Of a DNA stretch of 64,000 bases, positions 1 to 64,000 are shown one piece after another (positions within the stretch are counted from its first letter, which is position 1; each line of letters opens with the position of its first letter). This stretch comes from Turneriella sp. (GTDB lineage Bacteria; Spirochaetota; Leptospiria; Turneriellales; Turneriellaceae): assembly GCA_965279515.1 (NCBI GenBank), contig CBDIID010000003.1, positions 1,504,001-1,568,000 of the forward strand, written 5' to 3'. The notes beneath the pieces were generated by a model that worked only from the letters and a program-made list of their open reading frames with translations, was not told the origin of the DNA and did no database searches. The translations under genes and the position numbers were made by a program.

Positions 1-54
1 TGACCCACCGCACCACTTTGGTTTTCGTTGCGTCAAAGATTTACCGGAAAAACC

Positions 55-996
55 ATGATTACAAATTTCAAACAACTCGAAGAAAAAATCCATTCTTACC
101 CACCGCAGAAAATTTCTGTCGCCTCGGGTTCAGACTCAGAAACACTGCACGCCGTTACCATGGCGCGCGACCGCAACATTGCCACGGCGACGCTTGTGGG
201 CGACGCACGCGTCATTCACGAGACTGCGGAAAAAGAAAACATCAAGCTCGACGGCCTTGAAATCATCGATATCGCCGATCCCGTAAAAGCAGGCTTGGCT
301 GCCGTACGCCTCGTGAGTGAAGGCAAAGCGCAGATTTTTATGAAAGGGTATATCCACAGCGACGATTTTCTGCGCTGCGTGCTCGACAAAGAAATCGGCC
401 TGCGCACCGAGAACCTGCTGAACCATATTTTTATTCTCGAAGCCACACACCTCGGGCGCTTGCTGTTTATCACCGATGGTGCAATGAACATTGCCCCCAC
501 GCTCGAAGACAAGGCGCGAATGATCAGTAACACGGTGGCGCTGGCGCAGCTCTTCGAAATTGAAAAACCCAAGGTGGCGGTGATCTCGGCCGTCGAAGTG
601 GTGAATCCCAAAATCAGCTCAACGCTCGAAGCGGCGGCGCTCGCCAAGATGAGCGATCGCGGCCAGTTTCATGGCGGCATCGTCGATGGCCCGCTGGCAC
701 TCGACAATGCCATTAACCCCGACGCGGCGAAATATAAAAAGATCGGCGGCGTTGTTGCGGGTTATGCGGATATCCTCATCATGCCTGACATTGTCAGCGG
801 CAATGCCGTAGCCAAGTCGTTTGCGCATATCACCGGCGGTACGACCGCAGGCCTCATCTTCGGCGCCAAAGCCCCTGTTATTTTACCGTCGCGCTCTGAT
901 TCGAAAGAATCCAAACTCGCGGGTATTGCCTGCGCGGTCTATGCTGCGGGTGCGAATGCGCAAAAGCGCGTCAAGATCGGGAAAGTCCACTTCTGA
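55..996 (+). CDS. Phosphate butyryl/acetyltransferase (PTA_PTB family)
   Basis: Motifs MKGxxxS, TDGAMNIAP, VDGPLALDNA, ADILIMPDIVSGN and PVILPSRSDS; ATG at 55; upstream of acetate kinase. Confidence 0.88.
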   Translation: MITNFKQLEEKIHSYPPQKISVASGSDSETLHAVTMARDRNIATATLVGDARVIHETAEKENIKLDGLEIIDIADPVKAGLAAVRLVSEGKAQIFMKGYIHSDDFLRCVLDKEIGLRTENLLNHIFILEATHLGRLLFITDGAMNIAPTLEDKARMISNTVALAQLFEIEKPKVAVISAVEVVNPKISSTLEAAALAKMSDRGQFHGGIVDGPLALDNAINPDAAKYKKIGGVVAGYADILIMPDIVSGNAVAKSFAHITGGTTAGLIFGAKAPVILPSRSDSKESKLAGIACAVYAAGANAQKRVKIGKVHF

Positions 997-2039
997 AAAT
1001 TCTCGTCATAAATTGCGGATCGTCCACCGTTAAGGCGGACGTCTTCAAGATCGAAGGCAGCTCGCTCGTGTTCCAGGGAAAGGTGCTGCGCGAAAAATTC
1101 GCCGGCTTTGAAACCGCAGTTGCCGAAGTTATTGCCGATTTCGCCGCGCAGGGCATACTCAAAGCCGATGAAGTCGCTGCCATTGGTCACCGTGTGGTGC
1201 ATGGCGGAGATAAGTTCAGCTCTCCGGTGCTGATTAACGAAGCGGTGCTCACAGCCGTGCGAGAGCTATCCGTTTTCGCACCTTTGCATAATCCGGCAAA
1301 TCTTGCAGGCATAGAAGCCTGCCTCAAGCTGTTTTCCGTGCCGCAGGTAGCGGTATTCGATACGGCGTTTCACCAGAGCATGGCGGCGGCGCAATACACC
1401 TATGCTATCCCCGCGGCGCTGACGAAAAGATACGGTATCCGCCGTTATGGCTTCCATGGCACTTCGCATGAATATGTAACCCGTGAATGCGCACGCCAGA
1501 TGGGCGTCCCCTACTCTGAGTTTAACGCGATCTCGCTGCATCTCGGCAACGGGGCGAGCGTCTGCTGCGTGCGCGGCGGCAAGAGCATCGACACGAGTAT
1601 GGGATTTACCCCGCTCGAGGGTTTAGTTATGGGAACGCGCAGCGGCGATATCGACCCGGCTATGGTTCTGTTTCTGCAAAGTGCGGAGAAACTGTCACCT
1701 GAGGAGGCCGATAACCTGCTCAACAAGAAATCCGGCTTGTTGGGTCTCTGCGATACCAGCGACATGCGCGAGATTCTGGAGCGGGCAGATGGCGGTGACA
1801 GTAAAGCGGCACTTGCCATTGATGTCTTCTGTGCGCGTGTGCGCAAATATCTCGGTGCCTACCTGACCTACGGTAAACCCGACGCGCTCATATTCACCGG
1901 CGGCATTGGCGAAAACGCCGCGCTGATCCGCGAAAAAATCTGCGCAAACCTGGAACACCTGAGTCTTGCCCCCGTGCTTGTGATTCCGACCGACGAAGAA
2001 CGCATGATTGCCATGGCCACGTGGCGGCATCTGGGTTAA
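993..2039 (+). CDS. ackA: Acetate/propionate kinase (probable CTG start)
   Basis: GHRVVHGG, APLHNP, VFDTAFH, YGFHGTSH, HLGNGAS, SMGFTPLEG, GTRSGD, FTGGIGEN and IPTDEE; the N-terminal KILVINCGSST lies in frame from CTG 993, upstream of the track start. Confidence 0.92.
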   Translation: MKILVINCGSSTVKADVFKIEGSSLVFQGKVLREKFAGFETAVAEVIADFAAQGILKADEVAAIGHRVVHGGDKFSSPVLINEAVLTAVRELSVFAPLHNPANLAGIEACLKLFSVPQVAVFDTAFHQSMAAAQYTYAIPAALTKRYGIRRYGFHGTSHEYVTRECARQMGVPYSEFNAISLHLGNGASVCCVRGGKSIDTSMGFTPLEGLVMGTRSGDIDPAMVLFLQSAEKLSPEEADNLLNKKSGLLGLCDTSDMREILERADGGDSKAALAIDVFCARVRKYLGAYLTYGKPDALIFTGGIGENAALIREKICANLEHLSLAPVLVIPTDEERMIAMATWRHLG

Positions 2040-2539
2040 ACTTCAAACGTCGTGAGCTGCAACAGCCTGCCTTCGAAATGGGCGATGAGGTCCAGCGCCC
2101 TGGCGCGCGGATTTTCAACACCCTGTCGGGTTAGATTTGCCACCAGTAAATCAAAGAACCCATGCCGGTGCGGCATGATAATGCTGCGGATTTTCGCATT
2201 GCGCGATGCCGCGAGATAGATTTCAAAGCGCGCCAGCGTAGCGTTCCGCGATGCGGGTGCCGACCACAATTTCAGCAATCCCTCTGCGTCGACCGTACCA
2301 TCGGCGCTCATGACCCCTTGCACGTCTGCGCGGTCGCTGGCCACGAGGCTCTCGATCGCAGCTCGCCAAAGCGCATCGCGCGTACGGAAATAATACGAAG
2401 TCGAGCCCTCGGGCATCTTTAAATGTTTATCGACCGCGCGGTGCGTGAGTCCCTTCGCCCCCTGGCGGGCGAGTATGCGGATGCAGGCCCCTGCAATGGC
2501 GGCCCGGCGATCGGTGGGTCGCTTCGTTTTCAATTTCAT
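2036..2539 (-). CDS. TetR family transcriptional regulator
   Basis: HTH GLTHRAVD...PEGSTSYYFRTRDAL. Confidence 0.88.
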   Translation of the reverse strand: MKLKTKRPTDRRAAIAGACIRILARQGAKGLTHRAVDKHLKMPEGSTSYYFRTRDALWRAAIESLVASDRADVQGVMSADGTVDAEGLLKLWSAPASRNATLARFEIYLAASRNAKIRSIIMPHRHGFFDLLVANLTRQGVENPRARALDLIAHFEGRLLQLTTFEV

Positions 2540-2576
2540 GTAGACGGCCTGACAGGCCCCTCTGCCTCGTCAAACA

Positions 2577-2592
2577 CTCTACAAATGTAGAG
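2577..2592. promoter_or_regulatory. Putative TetR operator
   Basis: CTCTACA-AA-TGTAGAG inverted repeat between divergent tetR and hydrolase. Confidence 0.7.
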
Positions 2593-2601
2593 GATAATCA
2601 T

Positions 2602-4356
2602 ATGCGGGGTACTATGAAAAAAATACGGGAATTCTTTCTGGGTTTAATGTCTGTCTGGCCGATACTCAGGCGCGCTTTAGCCACGCGGCAGTTTTTTTCG
2701 GCGCAGTGTCAGCTCAGCGAAGCGCATCCGGATGTTCTGGCCGAATGGGATATCCACATTCCGCTTGCCGACGGCACCTTTCTGCTGGCGCAGATTTTTC
2801 GCTCGAAGCGCGCAGAACAAAATGGCGAAAGCGTGCCGGCGATTGTCTGCGCCCACCCGTATGACAACCACCTGACTCCGGCGCAGGGCAATACGCCGTT
2901 CGGCGGTGCCCCGATTCAATACCGCCTGATTCCGCAGGTCGGTAAGCCGCGGTTTTCCAAACAAACCAGCTGGGAGGCACCCGATCCGAATTTCTGGATT
3001 CCCGGGGGATATTGTATTGTGAATATTAATTTACCGGGCTATGGTGGCAGTTCGGGCAAGGCGACGGTATTTTCAGACCACCAGACGAATGCCTACTACG
3101 AGGCCATCGAATGGGTTGCGCGGCAACCCTGGTGCAACGGCAACGTGGGTCTCAACGGCGTAAGTTTTCTCGCGATCACACAGTACCGCGTCGCCGCCGA
3201 TCGCCGCGGCGCACCCGCCGCGCTCAAGTGCATCGTGCCATGGGAGGGTTTTTCCGACATTTACCGCGATGTGCTGTGTCCGGGCGGTATGGAAGACCAG
3301 GGGTTTGCGCGCTTCTGGTGGACGACGGAAGTGAGACCGGCGCTCACGGGCTCCACGGCGGAATTTATCCGCAACAACGGCGGAACACCGCCCGATCTCA
3401 TGGCCGAACATCCGTTTCTCGATTCTTACTGGCAGGAAAAAATTCCCGACCTCGAACGCATCCGCGTGCCGATGCTGGTGTGCGCATCTTTCTCTGACCA
3501 CGGCCTGCACACCACGGGGTCATTCCGCGCCTTTGAGCGCGCCGGGTCAAAACACAAATGGCTTTATACGCACCGCAGTGGTAAATGGGATGTCTTCTAC
3601 AGCGACGAAGTGCAGCGCCTGACGAAAGAGTTTATGGACTGTTTCCTGAAAGGTGAAACCGGGAACGGTTTTCTGCAGCGTGCGCCGGTAAGGCTTGAGG
3701 TGCGCGCATCACGCGACATTGTGCATGCTGTGCGCGAAGAGCATGCATGGCCGCTACCGCGTACCCAATTTAGACCGCTCTACCTACAGGCAGAAAATGG
3801 CGGATTGCTCTCTGTGAAACCCGCCGCTGACGCTTTCGCAGAGCATGACGCCGTATCGGGTCGCTCAGAGTTTTTCTACAAATTCGCCGGCGACACAGAG
3901 CTTACGGGGCCAATGAAACTGCGTTTGTGGGTCGAGGCTCAGGGCTCTTCGGATATGGGTCTCTTCATTGCAGTCGATAAGCTCGACCATGAAGGAAAAT
4001 CCGTACGGTTCTATGGCTCTGTAGGCAATAGGGAAGACATGGTGACGCGGGGCTTCTGCCGCGCTTCGCGGCGTGAACTCGATGAGACCCGGTCAAAACC
4101 TTACCAGCCCGTAATCTCCGGGCAATCGGAACAGCCGCTCAAGGCCGGTGAAATTGTCGCCGTCGATATTGCACTGGAGCCGAGCGCAACTTTTTTCCGC
4201 AGCGGCGAGTCATTGAAGCTGATTATTTCGACGCGACCCGCGGTCTTCTCTCCGCCCTATGCAAAGCAGACGTCTTATAACCGTGGCAAACACAGGATAC
4301 ATACGGGCGGGAAATATGACTCGTTCTTACTAATACCTGTGGTGCCCCACGCATAA
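2602..4356 (+). CDS. CocE/NonD family hydrolase (peptidase S15)
   Basis: HPY, EAPDP, GxGGSSG, IEWVARQPWCNGNVGLNGVSF, and C-terminal ELTGP jelly-roll domain. Confidence 0.88.
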   Translation: MRGTMKKIREFFLGLMSVWPILRRALATRQFFSAQCQLSEAHPDVLAEWDIHIPLADGTFLLAQIFRSKRAEQNGESVPAIVCAHPYDNHLTPAQGNTPFGGAPIQYRLIPQVGKPRFSKQTSWEAPDPNFWIPGGYCIVNINLPGYGGSSGKATVFSDHQTNAYYEAIEWVARQPWCNGNVGLNGVSFLAITQYRVAADRRGAPAALKCIVPWEGFSDIYRDVLCPGGMEDQGFARFWWTTEVRPALTGSTAEFIRNNGGTPPDLMAEHPFLDSYWQEKIPDLERIRVPMLVCASFSDHGLHTTGSFRAFERAGSKHKWLYTHRSGKWDVFYSDEVQRLTKEFMDCFLKGETGNGFLQRAPVRLEVRASRDIVHAVREEHAWPLPRTQFRPLYLQAENGGLLSVKPAADAFAEHDAVSGRSEFFYKFAGDTELTGPMKLRLWVEAQGSSDMGLFIAVDKLDHEGKSVRFYGSVGNREDMVTRGFCRASRRELDETRSKPYQPVISGQSEQPLKAGEIVAVDIALEPSATFFRSGESLKLIISTRPAVFSPPYAKQTSYNRGKHRIHTGGKYDSFLLIPVVPHA

Positions 4357-4363
4357 GCCAGGG

Positions 4364-5251
4364 TTATTTTCGTGTGGCGAGAATAACACCGGCGACGACC
4401 ACCAGGCCACCGATATAATGGTGCGCGAAAAGCGGCTGACCCCGGGTAAAAGCAATCGCGAGCGCGGTCACGGGAATTAGGTTCACGAAGACCGAGCTGC
4501 GCGCCGCACCGATGAGACGGACGCCCTCATTCCAGGCAAGGTAAGAAACCCCGGTTGCGAGAATGCCCAGGTAAGCGACACCGAGCCAAAAGGGCATGCT
4601 CGACACCCAGCGCCAGCCGTCAAATTGCCAAACGGCCATACCGGCCTGCGGTGGCAGCGAGAACAAAACAATCGCCGCGGTAAATACCGTCGCCGGCATT
4701 TTCGAGAGAATATCGCGGCTGCGGATCGAATAGATCGCCCAGACCAGCGGCGCGCCTAAAAGAATTAAATTGCCCGGCCCCACTCGGAGCTTGAGCGCCT
4801 TCTGAAGGTTGCCTTCGAACACGATAAAGGCAAGCCCGGCAAAGGCGACAGCAATGCCCAGCCAGCGCAGCGGCGATACCTTTTCCTTTTTCCAGAGCGC
4901 CGCGAGCAGCGTCGTCATAACAGGATTTGCAGCGATGATAAGCGAGCCGGTTGCGGGTTCAGTCAGACCCATGCCATACGTGAAGAAGATATTGTAGCCA
5001 CAGATACCGATCAGGGCGAGCAAAACAATCTCCGCAAAAATTCCAGGCTGGAATAGGCGCCGGTAATTTTTGTTCTGAAGCAGAAAAGGTGCAAGGATAA
5101 GCGCCGTCAGCGAAAAGCGCGCTGTGAGCAGCACAAACGGCGGGGCTTCCGCCAGGGGATATTTAATGACATGGAAGACACCGCCCCATAAGACCGAGCT
5201 CAGGGTCAGGTAAAGATAGGCTGTCCCGGGAGATTTTGCATTATCAGTCAC
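4364..5251 (-). CDS. DMT/EamA family transporter
   Basis: About 10 TM helices; LWG, ARF, ANPVMTTLLA, GAARSSVFVNLIPV; GTG start chosen at 5251. Confidence 0.88.
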   Translation of the reverse strand: MTDNAKSPGTAYLYLTLSSVLWGGVFHVIKYPLAEAPPFVLLTARFSLTALILAPFLLQNKNYRRLFQPGIFAEIVLLALIGICGYNIFFTYGMGLTEPATGSLIIAANPVMTTLLAALWKKEKVSPLRWLGIAVAFAGLAFIVFEGNLQKALKLRVGPGNLILLGAPLVWAIYSIRSRDILSKMPATVFTAAIVLFSLPPQAGMAVWQFDGWRWVSSMPFWLGVAYLGILATGVSYLAWNEGVRLIGAARSSVFVNLIPVTALAIAFTRGQPLFAHHYIGGLVVVAGVILATRK

Positions 5252-5310
5252 TCTCTCAGAATTCAATTTTGACTTGACGCGGCAAGCCATTTACTTTGAC
5301 ATCAAAACAA

Positions 5311-5736
5311 ATGGAGCAAAAGCGGATTATCCACCTGCTTTCGCGCACGCGCGATCGCGTACAGAAACACTTCCAGCGCGAGATCGACGCGCTCGACCTG
5401 GGCAACATCGCCCCCGCGCATGGCTCGGTATTCTATGCGCTGCAGCCAGGACCGCAGTCGATGCAAGACCTCGCCCGCCTGATCGAGCGCGATAATTCGA
5501 CAGTCACAGCGCTTGCCGATAAACTCGAAAAACTCGGCTATGTTAAGCGCAGCGTTTCAGAGCACGATACGCGTTCGAATATTCTGCGTTTAACAGATAA
5601 AGGCATGAACGCCACGCCCAAAATCATCGCCGCCTCGCAGAAGATCGTGGGAGAAATTTTCACAGGCTTTTCGGGCAGCGAACGGCAGGAACTCATGCGG
5701 CTTTTGGGAAAAGTTTATGCAAATATGGAAGATTGA
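5311..5736 (+). CDS. MarR family transcriptional regulator
   Basis: DLARLIERDNSTVTALADKLEKLGYVKR...DTRS...LTDKG. Confidence 0.9.
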   Translation: MEQKRIIHLLSRTRDRVQKHFQREIDALDLGNIAPAHGSVFYALQPGPQSMQDLARLIERDNSTVTALADKLEKLGYVKRSVSEHDTRSNILRLTDKGMNATPKIIAASQKIVGEIFTGFSGSERQELMRLLGKVYANMED

Positions 5737-5750
5737 TTTTTTTTGGAATA

Positions 5751-5768
5751 TATTTTGACGTCAAAATA
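5751..5768. promoter_or_regulatory. Putative MarR operator
   Basis: Perfect 18-bp palindrome TATTTTGACGTCAAAATA; variant TACTTTGACATCAAAACA at 5292-5309. Confidence 0.7.
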
Positions 5769-5780
5769 AATGGAGGGTAT

Positions 5781-6170
5781 ATGACAACGGAAGAAAACAA
5801 AACTACGGTGATGGCACTGTTTGCGGCGATCAACGCGCAGGACGTCGGTAAGGCCGGGGCGCTCATGGCTGATGACCTGAAATGGTGGATTATCGGCCGC
5901 GCCAAGGTCTCGGGCGAGAAGGATAAGCGGACGGTAAGCCTGTTGTTCAAAATGATTTTTCGCGGGTTTAACAGTTTTGCGTTCACGATCCACGAAACCA
6001 CGGCGGAGGCCGACCGCGTGGCAGTGACTGCAGAATCACGGGGTGAGCACAAGAGCGGTAAGAAATACAATAACCATTACCACTTCTTGTTCTTTCTGAA
6101 AGACGGAAAAATTGTCCGCGTCAAAGAATACTTCGACACCGAACACGCGATCTGGCTTGAGGCGGGTTAA
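5781..6170 (+). CDS. SnoaL-like / NTF2 family protein
   Basis: GGAGG RBS then ATG 5781; ADDLKWW, AEADRV, YNNHYHF, VKEYFDT. Confidence 0.85.
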   Translation: MTTEENKTTVMALFAAINAQDVGKAGALMADDLKWWIIGRAKVSGEKDKRTVSLLFKMIFRGFNSFAFTIHETTAEADRVAVTAESRGEHKSGKKYNNHYHFLFFLKDGKIVRVKEYFDTEHAIWLEAG

Positions 6171-6523
6171 CCGAGCAGGGCACGTAATTCCCGGGCGCTG
6201 GCAACGTTAGAACCGCCGAGCTGCTCATAGACGAAGAGAATCTTGATGCCACTTTCGGTGATGTCATAATAACCTTCACCGATATGCTCGCGGTGAGAAT
6301 AGATAAAACCCAAGCTACCCAAGTTTACGTTCGGGCAGGGGTCCCAGAAGTTTTCGAGCCAGTCGGCCAGCGCTCTGATTTCGTCCGCTGTTGCGGCAAT
6401 GTTCTTCGTCCAGATTTCGCGCTCAGCGTCGCAAAGCCGGGCTGTGAGTGTTAGCTTGCCCGCTGCGATATCCGAAGGACGCGTCAGCTCGAGAAAACTG
6501 CCGCCGTCGCCAAAAAACTTCAC
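6167..6523 (-). CDS. Hypothetical protein
   Basis: 118-aa ORF coupled (GTGA overlap) to the upstream gene. Confidence 0.55.
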   Translation of the reverse strand: MKFFGDGGSFLELTRPSDIAAGKLTLTARLCDAEREIWTKNIAATADEIRALADWLENFWDPCPNVNLGSLGFIYSHREHIGEGYYDITESGIKILFVYEQLGGSNVASARELRALLG

Positions 6524-7026
6524 CGCGCCTTGGGCTTACGGTATAACACCGCCGCAATCGCAGACAGAATCACGCCGCCCATGCCCATGAAGAGAAACAG
6601 CAGCATGTACGTGGGGAAATCCCCGTTAAAGCTCATATCAAACTGGCGCATCTTGGCCGCCAGCAGTTCGGGGGCAATTTTTGCTTCGACCAGTTTCTTC
6701 TCGAAGTAGACCCGGTAGGTCGGGTAGAACTGGGGATTGATGACGTGCTGGTAAACGGCGATGAACAGGGCAAACGCCCCGGAATAAAACACAGAATAGA
6801 GAAACCCATTGCGGAACGCGATCAGGAAATTGTGCTCTTCGCCGGCACGCGCGCGCATCTGCACAATGGTGAGAAAGATGGAACACCAGAACAGAATCGT
6901 CACGGCATTGCGTGTAATATCGCCGATGTCGTGGCGGACTGTATTATAGCCAAGTGCGTGATTGACGAACACGCTGATGATCGTCAGAATGAGGGCAATC
7001 CCCAGGTTACGGAACATGACTCGCAT
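6520..7026 (-). CDS. Membrane protein, DUF4199-like
   Basis: 4 TM helices; F..GF..S and Y...INP.F pattern. Confidence 0.6.
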   Translation of the reverse strand: MRVMFRNLGIALILTIISVFVNHALGYNTVRHDIGDITRNAVTILFWCSIFLTIVQMRARAGEEHNFLIAFRNGFLYSVFYSGAFALFIAVYQHVINPQFYPTYRVYFEKKLVEAKIAPELLAAKMRQFDMSFNGDFPTYMLLFLFMGMGGVILSAIAAVLYRKPKAR

Positions 7027-7031
7027 TTATT

Positions 7032-7092
7032 TCTCCATGATGCACGAGGCATCGTGGAGACGGCGCGCACGGATGCGCTTCATACCGTCTCC
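7032..7092 (+). repeat. GGA-loop nested hairpin element at pyrE 3' end
   Basis: GGAGACGG-C-GCGCACGGATGCGC-TTCATA-CCGTCTCC overlapping TCTCCATGATGC-ACGAG-GCATCGTGGAGA. Confidence 0.65.
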
Positions 7093-7655
7093 TTAAATTC
7101 ACTAGCCTTAAAGACCGGCAACAGATCGACGCCGTGTTCGGCAAGGGCCGCAGCCCCGCCCTCTTCGCGGTCGAGAATACAATACGCCTGGCGTACGATA
7201 AAGCCGGCCTCTTTCATCGCGGCAAATGCCTTGAGCGTTGAGCCGGCGGTGGTGATAACGTCGTCGACAAGAACACAGGGTGTATTTGGGTCAATCCCCT
7301 TCAGCATCTCAATTCGTTTGCCCGTGCCGTGGTCCTTCGCTTCTTTGCGCACAATCGCCGGAATCAGGCGTGCGGGACTTACAACAGTGAGACAGGCGGC
7401 GTAAATGATGGGGTCTGCGCCCATTGTCAAGCCCGCCGTCACGACTTCACCAAAATACTGCTGCGCAATTTTACCAGCGATGACCCGGCCTGCGAGCGCG
7501 AGAAACTCGGGCTGCAACAAGGTCTGTTTGAGGTCGAAATAATAAGGGCTTTTTTTGCCCGAGGCCAGTGTAAAAGGCTCTTCGTGGTTCTCGCGGTATG
7601 AAAATTTTCGGATCGCTTCTTTAAGAGCGGCCTTATCGGCTTCGAGGCTCTGCAT
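7080..7655 (-). CDS. pyrE: Orotate phosphoribosyltransferase
   Basis: FTLASGKKSPYYFD, GLTMGADP, VRKEAKDHG, LVDDVITTAGS. Confidence 0.95.
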   Translation of the reverse strand: MQSLEADKAALKEAIRKFSYRENHEEPFTLASGKKSPYYFDLKQTLLQPEFLALAGRVIAGKIAQQYFGEVVTAGLTMGADPIIYAACLTVVSPARLIPAIVRKEAKDHGTGKRIEMLKGIDPNTPCVLVDDVITTAGSTLKAFAAMKEAGFIVRQAYCILDREEGGAAALAEHGVDLLPVFKASEFKETV

Positions 7656-7691
7656 ACGGCAAGGCTGAATCTTGTGACGCGGCGAAAACCC

Positions 7692-8456
7692 TTAGATATA
7701 TCCGCTGAGTTTATAAGCCATGAGCCCCACCACTTCGCGCATCGCCGTGGCAAAATCACCGATGCCCTGCGCCGAGGGGAAAAAGGATTCCGGGAAAGTG
7801 CTGTGGTCCGCGGCCTTAAAATCCACCGGAAACGGAATCACCTCAAGGCCGACCTTTTTGAAACAGCGCACCGAGCGCGGCATATGGAAGGCCGAGGTCA
7901 CGAGCACGACGTCCTTAAATTTTTTCTCCTGGATGATCTTGAGCGACTCGACCGCGTTCTCCCGCGTGTTGCGCGAATTGCGCTCGGCGAGGATTTTCTC
8001 CTTCGGAAAACCCAGTCCCACTAGATAGTCTTTTAGCACATCACCCTCGCGCAGGCCGCCCTGCAGCATGAGCCCTGACCCACCGCTGATGAGTATATAG
8101 TCGGCGCGGCGCTTCAGCACCAGCTCGAGCGCGGCGGTCAGGCGATCGACGGCGTCGTGGAATTCGGGCCGCCCGCCGCGCAAGGTATTGGCATCGATCA
8201 TACCCCCCAGCACCACGACGACATCCGCCTTATTCATTTTTTCGGTCACGGGCACATCATAGCGGTTCTCGAGCGGCCGCATGAGTAGGCCAGAACCGAA
8301 AGACGTCGAGCAAAACCAGGCGATGGCCCAGACCAGAAGACAGATCTTGCGCGTGCGCCCGGTCAGGCGGCGCAGAAAGACGAAAAGCAGAAACAGGAAG
8401 AAGAGCGTGACCGGCAGAAATAGTGCGGCAAAAACCTTCGAGAGAAAGAAGAACAT
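7692..8456 (-). CDS. YdcF/DUF218 (ElyC-like) protein
   Basis: VVVLGG, ISGG, SRNTRENA, LVTSAFHMPRS; start uncertain (8456 or 8468). Confidence 0.88.
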   Translation of the reverse strand: MFFFLSKVFAALFLPVTLFFLFLLFVFLRRLTGRTRKICLLVWAIAWFCSTSFGSGLLMRPLENRYDVPVTEKMNKADVVVVLGGMIDANTLRGGRPEFHDAVDRLTAALELVLKRRADYILISGGSGLMLQGGLREGDVLKDYLVGLGFPKEKILAERNSRNTRENAVESLKIIQEKKFKDVVLVTSAFHMPRSVRCFKKVGLEVIPFPVDFKAADHSTFPESFFPSAQGIGDFATAMREVVGLMAYKLSGYI

Positions 8457-8545
8457 GTTTTCTGACATAAAAAGATACGGGACCAGTAAATCTTTTTTCA
8501 GGTCAGTTGTTCTTGCTGCGCCCATGGGTTTCCCGCCCATGACGC

Positions 8546-8938
8546 ATGAAAAGATTAATTATATTCTCGCTCTTCTGTGTCCTGCCGGTTTTTACCGCTC
8601 CCAAAACTGAATTATTCCGTGGGAAAATTCTTTCGGTCGAAGACGACTATTGCAGCAAATCGGCAGATTATGTTCTGCAGGCAGCACTCGCTTCAGAAAA
8701 ACAGGGCACTTTAATGCTGGCCTTGGCGCCCAAATGGTATCTGCATACGCGCAAGATTGAGATCCGCATAGGCGCCGACGCCGAAGTGCGGGCATTCAGG
8801 CACAGCGACGGCGTCTACCATGTCATCAACATCAAGCTGGGCAACAAGGTCTATGTTCTACGTGATAAGGAAGGCCAGCCCGTTTGGAAAGCGGAACCGG
8901 GCAGTGAAGATTTATCCAAAACGATCTGTAAGAACTGA
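8546..8938 (+). CDS. Secreted hypothetical protein
   Basis: Signal-peptide-like N-terminus; LAPKWY...LRDKEGQPVW OB-fold-like pattern. Confidence 0.6.
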   Translation: MKRLIIFSLFCVLPVFTAPKTELFRGKILSVEDDYCSKSADYVLQAALASEKQGTLMLALAPKWYLHTRKIEIRIGADAEVRAFRHSDGVYHVINIKLGNKVYVLRDKEGQPVWKAEPGSEDLSKTICKN

Positions 8939-8998
8939 AGTCGCATCGCGGTTTTCATTGACCGCCTGTATAAAAATCAGGATTTTTCTCAGGTTAAA

Positions 8999-9072
8999 GC
9001 GGCTGTAGCTCATTTGGATAGAGTATTTGGCTTCGAACCAAAGGGTAGCAAGTTCGAATCTTGCCAGCCGCA
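8999..9072 (+). tRNA. tRNA-Arg (anticodon UCG)
   Basis: Cloverleaf: GCGGCTG/CAGCCGC acceptor, TTTGG-CTTCGAA-CCAAA anticodon arm, GCAAG-TTCGAAT-CTTGC T arm. Confidence 0.95.
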
Positions 9073-9092
9073 AAAAAAAAATCGGCTACCGA

Positions 9093-9314
9093 GCGGCTGT
9101 AGCACCGAAACGGAGATCGCAAAGCGATCACATTTGGATAGAGCATTTGGCTTCGAACCAAAGGGTAGCAAGTTCGAATCTAATGCGCACGGAGGCGCTA
9201 TAGCTGGCGCCTGGCAGGAGGCCATCTTTGGCGCCAGCTTGCCAGCCGCACACGAGGTGCGTAGGCACGCTGCTGACATGGATGTCATCTACGCAGCGAG
9301 CCAGCCGCACACGA
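9093..9314 (+). pseudogene. Second tRNA-Arg(UCG) copy interrupted by hairpin insertions
   Basis: tRNA blocks at 9093-9103, 9131-9181 and 9238-9250 separated by hairpin-rich inserts; 15-nt direct repeat at 9241-9255 and 9300-9314. Confidence 0.85.
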
Positions 9315-9385
9315 TGACATAATTTTGCCAATCGGCGGCAAAAAATATATCTTATCGAAATTAAGACTTAGTATAAGGAGTTCAA

Positions 9386-9976
9386 ATGATCAAAATTGGA
9401 AACAAAGCCCCCGACTTCAAAGCCACAGCGCTCGTCGGCAAAGATTTTAAGGATGTCTCGCTCGCAGACTATAAAGGCAAGTACGTCGTACTGTTCTTTT
9501 ACCCGCTCGACTTCACGTTCGTCTGCCCTACCGAAATTATCGCATTCTCGGACAAGGCCGCCGAATTCGAAAAACTCGGTGCGCAGGTCATCGGTTGCAG
9601 CGTCGACAGCAAGTTCAGCCACCTGGCATGGACAGAGATTCCCCGCGACAAAGGCGGCATCGGTGACATCAAGTACCCGATTCTCGCAGACATCACGAAA
9701 GATATCGCACGCAGCTATAACGTGCTGATCGAAGAAGCGGGCATTGCGCTGCGCGGTGTGTTCATCATCGACGGCAAAGGCGTGCTGAAATCGGCGACTG
9801 TGAACAACAACAACGTCGGCCGTAACATCGAAGAAGTGCTGCGTACGGTTCAGGCAGACCAGTTTGCCGAATCGCACCCCGGCGAAGTCTGCCCCGCCAA
9901 CTGGACACCCGGCAAAGATTCGATGAAAGCCGATACCAAAGGCTCAAAAGAGTATTTCGCGAAAGCAGGCAAGTAA
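9386..9976 (+). CDS. ahpC: 2-Cys peroxiredoxin
   Basis: [14 protein letters not shown] and GEVCPANW. Confidence 0.95.
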
Positions 9977-10010
9977 GCCAAGGGCCACCTTCGGCTAAAA
10001 CTTTCAAATG

Positions 10011-10038
10011 ATCGCGCCTATGGCGCGATTTTTTTTTT
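10011..10038 (+). terminator. Intrinsic terminator after ahpC
   Basis: ATCGCGCC-TAT-GGCGCGAT followed by a T run. Confidence 0.85.
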
Positions 10039-10051
10039 AGGCTTATAAAAT

Positions 10052-11323
10052 ATGTTCACTTACGTACAAGATGCATTGGAATGGCGCGGCAAAGATCTCG
10101 GCCCCGTCATCAGTGGGGCCGCCGATAAACTCGCGCGCGACTACCAGTACACCGGCCCCTTCTGGCTCTACCAGGAAAAGATTCTCAGCGAACGGCTGGC
10201 CCTGCTCGAAAAACAGCTACCGGGCTGCGGTTTTTATTATTCTGTCAAATCACAGTCGAACCTCGGCATTTTGACTCGAATCGCCGAACACAAGAGTTTT
10301 GGCGCCGACGTCGTTTCGGGCGGCGAACTCTACCGTGCGCTCAAGGCCGGTTTCCTGCCCGGTAAAATCGTCTTTGCCGGCGTCGGCAAAACCGAAGCCG
10401 AAATCGCCGCGGCGCTCGACCTCAAGATCCGCAGCCTGCATGTGGAGAGCATCTCTGAACTCAAAGACATAGCACGCCTCGCGGCGGAAAAAGGCCTTGT
10501 CGGTGCGGTAACGCTGCGCCTCAACCCCGACGTCGAAGTCGATACGCACCGCCATATTACCACCGGCAAAGAAGAAAATAAGTTTGGTCTGAGCGAAAGT
10601 GACTTCCAGGAATCACTAAAAATGATCAAGGGCTCAAAAAGCCTGAAACTCGTGGGCTTACAGGCACACATCGGCTCGCAGATTTTCGACGCGGCACCGT
10701 ACATCGAAACCGCGACTTTCCTTTCGGAAAAATACGGCGTTGTTAAGGCGGCGCTCGACTATCCGCTCGAATACATTTCGCTGGGTGGCGGTTTTGGCGT
10801 GAAATACGAAGATCTCGAAGGCGACGCAGTCAACTTTGACTTCGCGGGCCTGGTCGATGCGATTCGGAAAATATTCGGCGGGAAAATTGAGATCCATTTT
10901 GAACCCGGTCGTTTTATTTCTGCGCCGCTGGGCATCCTTGCCACGCGTGTGCGCCATCTGAAAGAACGGAGCGACAAAACCATCGCAATCATTGACGCGG
11001 CGATGAACGACCTCATTCGCCCGATGCTCTACGAGGCCTACCACCCCATTCTGCCGGTGAGCCGCCGCGCAGGACAGCACACCTACGACGTTGTCGGGCC
11101 CGTCTGCGAATCGACGGATACATTTGCCACCAAGCGCCGCCTGCCGACGCTCGAAGAAAAAGACTGGCTCGTGATCGGTTATGCCGGCGCCTATGGCTCG
11201 TGCATGAGCTCGAACTTCAACACCCGGCCACTAATTCCGGAGCTCTTGCTGGCTGAGAACGGCGAATTGCAGATGCTGCGCAGGCCCCAGACGCTCGAGC
11301 AAATGCTGGTAAACGAGTTATAA
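10052..11323 (+). CDS. lysA: Diaminopimelate decarboxylase
   Basis: YSVK, DVVSGGEL, FAGVGKT, ITTGKEENKFG, HIGSQ, EPGR, IRPMLY, GPVCESTD. Confidence 0.95.
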   Translation: MFTYVQDALEWRGKDLGPVISGAADKLARDYQYTGPFWLYQEKILSERLALLEKQLPGCGFYYSVKSQSNLGILTRIAEHKSFGADVVSGGELYRALKAGFLPGKIVFAGVGKTEAEIAAALDLKIRSLHVESISELKDIARLAAEKGLVGAVTLRLNPDVEVDTHRHITTGKEENKFGLSESDFQESLKMIKGSKSLKLVGLQAHIGSQIFDAAPYIETATFLSEKYGVVKAALDYPLEYISLGGGFGVKYEDLEGDAVNFDFAGLVDAIRKIFGGKIEIHFEPGRFISAPLGILATRVRHLKERSDKTIAIIDAAMNDLIRPMLYEAYHPILPVSRRAGQHTYDVVGPVCESTDTFATKRRLPTLEEKDWLVIGYAGAYGSCMSSNFNTRPLIPELLLAENGELQMLRRPQTLEQMLVNEL

Positions 11324-11389
11324 ACAAATCCTGTCCCCAGCGTCGTCCGGAAAAAATTGACAAGCAAATATCTGTTGAGATTCTTACCG

Positions 11390-12046
11390 ATGCGATACTT
11401 ATTTTTTATACTCACGCTGGCCACAGGCCTCGTTGCTTCGGATCTCTCCGGAACTGATCTCAAATTATCTTTGATACATACCGGGCCTAAGTCCGGCATC
11501 ATCGGCGAACGGTCGTACGAGATAACTTTCGACGAACAGCAATACCACATGAGGCTTCTGGGACCAGGCGGCCCTTCGTGCAGTGCCCCCTACCAGATTG
11601 AAGGAAAAAAAATTAAGCTGGAAGGCAGTACCGATTTCTGTAAAAAGCAGGTCTGTACAATCGTTTCTAATCTGACTTCTGTTGAAGGCAGCCAGGGGCT
11701 GCAATGTGGCAAAACCATTTTTTACACCGAAGCCGACCGGCCGGAAAAAGGCGCAGCCGTAAAAGTAAACGGTGTCCCGGCTGTAGCGATGGGCTATGTG
11801 GCCGGCTCAACCACGACAAAGGTGGTGATCCGCAGCGGGCCTTCAAAATCCAGCAAACCTGTTGTTTGTAATGGCAAGGTGCCGGACACTTTGAATTTAA
11901 TGGTCCTCGCCCGCACGGCAGACAAAATGAAAGTCGATAGTTGGAACAACTATTGGTATTACGTTTTTATTCACGGTGACGAAAACAGTTTTGATTGCGG
12001 CATTAAACCGCAATGGATCTTCGGCGAATTTGTCAAGGTGCAATAG
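11390..12046 (+). CDS. Secreted Cys-rich protein with C-terminal SH3-like domain
   Basis: Signal peptide; IRSGPS...VLART...NYWYYV...WIFGEFV. Confidence 0.65.
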   Translation: MRYLFFILTLATGLVASDLSGTDLKLSLIHTGPKSGIIGERSYEITFDEQQYHMRLLGPGGPSCSAPYQIEGKKIKLEGSTDFCKKQVCTIVSNLTSVEGSQGLQCGKTIFYTEADRPEKGAAVKVNGVPAVAMGYVAGSTTTKVVIRSGPSKSSKPVVCNGKVPDTLNLMVLARTADKMKVDSWNNYWYYVFIHGDENSFDCGIKPQWIFGEFVKVQ

Positions 12047-12506
12047 CCGCGATCACGTAGTGGTATTTTGCCTGCGCGGCACGCTTGCCGTCGGGCAAAA
12101 AGAAATCACAGACAAAAAATAGATTCTTACCCTCGCGGCGCTTCAGCACGGCCTTTGCCCTCAGGGTCTCACGGTTTACGGCTCTTAAGTAGCGAATGGA
12201 AGCGTTTACCGTCACCATGCGTTCGTTTGCTTTCTCGATAAAAAACAGGCACATCATGGCCGTAATCGTATCGCCCACGGTAAAATAAGCGCCACCATGC
12301 AGTAAGCCGTGCAGCGCGCGGTTCGACATGGCAAAGGGAATCGAGGCCTCTGAAAGCTCGCCGCTCAGCGTCTCGAGCTTCATCTTTGTTGTGCCTGGGT
12401 GGCACTGCTCGATCAGGTGTTGTACCTGACTGACAAAATCGCCGTCGCGGCGGATATCAAACAGGTCTTTCGGAATGATGTCGAAAATCAGGTCTGCATT
12501 GTGCAT
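12033..12506 (-). CDS. PaaI family thioesterase
   Basis: HGLLHGG...GD and TVNASIRYLR. Confidence 0.85.
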   Translation of the reverse strand: MHNADLIFDIIPKDLFDIRRDGDFVSQVQHLIEQCHPGTTKMKLETLSGELSEASIPFAMSNRALHGLLHGGAYFTVGDTITAMMCLFFIEKANERMVTVNASIRYLRAVNRETLRAKAVLKRREGKNLFFVCDFFLPDGKRAAQAKYHYVIAAIAP

Positions 12507-12560
12507 ATACACAATATATAATAAACGGGGTTTTCCGGCCGAAAAATGGGGTCCTTAGGT

Positions 12561-13145
12561 CTATTTGGCCAGCAGGGCATGCACCCGCTTTCTCATGCGC
12601 GGCACCATATCTTTTTCAAACCACGGGTTTTGTTTCAGCCAGAGTTTGTTGCGTGGCGAGGGATGCACCAACGGCAGGTAGACTGCGGCATTTAAATCGG
12701 CCTGCAGCACGAGATCGCGCACCGCCAGCTTTGCAAGGTGAGGCAAATAATACCGCACCGCATACGAACCGATAAGCAAAGTCAGCCTGAGGTTCGGCAA
12801 CAGCGAGCGCACCTTGGCATGCCAGATCGGTGCGCACTCGGGCCGCGGCGGCAAGTCGCCCGACTTGCCTTTACCGGGGTAACAGAAGCCCATTCCCATG
12901 ATGGCAAACTTCTCGCCGTCATAAAAGGTATCCCGGTCGACACCGAGCCAGTCACGCAACCGGTCGCCGCTCACATCGTTCCAGGGAATGCCCGTGGCAT
13001 GCACCTTTGTGCCCGGCGCCTGGCTGATCAGCAGAATTTGCGCAGTGGGATTTGCCCTGAGCACCGGGTTGGCGCCGAGCGGCAGATGGCGTTCGCAGAC
13101 CGTACAGCTGCGGATATCCGCGAGCAGGGTGTTCAGGGCCTGCAT
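12561..13145 (-). CDS. Uracil-DNA glycosylase family protein
   Basis: CTVC, ISQAPG, PWNDVSGDRLRDWLG, FCYPGKGKSGDLPPRPEC, VHPSPRN. Confidence 0.9.
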   Translation of the reverse strand: MQALNTLLADIRSCTVCERHLPLGANPVLRANPTAQILLISQAPGTKVHATGIPWNDVSGDRLRDWLGVDRDTFYDGEKFAIMGMGFCYPGKGKSGDLPPRPECAPIWHAKVRSLLPNLRLTLLIGSYAVRYYLPHLAKLAVRDLVLQADLNAAVYLPLVHPSPRNKLWLKQNPWFEKDMVPRMRKRVHALLAK

Positions 13146-13816
13146 CAGCCCTTGTCGAGATATTCCTGGATTTTTTCGATCATTGATGCGGGAATCTTGA
13201 TTTCCTGCTCTTTGAGGCGGGAGACATACTTCTGGAAAGAAAGGCGGTGGCTCGACGAGCGCGTGAATTCCTTGAGCGCTTCGGTTAAATGCTCTTCGAT
13301 GCGTTTAAAGAGTTCCTTGTTACCCGAAAGCGCCTGCTCGTATTTACGGATGGGCAGTTTGTTGACACCGCGGCAGATTGTGCGGTAAAATACAAAACGC
13401 GCGAGAATATCGTCGTCGAAGCCAGGCTCCTTGATGGCGCGCTCAAGCCTCTGCAGATTGATAAAATCGACAATTTCAAGCTTGAAGGGGTTATGGCTGA
13501 TTTCCTTGAGAATCGTGGCGAAAAACAGCGACTCGTAGATGCGCAGCATCGGTGTATTGTCGTAGCGCGCCTCTTCATCGTGACCGCAATCGATGTACAT
13601 GACGATGTCGACATCGGATGCCTCGACCGCCATGCCGAAGTTGGCGGAGCCCAAAAGATCGAAGGAGATATTGGCGCCGGTCTTTTGTATCATGCGCGCC
13701 GCACGCGCCAGTTCGCGCGTACGCAGCATGTTTTCTTTAGTTGTGAAGCCGCGGAAATAGTCCTTGAGTCCCAGGAATTTTTTGAACGTTTCGTTTTCCG
13801 GGAACGGGTTACGCAT
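13145..13816 (-). CDS. Putative Pol-beta-fold nucleotidyltransferase
   Basis: LLGSANFGMAVEASDVDIV (hGS-x10-DxD) and a later EIVD strand; ATG 13816 lies 1 nt after the upstream stop. Confidence 0.6.
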   Translation of the reverse strand: MRNPFPENETFKKFLGLKDYFRGFTTKENMLRTRELARAARMIQKTGANISFDLLGSANFGMAVEASDVDIVMYIDCGHDEEARYDNTPMLRIYESLFFATILKEISHNPFKLEIVDFINLQRLERAIKEPGFDDDILARFVFYRTICRGVNKLPIRKYEQALSGNKELFKRIEEHLTEALKEFTRSSSHRLSFQKYVSRLKEQEIKIPASMIEKIQEYLDKG

Positions 13817-13817
13817 T

Positions 13818-14828
13818 TTAAAGCAGGAATTTACCCATCGTGTCGTATTCCGCCGTGTTGAGGATTGTTTCAGTGGCTCGCTGTTTTTTATCAATCTTGA
13901 TGTTACAGATATCGACGATGCGGCCACCGATCAGGCGTTTCCATGTCACATCGCGCAGAAATTTCTGTCCATCGGTATCTGGTTGCAGCTGAAACGTACA
14001 AAAGTACCCGCCCGGCTGCTTGCCCTCCATCGCTTCGACGCTGCCGAAATTCGAGGGGTTGAGAAAATAACTTTGCCCGAGTTTCATCAGGCCGAAACTT
14101 TCATGCACATGGCCTGACAGCACAAGCCGCGGCTGCACTTCGTCGACGGCCTGCCTGAGTCCCTGTGAACCGCAGTGTCCGTAACGTGGCAGTTTATCGA
14201 GCGTGCCATACGGTGGATTGTGCAGCACAAAGACATCGGCGCCCTCGCGCAGCATGAAATCCATCGGTTTGCTGACGAGGGAGTTCCCACTGCCCTTCTC
14301 TTCAAATTCGACAGTGAGTTCTTCGGGAATTCCCGGCGTAAAAATGGGCGCGCTGCCATAACCGGCGAATTTTATGCCATTCAGAATTTCAGATTTTTCA
14401 TGGAGACTGTACGGCGCGACGGCCGTGCCCGGCAGCGCAATGTCATAGTTGCCCGGAATAATAAAACATTTCTTTTGCGTCGCGACGATCGCCTTGTTCA
14501 TCGTCTGGTATTTCCGCAAGAGTTCCTGGTGCGCTTCAGCGGCGAGTTTCAGGTATTCTTCGCCTTCGCCGACAGAAAGCACATCGGGGGTTAATCCGTC
14601 TTTCGCCTTCTCTGCAAAATGCAGAGTCGCCTGCATATCGTCGCTTTTACCCGCCAGCACACGGATTTTTTCCTGCAATTCGATAAAACGAAACAGCGCC
14701 TCATCGGTGCCGAAACAATGGTAGGTCAGGTCGCCCGAAAGTATGTAGAGGTCGGCATCGGTGTGGTTGAGCACACTCGATACGCCGGCAAAATTATCGT
14801 GAATATCTGTAAGATAGACGACGATCAT
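13818..14828 (-). CDS. Calcineurin-like metallophosphoesterase
   Basis: TDIHD, SGDL, PGNYD, HNPP, SGHVHE. Confidence 0.88.
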   Translation of the reverse strand: MIVVYLTDIHDNFAGVSSVLNHTDADLYILSGDLTYHCFGTDEALFRFIELQEKIRVLAGKSDDMQATLHFAEKAKDGLTPDVLSVGEGEEYLKLAAEAHQELLRKYQTMNKAIVATQKKCFIIPGNYDIALPGTAVAPYSLHEKSEILNGIKFAGYGSAPIFTPGIPEELTVEFEEKGSGNSLVSKPMDFMLREGADVFVLHNPPYGTLDKLPRYGHCGSQGLRQAVDEVQPRLVLSGHVHESFGLMKLGQSYFLNPSNFGSVEAMEGKQPGGYFCTFQLQPDTDGQKFLRDVTWKRLIGGRIVDICNIKIDKKQRATETILNTAEYDTMGKFLL

Positions 14829-14835
14829 TGCGGCG

Positions 14836-15360
14836 TTACAGCCTCCCCTGGAGCAGTGTACCCATGGCGTATTCGGTATCGGTCTCAGCCGTGTGATCGG
14901 ACGGGCCGCGGCTGCACATACACATGTGACGGCCGGTGGATTTCACGCGTACACCCTTCGCCTTTCCCGAGGTCATGATTTCTTCGGCAATTTCTTTCAC
15001 GAGGTCTTCCTGAATCTGGAAACGGCGCGAGTATGCCTGCACGAGACGGGGAAATTTGCCGAGGCCGATGATGATTTCGCCGGGTTCATAGGTAATGTCG
15101 ATTTTACCGTAAAACGGCAGAAAGTGGTGGGCGCAAATCGAAAAATAGTTAATGTCACGGACGGTCACCGTGCCGGTATACTTTTCACCCTTAGCGATTT
15201 CCCGGGTTGTCTTGAGTAGCTTCGACGGGTCGATGCTGTAGCCTTCGAGCAGCTCTTTATAGGCCTTACGGATACGCGGTTCAGCCTCCGCCTCGTCGAA
15301 CCATTCCAGCGCGCGCTTGTCATCGGTCACATTGGCCGAAAGCCAATCTCTGATCTGCAT
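14836..15360 (-). CDS. folE: GTP cyclohydrolase I type IA (divergent)
   Basis: SICAHHFLPFYG, GLGKFPRLV..SRRFQIQE, HMCMCSRG. Confidence 0.85.
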   Translation of the reverse strand: MQIRDWLSANVTDDKRALEWFDEAEAEPRIRKAYKELLEGYSIDPSKLLKTTREIAKGEKYTGTVTVRDINYFSICAHHFLPFYGKIDITYEPGEIIIGLGKFPRLVQAYSRRFQIQEDLVKEIAEEIMTSGKAKGVRVKSTGRHMCMCSRGPSDHTAETDTEYAMGTLLQGRL

Positions 15361-15519
15361 GTGTCGCAATTTCAGCTCAAGACATTGCGGCAACGAATCC
15401 TAAGAGATCAGCCGGCCAGCCATGGTGGCAAATGACGGGCACATATTGATTGACGTCTTGTCAAAAACACCGTTTGCAATTTCCGGTCAGGGCGGTGAAA
15501 ACAGTTCTGAATTCTATCA

Positions 15520-15591
15520 CGGGCTGTAGCGCAGTGGTAGCGCACACGCCTGGGGGGCGTGGGGTCGCTGGTTCAAATCCAGTCAGCCCGA
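15520..15591 (+). tRNA. tRNA-Pro (anticodon GGG)
   Basis: CGGGCTG/CAGCCCG acceptor; CACGC-CTGGGGG-GCGTG; GTTCAAATC T loop. Confidence 0.95.
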
Positions 15592-15595
15592 AATT

Positions 15596-15636
15596 GTTCT
15601 TTCTTTATTTGAGGAAACCTCAAATAAAGAAAGAAC
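15596..15636. repeat. Perfect 19-bp AT-rich inverted repeat
   Basis: GTTCTTTCTTTATTTGAGG-AAA-CCTCAAATAAAGAAAGAAC. Confidence 0.9.
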
Positions 15637-15644
15637 CAAAGAAA

Positions 15645-17072
15645 ATGGTTGTTAAACTTCAAAACACCTTAAGTAGATTAAAGGAGCCCGTCGAGGGCTC
15701 TTCCCTCAAAATCTACTCCTGTGGACCAACAGTCTATAACTACGCCCACATCGGCAACTTCCGCAGTTATGTCTTTGCAGACGTTTTGAACCGATGCCTC
15801 CGCTTAGCGGGCTACCAGGTGCAACATGCCATGAATCTCACCGATGTCGATGACAAGACCATCAACGGCGCGATCGAACTCACCAAAAAGGAACCCGGCA
15901 AGTACCCGGACCTCAAAGCGGCGCTGGGCGCATACACGCAGCCATATACAGAGGCATTTTTCGCCGACCTGAAAACTCTCAACATCATTCCTTTTGACCT
16001 GCACCCGCGCGCGACCGATTATATTCCCGCCATGCTCGATCTGGTTGAACGCCTCATCAAGGCCGGTATCGCCTATGAACAGGATGGTTCGGTCTATTAC
16101 CGCATCTCAGAGAAAAAAGATTATGGCAAACTCTCGCGCCTCGATCTCGAGAAGAACAAGACCGGCACGCGTTATAATACCGACGAATACGATAAAGACG
16201 ACGTGCGCGATTTTGTACTCTGGAAGGCAGAAGGTAAAGACGGCGTGCACTGGCATTCTGATCACGGCGACGGCCGCCCCGGCTGGCACCTCGAATGCTC
16301 GGCGATGATCCACGAGATTTTTAAGGGGCCGATCGACATCCACACAGGCGGCGTAGACCTTATCTTTCCTCACCACGAAAACGAAATCGCCCAGAGCGAA
16401 GCGGCCTATGGCGGTACTTTCGTCAAACACTGGGTGCATTGCGAACATTTGCTCGTCGACAACCGCAAGATGTCTAAGTCCGCGGGTAATTTTTATACCC
16501 TGCGCGACCTGATAGGCCAGGGCAAGAAACCCGAAGTCATCCGCTACTTTCTGCTCTCCGCGCATTACAGCCAGAAAATTAATTTTACCGCCGAAGTTTT
16601 TGAAATGGCCGAGGCCTCAGTCGAAAAATTTTACTCGCTCATCAACCGTCTGGGTCGTATTCAGCAAAATAAGGCGGATGGCTCTGCATCGCTAAAAACT
16701 TCTTCCGAAGCTGCGCGGCAAAACTTTCTCAGCGAACTTGCGGACGACCTCAATACGCCGCGCGCCCTTGCAGTCGTGCACGAATATATGCGCGAGGCCA
16801 ATGCCTTCCTCGACAGCAGTGGCGAAAGCGTCTCTGCATCTGACCATGCCGTCATTCTCGAAACCCTCCGCCACTTTGACAAACTGCTGGGCCTCATCGA
16901 TCTGATGCCGAAGGCAGGTGCACCTGCCGAACTGCAGGCGCTGCTCGACGAGCGCAACAAGGCGCGCGCAGCAAAAGATTTCAAACGCTCCGACGAGCTG
17001 CGTGACCAGATTCTCAAAGCGGGTTACAAAATTCTCGACACCAAAAGCGGATCTCACCTGGAGAAGGTATGA
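15645..17072 (+). CDS. cysS: Cysteine--tRNA ligase
   Basis: YSCGPTVYNYAHIGN, DFVLWK, GRPGWHLECSAM, FPHHENE, KMSKS; true start ATG 15645 (the track ORF runs through the tRNA). Confidence 0.97.
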   Translation: MVVKLQNTLSRLKEPVEGSSLKIYSCGPTVYNYAHIGNFRSYVFADVLNRCLRLAGYQVQHAMNLTDVDDKTINGAIELTKKEPGKYPDLKAALGAYTQPYTEAFFADLKTLNIIPFDLHPRATDYIPAMLDLVERLIKAGIAYEQDGSVYYRISEKKDYGKLSRLDLEKNKTGTRYNTDEYDKDDVRDFVLWKAEGKDGVHWHSDHGDGRPGWHLECSAMIHEIFKGPIDIHTGGVDLIFPHHENEIAQSEAAYGGTFVKHWVHCEHLLVDNRKMSKSAGNFYTLRDLIGQGKKPEVIRYFLLSAHYSQKINFTAEVFEMAEASVEKFYSLINRLGRIQQNKADGSASLKTSSEAARQNFLSELADDLNTPRALAVVHEYMREANAFLDSSGESVSASDHAVILETLRHFDKLLGLIDLMPKAGAPAELQALLDERNKARAAKDFKRSDELRDQILKAGYKILDTKSGSHLEKV

Positions 17073-17860
17073 TTGTCTTCGGCTTCCATGCCGTCAGCGA
17101 TCTGGTAGAAAAATCCGGTTTTCTCGAGGGCGATAAGCTGATCGTTGCGCGTCAGGCCAATGACGGCCACCGCAAAGACGCTACCGGCAGCGGTGGCCAA
17201 AGCGCATCCATGCGCCAAGGCCGTCTGCAGCGAATTCTCGCCAAAGCGGCGAAGGCGCGCGTGCAGGTAATCCAGAAAAATTATGGTGATCTGAATACCA
17301 TAGCCGGCACCAAAAACCACCAGGGTATCGTGCTCGAACGCAGCGCTGAACTCGGGATCAAAAGTTTTACCAAACAGGATTTTGTCGCTGCCACAGGCGG
17401 CATCTACCTAGGTCTCGACGGCGTGCAGGATCCACAGAATTTGGGCGCCATCTGTCGCTCGGCCCTCGCACTGGGAGTGAAAGGTATTTTTCTGCCGCAG
17501 AAGGACAGTGCGCCCGCCGGCGGTACGGCGCTTAAGGCTTCGGCGGGGGCGCTCCTCGAAATGCCGCTATGTTTTACCGGCAGCATTGCATCGCTGATGC
17601 AATTTATCGACGATAAGAATCCTGAAATTCCGATGCTTGCGCTCGACCAGTCGGGCGATCCCTTTACCGAAGACGACACAAAACTCGCCCAAGGGGAGCT
17701 CCCCCTGCTTCTGGTGGTCGGTTCGGAACAGGGAATCAGCCGCCTTGCGCTCGAACGTGCAACAGGCAAACGCCGGTTACGCATCAGCGACAAAGTGGAA
17801 AGTTATAACGTATCGGTGGCAGTTGCCCTCGCGCTCTACGAACTCACGCGCGGCCCATAA
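17069..17860 (+). CDS. TrmH/SpoU family RNA methyltransferase (RlmB-like)
   Basis: GFHAV, NHQGI, LDGVQDPQNLGAICRSA, KASAGA, VGSEQG, ESYNVSVA; follows cysS. Confidence 0.9.
   Translation: MIVFGFHAVSDLVEKSGFLEGDKLIVARQANDGHRKDATGSGGQSASMRQGRLQRILAKAAKARVQVIQKNYGDLNTIAGTKNHQGIVLERSAELGIKSFTKQDFVAATGGIYLGLDGVQDPQNLGAICRSALALGVKGIFLPQKDSAPAGGTALKASAGALLEMPLCFTGSIASLMQFIDDKNPEIPMLALDQSGDPFTEDDTKLAQGELPLLLVVGSEQGISRLALERATGKRRLRISDKVESYNVSVAVALALYELTRGP
17162..17225 (-). repeat. In-frame GGA-loop hairpin element in the methyltransferase
   Basis: Minus strand: GACGGCC-TTG-GCGCATGGATGCGC-TTT-GGCCACCGC...GCGGT-GGCCGTC. Confidence 0.65.
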
Positions 17861-17861
17861 A

Positions 17862-17882
17862 AAAGGGGCTTAACGCCCCTTT
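17862..17882. terminator. Bidirectional terminator
   Basis: AAAGGGGC-TTAAC-GCCCCTTT between convergent genes. Confidence 0.7.
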
Positions 17883-17905
17883 CAAAAAACGGAGTGCGCT
17901 GCGGC

Positions 17906-18745
17906 TTATGCCGGCTTGCGCTTCATCCAGGTGAGAGCAATCAAGACAAGGCTTGTTGCCGTTAATACCTCAGCCCAGAAAAATATCAGTACGTCGAGCG
18001 TCGTGCCAAATGTGGGTACAGACGGCTGTGAATTGCGCATACTGACGAATACGAACAGTGTTGCACCGATCCATGTCATCTGGCCGAATTCGACCTTGCG
18101 GCCGCCGACAACGACAAGATACGTTACGCCAACAACAGCAAGCGCCAGAACGGCAATCATGGCGTTGATGAAAAAGCTGAACAGCCGAACTTCGAGGGTA
18201 CGACCGATCGTTGTATTGAGTACAAGATAACCTTGCTTCTGGCTTTCTTCGTCAATGCCCGCGCTGCTATCCATACCGGAGAGCTTATCTTTGTAACGGT
18301 AGACAACCGGGATATTCTGACCCACTGCATCAGTCAATACCGCATAAATTTGCGTGTGGTAATGATCGTTGGGATATGCAGTGATTTCGCCTTCAATATC
18401 AACTTCAACTTCAACCGATTTTGGTTTAATGCCGGCCTTCATCTGGTGTTCTTGTTTTTTGGGATCGGTATCTGGAACAGCCAGCGTCATCGGCGCAATC
18501 GGAAAGCCCGTCTGCGGATTTGCGTATTTACCCTGCGCGACGAAGTCGAGCTTAAAGCGCATGACATCTTTAACGGTGTCGATGTTAGCGGGGCTCATAT
18601 AGACTAAGATGAAGTCTTTGGGAGCTTCTTTTTCGAGGAAAATATCCTCAGATTTATCAGGGTCGCCCCCGGAATGGAGCAGGAATGTACCAACCCACAA
18701 GCCGGCGAAAACCAGAACGGCAATGCCTATTTTTAGAATTTTCAT
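17906..18745 (-). CDS. DUF4436-like membrane protein
   Basis: YPNDHY, TWIGATLF..MRNSQP.VP.FG..LD..IFFWAE. Confidence 0.7.
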   Translation of the reverse strand: MKILKIGIAVLVFAGLWVGTFLLHSGGDPDKSEDIFLEKEAPKDFILVYMSPANIDTVKDVMRFKLDFVAQGKYANPQTGFPIAPMTLAVPDTDPKKQEHQMKAGIKPKSVEVEVDIEGEITAYPNDHYHTQIYAVLTDAVGQNIPVVYRYKDKLSGMDSSAGIDEESQKQGYLVLNTTIGRTLEVRLFSFFINAMIAVLALAVVGVTYLVVVGGRKVEFGQMTWIGATLFVFVSMRNSQPSVPTFGTTLDVLIFFWAEVLTATSLVLIALTWMKRKPA

Positions 18746-18922
18746 AGTCGGACAGGGAATAGAATGCCCGTGGTTTGGCGAGAAATTTTACCGGAAAATA
18801 GAATGAAAAAACGCAAACTGCGGTGGTTCAGAACCGCGCAGGGGGCAACTGAAAGTATTGTTCTCCCGGTTGACGCGGCTATCGTATTAATGAAGCATGC
18901 CCACGGCCTGAGGATCTAAACC

Positions 18923-19555
18923 GTGATCAATATTCTGGTAGTTGAAGATGACGAGATAACCCGGGAAACCCTCCGCGCCTTACTGCAGGCCCAACCTGAT
19001 TTCAAACTGGCAGGCTTGTACGCTGATTTGCAATCCACAGTCAAAGGCACACCCGATGCGTCCCCCCATCTGATTATCCTCGACCTGAGATTGCCTGACG
19101 TGCGTGGCATTGAAAGTATCACAGTTCTGCGCAGTAAATATCCCGACGCCCGCATCACTATGTATACGGCATATGAAGACGAGTCTGATCTGCTACAGTG
19201 CATGCTCGCTGGCGCGCACGGCTATATTCTGAAAGACACTCCTTCAGAGCGCCTTGTCTCTGAGTTGCGTGTTATTGCTCAGGGAGGCTCCACACTGACG
19301 CCCCGTGTGGCTGCCAAACTGTTGAATCAACTGACGCCGCCGAAACTGGCCGATTCAACGCTGAGCAAGAGAGAACTCGAAGTATTAAATTCCATTTCAC
19401 TCGGGCTCAGGTACGAAGATATCGGGGAAAAACTGGATATCAGCGTCCATACAGTGCGGCATCACATCGAAAAAATTTACCGCAAACTCGATGTCACGAG
19501 CCGCGGCCAGGCAGTAGCGCAGGCCGTACGGTCAGGTATCATCAAACTCGAATAA
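18923..19555 (+). CDS. NarL/LuxR family response regulator
   Basis: VVEDD, ILDLRLPDVRG, GYILK, LSKRELEVL...ISVHTVRHH. Confidence 0.92.
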   Translation: MINILVVEDDEITRETLRALLQAQPDFKLAGLYADLQSTVKGTPDASPHLIILDLRLPDVRGIESITVLRSKYPDARITMYTAYEDESDLLQCMLAGAHGYILKDTPSERLVSELRVIAQGGSTLTPRVAAKLLNQLTPPKLADSTLSKRELEVLNSISLGLRYEDIGEKLDISVHTVRHHIEKIYRKLDVTSRGQAVAQAVRSGIIKLE

Positions 19556-19568
19556 CAACCCGACGGCC

Positions 19569-20753
19569 GTGCGCAGACTGAGTTGGCAGGTTCTATTTCA
19601 GATCTTTAACCCAAGCTACGGGTTACCGCAGAGTGCGCAATTTATTAACCGGCGCTGGTTACTTCGCCAATCCTTTGTACTGAGCCTGGGCTCTTCGATT
19701 CTGACCCTGATTTCTTTTCCGGCCTACCACTATCTGACGCTCGGGAGCATCGAAGCGATTTTCCGCAACCATCCGCACCGCATTGCTGTTGTCGTCGCAG
19801 CTGTTCTCTGCGTCGCTCTTCCACTCGGCCTGCGTAAGGCCCGCCCTTACATTGAATATTTTTCGTTCTTAAACCTGGTGATTCTTTTTATCTGCGTCGC
19901 GATTGACGTATCGATCAGCGAACGGCCACGGCGGTACGCCGCTATCGGTCTCGTACCGCTTTTCGGCAGCACTTTTGTTTTCACCGATATCTGGGTGATG
20001 ACCATCGCCTATGCATCGTCGTGTACCGTTTTTGCAGTGCTGAACTCTGCGCGCGAGCGCACCACCGAAATCGTTATCATTTATGCGATTGCTTACTTCA
20101 TCGCCTGGTGGATGGCCATGATCCGTATCCGCAGCCTGCACCGTATCAGCCTCGACCAGGCCCGGCTCTATGAACGGCAGGTCTACGATCAGCGTGTGCG
20201 TCTCGCGCGTAACCTGCATGATTCACTCGGCGGCGACCTGATGCAACTTTCGCTGCAACTCGCGGGCAATACACCGCGCGAGCAGATGCTCGACCTGGCA
20301 TACGAAGTGATTGCCAAGACCAAAAATCTCGTCTATACCCTCGAACCGAAGAATGAAAATCAAAATTTTGGTGACTATGTGCGTTCTTACGGCGAACGGC
20401 TCGCACAGACAGGCAAGTTCAGGGTGGATATCCACATCGACGAACCCTGGCCACTGATGCGCATGGACCACGCGCTCAATCTGCAGGCGCTGTTTACCGA
20501 ATGGATGACAAATACGATCCGTTATTCCACAGCGCATACACTGCGGATTTTTCTGCGCAACCCCGGCAGCGGTTATTTTCTCATCATCAGAGACGACGGC
20601 ACAGGCTTCCGCTGGAACGGTAAAAAAACGGGTTCGGGCCTGAGAAACATCGCCCTGCGGGCAGAGCTGTTGAACGCCAAGGTTTTCGCGCGTAAATGCA
20701 GTAAATCCGGCGGTACTATTTTTTTTCTGAAAGGGAGACTTACACATGATTAA
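19569..20753 (+). CDS. Membrane sensor histidine kinase (HisKA_3 type)
   Basis: 5-6 TM helices; RLARNLHDSLGGDL; EWMTN, DDGTGF, GSGLRNI. Confidence 0.9.
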   Translation: MRRLSWQVLFQIFNPSYGLPQSAQFINRRWLLRQSFVLSLGSSILTLISFPAYHYLTLGSIEAIFRNHPHRIAVVVAAVLCVALPLGLRKARPYIEYFSFLNLVILFICVAIDVSISERPRRYAAIGLVPLFGSTFVFTDIWVMTIAYASSCTVFAVLNSARERTTEIVIIYAIAYFIAWWMAMIRIRSLHRISLDQARLYERQVYDQRVRLARNLHDSLGGDLMQLSLQLAGNTPREQMLDLAYEVIAKTKNLVYTLEPKNENQNFGDYVRSYGERLAQTGKFRVDIHIDEPWPLMRMDHALNLQALFTEWMTNTIRYSTAHTLRIFLRNPGSGYFLIIRDDGTGFRWNGKKTGSGLRNIALRAELLNAKVFARKCSKSGGTIFFLKGRLTHD

Positions 20754-21378
20754 CCTCATTATCGTTGAAGACAACACACATGTCCAGGAAAGGCTGAACG
20801 CATTATTGGAACAGGTTACCGACATACAGGTAGCAGGCACGTACGCCGATCTGAAATCTGCTGTCGCTGCGATGCCGGCGGCTATCCCCGATCTGATCGT
20901 ACTGGATCTCAAACTGCCCGATGTGCGGGGCGTGGAAGCGATTACCGCGCTGGGTCAAAAATACCCGGCAGCGCGGATTACGATCTATACAGCCTATGAA
21001 AACGAAACGGACATTCTGAACTGTATGCTGGCGGGCGCGCACGGTTATATTCTCAAGGATACGCCCGACGACCGCTTGGTCGCCGAGCTGCGGGTGATTG
21101 CGCAGGGCGGCTCGACACTGACGCCGCGCGTGGCTGAAAAACTGATGAAGCAGTTCACGCCGCCAAAGCTTGCGGAATCTGCACTCAGCAAGCGCGAGCT
21201 CGAGGTCTTGAATTTTATCTCCCTGGGTCTTCGCTACGAAGATATCGCCGATGAACTCGATATCAGTGTGCATACGGTGCGGCACCACATTGAAAAGATT
21301 TACCGCAAGCTCGATGTCACGAGCCGCGGCGAGGCTGTGGCGCAGGCGGTGCGCAGCGGTATCATCAAAATGGACTGA
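20746..21378 (+). CDS. NarL/LuxR family response regulator (paralog of 18923)
   Basis: Same architecture with long near-identical blocks. Confidence 0.92.
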   Translation: MINLIIVEDNTHVQERLNALLEQVTDIQVAGTYADLKSAVAAMPAAIPDLIVLDLKLPDVRGVEAITALGQKYPAARITIYTAYENETDILNCMLAGAHGYILKDTPDDRLVAELRVIAQGGSTLTPRVAEKLMKQFTPPKLAESALSKRELEVLNFISLGLRYEDIADELDISVHTVRHHIEKIYRKLDVTSRGEAVAQAVRSGIIKMD

Positions 21379-21477
21379 TAGGATATTTGCCCTAGGCTTT
21401 CTATCCCGGGGGATAGTTGCCTATTGACCTTTGACAAAAATCAGATATATTGCGCATGTTGTTTTTTTGGAATTTCT

Positions 21478-21510
21478 GGAGCGCGGGCGCCTGTCCGCGC
21501 TTCTTTTTTT
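21478..21510 (+). terminator. Intrinsic terminator-like hairpin upstream of the OMP gene
   Basis: GGAGCGCGGGC-GCCT-GTCCGCGCTTC followed by T7. Confidence 0.7.
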
Positions 21511-21545
21511 CTGGAAGCAAACGAAAATCGTCTTAAGGAGACAAC

Positions 21546-22346
21546 ATGAGAAAAGTAATTTCTATTCTTGCAGCGCTCGCCCTTGTTGGGTCAGTAGCGG
21601 CAGCACCAAAAAAGCCGGCTGCAAAACCTGCAAAGCCTGCGGTAGCAGTACCAGCAATTCCTGCAGTGCCGGCTGTGCCGAAAACAACGGCGCCAACAGG
21701 CGGCGCGAAGTTTATCATTAACGCATGGGGTGGATACTCCATTAACGGCAGGACGGATCTGGTTAAAGCCGTTGATTCTTTTGCTTCAGCAACGGAAACA
21801 ACCGCAGCAGGATTTACCGCAAAAGCCGTAGATGAAACAACGAAGGGAGTCGCAGGTGGACTGGACCTTCTTTACGGCGAAAAATTCCAATTTGGCGTAG
21901 GAGCATACTATCTTCAGGGTTTCAAAACGACCAAGACCAACACTTACGGAACCGCTAAGGTAAACCACACAACGCAGATGAACTATATTCCGATTCTTGC
22001 ACAGATTCGTTACTTTATCTTCGAGGGTTTATATGTTGGCATCGGAGCCGGGGTGGCTGTTGCCATCAGTGGAAAAAGCGAAGGTAGCTTAACAGGTACC
22101 ACAGCCACCGGTTGGCCATACTCGACAGCCTATAGCGGCACGCTGCTCTGGGGCGAAGGCCGCCTGGGCTACAATCTGAAGATTTCTGATCTAATCGGCA
22201 TCGATATTTTTGGCATTGTATCGTACCAAGACGGTAAAGTTGATTTTCAAACAACAGATTCAACAGGAGCTCTTTTGGCAGCGACTTCCGTTAAGAATAG
22301 TGGCGTCAACATCACACCAGGCCTCGGTATCTCTCTCCGTTTCTAA
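21546..22346 (+). CDS. Outer membrane beta-barrel protein
   Basis: AAGGAG RBS, signal peptide, P/A/K-rich linker, alternating beta strands, C-terminal F. Confidence 0.8.
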   Translation: MRKVISILAALALVGSVAAAPKKPAAKPAKPAVAVPAIPAVPAVPKTTAPTGGAKFIINAWGGYSINGRTDLVKAVDSFASATETTAAGFTAKAVDETTKGVAGGLDLLYGEKFQFGVGAYYLQGFKTTKTNTYGTAKVNHTTQMNYIPILAQIRYFIFEGLYVGIGAGVAVAISGKSEGSLTGTTATGWPYSTAYSGTLLWGEGRLGYNLKISDLIGIDIFGIVSYQDGKVDFQTTDSTGALLAATSVKNSGVNITPGLGISLRF

Positions 22347-22369
22347 TTTTACTCAAGATTAGAGACCTC

Positions 22370-22394
22370 ACCCCGGCCCTCGCCGGGGTTTTTT
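22370..22394 (+). terminator. Intrinsic terminator
   Basis: ACCCCGGC-CCTC-GCCGGGGT followed by a T run. Confidence 0.85.
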
Positions 22395-22436
22395 ATTTCT
22401 TGCCCCGCCGATCGTTGCACCATATGCTGTCCGACG

Positions 22437-22697
22437 ATGAAAATGAAAGCAATACTTCTGATTTCCCTGATCGCCCTCGCCGGCGCCTGCAAAAAAGGTC
22501 CTTCGACAGGCTCAGGACAGGCTTCTAGTGACGGTTGCAGCGACCTCGATGCCAACAGCGCCCGCATGCGTTGTACGAACAACAATGTCGAGTTCTGCTC
22601 TTCGTACTCAAAGTATAAGTGGATGGAGACACAGAAGTGCCCCGCGAACCAGAAATGCTTCATTTCACCCGACGGCAAATCGGGCGGCTGTAAGTAA
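22437..22697 (+). CDS. Small Cys-rich lipoprotein
   Basis: Lipobox LAGAC; six further Cys. Confidence 0.7.
   Translation: MKMKAILLISLIALAGACKKGPSTGSGQASSDGCSDLDANSARMRCTNNNVEFCSSYSKYKWMETQKCPANQKCFISPDGKSGGCK
22498..22522 (+). repeat. REP-like CTTCGAC..GCTCAG element inside the lipoprotein gene
   Basis: GTCC-TTCGACAGGCTCA-GGAC-AGGC encoding PSTGSGQA; second copy at 23505-23531. Confidence 0.6.
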
Positions 22698-22724
22698 TTT
22701 CAACGGGCGCCCGTAAGGGGCGCT

Positions 22725-23498
22725 TTAAACCAGGCCTGCGGCCATCGCCAGACCAATCACGCTGACACCCAGCGCAACGAGCCACTGCAGCGTTTTCAGC
22801 TCTGTTTTTTTAAGCATTAGATTACCCATGAGCGCACCCGCAAAAGCACTGCCGGCAGCAATTGCCAGCACGTAACCATGCTCACCCAGGCTGAAGCTGT
22901 TTGAAAACGGCCGGTAGATCAGAAGCCGTACCGCGTCGACGATACAGGCAATCGCAATGCCAGTACCGATAAAAATTTCCTTGGTAAGTCCCGCACGAAT
23001 GAGAAACGCACTGCGCAGTGCGCCCTGATGGCCCGACAGGCCCCCGAAAAAACCAGAGATAAAACCACCGGCATAGATTTTATTCGCAGAGAATTGGATA
23101 TTTTTGAGGCGCGGTATCGCTTCGAACAGTGCGAAAAAAATCATCAGTCCACCCAGCGTGAGTTTAAGCGCAGTCACGTGAAAGATTTTTCCGGCGAGGG
23201 AATATCCCGTGATCACGCCCGCCGATGGCAGCACATAGAGCAATCCGGCGCCGGCAAGGGCGCCGAAACCTGCCGGAATACCAAACGACACCACGATACG
23301 CCATTCGATATGCGTGCGCATCAATGCATATTTAAAGAGGTTATTCAGAAAATGAACGATCGCCGTGAGTGCAATCGCCGTCGGTGCGGGAAAAAACACC
23401 AGCATGACAGGAGTCAGGATTGTCGCAAGGCCGAAGCCTGTGAAAAATGTGAGTAATGACGCAAGCGCCGCGGTGGCTGATATGAGGGCGATCTCCAT
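22725..23498 (-). CDS. TSUP (TauE/SafE) family transporter
   Basis: TFFTGFGLATILTP and GFISGFFGGLSGHQGALRSAFL. Confidence 0.88.
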   Translation of the reverse strand: MEIALISATAALASLLTFFTGFGLATILTPVMLVFFPAPTAIALTAIVHFLNNLFKYALMRTHIEWRIVVSFGIPAGFGALAGAGLLYVLPSAGVITGYSLAGKIFHVTALKLTLGGLMIFFALFEAIPRLKNIQFSANKIYAGGFISGFFGGLSGHQGALRSAFLIRAGLTKEIFIGTGIAIACIVDAVRLLIYRPFSNSFSLGEHGYVLAIAAGSAFAGALMGNLMLKKTELKTLQWLVALGVSVIGLAMAAGLV

Positions 23499-23504
23499 GG
23501 TTCC

Positions 23505-23531
23505 GGTCACTTCGACTCCGCTCAGTGAGCC
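23505..23531 (+). repeat. REP-like CTTCGAC..GCTCAG element
   Basis: GG-TCAC-TTCGACTCCGCTCA-GTGA-GCC. Confidence 0.55.
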
Positions 23532-23584
23532 AGTACCTTAGCGAGAGAATTTGGTTCGCCCGGTGAGCCCGGATTTTATCCGGC

Positions 23585-23615
23585 AAAATCCCTGATCGAA
23601 CCGCGCGATCAGGGA
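23585..23615 (-). terminator. Terminator after folE2
   Basis: TCCCTGATCG-N7-CGATCAGGGA followed by TTTT on the minus strand. Confidence 0.65.
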
Positions 23616-23619
23616 ATAC

Positions 23620-24456
23620 CTACTTCTGCTTTTCAATCAGCGCATACGCCGAGTGGTTGTGGATCGATTCGAAATTTTCCGCTTCGGCGATATAGTGGCT
23701 GATGCGGTCGTCGTTGTTGAGTTTGTGCGCCACATCGCGCACAATGTCTTCAACAAACTTCGGGTTTTCATAAGCGCGCTCTGTGACGAACTTTTCGTCG
23801 GGGCGCTTCAAGAGGCCATAGAGTTCGCACGAGGCACTGTCTTCGGCGATGCGGATAACATCTTCGATCCAGAGAATGTTGTGGCCTTCGGCGAGTTCGG
23901 AGAGGCGCGCTGTGATCGTGATATGGCTGCGCTGGTTATGCGCGCCGTACTTTGAAATCTCTTTAGAACAGGGGCAGAGGCTGGTGACCGGAACGACGAC
24001 TTTAATCTGCAGGTCTGTGACTCCCTCTTCGCATTTGCCGATGAAGGTGACGTCATAGTCCATCAGTGACTGCACACCCGAGACCGGCGCCGCTTTATTG
24101 ACGAAATAGGTAAAACGCATATGTATCTCGCCCGCGCGGGACTCGAGGCGTTCGAGCATTTCAGGCAGCAGGGCCTTGAAGGTCGCCACATCGAGATGTT
24201 TCTGGCGGCCTTCGAGAATCTCGATAAAGCGAGACATATGCGTGCCTTTGAACTGCTGTGGCAGGTAGACCGACATCGTCAGGTCTGCCACGGTATTCTG
24301 CACATCGCCGGTTTTGTCGCGGATCTGTATCGGATAGCGAATTCCCTTGATACCGACCTTATCGATGGCTATCCGCCGGGTGTCAGCACTCGACTGCACA
24401 TCAACGAGGGGGGCACCGCTGTCGACCTGCGGTTTTACGCCATTCACGAGACTCAT
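23620..24456 (-). CDS. folE2: GTP cyclohydrolase I type IB
   Basis: [60 protein letters not shown]. Confidence 0.95.
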
Positions 24457-24559
24457 GGCTCTATTATATTAAAAGGCCAGCTAACCCGCCAGAAAAGGGG
24501 GCATTTGTCCAAGGTCGGATTTCCTGTTGACCCGGCGAAGTCGTCGCATAATGGGCATA

Positions 24560-25726
24560 ATGCGATTTCGCCCGCTGGCCTTTTTCAGCCTTTTGACTTT
24601 CACAATCACTGCCGTTGAGATAGACGACCTCCGCAAGAATGCCCAGAACAAGACCGACACGATTCGGGACGAAAGTAACCAGAAAATCGCCAAAATTCTT
24701 GCCCGCTTCGCGGAGTTCAGGAATGACCTGGAGAAAATCAAGCCAGGGCTCAATCTCAAGATACCCATCGATACGCAACGCGGGGGGAAGATGCGTGTTC
24801 TCGATCATCCCGAATTACCGGGCGTACCCGAATTCAAGAAAGTCTTTGCGATCGTCACCGAAGATTACAAGCTCAAAACCTGGCATTCCGATTCTGACTC
24901 ACAAAATCTGGATAAAGTGCGCGCCGGCGACAAGGTTGAGGTGATTATGGTCGTCAATCCCCGCACCACAGAGACAACGTTTGGTTGGGCGCTGATCCGC
25001 ACTGCGGCTGAGACCGAGGGTTATATACCGCAGAAGTACCTCAAGAACCTGCCCGAAGAGACCATCCCCTCGACAGCAAAAAAAGAGCGTAAGTACGTGT
25101 TCGTTTCAACGGGCCTCAGAATGCGCAGCGAGGCTTCGCTCGCGGGTGAATTTCTGGTCCTCGTACCCTATGAGACCGAGGTCGTCGTCACGGGTTATTC
25201 CAAAACCAAAGAGACCATCGATGGCCTCACGGATTTCTGGGCCGAGACAAGTTATGGTGGCAAAACCGGCTGGCTGTTTAACGCCTACCTGCGCCCCGTC
25301 GGGCAAAAGCCCCCGCCGGAGCCGCCTGAGATCAACCCTAACGGCTTTGCCATGCCGGTCGGCGGCCGCATCACTTCTAAATTTGGCCCGCGCATCGACC
25401 CTGTCACAAAAAAAGCGGGGGATTTCCACCGTGGCATAGACATCGCCGCAGCGAGCGGCACGGAGATCAAGGCCGCGAAGGAAGGCGAGGTTTTTGAAAA
25501 CTCAAAAAACGCCTACTGGGGAAATTACATTATCTTAAAGCATGCGGGCAATGTCTTCACGTATTATTGCCACCAGTCCAAAACAAAATCGCTGAAAGGC
25601 GCGAAGGTCACAACCACCGATGTCATCGGTTATGTCGGGCGCACCGGCAAGGCCACGGGCCCACACCTGCACTTTGAAGTCAGGTTGGGCGGCGACCCGA
25701 AAGACCCGCTGCAATACGTGAAATAG
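24560..25726 (+). CDS. M23 family metallopeptidase with SH3 domains
   Basis: HRGIDIAA, YCH, TGPHLHFEVR; two SH3b-like repeats. Confidence 0.9.
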   Translation: MRFRPLAFFSLLTFTITAVEIDDLRKNAQNKTDTIRDESNQKIAKILARFAEFRNDLEKIKPGLNLKIPIDTQRGGKMRVLDHPELPGVPEFKKVFAIVTEDYKLKTWHSDSDSQNLDKVRAGDKVEVIMVVNPRTTETTFGWALIRTAAETEGYIPQKYLKNLPEETIPSTAKKERKYVFVSTGLRMRSEASLAGEFLVLVPYETEVVVTGYSKTKETIDGLTDFWAETSYGGKTGWLFNAYLRPVGQKPPPEPPEINPNGFAMPVGGRITSKFGPRIDPVTKKAGDFHRGIDIAAASGTEIKAAKEGEVFENSKNAYWGNYIILKHAGNVFTYYCHQSKTKSLKGAKVTTTDVIGYVGRTGKATGPHLHFEVRLGGDPKDPLQYVK

Positions 25727-25805
25727 TCATCGCCGTGTTCCCGGAAAGCCTTAGCAGGCTTTAATTTCAGTTTACGCCGCAGTCAGAAATCGGGGTTTAA
25801 GCCCT

Positions 25806-26756
25806 ATGAAGTTGGGTAAAGCGCTCATAGCGGCACTGCTTTTGGCCGCGTTCAGTCAATCCCACCTGACTGGTGCAGTACTTGTCGATGTCGTTGCCGT
25901 CGTCGCCAACGCCCCCGTGACGAACCTCGATCTCTCGCATGAAGTCGAACGCATGCAGAAACGCCGCGGGTTTAAGAAAGAAAAACGCGGTTTGCAGAGC
26001 CAGGCGCTCGACACCCTGATCGGCCGCGCCATCATCGATGTGATCGCACGCGAAGAATCGGTGACGATCTCACCCGAACGTATCAAAAACCAGCTCAAAA
26101 AAGAGATGGATATGCGCGGCATTCTGCGCGAAGAAGAATATAAAAAAGTCATCAAACGCGATACAGGTCTCGATTTCGAAGATTATAAAGAAGAGATGAC
26201 CCGTCAGCTGAAGACGCAGCAGGTCATGCAATTGCGCGTCTCGGTGCCAAACCCGACGCCTTCGCAGGTCGAAGAGTGGTACCGGCAGAACAAAACACGC
26301 GTCGGGAAAAAATTCAACTTCCGGATGATTTTTATTCCCGTACACGGAAACGAACTCCAGGTTTCGAATAACATGAAAGCGGCGCGCACCATGGGTGCAT
26401 CATCGAGTGCGGGCTTCGCCAGCGCCGCGTCAAAATATTCTGCCCACCCGTCGCGCGGGCGCGGCGGTCTCATGGTTGACCAGCGCCTCGATCAACTCGC
26501 GCAAATTGACCCGATTCTCGCGGGCGCTGTCAACGGCACGCCGCAGGGGCAAACCTCGCAGGTCTTTGTCGGCGCCAACGGCGGTTATTACTGCGTGCGC
26601 GTCGAAAGCTCACGTGCCATCGGTCTCGACGAAGTCTACGATAACGTACGCGCCATTCTCTACAGTGAAAACGAACAGATCGAATATCGTCGCTGGCTGA
26701 AAGAGCAGCGCAAACGCGTCGCGGTCACAATCTACCTCAAAGACTATCAGGAATGA
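25806..26756 (+). CDS. SurA-like chaperone / parvulin PPIase
   Basis: DVVAVVANAPVT N-domain; FASAASKYS...RGG parvulin-like region. Confidence 0.75.
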   Translation: MKLGKALIAALLLAAFSQSHLTGAVLVDVVAVVANAPVTNLDLSHEVERMQKRRGFKKEKRGLQSQALDTLIGRAIIDVIAREESVTISPERIKNQLKKEMDMRGILREEEYKKVIKRDTGLDFEDYKEEMTRQLKTQQVMQLRVSVPNPTPSQVEEWYRQNKTRVGKKFNFRMIFIPVHGNELQVSNNMKAARTMGASSSAGFASAASKYSAHPSRGRGGLMVDQRLDQLAQIDPILAGAVNGTPQGQTSQVFVGANGGYYCVRVESSRAIGLDEVYDNVRAILYSENEQIEYRRWLKEQRKRVAVTIYLKDYQE

Positions 26757-28288
26757 CACTGAACGGCGCCGACACCGTTCTGCTCATCCATACCGCGCCC
26801 GACTACGGCTCTGCGCTTTCCGGTGCAGATGGCGAAGTGCTGCTCAAGGCATTTTGCGGTAAGCTTGCATCGCTGGGCCTGCCGATTCAATCTTGCGTGG
26901 GCGACCAGGCGCTGCGTGAAAAACTCACGGCACAGCTTTCCGCGGCAAAGGTACTCGAAGCACTGAGCGAAATTTCGGCCATTAAAAAGATCTTCGGCGA
27001 TGCGAAGATCGCACATATCGCCGTGATCAACGGCGTTTATCCGCTCTGCGATCTTGCCCTGACGGAAAAAATCTTCGGCATACACAGAGAATACCGCGCG
27101 GATATCAGCTATGGCGAAAACCTGCCGCCGGGCATCGCCCCGTATTTTGTCAGCCGCGACCTGCTCGAATCGCTCGAAATCATGGAGGCAAAAGATGCCG
27201 ACCTCGAAGGCGCCGGCGTGCGCGGCTTTGTCGAAAAGAACATCAACCAGTTCCACGCCGAGGTGCATTATGAAGAACCCGACCTGCGGCTGATGCGGTT
27301 GGATTTCTCCCTGTCATCCCGGCGCTCGCTCGTGAAGACAGCCGGATTCTTTGCCAAAATCAAAAATATCCATCAACCCTATGCAGAATTGCAGGCGCTG
27401 ATCCAGGCCGCACCGGAAGTTTTACATACGTTCCCTTCTTATATTGAACTCGAGTTTGTATCAACCGCGGAACACACAAGTTATTTCTCGCCGCTGGGCT
27501 ATATCAAACAAGAAAAACACCTGCTCTCACGCGAAAACTTTGATCGTGTAAAAACCTATATTGCGACTGGCCTCGGCGACACCTCGGTCTGCGCTTCGGG
27601 GTTAGGTGAACCGCTAGAGCACGAAGATGCAGCGTCATACCTAAGCGAACTTTTAGACGATGCCAATATCCGTTATGTGTTCGTCGAAACGAATGGTATT
27701 CATCTCGATAAGATCCTGTCCCTGGCAACGCATGCCTCTGCAGGCAAGTTGCGCGTCGTTGTACTTTTAAACTCGCTCGAAAAATATGCAGAATACTCAG
27801 GCGCACCGGCGGCGATGCTCGATAAAGTGAAGGCTAATATGCGCGCCTTGACAGCGGCACTGGCGGCGCAGGGAAAAAATCCGCAGGAAATCGTCTACCT
27901 GCAGACGCTGAAAGTCGAAGAGAACGAGGCTGAAATCGACAGCCTGTACGCGCTGGCTGAAGAGCTGGGCGCAAGCTTCCTGTTCCAGAAATATAACCGC
28001 TATGCAGGCCTCATGCCCGAACGGCGCGTATCGGATATGACACCGCTCGAACGTTATGCCTGCTGGCATTTGCGGCGTGATCTCTTTATCAGGGCGAACG
28101 GTGATGTCGCCTTCTGCAAGCAAACTGTCGATCAGTCAAAAAATGCGGCGCGCGGTAACCTGGCAAAGACTGCACTTTCGGAAATCTGGGCGCAGCAGCG
28201 CGCCGACTTCGTGGCAAACTTCCAGGAAAAATATCCATCCCACCTGCCATGCGCAAGCTGCGACGAATATTTTACGTTTAATTTTTGA
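26753..28288 (+). CDS. spiro-SPASM protein
   Basis: Cytidylyltransferase-like N-terminus, radical-SAM-like core (GLGEP, VETNG) lacking CxxxCxxC, and SPASM CWHLRRD...FCKQ...CASCDEY. Confidence 0.85.
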   Translation: MTLNGADTVLLIHTAPDYGSALSGADGEVLLKAFCGKLASLGLPIQSCVGDQALREKLTAQLSAAKVLEALSEISAIKKIFGDAKIAHIAVINGVYPLCDLALTEKIFGIHREYRADISYGENLPPGIAPYFVSRDLLESLEIMEAKDADLEGAGVRGFVEKNINQFHAEVHYEEPDLRLMRLDFSLSSRRSLVKTAGFFAKIKNIHQPYAELQALIQAAPEVLHTFPSYIELEFVSTAEHTSYFSPLGYIKQEKHLLSRENFDRVKTYIATGLGDTSVCASGLGEPLEHEDAASYLSELLDDANIRYVFVETNGIHLDKILSLATHASAGKLRVVVLLNSLEKYAEYSGAPAAMLDKVKANMRALTAALAAQGKNPQEIVYLQTLKVEENEAEIDSLYALAEELGASFLFQKYNRYAGLMPERRVSDMTPLERYACWHLRRDLFIRANGDVAFCKQTVDQSKNAARGNLAKTALSEIWAQQRADFVANFQEKYPSHLPCASCDEYFTFNF

Positions 28289-28955
28289 GATCACGCGCTA
28301 ACGCGACCAGGTCTGCACTTTCGAGCAGTTTTTTCGCAGCGCCCTGCCGCGCAACCTGTACCATTACCTTACCTAACGCACGGGTCGTGATGACACTTTT
28401 CGGAGCGAATAACCTGATGAGGGGCATGAAAGGTTTAAATGCAATATAGAGCCAGCGGTAGAGCCGCGTGCGCGATTTGATGCCGTCTTTCGGCTGAATG
28501 AATGCCGGGCGAATCACATAGGCATTCCTGAATTTCATTTTGAAAATTTCGTTCTCCGTTTTGCCTTTGATGCGCGCCCACATCACCCTGCCCTTTTCGC
28601 TGCTATCTGCGCCCATACCCGAAATAAATACGAAGGTGATTTTAGGATTTACCTTGAGCAGCGTCTTCGCCGCCGCGAGCGTGAAGTCGCAGGTCACACG
28701 TTTATATTCAGCTTCCGTTAATCCCGCCGATGCGACGCCGAGACAATAAAAGCAGACATCCAAACCTTTGAGATCTTTTGCAATCGGTGTAAAGTTGAGA
28801 AAATCGGAATGTACAACATTACGGAATTTCGGATTCACTAAGTGCAACGGGCTGCGGCCGACGGCGACGACGGATTCGACGTCCCCATCCATAATACATT
28901 CGCGCAGCACGCTTTGCCCGACCATGCCGGTGGCGCCAAATACAACCGCTTTCAT
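28278..28955 (-). CDS. NAD-dependent epimerase / NAD(P)-binding protein
   Basis: FGATGMVG, CFYCLGV, MWARIKGKTEN; ATGA coupling. Confidence 0.85.
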   Translation of the reverse strand: MKAVVFGATGMVGQSVLRECIMDGDVESVVAVGRSPLHLVNPKFRNVVHSDFLNFTPIAKDLKGLDVCFYCLGVASAGLTEAEYKRVTCDFTLAAAKTLLKVNPKITFVFISGMGADSSEKGRVMWARIKGKTENEIFKMKFRNAYVIRPAFIQPKDGIKSRTRLYRWLYIAFKPFMPLIRLFAPKSVITTRALGKVMVQVARQGAAKKLLESADLVALARDLKN

Positions 28956-30109
28956 GGCCCTACCTGCCCCGAAACAATGGGGTGCTGTTCTGCGGTCTGC
29001 CATTCGACCTGCGGCCACCAACGGGTCAGCTTAGTAAGACCTGGTTCGAAACTTTCACCGGGCCGCGGTGTCGCAATACTGACACCCAGTTTTTCGGCTT
29101 CTTTCGTTGCACGTTCGACGGGTTCTGTCCAGCCATGCATGGCGAGAACAAAGAGTCCCCAGTGGATCGGCAACAATGTACGCCCCTTAACCCAGGTATG
29201 CGCCTTCACGGCCTGCTCGGGGCCAATATGCCAGTCGGGCCACGTGCGGTGGTATTGCCCCACCTCGATCATCGTCAGGTCGAAGGGACCAAGCTTCGCG
29301 CCAATCTCTTTCATCGCCGGGAATAATCCCGTATCGCCTGAAAAGTAGACGCGCTTTTTTTCGCCGATGAGTGCATAACCGGCCCAGAGTTTTTTATTGT
29401 TATCGATGAGGTAGCGGCCCGAGGCGTGGCGTGCCGGCGTCATGACGATGCGCAGATTTTTACCGGCCTGCGTAAGAATTTTTTCCTGCCACCAGTCGAG
29501 TTCGACGATACGACTTTCGGGAATGCCCCAATACGCCAGGTGAGCACCAACGCCGATGGGCACGATAAAAACGGGCTTTCTTTTTTCGTCGAGCGCAACG
29601 ACGGATTTCATATCGAGATGGTCGTAGTGGTCGTGCGAGATCACAACAACATCAATCGCCGGCAAGTTATCCAGGGCCAGCGGTGGCGGATACCAGCGCT
29701 TCGGCCCCATAAAACTGAAAGGGGAAGTACGCTCGCCGAACGCGGGATCGGTCAGCACACGAAAACCTTCGATTTCGACCATCGTTGCGGAATGCCCGAA
29801 CCATGTGACGCGCAGGCCGGAAGCGGGGACAATCTGAAAGCTTGCGGGGTCAGGCCTCACGACGGCAATGTCGCCCTTCGGTGCGGCAAATTTACTCGCG
29901 CTGAACATGGCTGCGATTGCGCCGAGCATATCATTCTTCAGCGGCTCAGGATTTTCAAAATGACCGTTCTGCCATTCGGGAGATTTTTGCATTTTTTCAC
30001 GGCGGGCAGTGTCGCCCTGCGAACCGAAGGATTTCCAACCGAGGATAACCATGCCGGCAAAAATAACAAGCAGGGAGGCGCCGAAGTATTTAAAGATGCG
30101 TTTAACCAA
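28952..30109 (-). CDS. MBL-fold metallohydrolase (NAPE-PLD/RomA-like)
   Basis: TWFGHS, LTDP, SHDHYDHLD, PARH, FSGDTG, PIHWG. Confidence 0.9.
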   Translation of the reverse strand: MVKRIFKYFGASLLVIFAGMVILGWKSFGSQGDTARREKMQKSPEWQNGHFENPEPLKNDMLGAIAAMFSASKFAAPKGDIAVVRPDPASFQIVPASGLRVTWFGHSATMVEIEGFRVLTDPAFGERTSPFSFMGPKRWYPPPLALDNLPAIDVVVISHDHYDHLDMKSVVALDEKRKPVFIVPIGVGAHLAYWGIPESRIVELDWWQEKILTQAGKNLRIVMTPARHASGRYLIDNNKKLWAGYALIGEKKRVYFSGDTGLFPAMKEIGAKLGPFDLTMIEVGQYHRTWPDWHIGPEQAVKAHTWVKGRTLLPIHWGLFVLAMHGWTEPVERATKEAEKLGVSIATPRPGESFEPGLTKLTRWWPQVEWQTAEQHPIVSGQVGP

Positions 30110-30560
30110 ACTTTTTCATCTCCCTTTCCGTTTCGCGGCGGATATCTTTCTCGCGTATCGTCGTACGTTTATCATGCGACTTCTTGCCCTTACCGAGACC
30201 AATCAGTAATTTCACAAAGCGGCCTTTAAAGTACATCTTGAGCGGCAGCAACGCATAACCACGCTCGTGCATTTTACCGCGCAGACGATCGATTTCTTTG
30301 TGCTTGAGCAAGAGGTTGCGCGGCCGCAGTGGGTCGTGATTCATGATATTGCCCTTTTCATAGGGCTCGATGCGGCAGTTGATGAGCTGTACGGAATTAT
30401 CGCGGATCAGCACATAACCGTCAGAGATATTCACCTTCTTCTGGCGCAGCGACTTAACCTCGGTACCTGTGAGCGCAATGCCGGCCTCAAAATCTTCGAC
30501 GATTTCGTAGTTAAAACGAGCCTTACGGTTGACCGCGATCTCCACATGAGGCTCATGCAT
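30102..30560 (-). CDS. smpB: SsrA-binding protein
   Basis: NRKARFNY, EAGIALTGTEVKSLR, GKGKKSHDKR; start ATG 30560. Confidence 0.96.
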   Translation of the reverse strand: MHEPHVEIAVNRKARFNYEIVEDFEAGIALTGTEVKSLRQKKVNISDGYVLIRDNSVQLINCRIEPYEKGNIMNHDPLRPRNLLLKHKEIDRLRGKMHERGYALLPLKMYFKGRFVKLLIGLGKGKKSHDKRTTIREKDIRRETEREMKKFG

Positions 30561-30608
30561 GATTTCGAGACAGTGCGCAAAGTGATTCGGCGCGATGCGA
30601 CGATTCGC

Positions 30609-30701
30609 TGCGAAAGCCGGATGCTTTCGCATTTCGCGGAGCGAAACCCGGCGCGAATAGCTTGCCGTAGCCCGGATTGCGAAGGCAAGCGTAAGTTCGC
30701 G
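30609..30701 (+). repeat. Cluster of GGA-loop hairpins upstream of smpB
   Basis: TGCGAAAGC-CGGAT-GCTTTCGCA; TTTCGC-GGA-GCGAAA; CGCGAA..GCTTGCC-(GTAGCCCGGATTGCGAA)-GGCAAGC..TTCGCG. Confidence 0.65.
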
Positions 30702-30909
30702 CGGCCAATGCATATGGGATTGATATTGTGCTGGACGCCCTGTTGGCACCGCGCCAAATCCGGCCGAAGCTTGAATTGGGAATGAATACGATCATTAGTT
30801 GTCTTTAAGCAAAGTTTAACTACTTTCCACTCATTTTAGATCAGGTTCAAATTAATGCCGGGCGGTTTGCCTTCGGGAATAGCGCGCCGGTAAGTTTAGA
30901 GAGGAAAAT

Positions 30910-31269
30910 ATGAATATCTTTGTAGGAAATTTAGCGTACGCAGTGACGGAACAGGATCTGCTGACAGCTTTCGGGGAATTTGGCACAGTCACTTCCGCGA
31001 AAATCATTATGGACCGCGAAACCGGTCGCGCACGCGGCTTCGGCTTTGTGGAAATGGCTGAGAAGTCAGAAGGCATCAAGGCAATCGCAGGCCTCAACGG
31101 CAAAGCGATCAAAGAACGCGAAATCGTAGTCAACGAATCGCGCCCGCGTGAAGAACGTGGCGGCGGCGGCGGTGGCGGCGGCCGCGGTGGTTATGGCGGC
31201 GGCGGTGGTAACCGCGGCGGCGGCGGCGGTGGCCGTGGTGGCAATCGCGGCGGCAACGACCGCTGGTAA
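30910..31269 (+). CDS. RRM RNA-binding protein with Gly/Arg-rich tail
   Basis: RNP2 IFVGNL, RNP1 RGFGFVEM; GGC-rich tail. Confidence 0.95.
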   Translation: MNIFVGNLAYAVTEQDLLTAFGEFGTVTSAKIIMDRETGRARGFGFVEMAEKSEGIKAIAGLNGKAIKEREIVVNESRPREERGGGGGGGGRGGYGGGGGNRGGGGGGRGGNRGGNDRW

Positions 31270-31282
31270 GCTAACCTTGTAT

Positions 31283-31328
31283 ACCCGGCCCGGTTACATA
31301 CCGCGGCCGGGTTTATTTTTTTATTTTT
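31283..31328 (+). terminator. Intrinsic terminator
   Basis: ACCCGGCC...GGCCGGGT followed by a T-rich run. Confidence 0.75.
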
Positions 31329-31359
31329 CCGTGTAATTTAATCTCCGCAAGCGCCTCAT

Positions 31360-31704
31360 GTGCTTCCCCGCGGAAAAACAATCCTTCGCATCAAAATTCT
31401 GGCAATAGCAATAACGCTGGCCGTTCTGGGCATAGCCTGCACCTCCCGCAAAAAACACGACAGCCAGGCTGAATACGTCTGCAAAGACGGGCAGAAAATC
31501 AAAGCGTTCTTTCACGCCAACGGCAAAGACCAGGTTTTGCTGAAGCTCGGCGACGGCCGATCGCTGACCCTGCCCCACGCCACGCATGCTTCGGGTTTGC
31601 GTTACGCGACACGCGACGAGAAGATCATCTTATGGATGCAGAGGGACGCGCTGTTTTTCGAAGAAGACGGCGAAGTTCTCTTCGCCGATTGTGTTCCCGC
31701 TTAA
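31360..31704 (+). CDS. MliC/PliC-like lipoprotein
   Basis: Lipobox LGIAC; YVC, L....ASGLRY, LW, terminal C; start uncertain. Confidence 0.75.
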   Translation: MLPRGKTILRIKILAIAITLAVLGIACTSRKKHDSQAEYVCKDGQKIKAFFHANGKDQVLLKLGDGRSLTLPHATHASGLRYATRDEKIILWMQRDALFFEEDGEVLFADCVPA

Positions 31705-31937
31705 TTTTTCCCTGAAGCCCTGCGGCGCATAATACTCGCCTCAGCCTTCCTGATTTTTTTCAGATAAGCTCCGACGGCGGCACGCACCAGCACCGCGGCC
31801 TTCATGTTCCTGTCTTTGGTCAATCTGTCAATTTCGCGCCACCACGCTTGGGGCAAACCCACGGAACGGCGTTCGAGCACTCCCTCGGGATCGATGCGTG
31901 GCTGGCCGGGCCCGCGGGCTATGATTCTTTTTCGCAT
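31701..31937 (-). CDS. Ribbon-helix-helix (CopG-like) protein
   Basis: RRSVGLP..WW.EIDRL......AAVLVRAAVGAYL. Confidence 0.65.
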   Translation of the reverse strand: MRKRIIARGPGQPRIDPEGVLERRSVGLPQAWWREIDRLTKDRNMKAAVLVRAAVGAYLKKIRKAEASIMRRRASGKN

Positions 31938-31963
31938 AATATAATAACCGGTTATTATATTAT
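31936..31963. promoter_or_regulatory. Perfect 28-bp palindrome, putative operator
   Basis: ATAATATAATAACC-GGTTATTATATTAT abutting the RHH start codon. Confidence 0.75.
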
Positions 31964-32016
31964 CAGGTCAAGAAATATTAGGATTGACCCTGCGAAGTGC
32001 CCGGCGCCGGTGCGGC

Positions 32017-32421
32017 ATGGTACAAAACATACTTTGGTCAATTTTCGCGCTCATCAGCTCCGCTGTGATCTATACAAACTGGAGCAGTGCGCTCTGGGAT
32101 ATCCGCGGCACGCACTCGTACGGCAAGTTCGCGTTTGGGTTCGCTTTCGTGGCATTCACTGCCTACAGTTTCTACTGCAGCCGGCGCGAAAATCTCATCA
32201 AAACCGCGCGCAAGATCGGCGAATTCCACTGGGGACGGCAGATCGGCATCGATCTCTACATCGGTTTCTTTCTGTTCTGCGGATTTATTGCCTTACACCA
32301 GGGCGGCATACAAATGCTGCTTTGGGCCGTGCCCGTGCTCATCTACGGCAACCAGCTGACGCTGCTCTATCTCGCCGTTCACTACGAATCCATAATCAAA
32401 AAGTTTGCAGCCTTTGCCTAA
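32017..32421 (+). CDS. Small membrane protein
   Basis: 4 TM helices; WGRQIGIDLYIG...GN...LLYL (DUF1475-like). Confidence 0.65.
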   Translation: MVQNILWSIFALISSAVIYTNWSSALWDIRGTHSYGKFAFGFAFVAFTAYSFYCSRRENLIKTARKIGEFHWGRQIGIDLYIGFFLFCGFIALHQGGIQMLLWAVPVLIYGNQLTLLYLAVHYESIIKKFAAFA

Positions 32422-33005
32422 CGCTGTTTATCCTCACGCGCTTCTTTCCAGCGGTGGTTGCATTTCAAGCAAACCCAGCGCCCAGCCTTGAAGGGAAAAA
32501 ATGGCGCGCCCAGGAAGAGAATGAGCGCGCTGACGGGATGGTACTTCTGGTAACTTAAAAGATCCGAACCACATTTCGGGCACAGGCGCTGGGTCCAGTC
32601 TGCACTCCCGGGGTTGGTGATTTGCCGGTGTTCATCCAACAGGCGCCGCGCCGCATCTGCCTCGCGCTCGTGCACGAATAGTTTTACGCCGCCCACGACA
32701 TACGAGTAATTAAAGCGGGTAGCTCCCAATATCTCGTCGCGCAGCTCGGCGTAGATATCGTTATCGATCAGCAACCCGCGCACGATATTGGCCTCCACAT
32801 CGGAGCCAAAAGATTCCAAAAGAACCGTATTGCCGTCGCGGTAATAGCCTTTCTCGATCTTCCTGCGAATCTCATAGGGCAGCTCATCTGTCCCGGCCTG
32901 CTGCGGCTCTTTGCGCCCCTGCGAACCGCGGATTTTCTTGCCGACCAACACCAACAGCGGCACGAGAATAACGAATAAAAAGATTTCCTGCGAAGTAAAA
33001 TGCAT
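32418..33005 (-). CDS. DUF2007-like protein with Zn ribbon
   Basis: EANIVRGLL...I...DE...GGVKLFV; CPKC...CLKC. Confidence 0.7.
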   Translation of the reverse strand: MHFTSQEIFLFVILVPLLVLVGKKIRGSQGRKEPQQAGTDELPYEIRRKIEKGYYRDGNTVLLESFGSDVEANIVRGLLIDNDIYAELRDEILGATRFNYSYVVGGVKLFVHEREADAARRLLDEHRQITNPGSADWTQRLCPKCGSDLLSYQKYHPVSALILFLGAPFFPFKAGRWVCLKCNHRWKEAREDKQR

Positions 33006-33051
33006 ACTAATAAAATCTTGACACTTTGTTCACTATAACCCAGCGGCAGCT

Positions 33052-34293
33052 ATGTCTAACTCTGCCTTAGCCCATGCCCGAAAGTACCCGAGTCGTTTCC
33101 GCGATCCTTCTGAAAATAAGGATTTCTTTCTCAAGTTGGCGAACACCCTTTTTATCCGCCGCAAACTGACCCCCGAAGAGATTGCGCGTTACGGCGATTT
33201 TCTCTGGGTGGGCGATCCGCTCGCAGACAAGCTCGCGGTAAAATTCCATGAGCTCGGTATGCAGAAAGCGATGCCGATGCTTTCCGCCGCGCTCGAAGGA
33301 AAAATCGCCAAGGATGCGCCGCAAGAACTCCGCGATCTGATGAGCGCAGTAGAAACCGAGCCCACCTGGCTCGATAAACGCCTGCTGGATATCGGCGCGC
33401 GTTTTTCGCAGCGCTCGGGCATGCTGGGTGAATACGTGCTGTCGTGCGTGAGCCTCATGGGCGGTTACCGCTCCGCCGCGGCGAATAAGCCAATCGCCTT
33501 CACAGGCCAACTCGAATATATGGCGCCGCGCCGTCTTGCCGAGACGGCAAAATTCGGTTTCGACGTTTCGCGCACCGGAGCGATGGCGAAGGGCGCACAG
33601 GGGTTTAAGTCGGCGGTCAAGGTGCGCATGATGCATGCGCATGTGCGCCTGATGCTCGATCATTCGCCGAAATGGAAACACGACGTCTGGGGATTACCCA
33701 TCAACCAGGCCGATCTCGTTGCCACGAATACACTTTTTTCCGCGGTGTACCTGAGCGGCTTACGCGTGCTCGGTATGCAGGTTTCTGATGAGGAGTCACT
33801 CGGCGTCACACACCTGTGGCGTTATATCGGTTATCTCATGGGCGTCGACGAAGCGCTCTTGCCCACGAACGAAGAAGAAGGCACGCGCATGGCCTGGCTT
33901 TCGGGTGTGACGCAGCCGCCCGCCGACGAAGACTCGCGCCTATTAGGGCAAGCACTCATGAACGTGCCGCTCGCACGCGCAGAGACGCCGCTTGAAAAAC
34001 TGGCGGCGCATCTCGAAGTGCAGGTGCGTAGTGGCCTCACGCGGATTATCCTCGGCGACAACGCCGGCGACGATCTCGGCCTGCCAAATACACCATTGAA
34101 ATATGGTATTGCACTGACGACGCCACTGATCTTCGGTATGGAGACCATCCGCCGCCTCGTGCCGGGCCTCACGAATATTGCAGTACTGATCGGCGACAAA
34201 TGGCAACGCGGCCTCGTCGAAAAACCGCTCGCGGGAAAGCCGGCAACGTTCATTCCCCCGGAAAACCTGAAGCGCGAATCGGCATACGCGTAG
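33052..34293 (+). CDS. MpaB/DUF2236 (ER-bound oxygenase-like) protein
   Basis: GDPLAD, RRLAET, VRMMHAHVR, WGLPINQADL, HLWRYIGYLMGV. Confidence 0.88.
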   Translation: MSNSALAHARKYPSRFRDPSENKDFFLKLANTLFIRRKLTPEEIARYGDFLWVGDPLADKLAVKFHELGMQKAMPMLSAALEGKIAKDAPQELRDLMSAVETEPTWLDKRLLDIGARFSQRSGMLGEYVLSCVSLMGGYRSAAANKPIAFTGQLEYMAPRRLAETAKFGFDVSRTGAMAKGAQGFKSAVKVRMMHAHVRLMLDHSPKWKHDVWGLPINQADLVATNTLFSAVYLSGLRVLGMQVSDEESLGVTHLWRYIGYLMGVDEALLPTNEEEGTRMAWLSGVTQPPADEDSRLLGQALMNVPLARAETPLEKLAAHLEVQVRSGLTRIILGDNAGDDLGLPNTPLKYGIALTTPLIFGMETIRRLVPGLTNIAVLIGDKWQRGLVEKPLAGKPATFIPPENLKRESAYA

Positions 34294-34358
34294 AAATACC
34301 CGCATTTCGGCGTAGCGAACCGACTTGATTTTTGGCCGCGCGATGCTATGATCGCGGC

Positions 34359-35864
34359 ATGGATACCGATCGGCTACGCAGGAAAAAAATCATTATCATT
34401 GGAGGCGGCGTGGCGGGCCTCTCTACCGGCATTTATGGCCAGCTCAATGGATTCGACACGCATATCCTGGAGATGCATGCATTACCAGGGGGGCAGTGCA
34501 CAGCATGGGGCAGCGAAGGATATCGTTTTGATTATTGTCTCCATTGGCTCGTCGGTACGCGCCGCGGAACTTTTCATAACATCTGGAAAGAGACGGGGGT
34601 CTTAACCGACAAAGTACAGATTGCCGATCATGACATCCATACTCTCATCGAAGATGAAACGCAAGGTAAATTCTACATCTTTGCGAACATTGACCGCTGG
34701 CAGGAATATTTGCTCCGGCTTGCCCCCGAAGACCGCAAAGGAATCAGTAAAATGTGCGGCCATATGAAAAAGGGCATCCGTCTGGATCAATTTGAAAACG
34801 CCCCCGGCTGCCGGTCGCTCACAGATTACCTGAAAGCCGTTTTCTCCATGGGGGGCACCTTATTGCTGATGATGCGCTATGGCAAGATGTCGGCAAAAGA
34901 ATATATCGAATCGCTCGGTTTTAAAAGCCTGAAGCTGCGCTATTTTCTCATGAAAATGTTCGGTGAAGCGGATTTTTCCGCGCTGGCCATCATACTCATG
35001 CTCGGCTGGTTTCACGATAAGAATGCAGGATACCTGGTCGGCGGCTCTTTACCCATCGCCATGCGCATGGCACACCGCTACAAAGAGCTGGGCGGAGTTC
35101 TTTCGCTGCAAAAAAAAGTGGAAAAAATACTGGTCGAAAACGGACAAGCCGTCGGCGTTCGTATGAAAGACGGCACGGAGGAAAGAGCGGATTTCGTGAT
35201 CAGTGCGGCTGACGGCCATTTCACCCTCTATGAGATGCTTGAAGGCAAATATCTGACACCCGCATTTAAAGAAGCGTACGGCAGCTGGAAATTATTTTCG
35301 CCGTTTGTGCAGGTTTCATTCGGCATTCAAGGTACGGTACCATCGGAAAATGTCGTCGTCATGTACGTGGGCAAACAGTTTCGCATCGGAAATTTCGACG
35401 TCAAAGACGGCTATTATATCATGAACCAAACCGCGCACGATCCGACGCTCGCACCCGAGGGGAAATCGAGCGTGATTTTGCGCTTCAACAGCGCCTGGGA
35501 TGAGTGGCAGAATATACCGACCGAGCGGTATAAACAAGAGAAGGAAAGGATCCGGGAGGACGCTGTGCTGCTGCTGGAGAAACATTATCCCGGCATCAAA
35601 GCCAAAATAGAGGTGACCGATGTCAGCACCCCACTCACCGAAGAAAGATACACCGGCGTCTGGCGCGGTGCCTACGAGGGATTCATGCCCACAGGGAATA
35701 TCATGACAAAATCGTTGCCGCATTCCCTGCCGGGTCTCAGCAATTTTCATATGGTCGGCCAATGGCTTTTCCCCGGCGGAGGACTGCCCCCCGCTGCGCA
35801 GTCAGGCAAATGGATCATCCAAACGCTTTGTAAAAAAGACCGCCGAACCTTCAAAACGGCTTAA
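34359..35864 (+). CDS. Phytoene-dehydrogenase-like FAD oxidoreductase
   Basis: IIGGGVAGL, PGGQCTAW, TPLT.ERYTG, GQW..PGGGLP. Confidence 0.85.
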   Translation: MDTDRLRRKKIIIIGGGVAGLSTGIYGQLNGFDTHILEMHALPGGQCTAWGSEGYRFDYCLHWLVGTRRGTFHNIWKETGVLTDKVQIADHDIHTLIEDETQGKFYIFANIDRWQEYLLRLAPEDRKGISKMCGHMKKGIRLDQFENAPGCRSLTDYLKAVFSMGGTLLLMMRYGKMSAKEYIESLGFKSLKLRYFLMKMFGEADFSALAIILMLGWFHDKNAGYLVGGSLPIAMRMAHRYKELGGVLSLQKKVEKILVENGQAVGVRMKDGTEERADFVISAADGHFTLYEMLEGKYLTPAFKEAYGSWKLFSPFVQVSFGIQGTVPSENVVVMYVGKQFRIGNFDVKDGYYIMNQTAHDPTLAPEGKSSVILRFNSAWDEWQNIPTERYKQEKERIREDAVLLLEKHYPGIKAKIEVTDVSTPLTEERYTGVWRGAYEGFMPTGNIMTKSLPHSLPGLSNFHMVGQWLFPGGGLPPAAQSGKWIIQTLCKKDRRTFKTA

Positions 35865-35884
35865 ACTGGTCGCAAGGAGATAAT

Positions 35885-36088
35885 ATGGAAGAACCGACAC
35901 AAAAACGCAAAAGGAACTTCAGGCCCCACGATCCGGGAAACGCCGTCTACGGCTTTGGACTTATCGGAGCAGCAGTCTATTTTGTATCCCAGGCGAGCGG
36001 TTTTTGGATGTCCGTTCTGGCGATACTTAAGGCGATTGTATGGCCGGCCTTTCTGGTTTACGAACTTTTTCAATTTCTGCGGCCCTGA
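35885..36088 (+). CDS. Small membrane protein
   Basis: AAGGAG RBS; AVYGFGLIGAAVYF...ILKAIVWPAFLVY. Confidence 0.75.
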   Translation: MEEPTQKRKRNFRPHDPGNAVYGFGLIGAAVYFVSQASGFWMSVLAILKAIVWPAFLVYELFQFLRP

Positions 36089-36232
36089 AAAAAGCGCGGC
36101 GCGGCAAGTTTATGCACGCTTGAGTAAGTCTCCCTGGCCGCTGCCAGGTCGAATATCACATGGCGCTCTCGTTATTCGGTTGCGGCCGCGTCTGCCGCGG
36201 GATATCCGGCTTTCCCTTTAAGCGGGAATTCC

Positions 36233-38335
36233 ATGATTTTTAAGATTTTTAAACCGCTCCTTATTCCGGCCGTATTGCTCTGGGCATCCCTGCCGCTCGC
36301 AGCCGCAGCGACGGAACTCACGGCGCAGCGCTGCAAGACGGGCGCCGGTTTTCGTGACGGCGACGTCCAAAAAGTGCTCTCCGATCTTAAGGATTTTCAA
36401 CCCGTGAGCTCATTCCCCGTCCTGCTCAACAACATCTACAAACCGGCGCGCAACGGCGCTTTACTCGAATACAGTATTGCCTGTACCTTTGAAATGCCCG
36501 CAGCGTTTAAAGGCGATCATTTTCTCTACCTACCGGGCATTGGCGAGAATTTTGATATTTTTCTGAACGGCGAAAAAATCCATGCGGATCTCCACGTCAA
36601 AGACGGAAGAATCGAAACCTACCGCTATGCAAAATTCCTGAATATCGCCCTGCCCGCCGGCGTACTGAAAGCCGGTAACAACACGCTGTTTTTTCACATT
36701 GCGGGTTATGCTCCACTAACCCCGCTGTCGGAAAACTTTCTGCTGGGCCTGCCTTTCCGCAGCGGTTATGTGATTTCCGTAAGCCGTGGCGAAGGTCCCG
36801 GCAGCCTGCTGTTGTTTTTTCTCACGGCATCGTACATCTTCTTTGCTTTTTACCATCTGTTCTTTTACCTGCGCTGGCGCGAGAAGAGCTATAACCTGCA
36901 CTTTGCCGTGTTTTCCCTCGCCATTTCAGGTTATTTTCTGGCCTTTTCGCAGGAAGCCTTTGCCCGCATTGAAAATACGCGCTATCTCGTCATGGCATCC
37001 TATGCATGCCAGATGGTTGCGCTGGCATTTTTTCTTCTTTATGTGCAGCGTTTCTTTTTTGAAAACCGGCGTATGCCCAGGTACATCGGCGTGGCGGTCG
37101 GCGTTGACCTGGTGCTGGCTGCGGCAGTCGTCGCGGGCCGGGACACCTGGTACCAGTCGCTTCTGACATTCTGGTACCTGACCGCGATACCGCAGGTGGT
37201 GATCGTTTTCTGGCTCATCGGCAGGGCTGTGCGCCTGAAGCTGCCCGACGCACGGCTTTTGGCTGCGAGCATCGCCGTAGCCATTCTCATGATTTTTTTC
37301 GACATGCTCGATACGCTGCTGATCTATTCGAACGTGCGTTTAAGCCAGTTCGCCTACTTCACCGTTGTGCTTTCGCTCGTGCTCATCATGGCAAATCGTT
37401 TCATCAATATCCACCATGAGACCGATCGCCTCAACCGCCAGCTCTCGCTCGAACGCAATTCTTTCTCGCGTTTTGTGCCGTCGCAGTTCCTCGAAAATCT
37501 CGGCCGCTCGACCGCTGTGGAGATCCGCCGCGGCGACGCGGCGCAGCGTCATATGGGAATTCTCTTTCTGGATATCCGCAATTTCACTGGCATGGCTGAG
37601 AAACTGTCGCCGACAGAGAGCCTTGTATTTCTCAATGTCTTCATGAAAAGGATGGAGCAGTGTATCAGCCAGAACGGCGGCTTCGTCGACAAATACATCG
37701 GTGACGGCCTTCTGGCGCTCTTTGGTTCGCAGGCCGACAAGATTGGCGACGGCGCGCTGCAGGCCGTGCGCGCGGGCCGGCAGATGTTCGACAGCCTCGA
37801 ATTCTTCGCGCGTTATAATGCACAGCTGGGCGAAATCAAAATCGGCGTCGGTGTGCACTGTGGCCCCCTCGTCATGGGCACGCTCGGCAGTAAACGCCGC
37901 CTCGACACTACCGTGATCGGCGATGCGGTAAATCTTGCCTCGCGCCTGGAAATGCTGACGACGCTCTACGGCGTACCGATGCTGGTTTCTGACGCGGCCT
38001 ATGAAGTGCTGCCAGGGAACGAGAGTATCGATATGCGGCGCATCGATACCGTGCGCGTCAAAGGCCGCAAAGAAGCCGTCACCATCTATGAGGATTTCCA
38101 CCACGACCCGCCGGCCATCGCCGCGAAAAAAAGAGAGGCCACGATCACATACACACAGGCTCTCGACCTATATAAGCAGGAAAATTTCACCGAAGCGGCA
38201 AAGCTCTTTGATTTTATCAACAACGGCAGCCCTTATGATGCGGCAGCTACCGCTATGTCAAAACGCTGCCTGAAGCTCGCACGCACCGGCGCGCCGGCAA
38301 ACTGGGATGGCGTGCTGCCGTTGGGCAAAAAATAA
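36233..38335 (+). CDS. 7TM-DISM-type adenylate/guanylate cyclase
   Basis: Extracellular domain plus 7 TM; LFLDIRNFT, VDKYIGDG, GDAVNLASRLE, VKGR. Confidence 0.92.
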   Translation: MIFKIFKPLLIPAVLLWASLPLAAAATELTAQRCKTGAGFRDGDVQKVLSDLKDFQPVSSFPVLLNNIYKPARNGALLEYSIACTFEMPAAFKGDHFLYLPGIGENFDIFLNGEKIHADLHVKDGRIETYRYAKFLNIALPAGVLKAGNNTLFFHIAGYAPLTPLSENFLLGLPFRSGYVISVSRGEGPGSLLLFFLTASYIFFAFYHLFFYLRWREKSYNLHFAVFSLAISGYFLAFSQEAFARIENTRYLVMASYACQMVALAFFLLYVQRFFFENRRMPRYIGVAVGVDLVLAAAVVAGRDTWYQSLLTFWYLTAIPQVVIVFWLIGRAVRLKLPDARLLAASIAVAILMIFFDMLDTLLIYSNVRLSQFAYFTVVLSLVLIMANRFINIHHETDRLNRQLSLERNSFSRFVPSQFLENLGRSTAVEIRRGDAAQRHMGILFLDIRNFTGMAEKLSPTESLVFLNVFMKRMEQCISQNGGFVDKYIGDGLLALFGSQADKIGDGALQAVRAGRQMFDSLEFFARYNAQLGEIKIGVGVHCGPLVMGTLGSKRRLDTTVIGDAVNLASRLEMLTTLYGVPMLVSDAAYEVLPGNESIDMRRIDTVRVKGRKEAVTIYEDFHHDPPAIAAKKREATITYTQALDLYKQENFTEAAKLFDFINNGSPYDAAATAMSKRCLKLARTGAPANWDGVLPLGKK

Positions 38336-38388
38336 AAATCTTCAGATACGGAAACGCAGCAACCAAGGCCGGGCACAAAATCGGTGGA

Positions 38389-39117
38389 TTATCTTACTAA
38401 GACCACACCGCGGATATCCTCGGTAAGGGAGGTGAGTAACCACTGCAAGGGTACTGCATCCGGATACGTACCGCCGGGTTTCCCCGCTATCCTAAAGCCC
38501 AGACTCAATTTCCCCTGCACCAGATTGTGCATATCTTTGTCTGATTCTTTCGGGTTATCGATACATTCTGCGCGATGATTTCCCGAAGCACCCGAAATAT
38601 CCATGGCACCCGAGGCCTGGTTGAAGAGATAAAAATTCATTTCAATGATGTGGTCGGTACAGTACCGAGCTTCAAAATCCAGCTTGCCTTTTGCCGGAGC
38701 CTCGCGGTATTCCCTGATATTTAACCTCTCGACACGAAGCAGCAGAATATAATCCACGCCAGGAATAGCTGCCGCACTAATTAACGAAGCTGCTTTCGCC
38801 GCACTAACGTTCTCTCCGTGCAAAGCAAGAACCATCGCCGCGTATTTTCCCGGGGGCATCAATCTAACAATGTCGCCTTCGTGAATCGTGGCTTCGTGAT
38901 TCTCTCTAAAGGCGGAATAAAACTTGCGGCTGATCGCGAGATAATCCTCGCGCGGCAGGTCGGGCGACATCACGGTAATGATGCCCAGCCGCTTGTCCCT
39001 GGTAATACCAGGGGTATTTTTTTGGACCGAGGTGATAGTGTTTTCCCGCGAACAGGCGACCAGCATGACAGAAACCATCATTAAAGGAAATATTCTGTTA
39101 CCGGTAATAGTCCGCAT
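38389..39117 (-). CDS. Hypothetical lipoprotein
   Basis: MLVAC lipobox-like; 242-aa ORF. Confidence 0.6.
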   Translation of the reverse strand: MRTITGNRIFPLMMVSVMLVACSRENTITSVQKNTPGITRDKRLGIITVMSPDLPREDYLAISRKFYSAFRENHEATIHEGDIVRLMPPGKYAAMVLALHGENVSAAKAASLISAAAIPGVDYILLLRVERLNIREYREAPAKGKLDFEARYCTDHIIEMNFYLFNQASGAMDISGASGNHRAECIDNPKESDKDMHNLVQGKLSLGFRIAGKPGGTYPDAVPLQWLLTSLTEDIRGVVLVR

Positions 39118-39472
39118 TCTCCGGGATTTTGGGAAATGATCTTCATTGTCAACAATATCTCTATCTTGGAAGCACGAAGAATTCTATCGGGAATGTTCAG
39201 ACACCGCCAAGGTAACACTCTGGTTTGCTGCCAGGAAAAAAATCTCCAGGACCCTGATGAACTTACCTGCCATATCATCCCGTTGCTTTGATCCGATTTC
39301 AGCCATCCGCACAGACTGATCATTAACTATCCTGTGAGACTTGCTTCTACCGTAACGAGGTAAGTTCCGCCTGGTGATCAGCCTGCGGTAAAGGCCGATG
39401 ACCCAACATTACGGAAAGCCGGGATCCATGTGAGACCGCCTCCCAAGCCAATATGGGAAATTTCTTGCCGAT

Positions 39473-39490
39473 ATGGTGCATATACACTAT
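39473..39490. promoter_or_regulatory. Putative MarR-type operator upstream of the thiolase operon
   Basis: ATGGTGCATATACACTAT; 16/18 match to ATTGTGCATATACACAAT at 12498-12515. Confidence 0.6.
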
Positions 39491-39525
39491 ACTATGGCTA
39501 TGGAATTCCATAACGGAGGCATCCC

Positions 39526-40848
39526 ATGAAAGTCGAAAAACAAGTCGTTATCGCGGCCCCGCTCCGCACTCCCTTTGCCCAAATCGGCAAGGCGCTGGCG
39601 AAATACCCGGCGCACCATCTCGGCAAACTCGTCGCCGAGAAAATGATCGAAAAATTCAAAATCAAAAAAGATGATATCGATGCGGTGATCGTCGGCGAAG
39701 GTTTTGCCAACGCACCCAACTCGGCGCGTGTGATTGCAAACCTTATCGGTCTCAGGGATGAAATTCCCGCGCTCACCGTGGCGAACAACTGCGTCTCAGG
39801 CATGGATGCCATCGCCGAAGCAACGCGGCGCATTGTACTGGGTGAAGCATCGGTCGTGCTGGTGCTCGGCGAAGAATCGCAGACGTCGATGCCGATGATC
39901 ATCAAGGGTGCGCGCCTCGACAAAAAAACCGCGACGCTCGACAAACTGAAGGGCCTGCTGCCCGATAAGCTGCCCGATGGCGTGGAACTCAGAGACACGC
40001 TCGAAGACGGTTTGGGCGACGGCGAAAATTCCTATGGCATGCAGGCGACTGCCGAGATTCTCTCGCAGAACTACAACCTCTCGCGCGCCATCAACGACAA
40101 AGTCGCCTTCCAGAGTTTTAAGCGCGCTTACGACGCTTCGGAAAAGGGTCTGTACAAAGACTACATTATTCCGATGAAAGATGAAGACGGTGAGGTGCTC
40201 GACCGCGACGAAGCGGTTGTGCTGCGCAAAGGCCTCGTCGAAAATCCTGAACGCATGGGCCGCGCGATGCTGCTCTTTGATAATCCCCAGTTCAAGTTCG
40301 ACCAGTTCAAGGAAAAATACGGCAAAGACCTGAAAGAGATCCATGGCCCCACCGTTTCGATCTTCAACGCCAGCCCGCGCTCTGACGGTGCAGCCGGCGT
40401 CATTGTCACAACGCCCGAAAAGGCGAAGCAGTTGGGATTAACCCCGGTGATGAAAATCAGCGGTTTTAAAATGAAAGGTGTTCACCCTAACCTTATGGGT
40501 TTGGGTCAGGCCGAGGCAACGCTGGCCCTCCTCACCGAGCTCGGCATGAAGATCGAAGACATGGACTATGTCGAGATCCACGAAGCCTTCGCCGCTACCG
40601 CCATCGGTGCGCTCGAAGAAATCAAAAAACGCTCGGGCGGCTGGGACTGGGAGAAGCAGTTCGACGCGATGAAGATTAACCCGAATGGCGGCTCGATCGC
40701 AACCGGTCACCCCTTCGGCGCAACAGGTGTGCGCCTGGCGCTCAACGCCGCGATGGATTTTGCGAACGACCCCAACGCAAAAAAGATCCTCACCACCGCC
40801 TGTGCGCATGGCGGCGTCGCAGGTGCCATCGTCTTCGAGCGCGCATGA
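39526..40848 (+). CDS. Thiolase (acetyl-CoA C-acyltransferase)
   Basis: NNCVSGM, NASPRSDGAA, EIHEAFA, NPNGGSIATGHPFGATG, CAHGG. Confidence 0.93.
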   Translation: MKVEKQVVIAAPLRTPFAQIGKALAKYPAHHLGKLVAEKMIEKFKIKKDDIDAVIVGEGFANAPNSARVIANLIGLRDEIPALTVANNCVSGMDAIAEATRRIVLGEASVVLVLGEESQTSMPMIIKGARLDKKTATLDKLKGLLPDKLPDGVELRDTLEDGLGDGENSYGMQATAEILSQNYNLSRAINDKVAFQSFKRAYDASEKGLYKDYIIPMKDEDGEVLDRDEAVVLRKGLVENPERMGRAMLLFDNPQFKFDQFKEKYGKDLKEIHGPTVSIFNASPRSDGAAGVIVTTPEKAKQLGLTPVMKISGFKMKGVHPNLMGLGQAEATLALLTELGMKIEDMDYVEIHEAFAATAIGALEEIKKRSGGWDWEKQFDAMKINPNGGSIATGHPFGATGVRLALNAAMDFANDPNAKKILTTACAHGGVAGAIVFERA

Positions 40849-41432
40849 GTATATCGCGCCTGGGGGAACGTACCACAGGGCTTGGAGCCCGAAGGTCCGG
40901 AACGGACAGGATGTCCTCTGCGTTACGGACGGAAGGTTTAGATTGGCTGAATGCCGGCGCGGTCTGCTTCAACTTCAACCTGAGGCGGACCGCGCGCGCC
41001 GTAACGCAGTACTACGACGAGGTCTTAAAACCTTCGGGCATTAAGGTCACACAGTTCACCATCCTCATGGCGATTGCGACGCAAAGCAGCCGGCGCACTG
41101 CCATCCATGGCAGCGCCGGCCTCGAGCCCTCCGTGGCTCAGAGCACGATCACAGAGATCGCCCGCCTCGCGCAGGTCGACCGCACGACGCTCACGCGCAG
41201 CCTCAAGATATTGCAGGGCGATAAGCTGATCGAAGTCAGGAAGGCACAACCCGGAAACAAACGCCGGGTCAATATCACCCCGCTCGGCATCCAAAGAATG
41301 AAAGAGGTTTATCCCTATTGGTTTAAGGCCCAGCGTTCGCTGGCCAAGGCGCTGAGCCCCGTCAAGACCCGCGAACTGCGCCACCTGTTGGGCGATGTCA
41401 AAAATGCTGCGGAGAAACTGCATGCCGTCTGA
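40845..41432 (+). CDS. MarR family regulator with two hairpin-derived peptide inserts
   Basis: CFNFNLRRTARAVTQYYD..L...GIKVTQF; DRTTLTRSL. Confidence 0.85.
   Translation: MSISRLGERTTGLGARRSGTDRMSSALRTEGLDWLNAGAVCFNFNLRRTARAVTQYYDEVLKPSGIKVTQFTILMAIATQSSRRTAIHGSAGLEPSVAQSTITEIARLAQVDRTTLTRSLKILQGDKLIEVRKAQPGNKRRVNITPLGIQRMKEVYPYWFKAQRSLAKALSPVKTRELRHLLGDVKNAAEKLHAV
40895..40930 (+). repeat. GGA-loop nested hairpin element
   Basis: GTCCG-G-AACG-GACAGGATGTC-CTCTG-CGTT-A-CGGAC. Confidence 0.6.
41089..41143 (-). repeat. In-frame GGA-loop double hairpin element
   Basis: Minus strand: CTC-T-GAGCCACGGAGGGCTC-GAG-GCCGGCGC-TGCCATGGATGGCA-GT-GCGCCGGC. Confidence 0.7.
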
Positions 41433-42075
41433 AACATTGTCGCAGGCAGAATACCTGACGCCGACCGAAACCATCGACTCGGACCATCCCGAGGTTATCG
41501 CCTATGCGCTGAAAATAACCGATGGGCTCAAAACCCCGCGCGAAAAGGCTGTCGCTCTCTATTACGCGGTGCGCGATCTTGTCATGTACGACATGAACGT
41601 CGAAGTCTTCACGCGCGAAATCTTTAAGGCCAGCGCATGTTTGCATGCCAAACGCACCTTTTGTATCCCCAAAGCCGTTTTGCTGGCGGCGACGGCACGC
41701 GCCGTGGGCATTCCCGCACGGCTCGGCTTTGCCGATGTCACCAACCACCTCGCCACGCCGAAGATGCTCGAGCAGCTGGGTGGCGATTATTTTGCCTTCC
41801 ACGGTTATACCGATCTCTTCATCGACGGCAAATGGGTGAAAGCCACGCCCGCATTCAATGAGCGGCTGTGCCGGTTTTTCAAAATCAAGCCGCTGGAATT
41901 CGACGGCACAAGCGATTCGGTCTTCCATGAATTTTCGTCGGATGGCAAAAAGCACATGGAGTATCTGCACGACCACGGCACCTTTGCCGACATGCCGTTT
42001 GAGCTGATGATCGCAACCTTCCGCAAGCACTACCCGCAGTGGTTTGAGGAATCAGGGGCCATGGCGCTCTGGTAA
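41422..42075 (+). CDS. Transglutaminase-like protein
   Basis: FCIPKAVLLAA.ARAVGIPARLGFADV.NHL, FHGY, WVKATPAF. Confidence 0.88.
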   Translation: MPSETLSQAEYLTPTETIDSDHPEVIAYALKITDGLKTPREKAVALYYAVRDLVMYDMNVEVFTREIFKASACLHAKRTFCIPKAVLLAATARAVGIPARLGFADVTNHLATPKMLEQLGGDYFAFHGYTDLFIDGKWVKATPAFNERLCRFFKIKPLEFDGTSDSVFHEFSSDGKKHMEYLHDHGTFADMPFELMIATFRKHYPQWFEESGAMALW

Positions 42076-42134
42076 AAATTCGAACCAAATTCCCTCTTTA
42101 AGAGTCTAAGCCCCATGATCCACATGGAGGCTCT

Positions 42135-43685
42135 ATGAAACTTATTAAAACCGGGCTTATCGCATGCGCGATGAGCCTTTTTATTGCAGCACCGGCATCG
42201 GCCGCAAACCTGCAGGATGCCGCAAAGGAAATCTCCGCCTTTTTTGCGAAGAACCCAGGTAAAACGGTCGCTGTTTTGTCTTTCAAACATGCCGAACAAA
42301 AAGCGGAGAAAGAAGTTGCCGCAGTGCAAGACCGCTTCATTGAACAGCTCGTCGCCATCGGCCAGGTGACTGTGATCGAGCGCGACCGCATTCAGCAGCT
42401 GCTGGGCGAACACCAGATCGACCAGTCGGGTGCAACCGACAAAACCCGCATCGGGCAACTGCTGCAGGCGGATTACCTGCTCGTGGGCAGCATCATGGTC
42501 AGGGCAAAAAAAGGCCTCGATATCAGCGCGCGCCTTGTCGATGTCACGACATCGAAAATTGTCGCCACCGCGCGGGCATCTGCGACGCGTTCAGACTTCT
42601 CTGACCCCGTGCTCACAGCGCAGCCGCGCGGAAACTATCTCGGCGAACCGCTGGTGCAGATCGCCATTCTCATCGATACCTCGTCGAGCATGGACGGCCT
42701 CATCGACCAGACACGCACACAGATCTGGAAGATCGTCAACACGCTCGCCAACGGCAACCGCGAAGGTAAAAAACCCAGGATCGAAGTCGCCCTCTATGAA
42801 TACGGCAACAGCAATATTGCCGCGAGCGAGAACTATGTGCGCCAGGTATCTGCCTTTACCAACAGCCTCGACAAGATCTCAGAAAAACTCTTCGAACTCA
42901 AGACCAATGGCGGTGAAGAGTACTGTGGCGCCGCGATTCAGCGCGCGCTCGGCGAGCTGGCATGGAAAAAATACGACGACGTCTACCGTGTCATCTTCAT
43001 CGCCGGCAACGAACCCTTTACACAAGGCCCGGTGGATTTCCGCCCGGTGATGGAAAGTGCCCGCGCCCAGGGCATCTTTGTGAACACGATCTTCGCCGGC
43101 AACCGCCAGGAAGGCATCGCCACCCAGTGGCTCGCCGGAGCACAGCTTGCGCAGGGTGATTTCCATGTCATCAACCAGGACCGCATGGTACAGGTCATGG
43201 CGACGCCTTACGACGATGAAATCCAGCGCCTGGGTCAGGAATATAACTCTACGGTAATCCCCATGGGCCATGCGGGCAAAGAAGAAGAAGACCGCATGCA
43301 CACGCAGGACCAGAAGATTGCTGCGGCAGCGCCCGCCAGCGGCGCAGGTGTCGAGCGAGCTGCGGCCAAGGCTTCTGCACAATACTCCGAAGCGAACAGC
43401 TGGGATCTCACTTCGGTCTTCAGCAAGAAAAAAAGCGTCGCAGCGGTAAAAAAAGCCGAACTGCCGGCCGCGCTCAAGGGGAAATCCGACAAAGAAATCG
43501 AAGTCTATGTTGCTGAAAAAAACGCGAAACGCGAAAAAATTCAGGCACGTATCGACGAGCTCAATCGTAAACGCAATGAGCATATCAGCCGTGAATCGGC
43601 GAAAAGCGCACGCCACGACGATCTCGGCCGCGCCACGCAGGCATCGGTGAAGTCGCAGGGCAAGAAATCGGGCTTTGCCTTCTGA
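42135..43685 (+). CDS. Secreted vWA domain protein with N-terminal CsgG/FlgO-like domain
   Basis: VIERDRIQQLL..IGQLLQADY..GS; MIDAS DTSSSM; GGEEYCG; IAGNEPF. Confidence 0.8.
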   Translation: MKLIKTGLIACAMSLFIAAPASAANLQDAAKEISAFFAKNPGKTVAVLSFKHAEQKAEKEVAAVQDRFIEQLVAIGQVTVIERDRIQQLLGEHQIDQSGATDKTRIGQLLQADYLLVGSIMVRAKKGLDISARLVDVTTSKIVATARASATRSDFSDPVLTAQPRGNYLGEPLVQIAILIDTSSSMDGLIDQTRTQIWKIVNTLANGNREGKKPRIEVALYEYGNSNIAASENYVRQVSAFTNSLDKISEKLFELKTNGGEEYCGAAIQRALGELAWKKYDDVYRVIFIAGNEPFTQGPVDFRPVMESARAQGIFVNTIFAGNRQEGIATQWLAGAQLAQGDFHVINQDRMVQVMATPYDDEIQRLGQEYNSTVIPMGHAGKEEEDRMHTQDQKIAAAAPASGAGVERAAAKASAQYSEANSWDLTSVFSKKKSVAAVKKAELPAALKGKSDKEIEVYVAEKNAKREKIQARIDELNRKRNEHISRESAKSARHDDLGRATQASVKSQGKKSGFAF

Positions 43686-43706
43686 CGACGGGATATAAGG
43701 AGTATT

Positions 43707-45428
43707 ATGAAGATTTGGATTACCGGGGTTCTGCTGATAGCGCAGCTTCCCCTTTTCGCTCTCACCAAGGTTACGGGCAAAGTCGATACCGTGACCGTGT
43801 TTACCGACCGCGCCCTGGTGAAGCGTGTACAGGCCATCGAGTCCGCAGAGAAAACAGGTATTCTGCGCTTCACCGCGCTGCCACAATCTTTAATATCTGA
43901 TTCGGTGCGCGCTGGCGGCAGCGGCGCAACCGTCACCGGGGTGTCGCAGCGCAACGTCGAAAAGATTTACGGCGAAGAATGGGCAGATCACCCGCTCAAG
44001 AAAAAGATGGTCAAACTGGAGGCAGACATCCGCCAGGAAAATGACCAGCTCTCGAATTACCGCGACCAGCTGCGCGTTGTCGATTCGATGATGAAGCTGA
44101 CGACCGCACAATCCGACAAAGAAGCACGCGCCGGCCAGCTCAACGTCGACTCATGGGAAAAAGCGCTCAGCTTTCTCGAAGAGAAGCGCCAGCGCTATCA
44201 CGAGAAGATCCGCAAGGCAGATGAGCGCCTGGAAAAACTCAGGAAAGATCTCAATAAAATCACCGTCGAATTCAACGCAGAGACGCAGGTCGCAAAAACC
44301 GGCGGTACTGAAGTCGAAGTCTCTTATGTAAAGAACAGCGAGACTGCAAAAATCGAACTCGAGTACCTCGTGACCAATGTCTCATGGAATGGTGTCTATG
44401 ACCTGCGCGGTTCTGCCGAAGGCAGTGAGTTTCAACTCGTCTCGCATGCGATCATCCGCCAGTCGACGGGCGAGAACTGGAAAAATACTTCCGTGACGCT
44501 CTCGACCGCACGCCCTTCTACCAGTATTTCCCCTGGCATTCTGCAGCCCTGGCGCGTGGGCACGACAGTTTTTGATTCACGCCCCGGAAAACAGGCCGCG
44601 GGTAAAATCAGCGGCGGCATGAACAATAGGGCAGATGAAGGCGAAACGGCTGGCGACGCAACGGACTCTGTCGACACTTCAGATACGACAACCGTATCGA
44701 TTACGCTGCCAGGGCGGGAAAATATTCTCAGTGATAATTCTGACCACCGCGTCACACTCGGCACTGCCCCGCTCAAGGGCACGCTGACCCATGTCGCGGT
44801 GCCATCGCTTTCGTCTTATGTCTACCTCAAGGCGCGGCTCAAAAACACGAGCGCCGCGCCGGTGATGGGTACGATGAATGCCTTCCTCGACGGCAGCTTT
44901 GTCGGTAATGTGACGCTGAAAAATCCCGCGGCAGTCGGCGAAGAATTCGATGTCTTTCTCGGGCCCGACCAGCGCATGCAGCTCAAGCGCATCCTCAAGC
45001 GCGGCGATGTCGAAAAGAGCGGTCTCTTCGGCGGCAAGGTCGAAGTTGTGAACCAATGGGAAATCGAAGTCACCAACTTCACCAAGAAACCGCGCCAGAT
45101 TTCTGTGTTCGACCAGTTTCCTGTGCCGGCAGACCCCAATGTTGCGACGAAATATATCGGCGCCAGCCGGGCTGAGACCACCAAGGATGCCAATGGCATT
45201 CTGACCTGGAAGCTCGACGTCAAGTCGGGCGAGAAGATCAAATTCGACTTCAGCTATTCACTGACCTTTCCCAAAGAAACCTGGGAGCGCTTCACGCGCG
45301 GCTATGACGACAACAATAACATGAAGGCCGCAAACGAAGAGCAGTATTATGATCAGCTCTCGAACAAACCCGCTGCAGCACCTGCGCCGCGGCAGTATAA
45401 TCTCGAGAAGATGCTACAGAAGCGATAA
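43707..45428 (+). CDS. DUF4140/DUF4139 (MuiA-like) protein
   Basis: VTVFTDRALV.R, Y.V..VSW..VYDLR, QSTGENW....TLSTARP. Confidence 0.85.
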   Translation: MKIWITGVLLIAQLPLFALTKVTGKVDTVTVFTDRALVKRVQAIESAEKTGILRFTALPQSLISDSVRAGGSGATVTGVSQRNVEKIYGEEWADHPLKKKMVKLEADIRQENDQLSNYRDQLRVVDSMMKLTTAQSDKEARAGQLNVDSWEKALSFLEEKRQRYHEKIRKADERLEKLRKDLNKITVEFNAETQVAKTGGTEVEVSYVKNSETAKIELEYLVTNVSWNGVYDLRGSAEGSEFQLVSHAIIRQSTGENWKNTSVTLSTARPSTSISPGILQPWRVGTTVFDSRPGKQAAGKISGGMNNRADEGETAGDATDSVDTSDTTTVSITLPGRENILSDNSDHRVTLGTAPLKGTLTHVAVPSLSSYVYLKARLKNTSAAPVMGTMNAFLDGSFVGNVTLKNPAAVGEEFDVFLGPDQRMQLKRILKRGDVEKSGLFGGKVEVVNQWEIEVTNFTKKPRQISVFDQFPVPADPNVATKYIGASRAETTKDANGILTWKLDVKSGEKIKFDFSYSLTFPKETWERFTRGYDDNNNMKAANEEQYYDQLSNKPAAAPAPRQYNLEKMLQKR

Positions 45429-46388
45429 AATTTCGACATTCTTCAATGCCTCTGTAAAATGCGCGTTGTTCGGCTTGCCGAACAGCGCCTCTTTATAGAG
45501 TTTTACAAAAGGATTCTCTGGCAACCCAAACTTTGCATCCCCCACGCCTTCGGGAACACCGTATGACCTGAGATTCTTGTAGTGCGGACTCGATTGGATT
45601 TTCTGTGTCGTTAAAAAGCCGTTACCGACGGTGATTCTCTCTTTTTTAGTGTGAATCTCGAGTTCGAGGTGGAATACGCCGATGCCCAGACTGGTCTCGA
45701 GCACGCCCGTGGCGCCATCCGCGTGCTCGAGACACAGAACATGCCGCCGCCTGCCTGCAACGGTCTTGTGGCGAACGATATTTCCGAAAAAGAACTGCGC
45801 CAGATCCAGAAGGTGCGTGGTGTCGTGCAGCAGCACACCCTCATCGCCCGTCTTTGCATCGGCATAGAGGCTTTTGCCGCCAGCGGCAAAAAAACCGCGG
45901 TAGGATAGCGCTTTGCCTGAAATTCTCTTTTTCAGCCTGAGATATTTCGGATGGTAGCGCCGCTCATAATTCGGGAGTATGATGCTCTGGCTGTTTTTAA
46001 GCAACAGGCTGAGCTTGCGGCCTTCTGTCGCTGAAAAAACCACGGGTTTCTCCATGACAATGCGCGGAATTTTTGCACGCAGCGCGGCGGCAAGAACAGG
46101 AAAATGCGCGGCCGTACTTGCGGCGATCACGAGGACATCCGGCTTTTGTTTTATCACCGCCTGAAAATCGCTGGTCAGCAATGCGTCGCTGATGCCCAAA
46201 AAACGCGCAGCCCCCGCCGCATTCTCTAACGACAGGTCGCAGAGAGCTGAAATACGCAATCCCCGACGCCGCGTCAGCCAGTAGCGGAGCGCACCCAGGT
46301 GTGTGCAGGGCTTATAACGTAAAGGATCGGCCTCGAGCTTCCAGGCGATGCGGCCGCAACCGACGACGGCAATCTTAGACGCGTTCAC
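45414..46388 (-). CDS. Gfo/Idh/MocA family oxidoreductase
   Basis: IAVVGCGRIA, MEKP, NYERRY, HDTTHLLDL; GTG start 46388 assumed. Confidence 0.85.
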   Translation of the reverse strand: MNASKIAVVGCGRIAWKLEADPLRYKPCTHLGALRYWLTRRRGLRISALCDLSLENAAGAARFLGISDALLTSDFQAVIKQKPDVLVIAASTAAHFPVLAAALRAKIPRIVMEKPVVFSATEGRKLSLLLKNSQSIILPNYERRYHPKYLRLKKRISGKALSYRGFFAAGGKSLYADAKTGDEGVLLHDTTHLLDLAQFFFGNIVRHKTVAGRRRHVLCLEHADGATGVLETSLGIGVFHLELEIHTKKERITVGNGFLTTQKIQSSPHYKNLRSYGVPEGVGDAKFGLPENPFVKLYKEALFGKPNNAHFTEALKNVEILSLL

Positions 46389-47820
46389 GGGGAACAAAAA
46401 GCAACGAAACGAGATTGCCACCGATAAAGGCAATCAACAGTAATTTGAGTACTCCGACGGCAGAAAATCCCGGTAAGAGCTGCGAGAAGAAAGTCGTAAA
46501 ACTGCCGAGCGGTTGTTTGGTGGCAAAGAAAAATGCAGCGAGCAGTAGCAGCAGCAACACAAGGCGTAGCAACTTTCGCCCGAGATCTGCGCGCGAAAAC
46601 GCCGAAACAAGCATCAGTGCGGCAAAAGCAAAAAACGCCGGCAGTGGATTGAAGAACAAAGCGATCGTCAAAAGCAGTTGCACCAGGATATGCAGGCCGG
46701 CGCGATTGAGTTCCGCGCGCAAAACATTTTTCTGCAGAATACGCACGGGAATAAAAACCGCCGGCAAAAGAAAAAGGGAAATCAATGCCACTGAGAAATC
46801 AGACTTCGCAAAACCCAGCACCACCTTAAGCAGCAACAGGTAGCCAAAAAAAGCAACTCCATAGAGCACCGCCGAAGTCAAAGCCGAACCGAGTTCGAGC
46901 CGCTCGCGGAATGTACCGAGCGCATTGGCAAACGGAATAAATGCCAGAAGCCAGAAGAGCACAGCGAGAATAAAAAAACCTGCGCGGTGCAGCTGGTAAT
47001 CGGCCGCAAGGTAGAGCGCAACGGGTTTCGTCGAAACCGCGGCCGCATTTTTTATGGCCGCGGGATGTTTGAGGAGCGGGTTTTGCTGCAACTCGGCTTC
47101 AGGCCCTGCGCTCCAGGTGGCCTTCACGGGCAGCACCGTATCGGGGCTTGAATCGGTAGCCAGCATTGCCATGGTATTTGCCCACAGCGTGCGTTCGCGC
47201 GTAAGAAAGGCGGGTTCAAAGTGCCGGCGTATTTTCAGGTTCTTGAGTTCGGGAATGCGGTCGTAATTGAGCGTCGCTTCGCCTGTCTGCACAATCACGG
47301 GTAGCTCAAAACCTTCAGCCATGAAGGCTGCGAGCGAGGCTTCTGTGTCGCAGGTCTTCGAACCGAAAATAAGACGCGCGTCGATTTGCGCTGCGGGATT
47401 CTGCGGCAGCAAGCGGTCTAAAAAGGTCAGTACGGCGAAAGCGCCCTGGCTTTTTTCATCGATCACCGTGACGGCGATGCCGTGCTGCTGACCGTTGCCA
47501 CGCGTGATGCGAATGGCTTTGCAACCCGCCGTTTTGTCTTCGCGCAGCTTATAACCATGTTTCTTTTCGAGGCGTTTGGCGTAGCCGGTGAGCACTTCCA
47601 TGTGGCTGCCCGCCTCGGCGTCGCGCAGTTCATAGAACATACCCTCGGCAAAACCATTGAGCGTTACCGGCAGTGGCGCCACAGGCTCTGTGGGAACTTT
47701 CTCTACCGAAGTAAAAAACAAGATACCGATCGTGACGACGGCGATGGTCGCCCACACGGCATAGAACTGGCCCCAGTCGGGCAACTTATAGCGGCGATTA
47801 TAAAATACCTTTTTCGCCAT
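46375..47820 (-). CDS. Hypothetical integral membrane protein
   Basis: N-terminal TM, soluble domain, about 7 C-terminal TM helices. Confidence 0.7.
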   Translation of the reverse strand: MAKKVFYNRRYKLPDWGQFYAVWATIAVVTIGILFFTSVEKVPTEPVAPLPVTLNGFAEGMFYELRDAEAGSHMEVLTGYAKRLEKKHGYKLREDKTAGCKAIRITRGNGQQHGIAVTVIDEKSQGAFAVLTFLDRLLPQNPAAQIDARLIFGSKTCDTEASLAAFMAEGFELPVIVQTGEATLNYDRIPELKNLKIRRHFEPAFLTRERTLWANTMAMLATDSSPDTVLPVKATWSAGPEAELQQNPLLKHPAAIKNAAAVSTKPVALYLAADYQLHRAGFFILAVLFWLLAFIPFANALGTFRERLELGSALTSAVLYGVAFFGYLLLLKVVLGFAKSDFSVALISLFLLPAVFIPVRILQKNVLRAELNRAGLHILVQLLLTIALFFNPLPAFFAFAALMLVSAFSRADLGRKLLRLVLLLLLLAAFFFATKQPLGSFTTFFSQLLPGFSAVGVLKLLLIAFIGGNLVSLLFVPRERV

Positions 47821-47910
47821 CTCAGGGCAGAGGCACGCGTGAAAATGCGCGGCAAAGCAAAATACTGGAGAATTTCTTTCCACCCTCGGCCGGTTTTATT
47901 ACCTTGAATC

Positions 47911-49434
47911 GTGCTTTCTATATTAGCTGGTATACTCCTTTTGGGCGTCTGTGTGTTTTTTCACGAGCTCGGTCACTTTGTGGTCGGCAAGCTGATGGGC
48001 GTAAAGCCGCGTGTGTTCTCGATCGGTTACGGCCGCGCGCTCTTTTTCCGCCGCCGCAAAAGCACAATTTACCAGATTACCGCAATTCCCCTCGGCGGTT
48101 ATGTGCAGTTCTATGGTGACGATCCCTCAAACCAGAAACGCAAGATGCGCAAGGGAGATTTCTTCTCGGTGGGCCCATGGCGCCGTATGGCATTGGCGTT
48201 CGGTGGCCCGATGTTCTCGGTGCTGCTCGGCTTCCTGGTCGTCTTCATTCTGCTGCAAACCGGCTACCGGCCGATGGACAATGTTGTGCGGGTCGACCCC
48301 AAGGGCGCGCTCTATAAGGCGGGCCTGCGCGACGGCGACCGCGTGACTTCTGTCGAAGGCAATGGCACGCCGTCCTTTGACCGTATCATCTATGAAGTGG
48401 GTTTTGCGCGCGGCGAAACTGTCGAGGCAACGATCGAACGCGCCGGCCAGCCCGTAAACCTAAACCTGCCTGTGCAGCGCTCCGAACCGGGCACCCCCGG
48501 CCTGTTAACGGGTGCCCGCCCACTCTCACGCCTGACCATGACCGAAGCCGGTCCCAAAGGTGTAGATTTAAGACCCGGCGACGAGATTCTGAAGGCCAAT
48601 GGCCAGACGCTCTATTCAATCGAAGATCTCATCCGTGTGCTGAACGCCCAGGACGCCGACACGGCTGAGTTAGATATTAACCGCCCCGACGGCAAGGGGG
48701 GATTCACCCCTGTGCACCAGACTGTGCCGCTGAAAAAAGTGCCACGCATTGTACTGAAGAATATTACCGACATTCAGACTGAAAAGGCCGTGCCTGAAAT
48801 CATTCTCGAAGACGGCGCCGGCAAAGATTTCCAGAATATCTTTGTCAATGGCGAGAGTTTCAGCACCTTTAAAGAATTCCATGCGGCCCTTGAAGCAGCA
48901 GATTTATCGGCGCTAAAACTGCGTATCGGCCCCGTCGAAGTCAAAGGCGATGTCGTGCTGACACACCGCAGCCAGATTGGCATCCGCCCTGCGGAAAAAC
49001 ACCTGAGCAGCCTGACCCAGCTTTCATTCTTGCGGCAAATTGTGCTCAGCGCTGACGAGACGATATTTATCACCAAGTCGACATTCGTCGGCCTGTGGCG
49101 CATCGTTCAGGGAAAACTTTCTTTCAACAAGAGTGTTTCAGGCCCCGTGAAAATGGTGGCGATCGCGGCAAAAACTGTCGAACTCGGCTGGCAGACATAC
49201 TTTCTGCTGATGGCGCAGATTACCATTATTCTCGGAGTGATGAACCTTTTACCGATTCCTGTTCTTGACGGCGGCCATATTCTTTTCTACTTTATTGAAG
49301 CGATCTATAAGCCGCTTTCATTCAAGGTGCAGGCCACGGCGACGCGTATCGGTATGGCCGTCATGCTCGCGATGGGTATCTACGTCATCGGTCTCGATAT
49401 TCTCGACGTCTTCGTGAAACGCGTGTTCGGCTAA
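47911..49434 (+). CDS. rseP: Site-2 (M50) metalloprotease with PDZ domains
   Basis: HELGH, IPLGGYV, GP, NLLPIPVLDGG. Confidence 0.92.
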   Translation: MLSILAGILLLGVCVFFHELGHFVVGKLMGVKPRVFSIGYGRALFFRRRKSTIYQITAIPLGGYVQFYGDDPSNQKRKMRKGDFFSVGPWRRMALAFGGPMFSVLLGFLVVFILLQTGYRPMDNVVRVDPKGALYKAGLRDGDRVTSVEGNGTPSFDRIIYEVGFARGETVEATIERAGQPVNLNLPVQRSEPGTPGLLTGARPLSRLTMTEAGPKGVDLRPGDEILKANGQTLYSIEDLIRVLNAQDADTAELDINRPDGKGGFTPVHQTVPLKKVPRIVLKNITDIQTEKAVPEIILEDGAGKDFQNIFVNGESFSTFKEFHAALEAADLSALKLRIGPVEVKGDVVLTHRSQIGIRPAEKHLSSLTQLSFLRQIVLSADETIFITKSTFVGLWRIVQGKLSFNKSVSGPVKMVAIAAKTVELGWQTYFLLMAQITIILGVMNLLPIPVLDGGHILFYFIEAIYKPLSFKVQATATRIGMAVMLAMGIYVIGLDILDVFVKRVFG

Positions 49435-49435
49435 C

Positions 49436-50740
49436 TCAGGCCTTTCGGCGGATACGATTTCCGGTTGCAACCCCGAGCACAAGCCAGGCGAAAAATAAGG
49501 CGCCATAGAGCGCGACGGAAAGCCAAGGGTTGAGGCCCGTCACGATATAAGGCGTCAGTAACGTGAGCAATCCCCCCGCGATAAAAGGTTGTGTGATGGC
49601 CGAGCTTTCGGCAAAGACACGCGCAGCGGGAGTCTTGAATCTCGGGTCGACCATCTTCAGCAGCATCAGCCCCGTCGCTGCAGTGCCGTTCAGCATACCG
49701 AAGTTGATGAGCCCCAGCTCAAAGCTATACGATACCGGCAACATTTTCGGCCGCACATAGAAGTGGCAAAAAACATTCCAGAGAAAACCCGCGGCGAATA
49801 CAGTCAGCAGCGGAATCAGGCTGTGCCCCAAGAGGCGAACGTCGATGATCGCAATGCCGGCAAAAATCAGAATCTCCAGGAAGACATCCGCCAATAGCAT
49901 CATGATACTGTTATCGATGAGCGCATCGGCACCGGTAAAATGGCAGAGCATGCGTACTGAATAGCCGCCCACCAGGGTGTAGGCAAAAAGCGGCAGACTG
50001 AAATTCCTGATCTTATCGGCTGCGACGAGGCGCGGCAGAATTTCATGTTCGACCGCACCTTTCAGGAAAAAGCCAAACCAGTATGCCGCGGCGATGAGCA
50101 GAAAACTGATCAAGAGCGAAGTGAGATCGATTGAGGCCCGGTTATCTTCGATGGGCGCCGATGATGTACCGGCGGCGACATTGCGGCGGTGCCGGTGATG
50201 AATGAGCCAGACCCCGCCGGCGATGCCGCAGATCAGCCCGACTGTGGCGCTGAAGAGGCCGTATTCGAGCCCGGCAGGAATGCCGTTCTGCACCAGTACC
50301 GGCCCCATCGCCACGGCTGTACCGTGACCACCGGCAAAACCGGTCTCCAGCACCGAGGTGAACGCCATCGGTTCGTTGAAATAAGGTTTAAAGATAAGGA
50401 TGGTTCCAATAAGTCCGATCAGGACCTGCCCCATCACCGATACCCAAACGAGCGAAGTCTGCGCGAGAATGTGCGTGAACGAGCGGCGCTCTTTATGCGA
50501 GGCGTCGTTGCGCTGCAGAAAAAGGCAGGCGAAGACAAGGGCGATGAACTCTGTGGGTAACGATTTTAAATGCAGAAAAAAGCCGCCGGTTTTTTCGGCT
50601 GGCAGCAATGTGAAATAAATCAGCACGACCAGGCCGATTGTCAGCGATGGCGGAATGCGGAAGCGGTCGAGAAACGTAATTTTTCTTCCGATGAGGGCGC
50701 TCACGCCCAAAAGTAAAAGAACAAGGAGAAAATATTGCAT
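49436..50740 (-). CDS. Sodium/glutamate symporter (GltS family)
   Basis: GFAGGHGTA, ATVGL, G..ATGLMLLKMVDP. Confidence 0.85.
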   Translation of the reverse strand: MQYFLLVLLLLGVSALIGRKITFLDRFRIPPSLTIGLVVLIYFTLLPAEKTGGFFLHLKSLPTEFIALVFACLFLQRNDASHKERRSFTHILAQTSLVWVSVMGQVLIGLIGTILIFKPYFNEPMAFTSVLETGFAGGHGTAVAMGPVLVQNGIPAGLEYGLFSATVGLICGIAGGVWLIHHRHRRNVAAGTSSAPIEDNRASIDLTSLLISFLLIAAAYWFGFFLKGAVEHEILPRLVAADKIRNFSLPLFAYTLVGGYSVRMLCHFTGADALIDNSIMMLLADVFLEILIFAGIAIIDVRLLGHSLIPLLTVFAAGFLWNVFCHFYVRPKMLPVSYSFELGLINFGMLNGTAATGLMLLKMVDPRFKTPAARVFAESSAITQPFIAGGLLTLLTPYIVTGLNPWLSVALYGALFFAWLVLGVATGNRIRRKA

Positions 50741-50785
50741 GTTTAACCCGGCGGAGTCTTGTGAGCCCCGTCGGAGCGTAAACCC

Positions 50786-53662
50786 CTAATCCGTATCTTT
50801 TTTCAGCCAACGCTTGAGGTATTTACCCGTCAGCGAGTTTTTATGCTTCGCAATCTCTTCGGGCGTCCCCGATGCCAACACCTCGCCGCCCTTGACGCCG
50901 CCCTCAGGGCCCATGTCGATGATGTAGTCGGCGCATTTGATGACATCCATGTTGTGTTCGATCACAACCACGGTATTGCCTTCGTCGACGAAACGCTCGA
51001 GAATATTCATCAGCAGGCGGATATCCTCAAAGTGCAGCCCCGTCGTGGGTTCGTCGAGAATGTAGAGCGTTTTCCCGGTAGAGCGACGGGAGAGCTCCGT
51101 GGCGAGTTTGACGCGCTGCGCTTCGCCGCCCGAGAGCGTGGTGGCAGCCTGCCCGAGCTTGATGTAACCTAAACCGACATCGAAAAGCGCCTTGAGCTTC
51201 GCGTGGATCGCCGGCACCGCCTGGAAAAAATCGACCGCCTCTTCGACGGCCATGTCGAGCACTTCGTAGATGTTCTTGTTCTTAAAACGCACTTCGAGCG
51301 TTTCCTGGTTATAGCGTTTTCCCTGGCAGACTTCGCAGCGTACATAGACGTCGCTTAGAAAGTGCATCTCGATGCGTTTGACGCCGTCCCCATCGCAGGC
51401 TTCGCAGCGGCCGCCCTCGACGTTGAATGAAAAACGACCGGCTTTATAGCCGCGCATCTGGCTCGCCGGCAGCGCGGCAAAAACATCGCGGATCGGCCCG
51501 AAGGCGCCGGTATAGGTCGCAGCATTCGAACGCGGTGTGCGGCCAATAGGGCTTTGGTCGATGTTGATAATCTTATCGATGTTCTCTGTGCCGGTGATGG
51601 CCTTGTGTTTGCCCGGCAGATCTTGCGCTCCCATGAGCTTCTTATTGATACCTTTATAAAGGATTTCATTGACCAGGGAGCTTTTTCCGCTGCCGGATAA
51701 ACCCGTGACTACCGTGAGTACCGAAAGCGGAAAATCGACGTCGATGTTCTTGAGATTGTTTTCCTGCGCGCCGGTGACGCGAATCTTCAACTCGCCGGGT
51801 TTGCGGCGCGTCTCAGGAATCTCAATCCGCTTTTTACCTGTGAGGTAGTCAGCGGTGAGTGAATTTTTTGCCTTGGTCAGTTGCGCATACGTACCCGCAA
51901 ACACGACATTGCCACCGTGGCGCCCGGCGCCCGGGCCCATATCGACGATGTAGTCGGCCTCTTGCATTGTCTCTTCGTCGTGTTCCACGACGACGATGGT
52001 ATTACCGAGATCGCGCAAACCCTTGAGTGTCGAGATGAGTTTTGCGTTATCGGACTGGTGCAGGCCAATCGAAGGTTCGTCGAGTACGTAAAGCACTCCC
52101 ATGAGCGCAGAACCGATCTGCGTCGCGAGGCGAATGCGTTGCGCTTCGCCTCCGGAAAGGGACCCCGCAATTCTATCCAACGTCAGATAACCGACGCCGA
52201 CAGAGTTCAGAAAGCGCAGGCGGTCGAAAATTTCTTTCATCGCCTGTTTGGCAATCTCTGTCTCCGTCTTATTGAAGTTCATCTTCTGGAAATAATCCAG
52301 CGCGGTTTCGAGCGTCAGTGCCGTCGTCTCGGCAATGTTCTTGCCTTTGAGTTTGACCGCGAGCGCGACAGGCTTCAGCCGCTTACCCTTGCAGACGGGG
52401 CATGGCATCTGCTCCATGTATTGTTCCATCTTCTGGCGCATGCCTTCAGACTGCGTCTGCATATAACGGCGGTGCAGGTTGGGAATGATACCCTCATAAC
52501 CGCGCGAGAACTGGTAGGTGCTGTCTGAGCCCTTCCATTCATAGTCGAGCTTGAGGGATTTATCGCCATAAAGCAGGAGATCCATCGTCTTCTTCGGCAG
52601 TTTTCGCCACGGCGTATTCGGGTCGAATGATACCTTCTTGCGCAGGGCATCGATCGAGGCCTTGTACCAGTAGCCATCGCCCGAAAAGCCAAGGCCATCC
52701 CCCAAACCCTCGCGTACGGTCTGTTTGTCGTCGCGGATCAGGCGGTCGGGATGAAACTCGAGCATATGCCCGAGGCCACTGCAGCTTTCGCAGGCGCCGT
52801 CGGGAGAATTAAACGAGAACAAGCGGTGTGTGATTTCGGGAAAACTCAGGTCACAGGCGGAGCAATAGAGCTTTGCGGAAAAGCTTTCTTCGCTCTGTTT
52901 ACCATCCTCGCCTTCGAAGAGTATGCTCGCCTGCCCGCCGCCTGCAGCCTGTTTGAGCGCGAGCTCCAGCGAGCCGGCAAGATGCATGCGCTGCGACTGC
53001 AGGTTTTCTTTTTCGAGCACCAGGCGGTCGACGACGATGTCGATGTCGTGTTTCTGGTTTTTCTTGAGTTCGATCTCTTCGTCTAAACTTCGAATCTGCC
53101 CGTTCACGCGCACGCGCACGAAACCGTCTTTCTGGATACGCTCGAATTCATGCTTGAACTCGCCCTTTTTGCTGCGGGCAATGGGAGAGAGAATCTGCGT
53201 GCGGAATGATTTCGCCTTGGGCATGCGGTCGAAAATGCCGAAGACATGGGCAACCATGGTGTCGATCGACTGCGCCTCAAGCCGGGCGCCGCATTCGGGG
53301 CAATGCGGTTCGCCGAGGCGGGCGAACAAGAGGCGCAGATAATCATAAATTTCGGTGACGGTACCGACAGTCGAACGGGGATTACGCGCCGTGGTTTTTT
53401 GCTCAATCGAGATCGCAGGGCTTAAACCCTCGATCGAATCAACGTCGGGCTTTTCGAGCTGGCCTAAGAACTGCCGCGCATAGGCAGAGAGCGATTCGAC
53501 ATAACGCCGCTGGCCTTCGGCATAGATGGTATCGAAAGCCAGCGAGCTTTTGCCGCTGCCGGATAGCCCCGTGATGACGACGAGTTTCTCGCGCGGTATT
53601 TCGAGCGAGATATTCTTGAGGTTATGCTCGCGCGCGCCCGTAATTTTTATCGAAGGGGGCAC
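50786..53662 (-). CDS. uvrA: Excinuclease ABC subunit A
   Basis: GAREHNLKN, two GLSGSGKS Walker A motifs, LSGGEAQR x2, Zn fingers. Confidence 0.98.
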
Positions 53663-53663
53663 G

Positions 53664-54557
53664 TTAAGAGGGGAACTCCACGTATTTGCCGATGTATTGC
53701 AGAAATTTTTCCGAAGCGCGCTGCGGCCGTGCGCGTGACAACGATACGATCAGCTGCTCGTCGCGCATCGAGATCAACAGCTTGCCGTTGTGCATGACAT
53801 CTTGCCGAAACCAGTAGCGGATTTTATCGATGCGTTCGATCCATGTCATCACCTGTAGTGTATGTCCTGCTCTCGCATGGATGCCATCCATGCCAGGTCG
53901 AGCCTCGGCACCTCCTGTGCCATCGGCAGGACCTTCGGCAAAAAAATTCGCGACACTGCCCATAAAAAACGACGTCGTATCGAGCTCGACAATCTTTTCA
54001 TAGGTGAGGCCGATCTGTTCGACGAACATCCAGCGGCCTTCTTCAAAGATCTTCCATAGCGAGGCGACGTTGTATTTACCCGCGAAATCACGGTCGGCAT
54101 AAGGCAGCTTGTATTGCCCGACGATGCGCTCACCCTTGCCCGACCAGGGTTTTAGCGGCTCATACAAGACGGGCTCTTTGCCTTCGGCTGCAGGCAGTTC
54201 CACAACGAGAAAATCAGAACCGCGCACCGGATATGTGAGCTGCTGCAGGTGGCAGACCAGTTCACCGCCCTTCTCAAAAATTTTCTGGTCCCAGTGGATA
54301 TTGCCGCCGCTTTCAGGAAAAGCGTGGGTCTCTATCCTGAGTTCTGCGCCGGGAAACTGCTGGCGGTGGAATTTGACATAACCCGAAAGCGGGTTGAGGT
54401 AAATTTGTTCGTTTTTGACCTGCTCAAAGGGGATACCCAGTTTTTCGAGCAGCCGGTAACGGCCTTCGAGTGCAAACGATTCATATGTCCTGCTCGTCAC
54501 ATGCCGCTGCGTGTCGAGGTCGGCAAAACGTGTCGTGGCGAAATATTCGTCGCGCAT
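53664..54557 (-). CDS. Tandem hot-dog (4HBT-like) thioesterase
   Basis: [11 protein letters not shown]...EGR and second repeat YADRD...FEEGRW. Confidence 0.78.
53872..53939 (-). repeat. In-frame GGA-loop hairpin element in the thioesterase
   Basis: Minus strand: GCCGAAGGTC..GGCACAGGAGGTGCC..GACCT-GGCATGGATGGCATCCATGC. Confidence 0.7.
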
Positions 54558-54560
54558 AAG

Positions 54561-55760
54561 TCAATCCGCCTTCTCTTTGAAGTAGATATCGAGAATCGTA
54601 ATTTCAAGACGCGTACCGATACGCACGGGTGCACCCCAATAACCGGTGCCATCGTTGACATAGACCAGCATATTGCCGAAACGATAAAGACCGCTGGCGA
54701 ACCGGTAGACCAGGTGCACGACCCACGACCAGGGAATATACTGACCGCCATGCGTGTGCCCCGAAAGCATAAGGTCATAGTTTTGCTTCTGCGCGCTCTT
54801 CGCGAAGATCGGCTGGTGAGCGAGTAGAATCGCTAAATCAGACTTCTCGCGGTCTGGAACTCTTGGCAGCTCTTCGGCAAAACGCGCGGCGGTGGGATCG
54901 CTCACTCCGGAAACAAAAACTTTCGTACCGGCGATATCGATCGTTTCACCGCGGTTGATCACCGGCTTGAATTTGAGTTTCTTAAACTCCGCAAGCCAGT
55001 TTTGCATACCCCAGTAATATTCATGGTTACCGGGAATGTAATACGTACCGTGCTTTGCCTGAATGCCCGCAAGCGGCGCGGCATCTTCGGCGAGCGTTGC
55101 AAGATTGCCGTCGCCGATGTCGCCGGTGAAACAGGCAAAGTCAGGCTGCGCTGCATTGATCTTGGCGACGACCCTGGTGACATATTCTTTTTTAATCGCC
55201 CGGCCGATGTGCAGGTCACTGACCTGCGCAATGCGGATTTTCTCTGCGCCGTGTTTATGTTTTTTAAAACGCGGCCGGCGTTTCAACTTACCATGCAACG
55301 GAAAGACAAGTTTAACAAAGCGGTAACGCGGCCCGCGCGCGACGGTGACGCGACCCCAGACAAAATAGAGCAACGCCAGACTGGCAATGAGCAGGGAAAA
55401 AACAGAATCCAGGGTAAAGCCGCGCGGCAGCGCGACAAGGGTGCTCACCTGCCATGCCTGCGGCAATACACCGAAGATAAACCGCACAAATTCACTGAGC
55501 GCAGTGAAAAGCAACAGCAAACTGAGGATGCCCATGAGATTATATGCACTGGCCTCGAGCAGTTTGGTTGCCGCCCCGCCTTTTTGCGGTCTCTGCCATC
55601 TCTTAAAGGGCAGCCAGAGCAGGTTGGCTATCATTGCACCGAGAATAATCCAGATCGCCAGGCGCACAGGCAGCGGCCAGACGGGGGCAACGAGGCGGTG
55701 GCCCAGGTAGACAAAACCCAGCAACACTAAAATGGTCGCCGTGATGAGAAAGCGGTACAT
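54561..55760 (-). CDS. Membrane-anchored metallophosphoesterase (YkuE-like)
   Basis: SDLH, TGD..D, PGNHEYY, LAHQP, SGHTHGGQ. Confidence 0.9.
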   Translation of the reverse strand: MYRFLITATILVLLGFVYLGHRLVAPVWPLPVRLAIWIILGAMIANLLWLPFKRWQRPQKGGAATKLLEASAYNLMGILSLLLLFTALSEFVRFIFGVLPQAWQVSTLVALPRGFTLDSVFSLLIASLALLYFVWGRVTVARGPRYRFVKLVFPLHGKLKRRPRFKKHKHGAEKIRIAQVSDLHIGRAIKKEYVTRVVAKINAAQPDFACFTGDIGDGNLATLAEDAAPLAGIQAKHGTYYIPGNHEYYWGMQNWLAEFKKLKFKPVINRGETIDIAGTKVFVSGVSDPTAARFAEELPRVPDREKSDLAILLAHQPIFAKSAQKQNYDLMLSGHTHGGQYIPWSWVVHLVYRFASGLYRFGNMLVYVNDGTGYWGAPVRIGTRLEITILDIYFKEKAD

Positions 55761-55841
55761 TATGTGCTAAGTTAGGTAATTTCCTATCGGGCGCACAATT
55801 TGCGCTCCATAGAAAATGACCCAACCCGAAAGGGAGACATT

Positions 55842-56588
55842 GTGGAAACGAGTAATTCAGAAACCGGACGACAAAAGCTTTTGGAGGATTTCCTCACGCG
55901 GGAAAATCTGCCGGCGAAAGCGCTGTCCAATCTCAACATTGCGCTGACGCATAAGAGCTACAGCAATGAATTCCGCCAGGGACATGATCCGGCTCTCGAC
56001 AAGCACAACCAGCGCATGGAATTTCTCGGCGATTCTGTTTTGGGCCTCGTGATCGCGCACCATTTCTATGCCTCGAAGCGCAAGACCGCCGAGGGTGGCC
56101 TCACACGACTCAAGGCGATGACCGTCTGCGAATCCGCTCTCAAAAAAATCGCCGACCGCCTCGAGCTCGGCAAAATGCTGCGCATGGGCAAAGGCGAGAT
56201 TGCCACCGGCGGCCTGACACGCACCTCAAATCTCGCCGACGCGATGGAAGCGGTGATCGGGGCGATTTACCTGAGCGCCGGCTTTGAAACTGCGCAGACC
56301 TTTGTACTGCGCCATTTCAGCGAAATTCTCGACAACCCTGAAACGGTTGAAGGCAGCAAAGACTTCAAATCAACGCTGCAGGAGTACCTGGCGAAAAAAA
56401 ATCACCAGCGTCCCGAATATGAGCTCGTGGGCGCCGAGGGGCCAGACCATGATAAGAAGTTTACGATTGCCCTCGTTATCGAAGGCAAAAAGAAATCCGA
56501 AGGCATTGCGCGTACGCGCAAGCAGGCAGAGCAGAACGCCGCGCAGGCGTATCTCGAAGGGTTAAACCAGAAAGTAAAAGTACACTAA
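55842..56588 (+). CDS. rnc: Ribonuclease III
   Basis: ALTHKSY, NQRMEFLGDSVL, ADAMEAVIGA, dsRBD KSTLQE..GPDH..AEQNAA; GGGAGA RBS then GTG 55842. Confidence 0.96.
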   Translation: METSNSETGRQKLLEDFLTRENLPAKALSNLNIALTHKSYSNEFRQGHDPALDKHNQRMEFLGDSVLGLVIAHHFYASKRKTAEGGLTRLKAMTVCESALKKIADRLELGKMLRMGKGEIATGGLTRTSNLADAMEAVIGAIYLSAGFETAQTFVLRHFSEILDNPETVEGSKDFKSTLQEYLAKKNHQRPEYELVGAEGPDHDKKFTIALVIEGKKKSEGIARTRKQAEQNAAQAYLEGLNQKVKVH

Positions 56589-56759
56589 TTAAGCGTAAGT
56601 ATCAACGGCTGAGCTTGTACCCGCGGCCTGTTCCATTTCAGCGCCGACAGTTTTCAGCATTTTGTCGTCCAGGGCGATTTTGGCATCGGTCATTTGGCGC
56701 AGAACCTGCCCCATTTCCTGGATGTTCGAGGCGATGTTGGCGACGGGATTGATGTTCAT
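56589..56759 (-). CDS. Small protein, YjfB-like (56 aa; not in the ORF track)
   Basis: MNINPVANIASNIQEMGQVLRQMTDAKIALDDKMLKTVGAEMEQAAGTSSAVDTYA*; the stop abuts the rnc stop. Confidence 0.65.
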   Translation of the reverse strand: MNINPVANIASNIQEMGQVLRQMTDAKIALDDKMLKTVGAEMEQAAGTSSAVDTYA

Positions 56760-56958
56760 CTTTAATTGTCGTTACCCCGGAGGGTAAACTTGAATAGGGA
56801 TCGTCTGGTTTTTCGACGGATTGCCCGTGATGTTGCGTTTTCGCCGCCTTTATGTTTCCCTCAAGCGAGATCGCAAGGCTTCATGGGTCAACTGCCAACG
56901 ATCTCAGCTTTACCCCAAAAAATAATATCCCCATCACAATTCCTTTTTACCAATACCT

Positions 56959-58047
56959 GTGATTGAAACACTTCAGTCTCTGACACTTCTGGGCTGCATT
57001 GTATCCTGGATGATCGCGTTAGCATGCATTATGACGAGGAAGAAAAATGCTATCCATTTTTTCTTTGGGCTATTCTATTTCTCGCTCGGTGTAATTCATT
57101 TATCCGTTTGGAATGTAGAATTGAATTTGCACCTACGTTTTTCCGTGTTGTCTGAAGTTGACCTTCCGTTTATCTGCCTGCTCGGCCCTCTTGTTTATCT
57201 TATCCATCGAATTACAATGGATAGAGAATTTAGATTTCGTTTATTTCACTTGCTCCATTTTCTACCGGCCCTGATAAGCATGATACTGATGTTGCCCTAT
57301 TACTTCACGCCGGCGCCAGAGAAGCAACTCGCTTTTTCAATGGCCTTAACTGACCTTCCCGGCACTCTGTTGCAAATGAACCTCGGCATCACTGTGCTCA
57401 TCAATTTGGCTTACCTCGTTTTAGTGGCAAGAGGCACGCGCATATTTTGGAACTGGCAAACCCTGCGCGATGAACCTCTTGTAAGGAATCTGCTGAAAAT
57501 AATACTTTGGACAGCTTTAGTCCTGGGTATTGCGGCGTTCGGTATTGTTGGACATCGTTTCAGTCTAGTCTACCTGGCATTGGCATTGGCGACCCTCGGT
57601 CACTTGTATATTTTTGCGCAAATGCACCGCAATCCTCAAACGTTCTTTTCTTTGAGAAATATTGCCGAACGCGCGAGATACCGGCGTGCCTTACCAAAGG
57701 AAATTGACACCCGGGATTTAAGAATCCAGTTAGAAAACCTCATTGAAGACCGTAAGCTCCATCACGATCCTGATCTGAGTCTGGCGGGCATGGCACAGAT
57801 ACTTTCCATAACTCCGCACCAATTGTCTCAGTTTCTGAATGAGCATGTCGGCAAGAATTTTGCAGGATTTTTGAACGAATTTCGTGTCGCCGAGGCCAAG
57901 ACAAAGTTACTCGACGAACAGAATTTGTCCGCAACGGCCATAGGTTACCAATTAGGTTTCAGCAACTACGCAACGTTTCAGCTTGTGTTTCGCAAAGCAG
58001 TCGGCATTTCTCCCAAAGCCTACCGCGAAAAGCTACGCCGAAATTAA
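56959..58047 (+). CDS. Membrane-bound AraC family regulator
   Basis: 6-7 TM helices; DPDLSL..A..L.ITPHQLSQFLN...NF..FLNEFRV.EAK..GFSN..TF...F.K..G.SP. Confidence 0.9.
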   Translation: MIETLQSLTLLGCIVSWMIALACIMTRKKNAIHFFFGLFYFSLGVIHLSVWNVELNLHLRFSVLSEVDLPFICLLGPLVYLIHRITMDREFRFRLFHLLHFLPALISMILMLPYYFTPAPEKQLAFSMALTDLPGTLLQMNLGITVLINLAYLVLVARGTRIFWNWQTLRDEPLVRNLLKIILWTALVLGIAAFGIVGHRFSLVYLALALATLGHLYIFAQMHRNPQTFFSLRNIAERARYRRALPKEIDTRDLRIQLENLIEDRKLHHDPDLSLAGMAQILSITPHQLSQFLNEHVGKNFAGFLNEFRVAEAKTKLLDEQNLSATAIGYQLGFSNYATFQLVFRKAVGISPKAYREKLRRN

Positions 58048-58155
58048 TCATAAACTGATCATTTTATAAAATAACGAGTTGATGTTATAAATCTTAATTT
58101 TCTATTTTTGACGGTAGTAAGCGTCTCAGGTAGTTTAACTCCATAGGAGATTTAT

Positions 58156-60054
58156 ATGAAAAAAATATGTATTAGGATTCTGATAGTTGGGGCGTTATTT
58201 ATGTCCTGCGCGAAAAAGAGTGAAATTGCCGACGAAGCACAGCTGACTCGTCTGGGCAGTTTGCAGGGTGAATTAATTGGCGGCATTGCCGGCAGCGGCG
58301 ACCTGGCAATCCGGGTCAACACAGGGGTCGATAAACCACAAACAGTATATGACTATGGAGATCTCATGGAGGGTTCAGACCTAAACCAGATTTTCACCGT
58401 CATGAACACTGGCATAAACCCCATCAGGTTAAGCGTTCAGCAGCCTGCTCTGACGGCTGGTTTTTCTTATGCGGCATCGCCCCTGGGTTCTGTTTTTCCC
58501 GGCAACGGAGGAACTTGCGTTGCAGGCGGTGTGCTGGCAGCGGGTGCGAGTTGTATAGTCATCGTTACATTTACGGCGGCTTCCCCCGAGGGTATCAAAA
58601 CGGCAGCATTGGTGATAGATTACGTGGATAGGTTTGTGCCCTTATCTGCCAGCAAGGCGATTAAGGGTACCGCTCGCCATCTACCGGCGCCGATTGATGT
58701 GCAAAAAGCGGGTGGTTATGGCTGCGCGCTGCAAAATGGGCGCGCAGTATTATGCTGGGGCCACAACACTGGCGGCCAGCTTGGCCACGATAATTCACTG
58801 ACAATCGGTGATGCGGCGAATGAGATGGGAAACGAGATACCTGTGACGGTAGTACACCCTTCGGGCAGTCACGTTAAGAAAATCAGCCTAAGCACAGCCG
58901 GTGACGGCAATGAATTTGTGTGCGCTCTGTTGGATACGGGCAAGGTGTTCTGTTGGGGAAAGGGAGCAAACGGTCAATTGGGCACTTACAATACCAACAA
59001 CATCGGGTTAGCACCTGGACAGATGGGCGCTAACCTGATTCCGGTAGATTTGAGTTCTGATGCTTCGGGCAATTCGTACGCTGTTGATATTGCCGTGGGG
59101 AAGGATTTTGCGTGCGCCATCAGGCAAGATGGATCCATACGGTGCTGGGGTCTTGACAGCAATGGCCAACTCGGTAATGGACCGGCATCTACGGGCAACA
59201 TCGGTGATAGCCCCGCTCACTCTATCAGCGGCAGCGGCAACGCAGTCGCGCTAGGTGGTCCGGCAAGGGCTATTTTCCTCGGCGCGTTTCATGCCTGCGC
59301 CATCTTGGGGGATAACTCGGTCAAATGCTGGGGCAACAACAACAACGGCAGGCTCGGTGTCGGCGAAGCTACGGCAGGTCTTGCATCGAGCCCCGTAGGT
59401 CCCGTAAATTTGGGCGACGGTCTCACAGCGATAACGATGGCGCTGGGCGGCAGTCACACCTGCGCAATTCTGAGCAATCGACATCTCAAGTGCTGGGGTG
59501 GTGGCGGTGGCGGTCTGAATGATGGATCAGGCGAATTAGGCTATGGGGACAAATTGACGCGCGGGAAAACTGCCGCGAGCATGGCGTCGTTGCCCGAAGT
59601 CGAAATTCTCAATGCTGACGGCACCATGGCAGCACTCGACGGTGTTACGGCAGGTGCAGCTACCACATGCGTTGTAAAAACAGGGGCTTTTGTAAAATGT
59701 TGGGGTCGTAACGATAAGGGTCAGGCGGGGCAGGGACATACGAATAATATCGGTGATGATCCCGGAGAGATGGGGTTGAACTTACCACCCATTAGCTTTT
59801 TTGCACCCGAAAATCCAATTCCACTGAGTGTCTTTCCGATCATTACGAGTTCCTGCGCAGTTTATTCGTTCGCGGTACCGGAGATAACAGGGCAACAACG
59901 CAGGTTATCATGTTGGGGAAACAATGCTTCCGGGACTTTAGGCTCAGAAACGAATGGTGTATGTTTGGCCGGCGCAGATGCCATTTGCGGAAATGCTCCC
60001 GACGAAATGGGCGGCAACACTTATGATATTAGGCTACCATTTATAGACCACTGA
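58156..60054 (+). CDS. Lipoprotein with Ig-like domain and RCC1-like repeats
   Basis: LFMSC lipobox; about 7 repeats CA...G.V.CWG.N..GQLG. Confidence 0.88.
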   Translation: MKKICIRILIVGALFMSCAKKSEIADEAQLTRLGSLQGELIGGIAGSGDLAIRVNTGVDKPQTVYDYGDLMEGSDLNQIFTVMNTGINPIRLSVQQPALTAGFSYAASPLGSVFPGNGGTCVAGGVLAAGASCIVIVTFTAASPEGIKTAALVIDYVDRFVPLSASKAIKGTARHLPAPIDVQKAGGYGCALQNGRAVLCWGHNTGGQLGHDNSLTIGDAANEMGNEIPVTVVHPSGSHVKKISLSTAGDGNEFVCALLDTGKVFCWGKGANGQLGTYNTNNIGLAPGQMGANLIPVDLSSDASGNSYAVDIAVGKDFACAIRQDGSIRCWGLDSNGQLGNGPASTGNIGDSPAHSISGSGNAVALGGPARAIFLGAFHACAILGDNSVKCWGNNNNGRLGVGEATAGLASSPVGPVNLGDGLTAITMALGGSHTCAILSNRHLKCWGGGGGGLNDGSGELGYGDKLTRGKTAASMASLPEVEILNADGTMAALDGVTAGAATTCVVKTGAFVKCWGRNDKGQAGQGHTNNIGDDPGEMGLNLPPISFFAPENPIPLSVFPIITSSCAVYSFAVPEITGQQRRLSCWGNNASGTLGSETNGVCLAGADAICGNAPDEMGGNTYDIRLPFIDH

Positions 60055-60055
60055 A

Positions 60056-61078
60056 TCAAGGAATATGAAAAAAACCGCGGGCAAAATCGGGGCCATAGAA
60101 GATCAAGCCGGTGTATACCTGCACGAGATCGGCCCCCATTTCAAGCCGCACTTTTGCTTCGCCGGGGGAAAAAATACCGCCACTCGAAATCACAGGTACC
60201 TTGCCGCGCGTCTCTTTCAGCGTCACTGCCAGGTACTCGCGCGCCCTGGCCGCGAGCGGTTTTCCGGAAAGCCCGCCCCCAAAATCCCTCAGGTTTTCGG
60301 GCAAAACCACCAGGGAATGATCGGTCGTCGTGTTGCTGATGATAATTCCCTGTGCGCCGCCGGCGAGCGCCGCATGGAGCGAATCGCGGTAAGCTTTCAG
60401 CGAATCAAAATCGGGCGCAAATTTGACAACGATGGGCCGCGGCGCAACGGCCACACATTTTTCCACAAGCGCACGGATGGCCTTACCCTTCTGCAACGCC
60501 CGCAGGTTCGGCGTATTGGGCGAGCTGACGTTCACGGCGATATAACTCAGGTACTCGCTCATGATGTCGCCGCGCAATAGCTCCAGGCAATAGATATAAT
60601 CGTCGGCCGCACTTTCAACCGCCCTTTCCTTGCCTTTGCCGAGACTCAGCGCTATCTGGTATGATGCCGGCGCGACCGCAAGACGTGCCCGCAGGTTTTG
60701 CCAGCCGCGGATAAATCCCGGGTTGTTAAATCCCATCTTGTTCAGCAGCGCTTCGTTTTCGGGAAGGCGCGCGAGCCGCGGCTTCGCATTTCCCTTTTGC
60801 GGTTTCGGCGTCAGGCTGCCCGATTCGATAAAACCAAAACCTAAACGGTGGATATAAGATGGAGCGCGGCAAAATTTATCAAAACCGGCGGCAATCCCCA
60901 GCGGTGAATAGAACTTGCGGTCGAAAAGAATTTTAGCTTCGCGCTTTGAGAGCACGGCATCTTTGACGAACGGCGAGATGCAGCGCATCGCCATGCCTGT
61001 CAGCGTGTGCGCGCGCTCAGGGTCGATGGCGAAAAGTGCGGGCTTCGTCAGCCGGTAGAGACTCTGCAAAACTGACAT
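60056..61078 (-). CDS. pyrD: Quinone-dependent dihydroorotate dehydrogenase
   Basis: DPERAH, GIAAGFDK, GNAKPRL, NKMGFNN, NVSSPNTPNLR, GGLSG, VQVYTG. Confidence 0.95.
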   Translation of the reverse strand: MSVLQSLYRLTKPALFAIDPERAHTLTGMAMRCISPFVKDAVLSKREAKILFDRKFYSPLGIAAGFDKFCRAPSYIHRLGFGFIESGSLTPKPQKGNAKPRLARLPENEALLNKMGFNNPGFIRGWQNLRARLAVAPASYQIALSLGKGKERAVESAADDYIYCLELLRGDIMSEYLSYIAVNVSSPNTPNLRALQKGKAIRALVEKCVAVAPRPIVVKFAPDFDSLKAYRDSLHAALAGGAQGIIISNTTTDHSLVVLPENLRDFGGGLSGKPLAARAREYLAVTLKETRGKVPVISSGGIFSPGEAKVRLEMGADLVQVYTGLIFYGPDFARGFFHIP

Positions 61079-61091
61079 GGCCCGCGGCGGC

Positions 61092-63695
61092 CTATTGCGT
61101 CTTCAGCTGCGGCGGTGGACCGGGAGCGGGGTTCGTTCCCGGCGGTTGCTGCAGGTTCGCCGTACCGGGCCCCGTTGCCGGCACCGGCAAATCACCACCG
61201 AGTTCGCGCATCTTCTCTGCATCCAGCATGTCATACGATTTCTGTTTGGTGCGCCCGACTTCTTCGTTCTGCAAATTATGGTCTGCCTGCAGAAGATCCA
61301 GGAAACTCTTGGATTCGGCATGGTGGCAATTGCATGACGCACCGCCGACGCTGAGGCGCTTGCCATGCCTCGTCATCGGCTCGGGAATCAGCGTCCCCGT
61401 CAGGTTCTCACTGGTATCGCATTTGGGGTTGGGCCACATGCCGGTAAACTTACAGACGGCGCCGGTTCTCACGGAAGGCGGCAATTTCTGGTCGAAGGGC
61501 TCGGCTTCCCTGCCCCGTATCTTGTCGATGTCGGCCATGAAGGAGCCCCAGACGGGGGCGACGTTGGAACCGCCGGAGATACCCTTACCTAAAGTCATAT
61601 CGCCGTTATCCATACCGAACCAAACGACAGCCGCCATCTCGGTGGAGAAGCCGCTGAACCAGACATCGTTGAAGCTGTTGGTGGTGCCTGTTTTTCCGGC
61701 TCCGGGTCCCTTGTATCCGCCATGGACGCGAATCCCTTCGGTGGGGGTTCCGGCATTGACGACATTTTCCATCATTTTGCGCAGAATAAATGTGGAACCT
61801 TCTTCGATAATTTGAATTTGCCCGGTGCGGCGTTTATAGTTGAGCGCCTGAATCACATCGTTTTCGGGATGGGCGATCACGTTGCCTTCGCGGTCGGCGA
61901 TATAAATGATCGCGTGCGGAATGATATCCTGCCCCTTGTTACCGATGATCGCATACCCCAGCAGAAGCTCAGCAGGGGTAAGCTCCGAAGTGCCCAGCGA
62001 CAGCGAGGGATTCGGTTGAAACCGCGACTCGGGTACCTTGGTCAGGCGGCTCGCATAGTTAATGATGACATCCGGGCCGACCAGGTCATAGACCTGGACC
62101 GAGATCAGGTTGATCGAGGCGGATAGCGCGCGGAACGCCAAAACATATCCGGTGAACTCCGAATTGAAATTCGACGGCGCCCATACTTTACCCGTCGGTG
62201 TCACGTTGACGATAGGCGAATCGATAAAACCCATCGCGTAGTGGATGCCACGCGCTTCGAGTGCCGAACCGTAGACAAATACCTTCATAGCCGAACCTGG
62301 CTGGCGGCGGGCCATCGTGGCGCGGTTGAACTGATCGGAAGATTTATATTCTCGCCCGCCGATCATCGCTGTGTAGCGACCGGTTTTCATGTCGAGCGAA
62401 AGCAGCGCGCCCTGGACATGAAGATCTCCGCGGTGTTCGCGGCTGGCTGACATAAATTCGCTCGAAGCCTCGTTAACGGTTGTGGCAGGCAGTGTCAGCG
62501 ACACGAGTTCTAACGCGTCGGACCCTTCATCCCTGAAGGCGCTGCGAAAATCGCCGCGCAGTGAATATTCGCGGGTTGAGATGCTGGTCTCCACGATCTT
62601 GCCGGTTACCGGATCGAGGCTTTTCTGCTTAACGATGCCGGGAGTACGGGCATTCTGCGCGCGCGCAATCGGGTCGATTTTCACAAGCGCCGGGATTAAT
62701 GCTTTTTCACCGGCCTGCTGGTGATCCAGGTCGAGCGTGGTATATACCTGCAACCCCTTCGAGTAGACGGCGTCTTCGCCGTAGAGTGCAATGAGTTCTT
62801 GCCGCACGTGTTCGGTAAAGTAAGGAGCGTTGTTGACCTTCTCGCCGAAAATCGTTTTCGACGGCGGCGTCGTGGCGATTTTGCGCCAGTAGACGGGCCA
62901 AAATGTTTTATAAAGCGTGTCCGCTTCCTGTTTTGTAATGTATCCCACTTCGACGAGGCGGTTCAGCGACAGCTTGTTCTTTTTGTACGCCTCGTGCGGC
63001 GCGCGGAACGGAGAATAGTTATGCGGTGATTTCGGCAGCGCCGCGAGAATCGACGCTTCCATGAAGTTGAGTTTAGAGACCGGCTTATCGAAATAAAATT
63101 GCGCGGCAGAGGCGATCCCATAGGCGCCGTGACCAAAATAGGTCTGGTTGAAGTACATCTCGAGAATTTCATCTTTGGTGAATGCTTTCTCGACCTGCAA
63201 CGCCAGCACCGCCTCATAGACCTTGCGGAATAAACTGCGTTCGCCATCGGTATAAAGACCCTTCACAAGCTGCTGCGTGATCGTTGAACCACCGGCAACG
63301 ACGCGCCGCGCGCGCAGGTTCTTAAACGTCGCGCGCAGAATTCCCTTGAAGTCGATACCAAAGTGGTCATAAAAATTCGAGTCTTCGATCGCGAGAAAGG
63401 CAGCGATCACGGGCCGTGGAATCTCTTCGAGCGAAACGAGCTTTCTCTGGTGACGGAAAAGCTCGGCGATCAGCCGCCCTTTTTGGTCATAGAGCCGCGT
63501 CGGTATTGTCGGGCGGAACGAGGCGAGACGGTCGAGATCGCCGGTTTTCGAATGGATGCGAAAATGGATAAACCCAAGGATGATACCGCCGAAAAACGCC
63601 GAGATAAAAAAGCCATAAACAACGATTTTCTCGAGCTTTTGCCACCACGGCAAACCAGCGAGGGGGGGATTGATATCTGCGGCGGAACCTTGCAT
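61092..63695 (-). CDS. Class A penicillin-binding protein (PBP1A family)
   Basis: EDSNFYDHFG, GGSTITQQ, RKVYE; S-x-x-K (GSAMK), SIN, KTGT. Confidence 0.93.
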   Translation of the reverse strand: MQGSAADINPPLAGLPWWQKLEKIVVYGFFISAFFGGIILGFIHFRIHSKTGDLDRLASFRPTIPTRLYDQKGRLIAELFRHQRKLVSLEEIPRPVIAAFLAIEDSNFYDHFGIDFKGILRATFKNLRARRVVAGGSTITQQLVKGLYTDGERSLFRKVYEAVLALQVEKAFTKDEILEMYFNQTYFGHGAYGIASAAQFYFDKPVSKLNFMEASILAALPKSPHNYSPFRAPHEAYKKNKLSLNRLVEVGYITKQEADTLYKTFWPVYWRKIATTPPSKTIFGEKVNNAPYFTEHVRQELIALYGEDAVYSKGLQVYTTLDLDHQQAGEKALIPALVKIDPIARAQNARTPGIVKQKSLDPVTGKIVETSISTREYSLRGDFRSAFRDEGSDALELVSLTLPATTVNEASSEFMSASREHRGDLHVQGALLSLDMKTGRYTAMIGGREYKSSDQFNRATMARRQPGSAMKVFVYGSALEARGIHYAMGFIDSPIVNVTPTGKVWAPSNFNSEFTGYVLAFRALSASINLISVQVYDLVGPDVIINYASRLTKVPESRFQPNPSLSLGTSELTPAELLLGYAIIGNKGQDIIPHAIIYIADREGNVIAHPENDVIQALNYKRRTGQIQIIEEGSTFILRKMMENVVNAGTPTEGIRVHGGYKGPGAGKTGTTNSFNDVWFSGFSTEMAAVVWFGMDNGDMTLGKGISGGSNVAPVWGSFMADIDKIRGREAEPFDQKLPPSVRTGAVCKFTGMWPNPKCDTSENLTGTLIPEPMTRHGKRLSVGGASCNCHHAESKSFLDLLQADHNLQNEEVGRTKQKSYDMLDAEKMRELGGDLPVPATGPGTANLQQPPGTNPAPGPPPQLKTQ

Positions 63696-63774
63696 TTTCG
63701 GGAAAGTTTCTCCCTTTTAGTCAGGCCGCAAAGGATTTTCGTTTCCGCGGCATCCCCGCCTCGCAGGGGTATCT

Positions 63775-64000
63775 ATGCGTAGACATGCCTTAGCCGGTCT
63801 TTTAGCGGTTGCCGCGGCCGGGTGCGCCTCGGTGCAAAACCAGCCCCTTTATAAAGATGTCGAGATGCACGGCCACCGCGGTGCGCGCGGCCTGATGCCC
63901 GAAAACACCTGGCCGGCCTTTACCGCGGCGCTCGATCTTGGCATGACGGTGCTCGAACTCGATACGGTGCTGACGGCCGAGGGCGATCTCATGATTCACC
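63775..64000 (+). CDS. Glycerophosphodiester phosphodiesterase lipoprotein (partial, runs off the window)
   Basis: [17 protein letters not shown]...[14 protein letters not shown]...ELDT..T..G; not in the ORF track. Confidence 0.88.

Follow-up and report, generated by a model that had tools for sequence, protein, structure and literature searches.

The Turneriella sp. genome carries a family of twin-hairpin units that is real and far beyond chance. The unit is a mobile insertion at dispersed sites, where it forms tandem runs, and within genes it survives where its length is divisible by three. Its stem sequence turns over while the fold and the loops persist. We give about an even chance to the reading that it is a non-autonomous mobile micro-element and the bare, stand-alone core of the TwoAYGGAY family, which would be copied as a folded single strand by an enzyme of the HUH/Y1 kind and would be tied to CsrA. 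Seven units lie in the window, i.e., the whole stretch of 64,000 nt that was analyzed:

7035..7092, plus strand: unit 1, between two minus-strand genes; loop 1 CACGAGG, loop 2 CACGGATG; CC at both ends
8999..9072, plus strand: intact tRNA-Arg(TCG)
9093..9250, plus strand: disrupted tandem copy of the tRNA-Arg, with unit 2 behind its T arm
9180..9239, plus strand: unit 2, a 58-nt insertion in the tRNA-Arg copy, judged from the intact tRNA and the tRNAs of relatives G012 and G016
9242..9302, plus strand: unit 3, at the tRNA 3' end, within a 15-nt direct repeat
17165..17220, minus strand: unit 4, in-frame and antisense in a SpoU-family methylase gene (17069-17860, plus strand; Pfam); loop 2 decayed
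30609..30631, plus strand: non-member hairpin, a lone 9-bp stem with a CGGAT loop, upstream of smpB
40873..40931, plus strand: unit 5, in-frame and sense, near the start of a MarR-family gene (40845-41432, plus strand); loop 1 decayed
41088..41143, minus strand: unit 6, in-frame and antisense in the same MarR-family gene as unit 5
53868..53926, minus strand: unit 7, in-frame and sense in a thioesterase-like gene (53664-54557, minus strand; Pfam 4HBT_2)

In this genome the dispersed unit measures 54-60 nt, typically about 57 nt, and has two hairpins in series, in the order CC-N3-hairpin 1-N3-GG-outer stem-hairpin 2-TCYKT bulge-outer stem-CC. Hairpin 2 caps the outer stem, and the bulge (mostly TCTTT, TCTGT or TCTTC) lies on the 3' side of that stem. 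Both loops read CA(N)GGAKG, where N is any base, and are spaced by 24-27 nt; a CACGA variant is common, with 12 cases of CACGA without GGA in the tally of loop 1. The ends are a CC or CT dinucleotide directly repeated at both sides, which makes a terminal repeat of 2-3 nt; some copies have a long repeat there in its place (15 nt at unit 3). Whether the 5' position is C or T covaries with whether the internal one is G or A (counts 41, 5; 5, 9; p = 1.7e-4); in the register used, the 3' dinucleotide does not match the internal purine or the 5' dinucleotide significantly. At unit 2, which has CT at both ends, the internal AG could pair with either CT. Tandem runs have a period of 56-60 nt, and the predicted stability of the fold is nearly equal on either strand. 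The initial annotation had described a single nested hairpin recurring at related loci: all ten motifs that it quoted are present at the places and on the strands it gave, and the relatedness of the loci stands, regrouped as seven units, but the architecture is one of two serial hairpins. It had also counted a looser variant at 30616, which we removed from the family, being a lone hairpin (fold z = -0.27) that lacks a CA-led loop and a partner and shows no clean indel in 4/4 relatives aligned. Separately, the disrupted tRNA-Arg copy holds an A3-loop double hairpin at about 9104-9130 that is unrelated to the units.

Descriptor searches, on which our unit counts are based, found about 70 loci in the genome with 75 paired-hairpin units (23-29 nt apart), against 0 and 0 in the controls. 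Of the 71 loci listed, one is a flagellin leader (C3:3984916) and a few are doubtful. With Watson-Crick stems of at least 6 pairs, C-A-N-GGA-N-G loops occur 78 times in the genome, whereas two order-5 Markov genomes average 1.0; at stems of at least 5 pairs the figures are 120 and 3.5. Control loops (GAA, GCA, GTA and G-closed) on stems of at least 5 pairs show an excess of at most about twofold. The shuffle check that had been proposed with the first description gave a clear result: 32 units lie within the 4157 genes called by a simple purpose-made model, and 0 in each of 4 synonymous-codon shuffles. The unit is present in 13/13 relatives of the genus, and its subfamilies are common to unrelated loci and to different classes of spirochaetes.

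The claim that stems vary while the loop is kept is borne out by covariation, although the copies at 17202 and 40905 have one decayed loop each. Among 44 loci chosen independently of the outer stem, 271 of 352 outer-stem positions are paired (shuffles, 150 +/- 9, maximum 184), and these loci hold 43 distinct outer-stem arms. Orthologous units, five of ten pairs being comparable, reveal 10 base pairs changed on both sides and 4 broken, with the loops kept. A search blind to the loop returned 25 modules, compared with 2 and 1 in controls, and 23 of the 25 have the canonical loop 2. Behind the intact tRNA of G012 and G016 lies a unit whose outer stem differs in sequence yet is paired.

Direct evidence for insertion comes from orthologous sites. 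When 60 loci of relatives were compared with this genome, 20 had a shorter orthologue (19 empty and one with fewer copies) and one a filled one; a joint orthologue was lacking for the remaining 39. Each of the 20 differs in length by a multiple of 3, the break lying in most about 8 nt before loop 1, and most unit sites are lineage-specific. In the window, each of the seven units is matched by an empty allele in one comparison or more. About 54 nt are missing for unit 1 in the sole orthologue aligned (L108, from relative G016), and 59 nt are absent at unit 3 in a contig from run X5. Unit 4 is missing in 12/12 orthologous loci aligned, two of them from one genome, with a net 48-60 nt where projection held. 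Relative to G009, unit 5 is a clean 57-nt gap (L025/L012, one genome) and unit 6 a 51-nt gap; the latter is also absent in G017, and G012 has at this site another insert, which is shorter and has a CAGGAGG loop. Unit 7 corresponds to a 57-nt gap in 8/8 relatives aligned. Thus the proposal of a structure-defined mobile micro-element that adds peptide stretches is upheld by clean in-frame indels, and the four in-frame copies, in both orientations, are divided among the genes for the SpoU methylase (one), the MarR-family protein (two) and the thioesterase (one).

Copying of the unit as a whole is suggested by non-orthologous copies, in which 3' module identity reaches 93% and the 5' module is then 0.72 identical, against a background of 0.34 (three pairs). 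This linkage largely refutes a mechanism without a dedicated enzyme, in which hairpin-driven template switching and local duplication would build units from loop-like host sequence. Such a mechanism would fit the tandem runs of 56-60 nt, the few empty sites that are already loop-like (L069, L076) and a modest excess identity of the 5' segment with the right flank. Yet the 5' segment agrees with the empty sites over no more than about 3 nt, and the fixed two-hairpin geometry, the fixed bulge and the subfamilies shared at unrelated loci and across spirochaete classes make a local origin impossible to sustain; we consider this mechanism very improbable. We also discarded the idea that stems are copied from target flanks used as guides, as the excess identity is weak and not general.

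Which known system does the unit belong to? TwoAYGGAY (RF01731) is described as a multi-copy motif for which CsrA binding has been proposed and a mobile-like expansion suggested (PMC2864571; PMC4333381; bioRxiv 10.64898/2026.09.22.753630); as presented in the preprint, mobility is suspected and left undecided, and matches inside genes are set aside. Our units, too, have AYGGAY-type loops on two hairpins in series and an outer stem, interrupted by an internal loop, that carries the second hairpin, and they share loop variants such as CACGAGG and CAGGATG with the seed rows examined (PMC2864571). They differ in lacking the common basal stem, since they end at the outer stem of hairpin 2, in loop spacing (24-27 nt, compared with about 30 in the seed rows examined) and in occurring in Spirochaetota, unlike TwoAYGGAY as described. 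The best genome match to RF01731 reached 24.4 bits for a cut-off of 43 (one site, model positions 48-110), and none was found in the window.

Other families resemble the unit in part. As with REP/BIME elements, the hairpins are small, dispersed and bulged, occur in tandem arrays, are sometimes in-frame, at times supply stop codons and end at a pyrimidine dinucleotide, as those elements are described (PMC3733652, PMC3479197), but the unit stems are not conserved in sequence, and the GTAG/CGTC of REP/RAYT is absent from the hairpin foot (only unit 3 reads GTAG beside a stem). Relative to MITEs, the unit has no terminal inverted repeats of 15-30 bp, its ends being direct CC/CT and its stems internal; it does have a short target-site duplication (2-3 nt repeat) and empty sites (19, plus the window cases). 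Rickettsia palindromic elements insert in RNA genes. The units, like these elements as described (PMC3733652), lie in-frame in working protein genes in both orientations and at RNA genes, but are defined by loops and fold instead of a conserved sequence, a comparison made by description and Rfam scan. They resemble CsrB/CsrC/RsmXYZ and CsrA-bound flagellin leaders, as reported (PMC7652899, PMC8668096), in their paired ANGGA loops at bridging distance; unlike Csr/Rsm sponge RNAs, they have no single transcription unit, two loops per unit, frequent antisense placement and no Rfam match.

Integron cassettes with their attC sites are mobile DNA conserved in structure and variable in sequence. The units share this property, but are dispersed and have no AAC...GTT (R''/R') core boxes in a single long hairpin; such boxes are present in separate array sites of about 208 nt. 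The same hairpin pair nevertheless brackets a class of integron-like cassettes, set in from either end by about 30-45 nt and in every case on one fixed strand (four genomes), with the gene between the two hairpins, and these cassettes do have the TwoAYGGAY basal-stem topology. The recombinase beside the arrays in relatives falls below the IntI cut-off (its homologue in Turneriella sp. scores 161 of 265 bits), and no canonical IntI passed the cut-off in Turneriella sp. and five relatives. The first description had overlooked both the TwoAYGGAY core identity and this framing of cassettes. Our literature search found no paper on the unit or on the cassette link; most subscription journals lay outside its scope, and preprint supplements may cover spirochaete or coding variants. 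The bracketing of cassettes by hairpins, and the co-occurrence with CsrA in Pseudomonadota genomes, are new here.

The sequence, spacing and co-occurrence of the units fit putative CsrA sites. As first proposed, the loops match the CsrA consensus, here that from SELEX, and with a spacing of 26 nt the two sites are about 18 nt apart, close to the optimum reported for CsrA bridging (both from the description in PMC7652899). A flagellin leader of Turneriella sp. has two such hairpins 26 nt apart, and csrA adjoins fliW. At least 10 twin-loop matches were found in 26 of 162 CsrA-positive and 0 of 139 CsrA-negative genomes among 301 Pseudomonadota, a co-occurrence confounded by kinship and by Csr sRNAs that match the twin-loop pattern. 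Within the family it is uninformative, as CsrA is present in 20/20 genomes, some of them without the unit. A tie to CsrA is the likeliest explanation both for the retention of the loops and for the restriction of the family to CsrA-bearing genomes: in a sense transcript, the two loops could act as a two-site clamp for the CsrA dimer.

How the unit moves can be approached through its ends. TnpA-REP, as described, cuts single-stranded DNA at CT through the AG of a guide (PMC3479197). The terminal CC/CT is suggestive of HUH-type cleavage of a single strand at the dinucleotide: a trans-acting, structure-reading enzyme of the HUH/Y1 kind would copy the folded strand and cut at a dinucleotide chosen by pairing with the internal GG/AG, in the way that GTAG and CT serve TnpA-REP. 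Searches for the mobilizer gave no supported candidate. A RAYT/TnpA or GIY-YIG gene flanked by copies, which the initial annotation had suggested seeking, was not found among the loci examined: none of the 24 Y1 transposase loci of the genus (one in Turneriella sp., 23 in relatives) is flanked by units, all carrying other palindromes, and neither are the 6 Y1 and 13 GIY-YIG loci of five high-copy Pseudomonadota genomes. IS110 is absent from Turneriella sp. and 10/13 relatives and present in 3/13; we take one copy between an inverted unit pair in G647 for an IS that inserted into a repeat doublet. The other genes enclosed by such pairs are ordinary, with no mobilizer candidate. Among 33 ORFs next to units, in a phage contig and in other spirochaetes, there are one Xer-like ORF and one Mu transposase but no recurring mobility family. 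The small contigs C1 and C2, with chromosomal-type genes and a restriction-modification/MobA plasmid, gave no support for a mobilizer, and a phage scan with a strict pattern gave three stretches and no lead.

Orientation bears on whether DNA or RNA is copied. Spread at the DNA level, which had been deduced from mixed orientation, is likely: intergenic copies split evenly (14 sense, 13 antisense). The picture is not clean, as coding copies lean sense (22 versus 9, p = 0.03, not explained by stop codons), and four of the 71 loci, all in sense, lie immediately behind the T arm of a tRNA, where 0.63 are expected (p about 0.004). IS200/IS605 elements have a GTAG/CGTC tag and a leading/lagging bias; the unit loci show no such strand bias (31 versus 40, p = 0.34). 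The sense lean hints at an RNA step. A bacterial SINE-like route could be envisaged, in which a CsrA dimer clamps and protects the transcript, a reverse transcriptase acting in trans copies it into DNA, and the copy enters sites that are transcribed or structured; the same clamp would join cassette ends during their genesis. It would also account for the excess of G-T over A-C in the outer stem (20 versus 7 at nine positions), the strict one-strand cassette ends and the confinement, in our sample, to CsrA-positive genomes. Against it stand the even split of the 27 intergenic copies and the sole reverse transcriptase examined, which is defence-like and below all cut-offs, and we think this route unlikely, if worth attention.

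A similarly small chance goes, in our judgment, to an old spread followed by domestication, the units now being kept by the host as dispersed sites that titrate CsrA or control mRNAs in a lineage with FliW and without a CsrB-type RNA. Compensatory changes at orthologous sites with loops kept agree with this, but could also stem from repeat replacement or template switching. The geometry is that of the native flagellin leader, Leptospira CsrA is reported to bind GGA hexaloops with csrB/csrC homologues described as absent (PMC8668096), and no Csr-family Rfam match was found in the window. The lineage specificity of most sites, the antisense placement of about 40% of oriented copies relative to their neighbors and the unrelated host genes argue against it. 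We return to the mobile core copied as a folded single strand, of which a bolder version, to our minds rather doubtful, would make CsrA part of the movement: its dimer would clamp both loops of the folded strand as the mobility signal, and the 57-nt element would graft 17-20 residues into a protein or, with a gene between the hairpins, give rise to the cassette class, the clamp holding its ends.

No function has been assigned to TwoAYGGAY, widespread as the motif is, and its minimal form offers direct evidence of insertion: empty orthologues, defined ends and peptide grafts. The short unit is an easily tested substrate and a source of new protein loops outside Rickettsia. Its link to cassettes bears on how these are made, and its confinement to CsrA-bearing genomes in our sample suggests a selfish element tied to the RNA regulator of its host. 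If CsrA does clamp the moving strand, TwoAYGGAY would gain a function, a global RNA regulator would assist transposition as a co-factor, and one way in which cassettes arise would come to light.

The family of dispersed GGA-loop hairpins reported by the initial annotation is confirmed, with corrections. All ten of its motifs were found at their positions, the hairpin at 30616 that it had listed as a looser copy is not a unit, and the window total is seven units. In this 4.9-Mb genome (53% GC), the main contig has 78 C-A-N-GGA-N-G loops closed by stems of six or more Watson-Crick pairs, vs a mean of 1.0 in two Markov controls. The proposed comparison with shuffled sequence also revealed an excess, with 32 units inside genes vs 0 in four synonymous shuffles. 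The hairpins are paired, forming 71 clusters in the genome (0 and 0 in controls) in which the loop starts lie 26 nt (38 cases), 25 nt (23), 27 nt (7) or 24 nt (6) apart.

Each unit reads CC-N3, a 3-bp hairpin 1, N3-GG, an outer stem of 8-10 bp bearing a 3-bp hairpin 2 and a 3' bulge, and CC; its two terminal dinucleotides are separated by 53-59 nt. The bulge measures 5 nt in 40 of the 71 loci when the two most frequent registers are considered, and its sequence is mostly TCTTT, TCTGT or TCTTC. At 44 loci chosen without regard to the outer stem, pairing holds at 271 of its 352 positions (150 ± 9 in shuffles) and 43 distinct arms occur. A loop-blind search returned 25 modules (2 and 1 in controls), 23 of them with the canonical loop 2 and 22 with the canonical loop 1.

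These units insert, have defined ends, are copied as one unit, and conserve their fold and loops. Comparison with orthologues, proposed as a check for clean indels, gave an empty allele for all seven window units (G numbers are genus relatives):

7035..7092, + strand: unit 1, absent in G016
9180..9239, + strand: unit 2, in a disrupted tRNA-Arg copy, absent from the intact tRNA
9242..9302, + strand: unit 3, at the tRNA 3' end, absent from a contig of sequencing run X5
17165..17220, - strand: unit 4, in a SpoU gene, absent at 12 loci
40873..40931, + strand: unit 5, in a MarR gene, absent in G009
41088..41143, - strand: unit 6, in the same MarR gene, absent in G009 and G017
53868..53926, - strand: unit 7, in a thioesterase-like gene, absent in 8 of 8 relatives

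Conversely, 60 unit loci of relatives were compared with this genome, a test that favours coding sites: for 20 the orthologue was shorter (in one case through copy number), one was filled, and the other 39 lacked a joint orthologue. The 20 length differences were 54 nt (eight), 57 nt (four), 60, 51 and 42 nt (two each), 78 nt and 102 nt. Insertion breakpoints concentrate 8 nt ahead of loop 1 and carry a repeat of 2-3 nt, and unit subfamilies recur at unrelated loci. At orthologous filled sites, 56 pairs were unchanged, 10 compensatory and 4 broken, with 5 of 10 site pairs comparable in register.

The closest known family is TwoAYGGAY, an RNA motif of two GGA-loop hairpins. Its seed rows examined (PMC2864571) share the core and loop variants of the unit but are enclosed by a basal stem. 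The unit is a variant rather than a filed member, because it misses both the Rfam score cut-off and the basal-stem criterion. For TwoAYGGAY, a 2026 preprint describes extreme copy-number variation and suspects mobility, leaving it unsettled (10.64898/2026.09.22.753630). REP and RPE elements also insert into genes (PMC3733652), but the unit lacks their tags and partner genes. All 13 genus relatives carry the twin-loop pattern, with 6-27 matches per genome (0 for the reversed-pattern control). Of 401 spirochaete genomes, 16 have a stricter form; none of the 89 genomes from the largest family in the same class has it. In other lineages the core sits within longer folds.

How could such short elements move? 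A double-stranded circle would need a donor longer than 57 nt, and a trans-acting enzyme may read the folded single strand of the unit. The terminal CC/CT and the complementary internal GG/AG recall the guide-directed cutting described for TnpA-REP (PMC3479197). Covariation links the 5' pyrimidine to the internal purine; tests of the 3' dinucleotide against this purine or the 5' dinucleotide were not significant. The suggested search for a RAYT/TnpA or GIY-YIG mobiliser gave no candidate among the loci examined in the genus and in high-copy genomes. Spread at the DNA level, which the initial annotation drew from mixed orientation, fits the intergenic copies between co-directional genes (14 sense vs 13 antisense), but coding copies lean sense (22 vs 9, p=0.03), as do all four of the 71 loci directly behind a tRNA T arm, and this lean hints at a possible RNA route. 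No leading/lagging strand bias of copies was found. Intergenic DNA holds 40 of the 71 loci, against a coding share of 86% for the contig.

Other repeats accompany the units. Short genus-wide Y1 transposase genes (L002:1444-1481 and L133-L155) each lie, in a TIRtron-like arrangement, between long palindromes of their own, which are perfect, have AT-rich centres and form one or more families per genome. In G647, a genome of another lineage, an inverted twin-GGA repeat pair encloses an IS110 transposase (L271:1250-2251), an arrangement which suggests that such repeats are IS110 targets. At C3:3637258 a unit stands right behind a tRNA-5'-end-like stretch, antisense within a called gene and with no tRNA after it. 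A second, unrelated micro-insertion with two AAA-loop hairpins occupies the D arm in the tRNA-Arg copy (window 9104-9130), and a similar copy in G018 (L107) bears a longer form of it; genome-wide, AAA/TTT is the most frequent loop of 3 nt (127). C-rich/G-rich palindromic repeats overlap the SpoU gene start in G009 and G018 (L100, L087), a third repeat family of the genus, and a multi-hairpin patch upstream of smpB (window 30590-30700) differs in every relative aligned.

The longest-stemmed GGA hairpins lie outside the units, within two arrays of ~208-nt attC-like sites (75 and 49 sites):

C3 ~90-171 kb and ~3.734-3.805 Mb (L116-L124): integron-like array pair, without adjacent integrase
C3:2926093-2927193: homologue of the recombinase that adjoins arrays in relatives, here away from the arrays

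At both cassette ends a ~20-bp terminal inverted repeat comes first, with the hairpin ~30-45 nt in from the end. Length, repeat and ORF filters reduced up to 122 intervals to 88 cassettes, and hairpins occur in 28 of the 31 whose longest ORF shares their strand and in 10 of the 57 others. The corresponding counts for relatives, in 161 cassettes from 186 sites, are 21 of 27 and 31 of 134. Partial duplication and relatedness among cassettes make the p-values of these contrasts too strong. Hairpins on the opposite strand were never seen in the 88 or the 161 cassettes. Hairpin placement thus tracks the array strand more closely than it does the gene strand. In G007, G016 and G011 an array end adjoins a tyrosine recombinase directed away from the array; it is divergent, XerA/IntI-like, below the IntI cut-off and, by eye, without the IntI-specific insertion. 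Under the usual integron layout, the hairpin strand would then be the bottom strand, and genes on it inverted. A hairpin-framed cassette would have the TwoAYGGAY topology, a basal stem and two GGA hairpins with cargo between.

The arrays also hold ~ten nearly identical copies of a 194-nt cassette that lacks a long ORF (e.g., C3:3735531, 3735928, 3746366 and 3756207). In several instances an IS carrying an rve integrase core has landed in it, with the IS end lying just within the terminal repeat of the cassette; the IS end motif occurs in 10 copies. Many attC-like sites (e.g., C3:3735330-3735530) have an interior stem with a TCTTT 3' bulge resembling hairpin 2. Elsewhere, a 511-aa defence-type reverse transcriptase, convergent with an OLD-like ATPase/TOPRIM gene (L128:3274-6775, C3 ~1.298-1.302 Mb), has a cassette-end GGA hairpin 36 nt upstream of its start; the locus is below every named-system cut-off. 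Contig C2 (L127) represents a MobA plasmid of 6626 bp that encodes an NgoBV-like restriction-modification pair; the assembly contains it three times over, and each repeat has one GGA hairpin with an 8-bp stem. Contig C1 appears to duplicate part of its own gene set.

Finally, the loops may link the family to CsrA, whose binding was proposed earlier for TwoAYGGAY (PMC4333381). Among 301 Pseudomonadota genomes, at least 10 twin-loop matches occur in 26 of 162 with CsrA vs 0 of 139 without, and more than 35 in 6 with and 0 without, counts confounded by kinship and Csr sRNAs. Of five high-copy Pseudomonadota genomes, three had their matches listed, and in these three the matches are dispersed repeats. 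The genome studied here has a single csrA, adjoining fliW, and each of the two flagellin leaders found contains a pair of ANGGA sites, in one case 26 nt apart. Leptospira CsrA binds hexaloops of the same kind (PMC8668096). The unit loops agree with the CsrA SELEX consensus (PMC7652899) and are predicted sites, and their 26-nt spacing leaves a gap of ~18 nt, near the optimum for dual-site bridging given in the same paper. The initial reading of a selfish micro-element that may add Csr-binding sites is partly supported.
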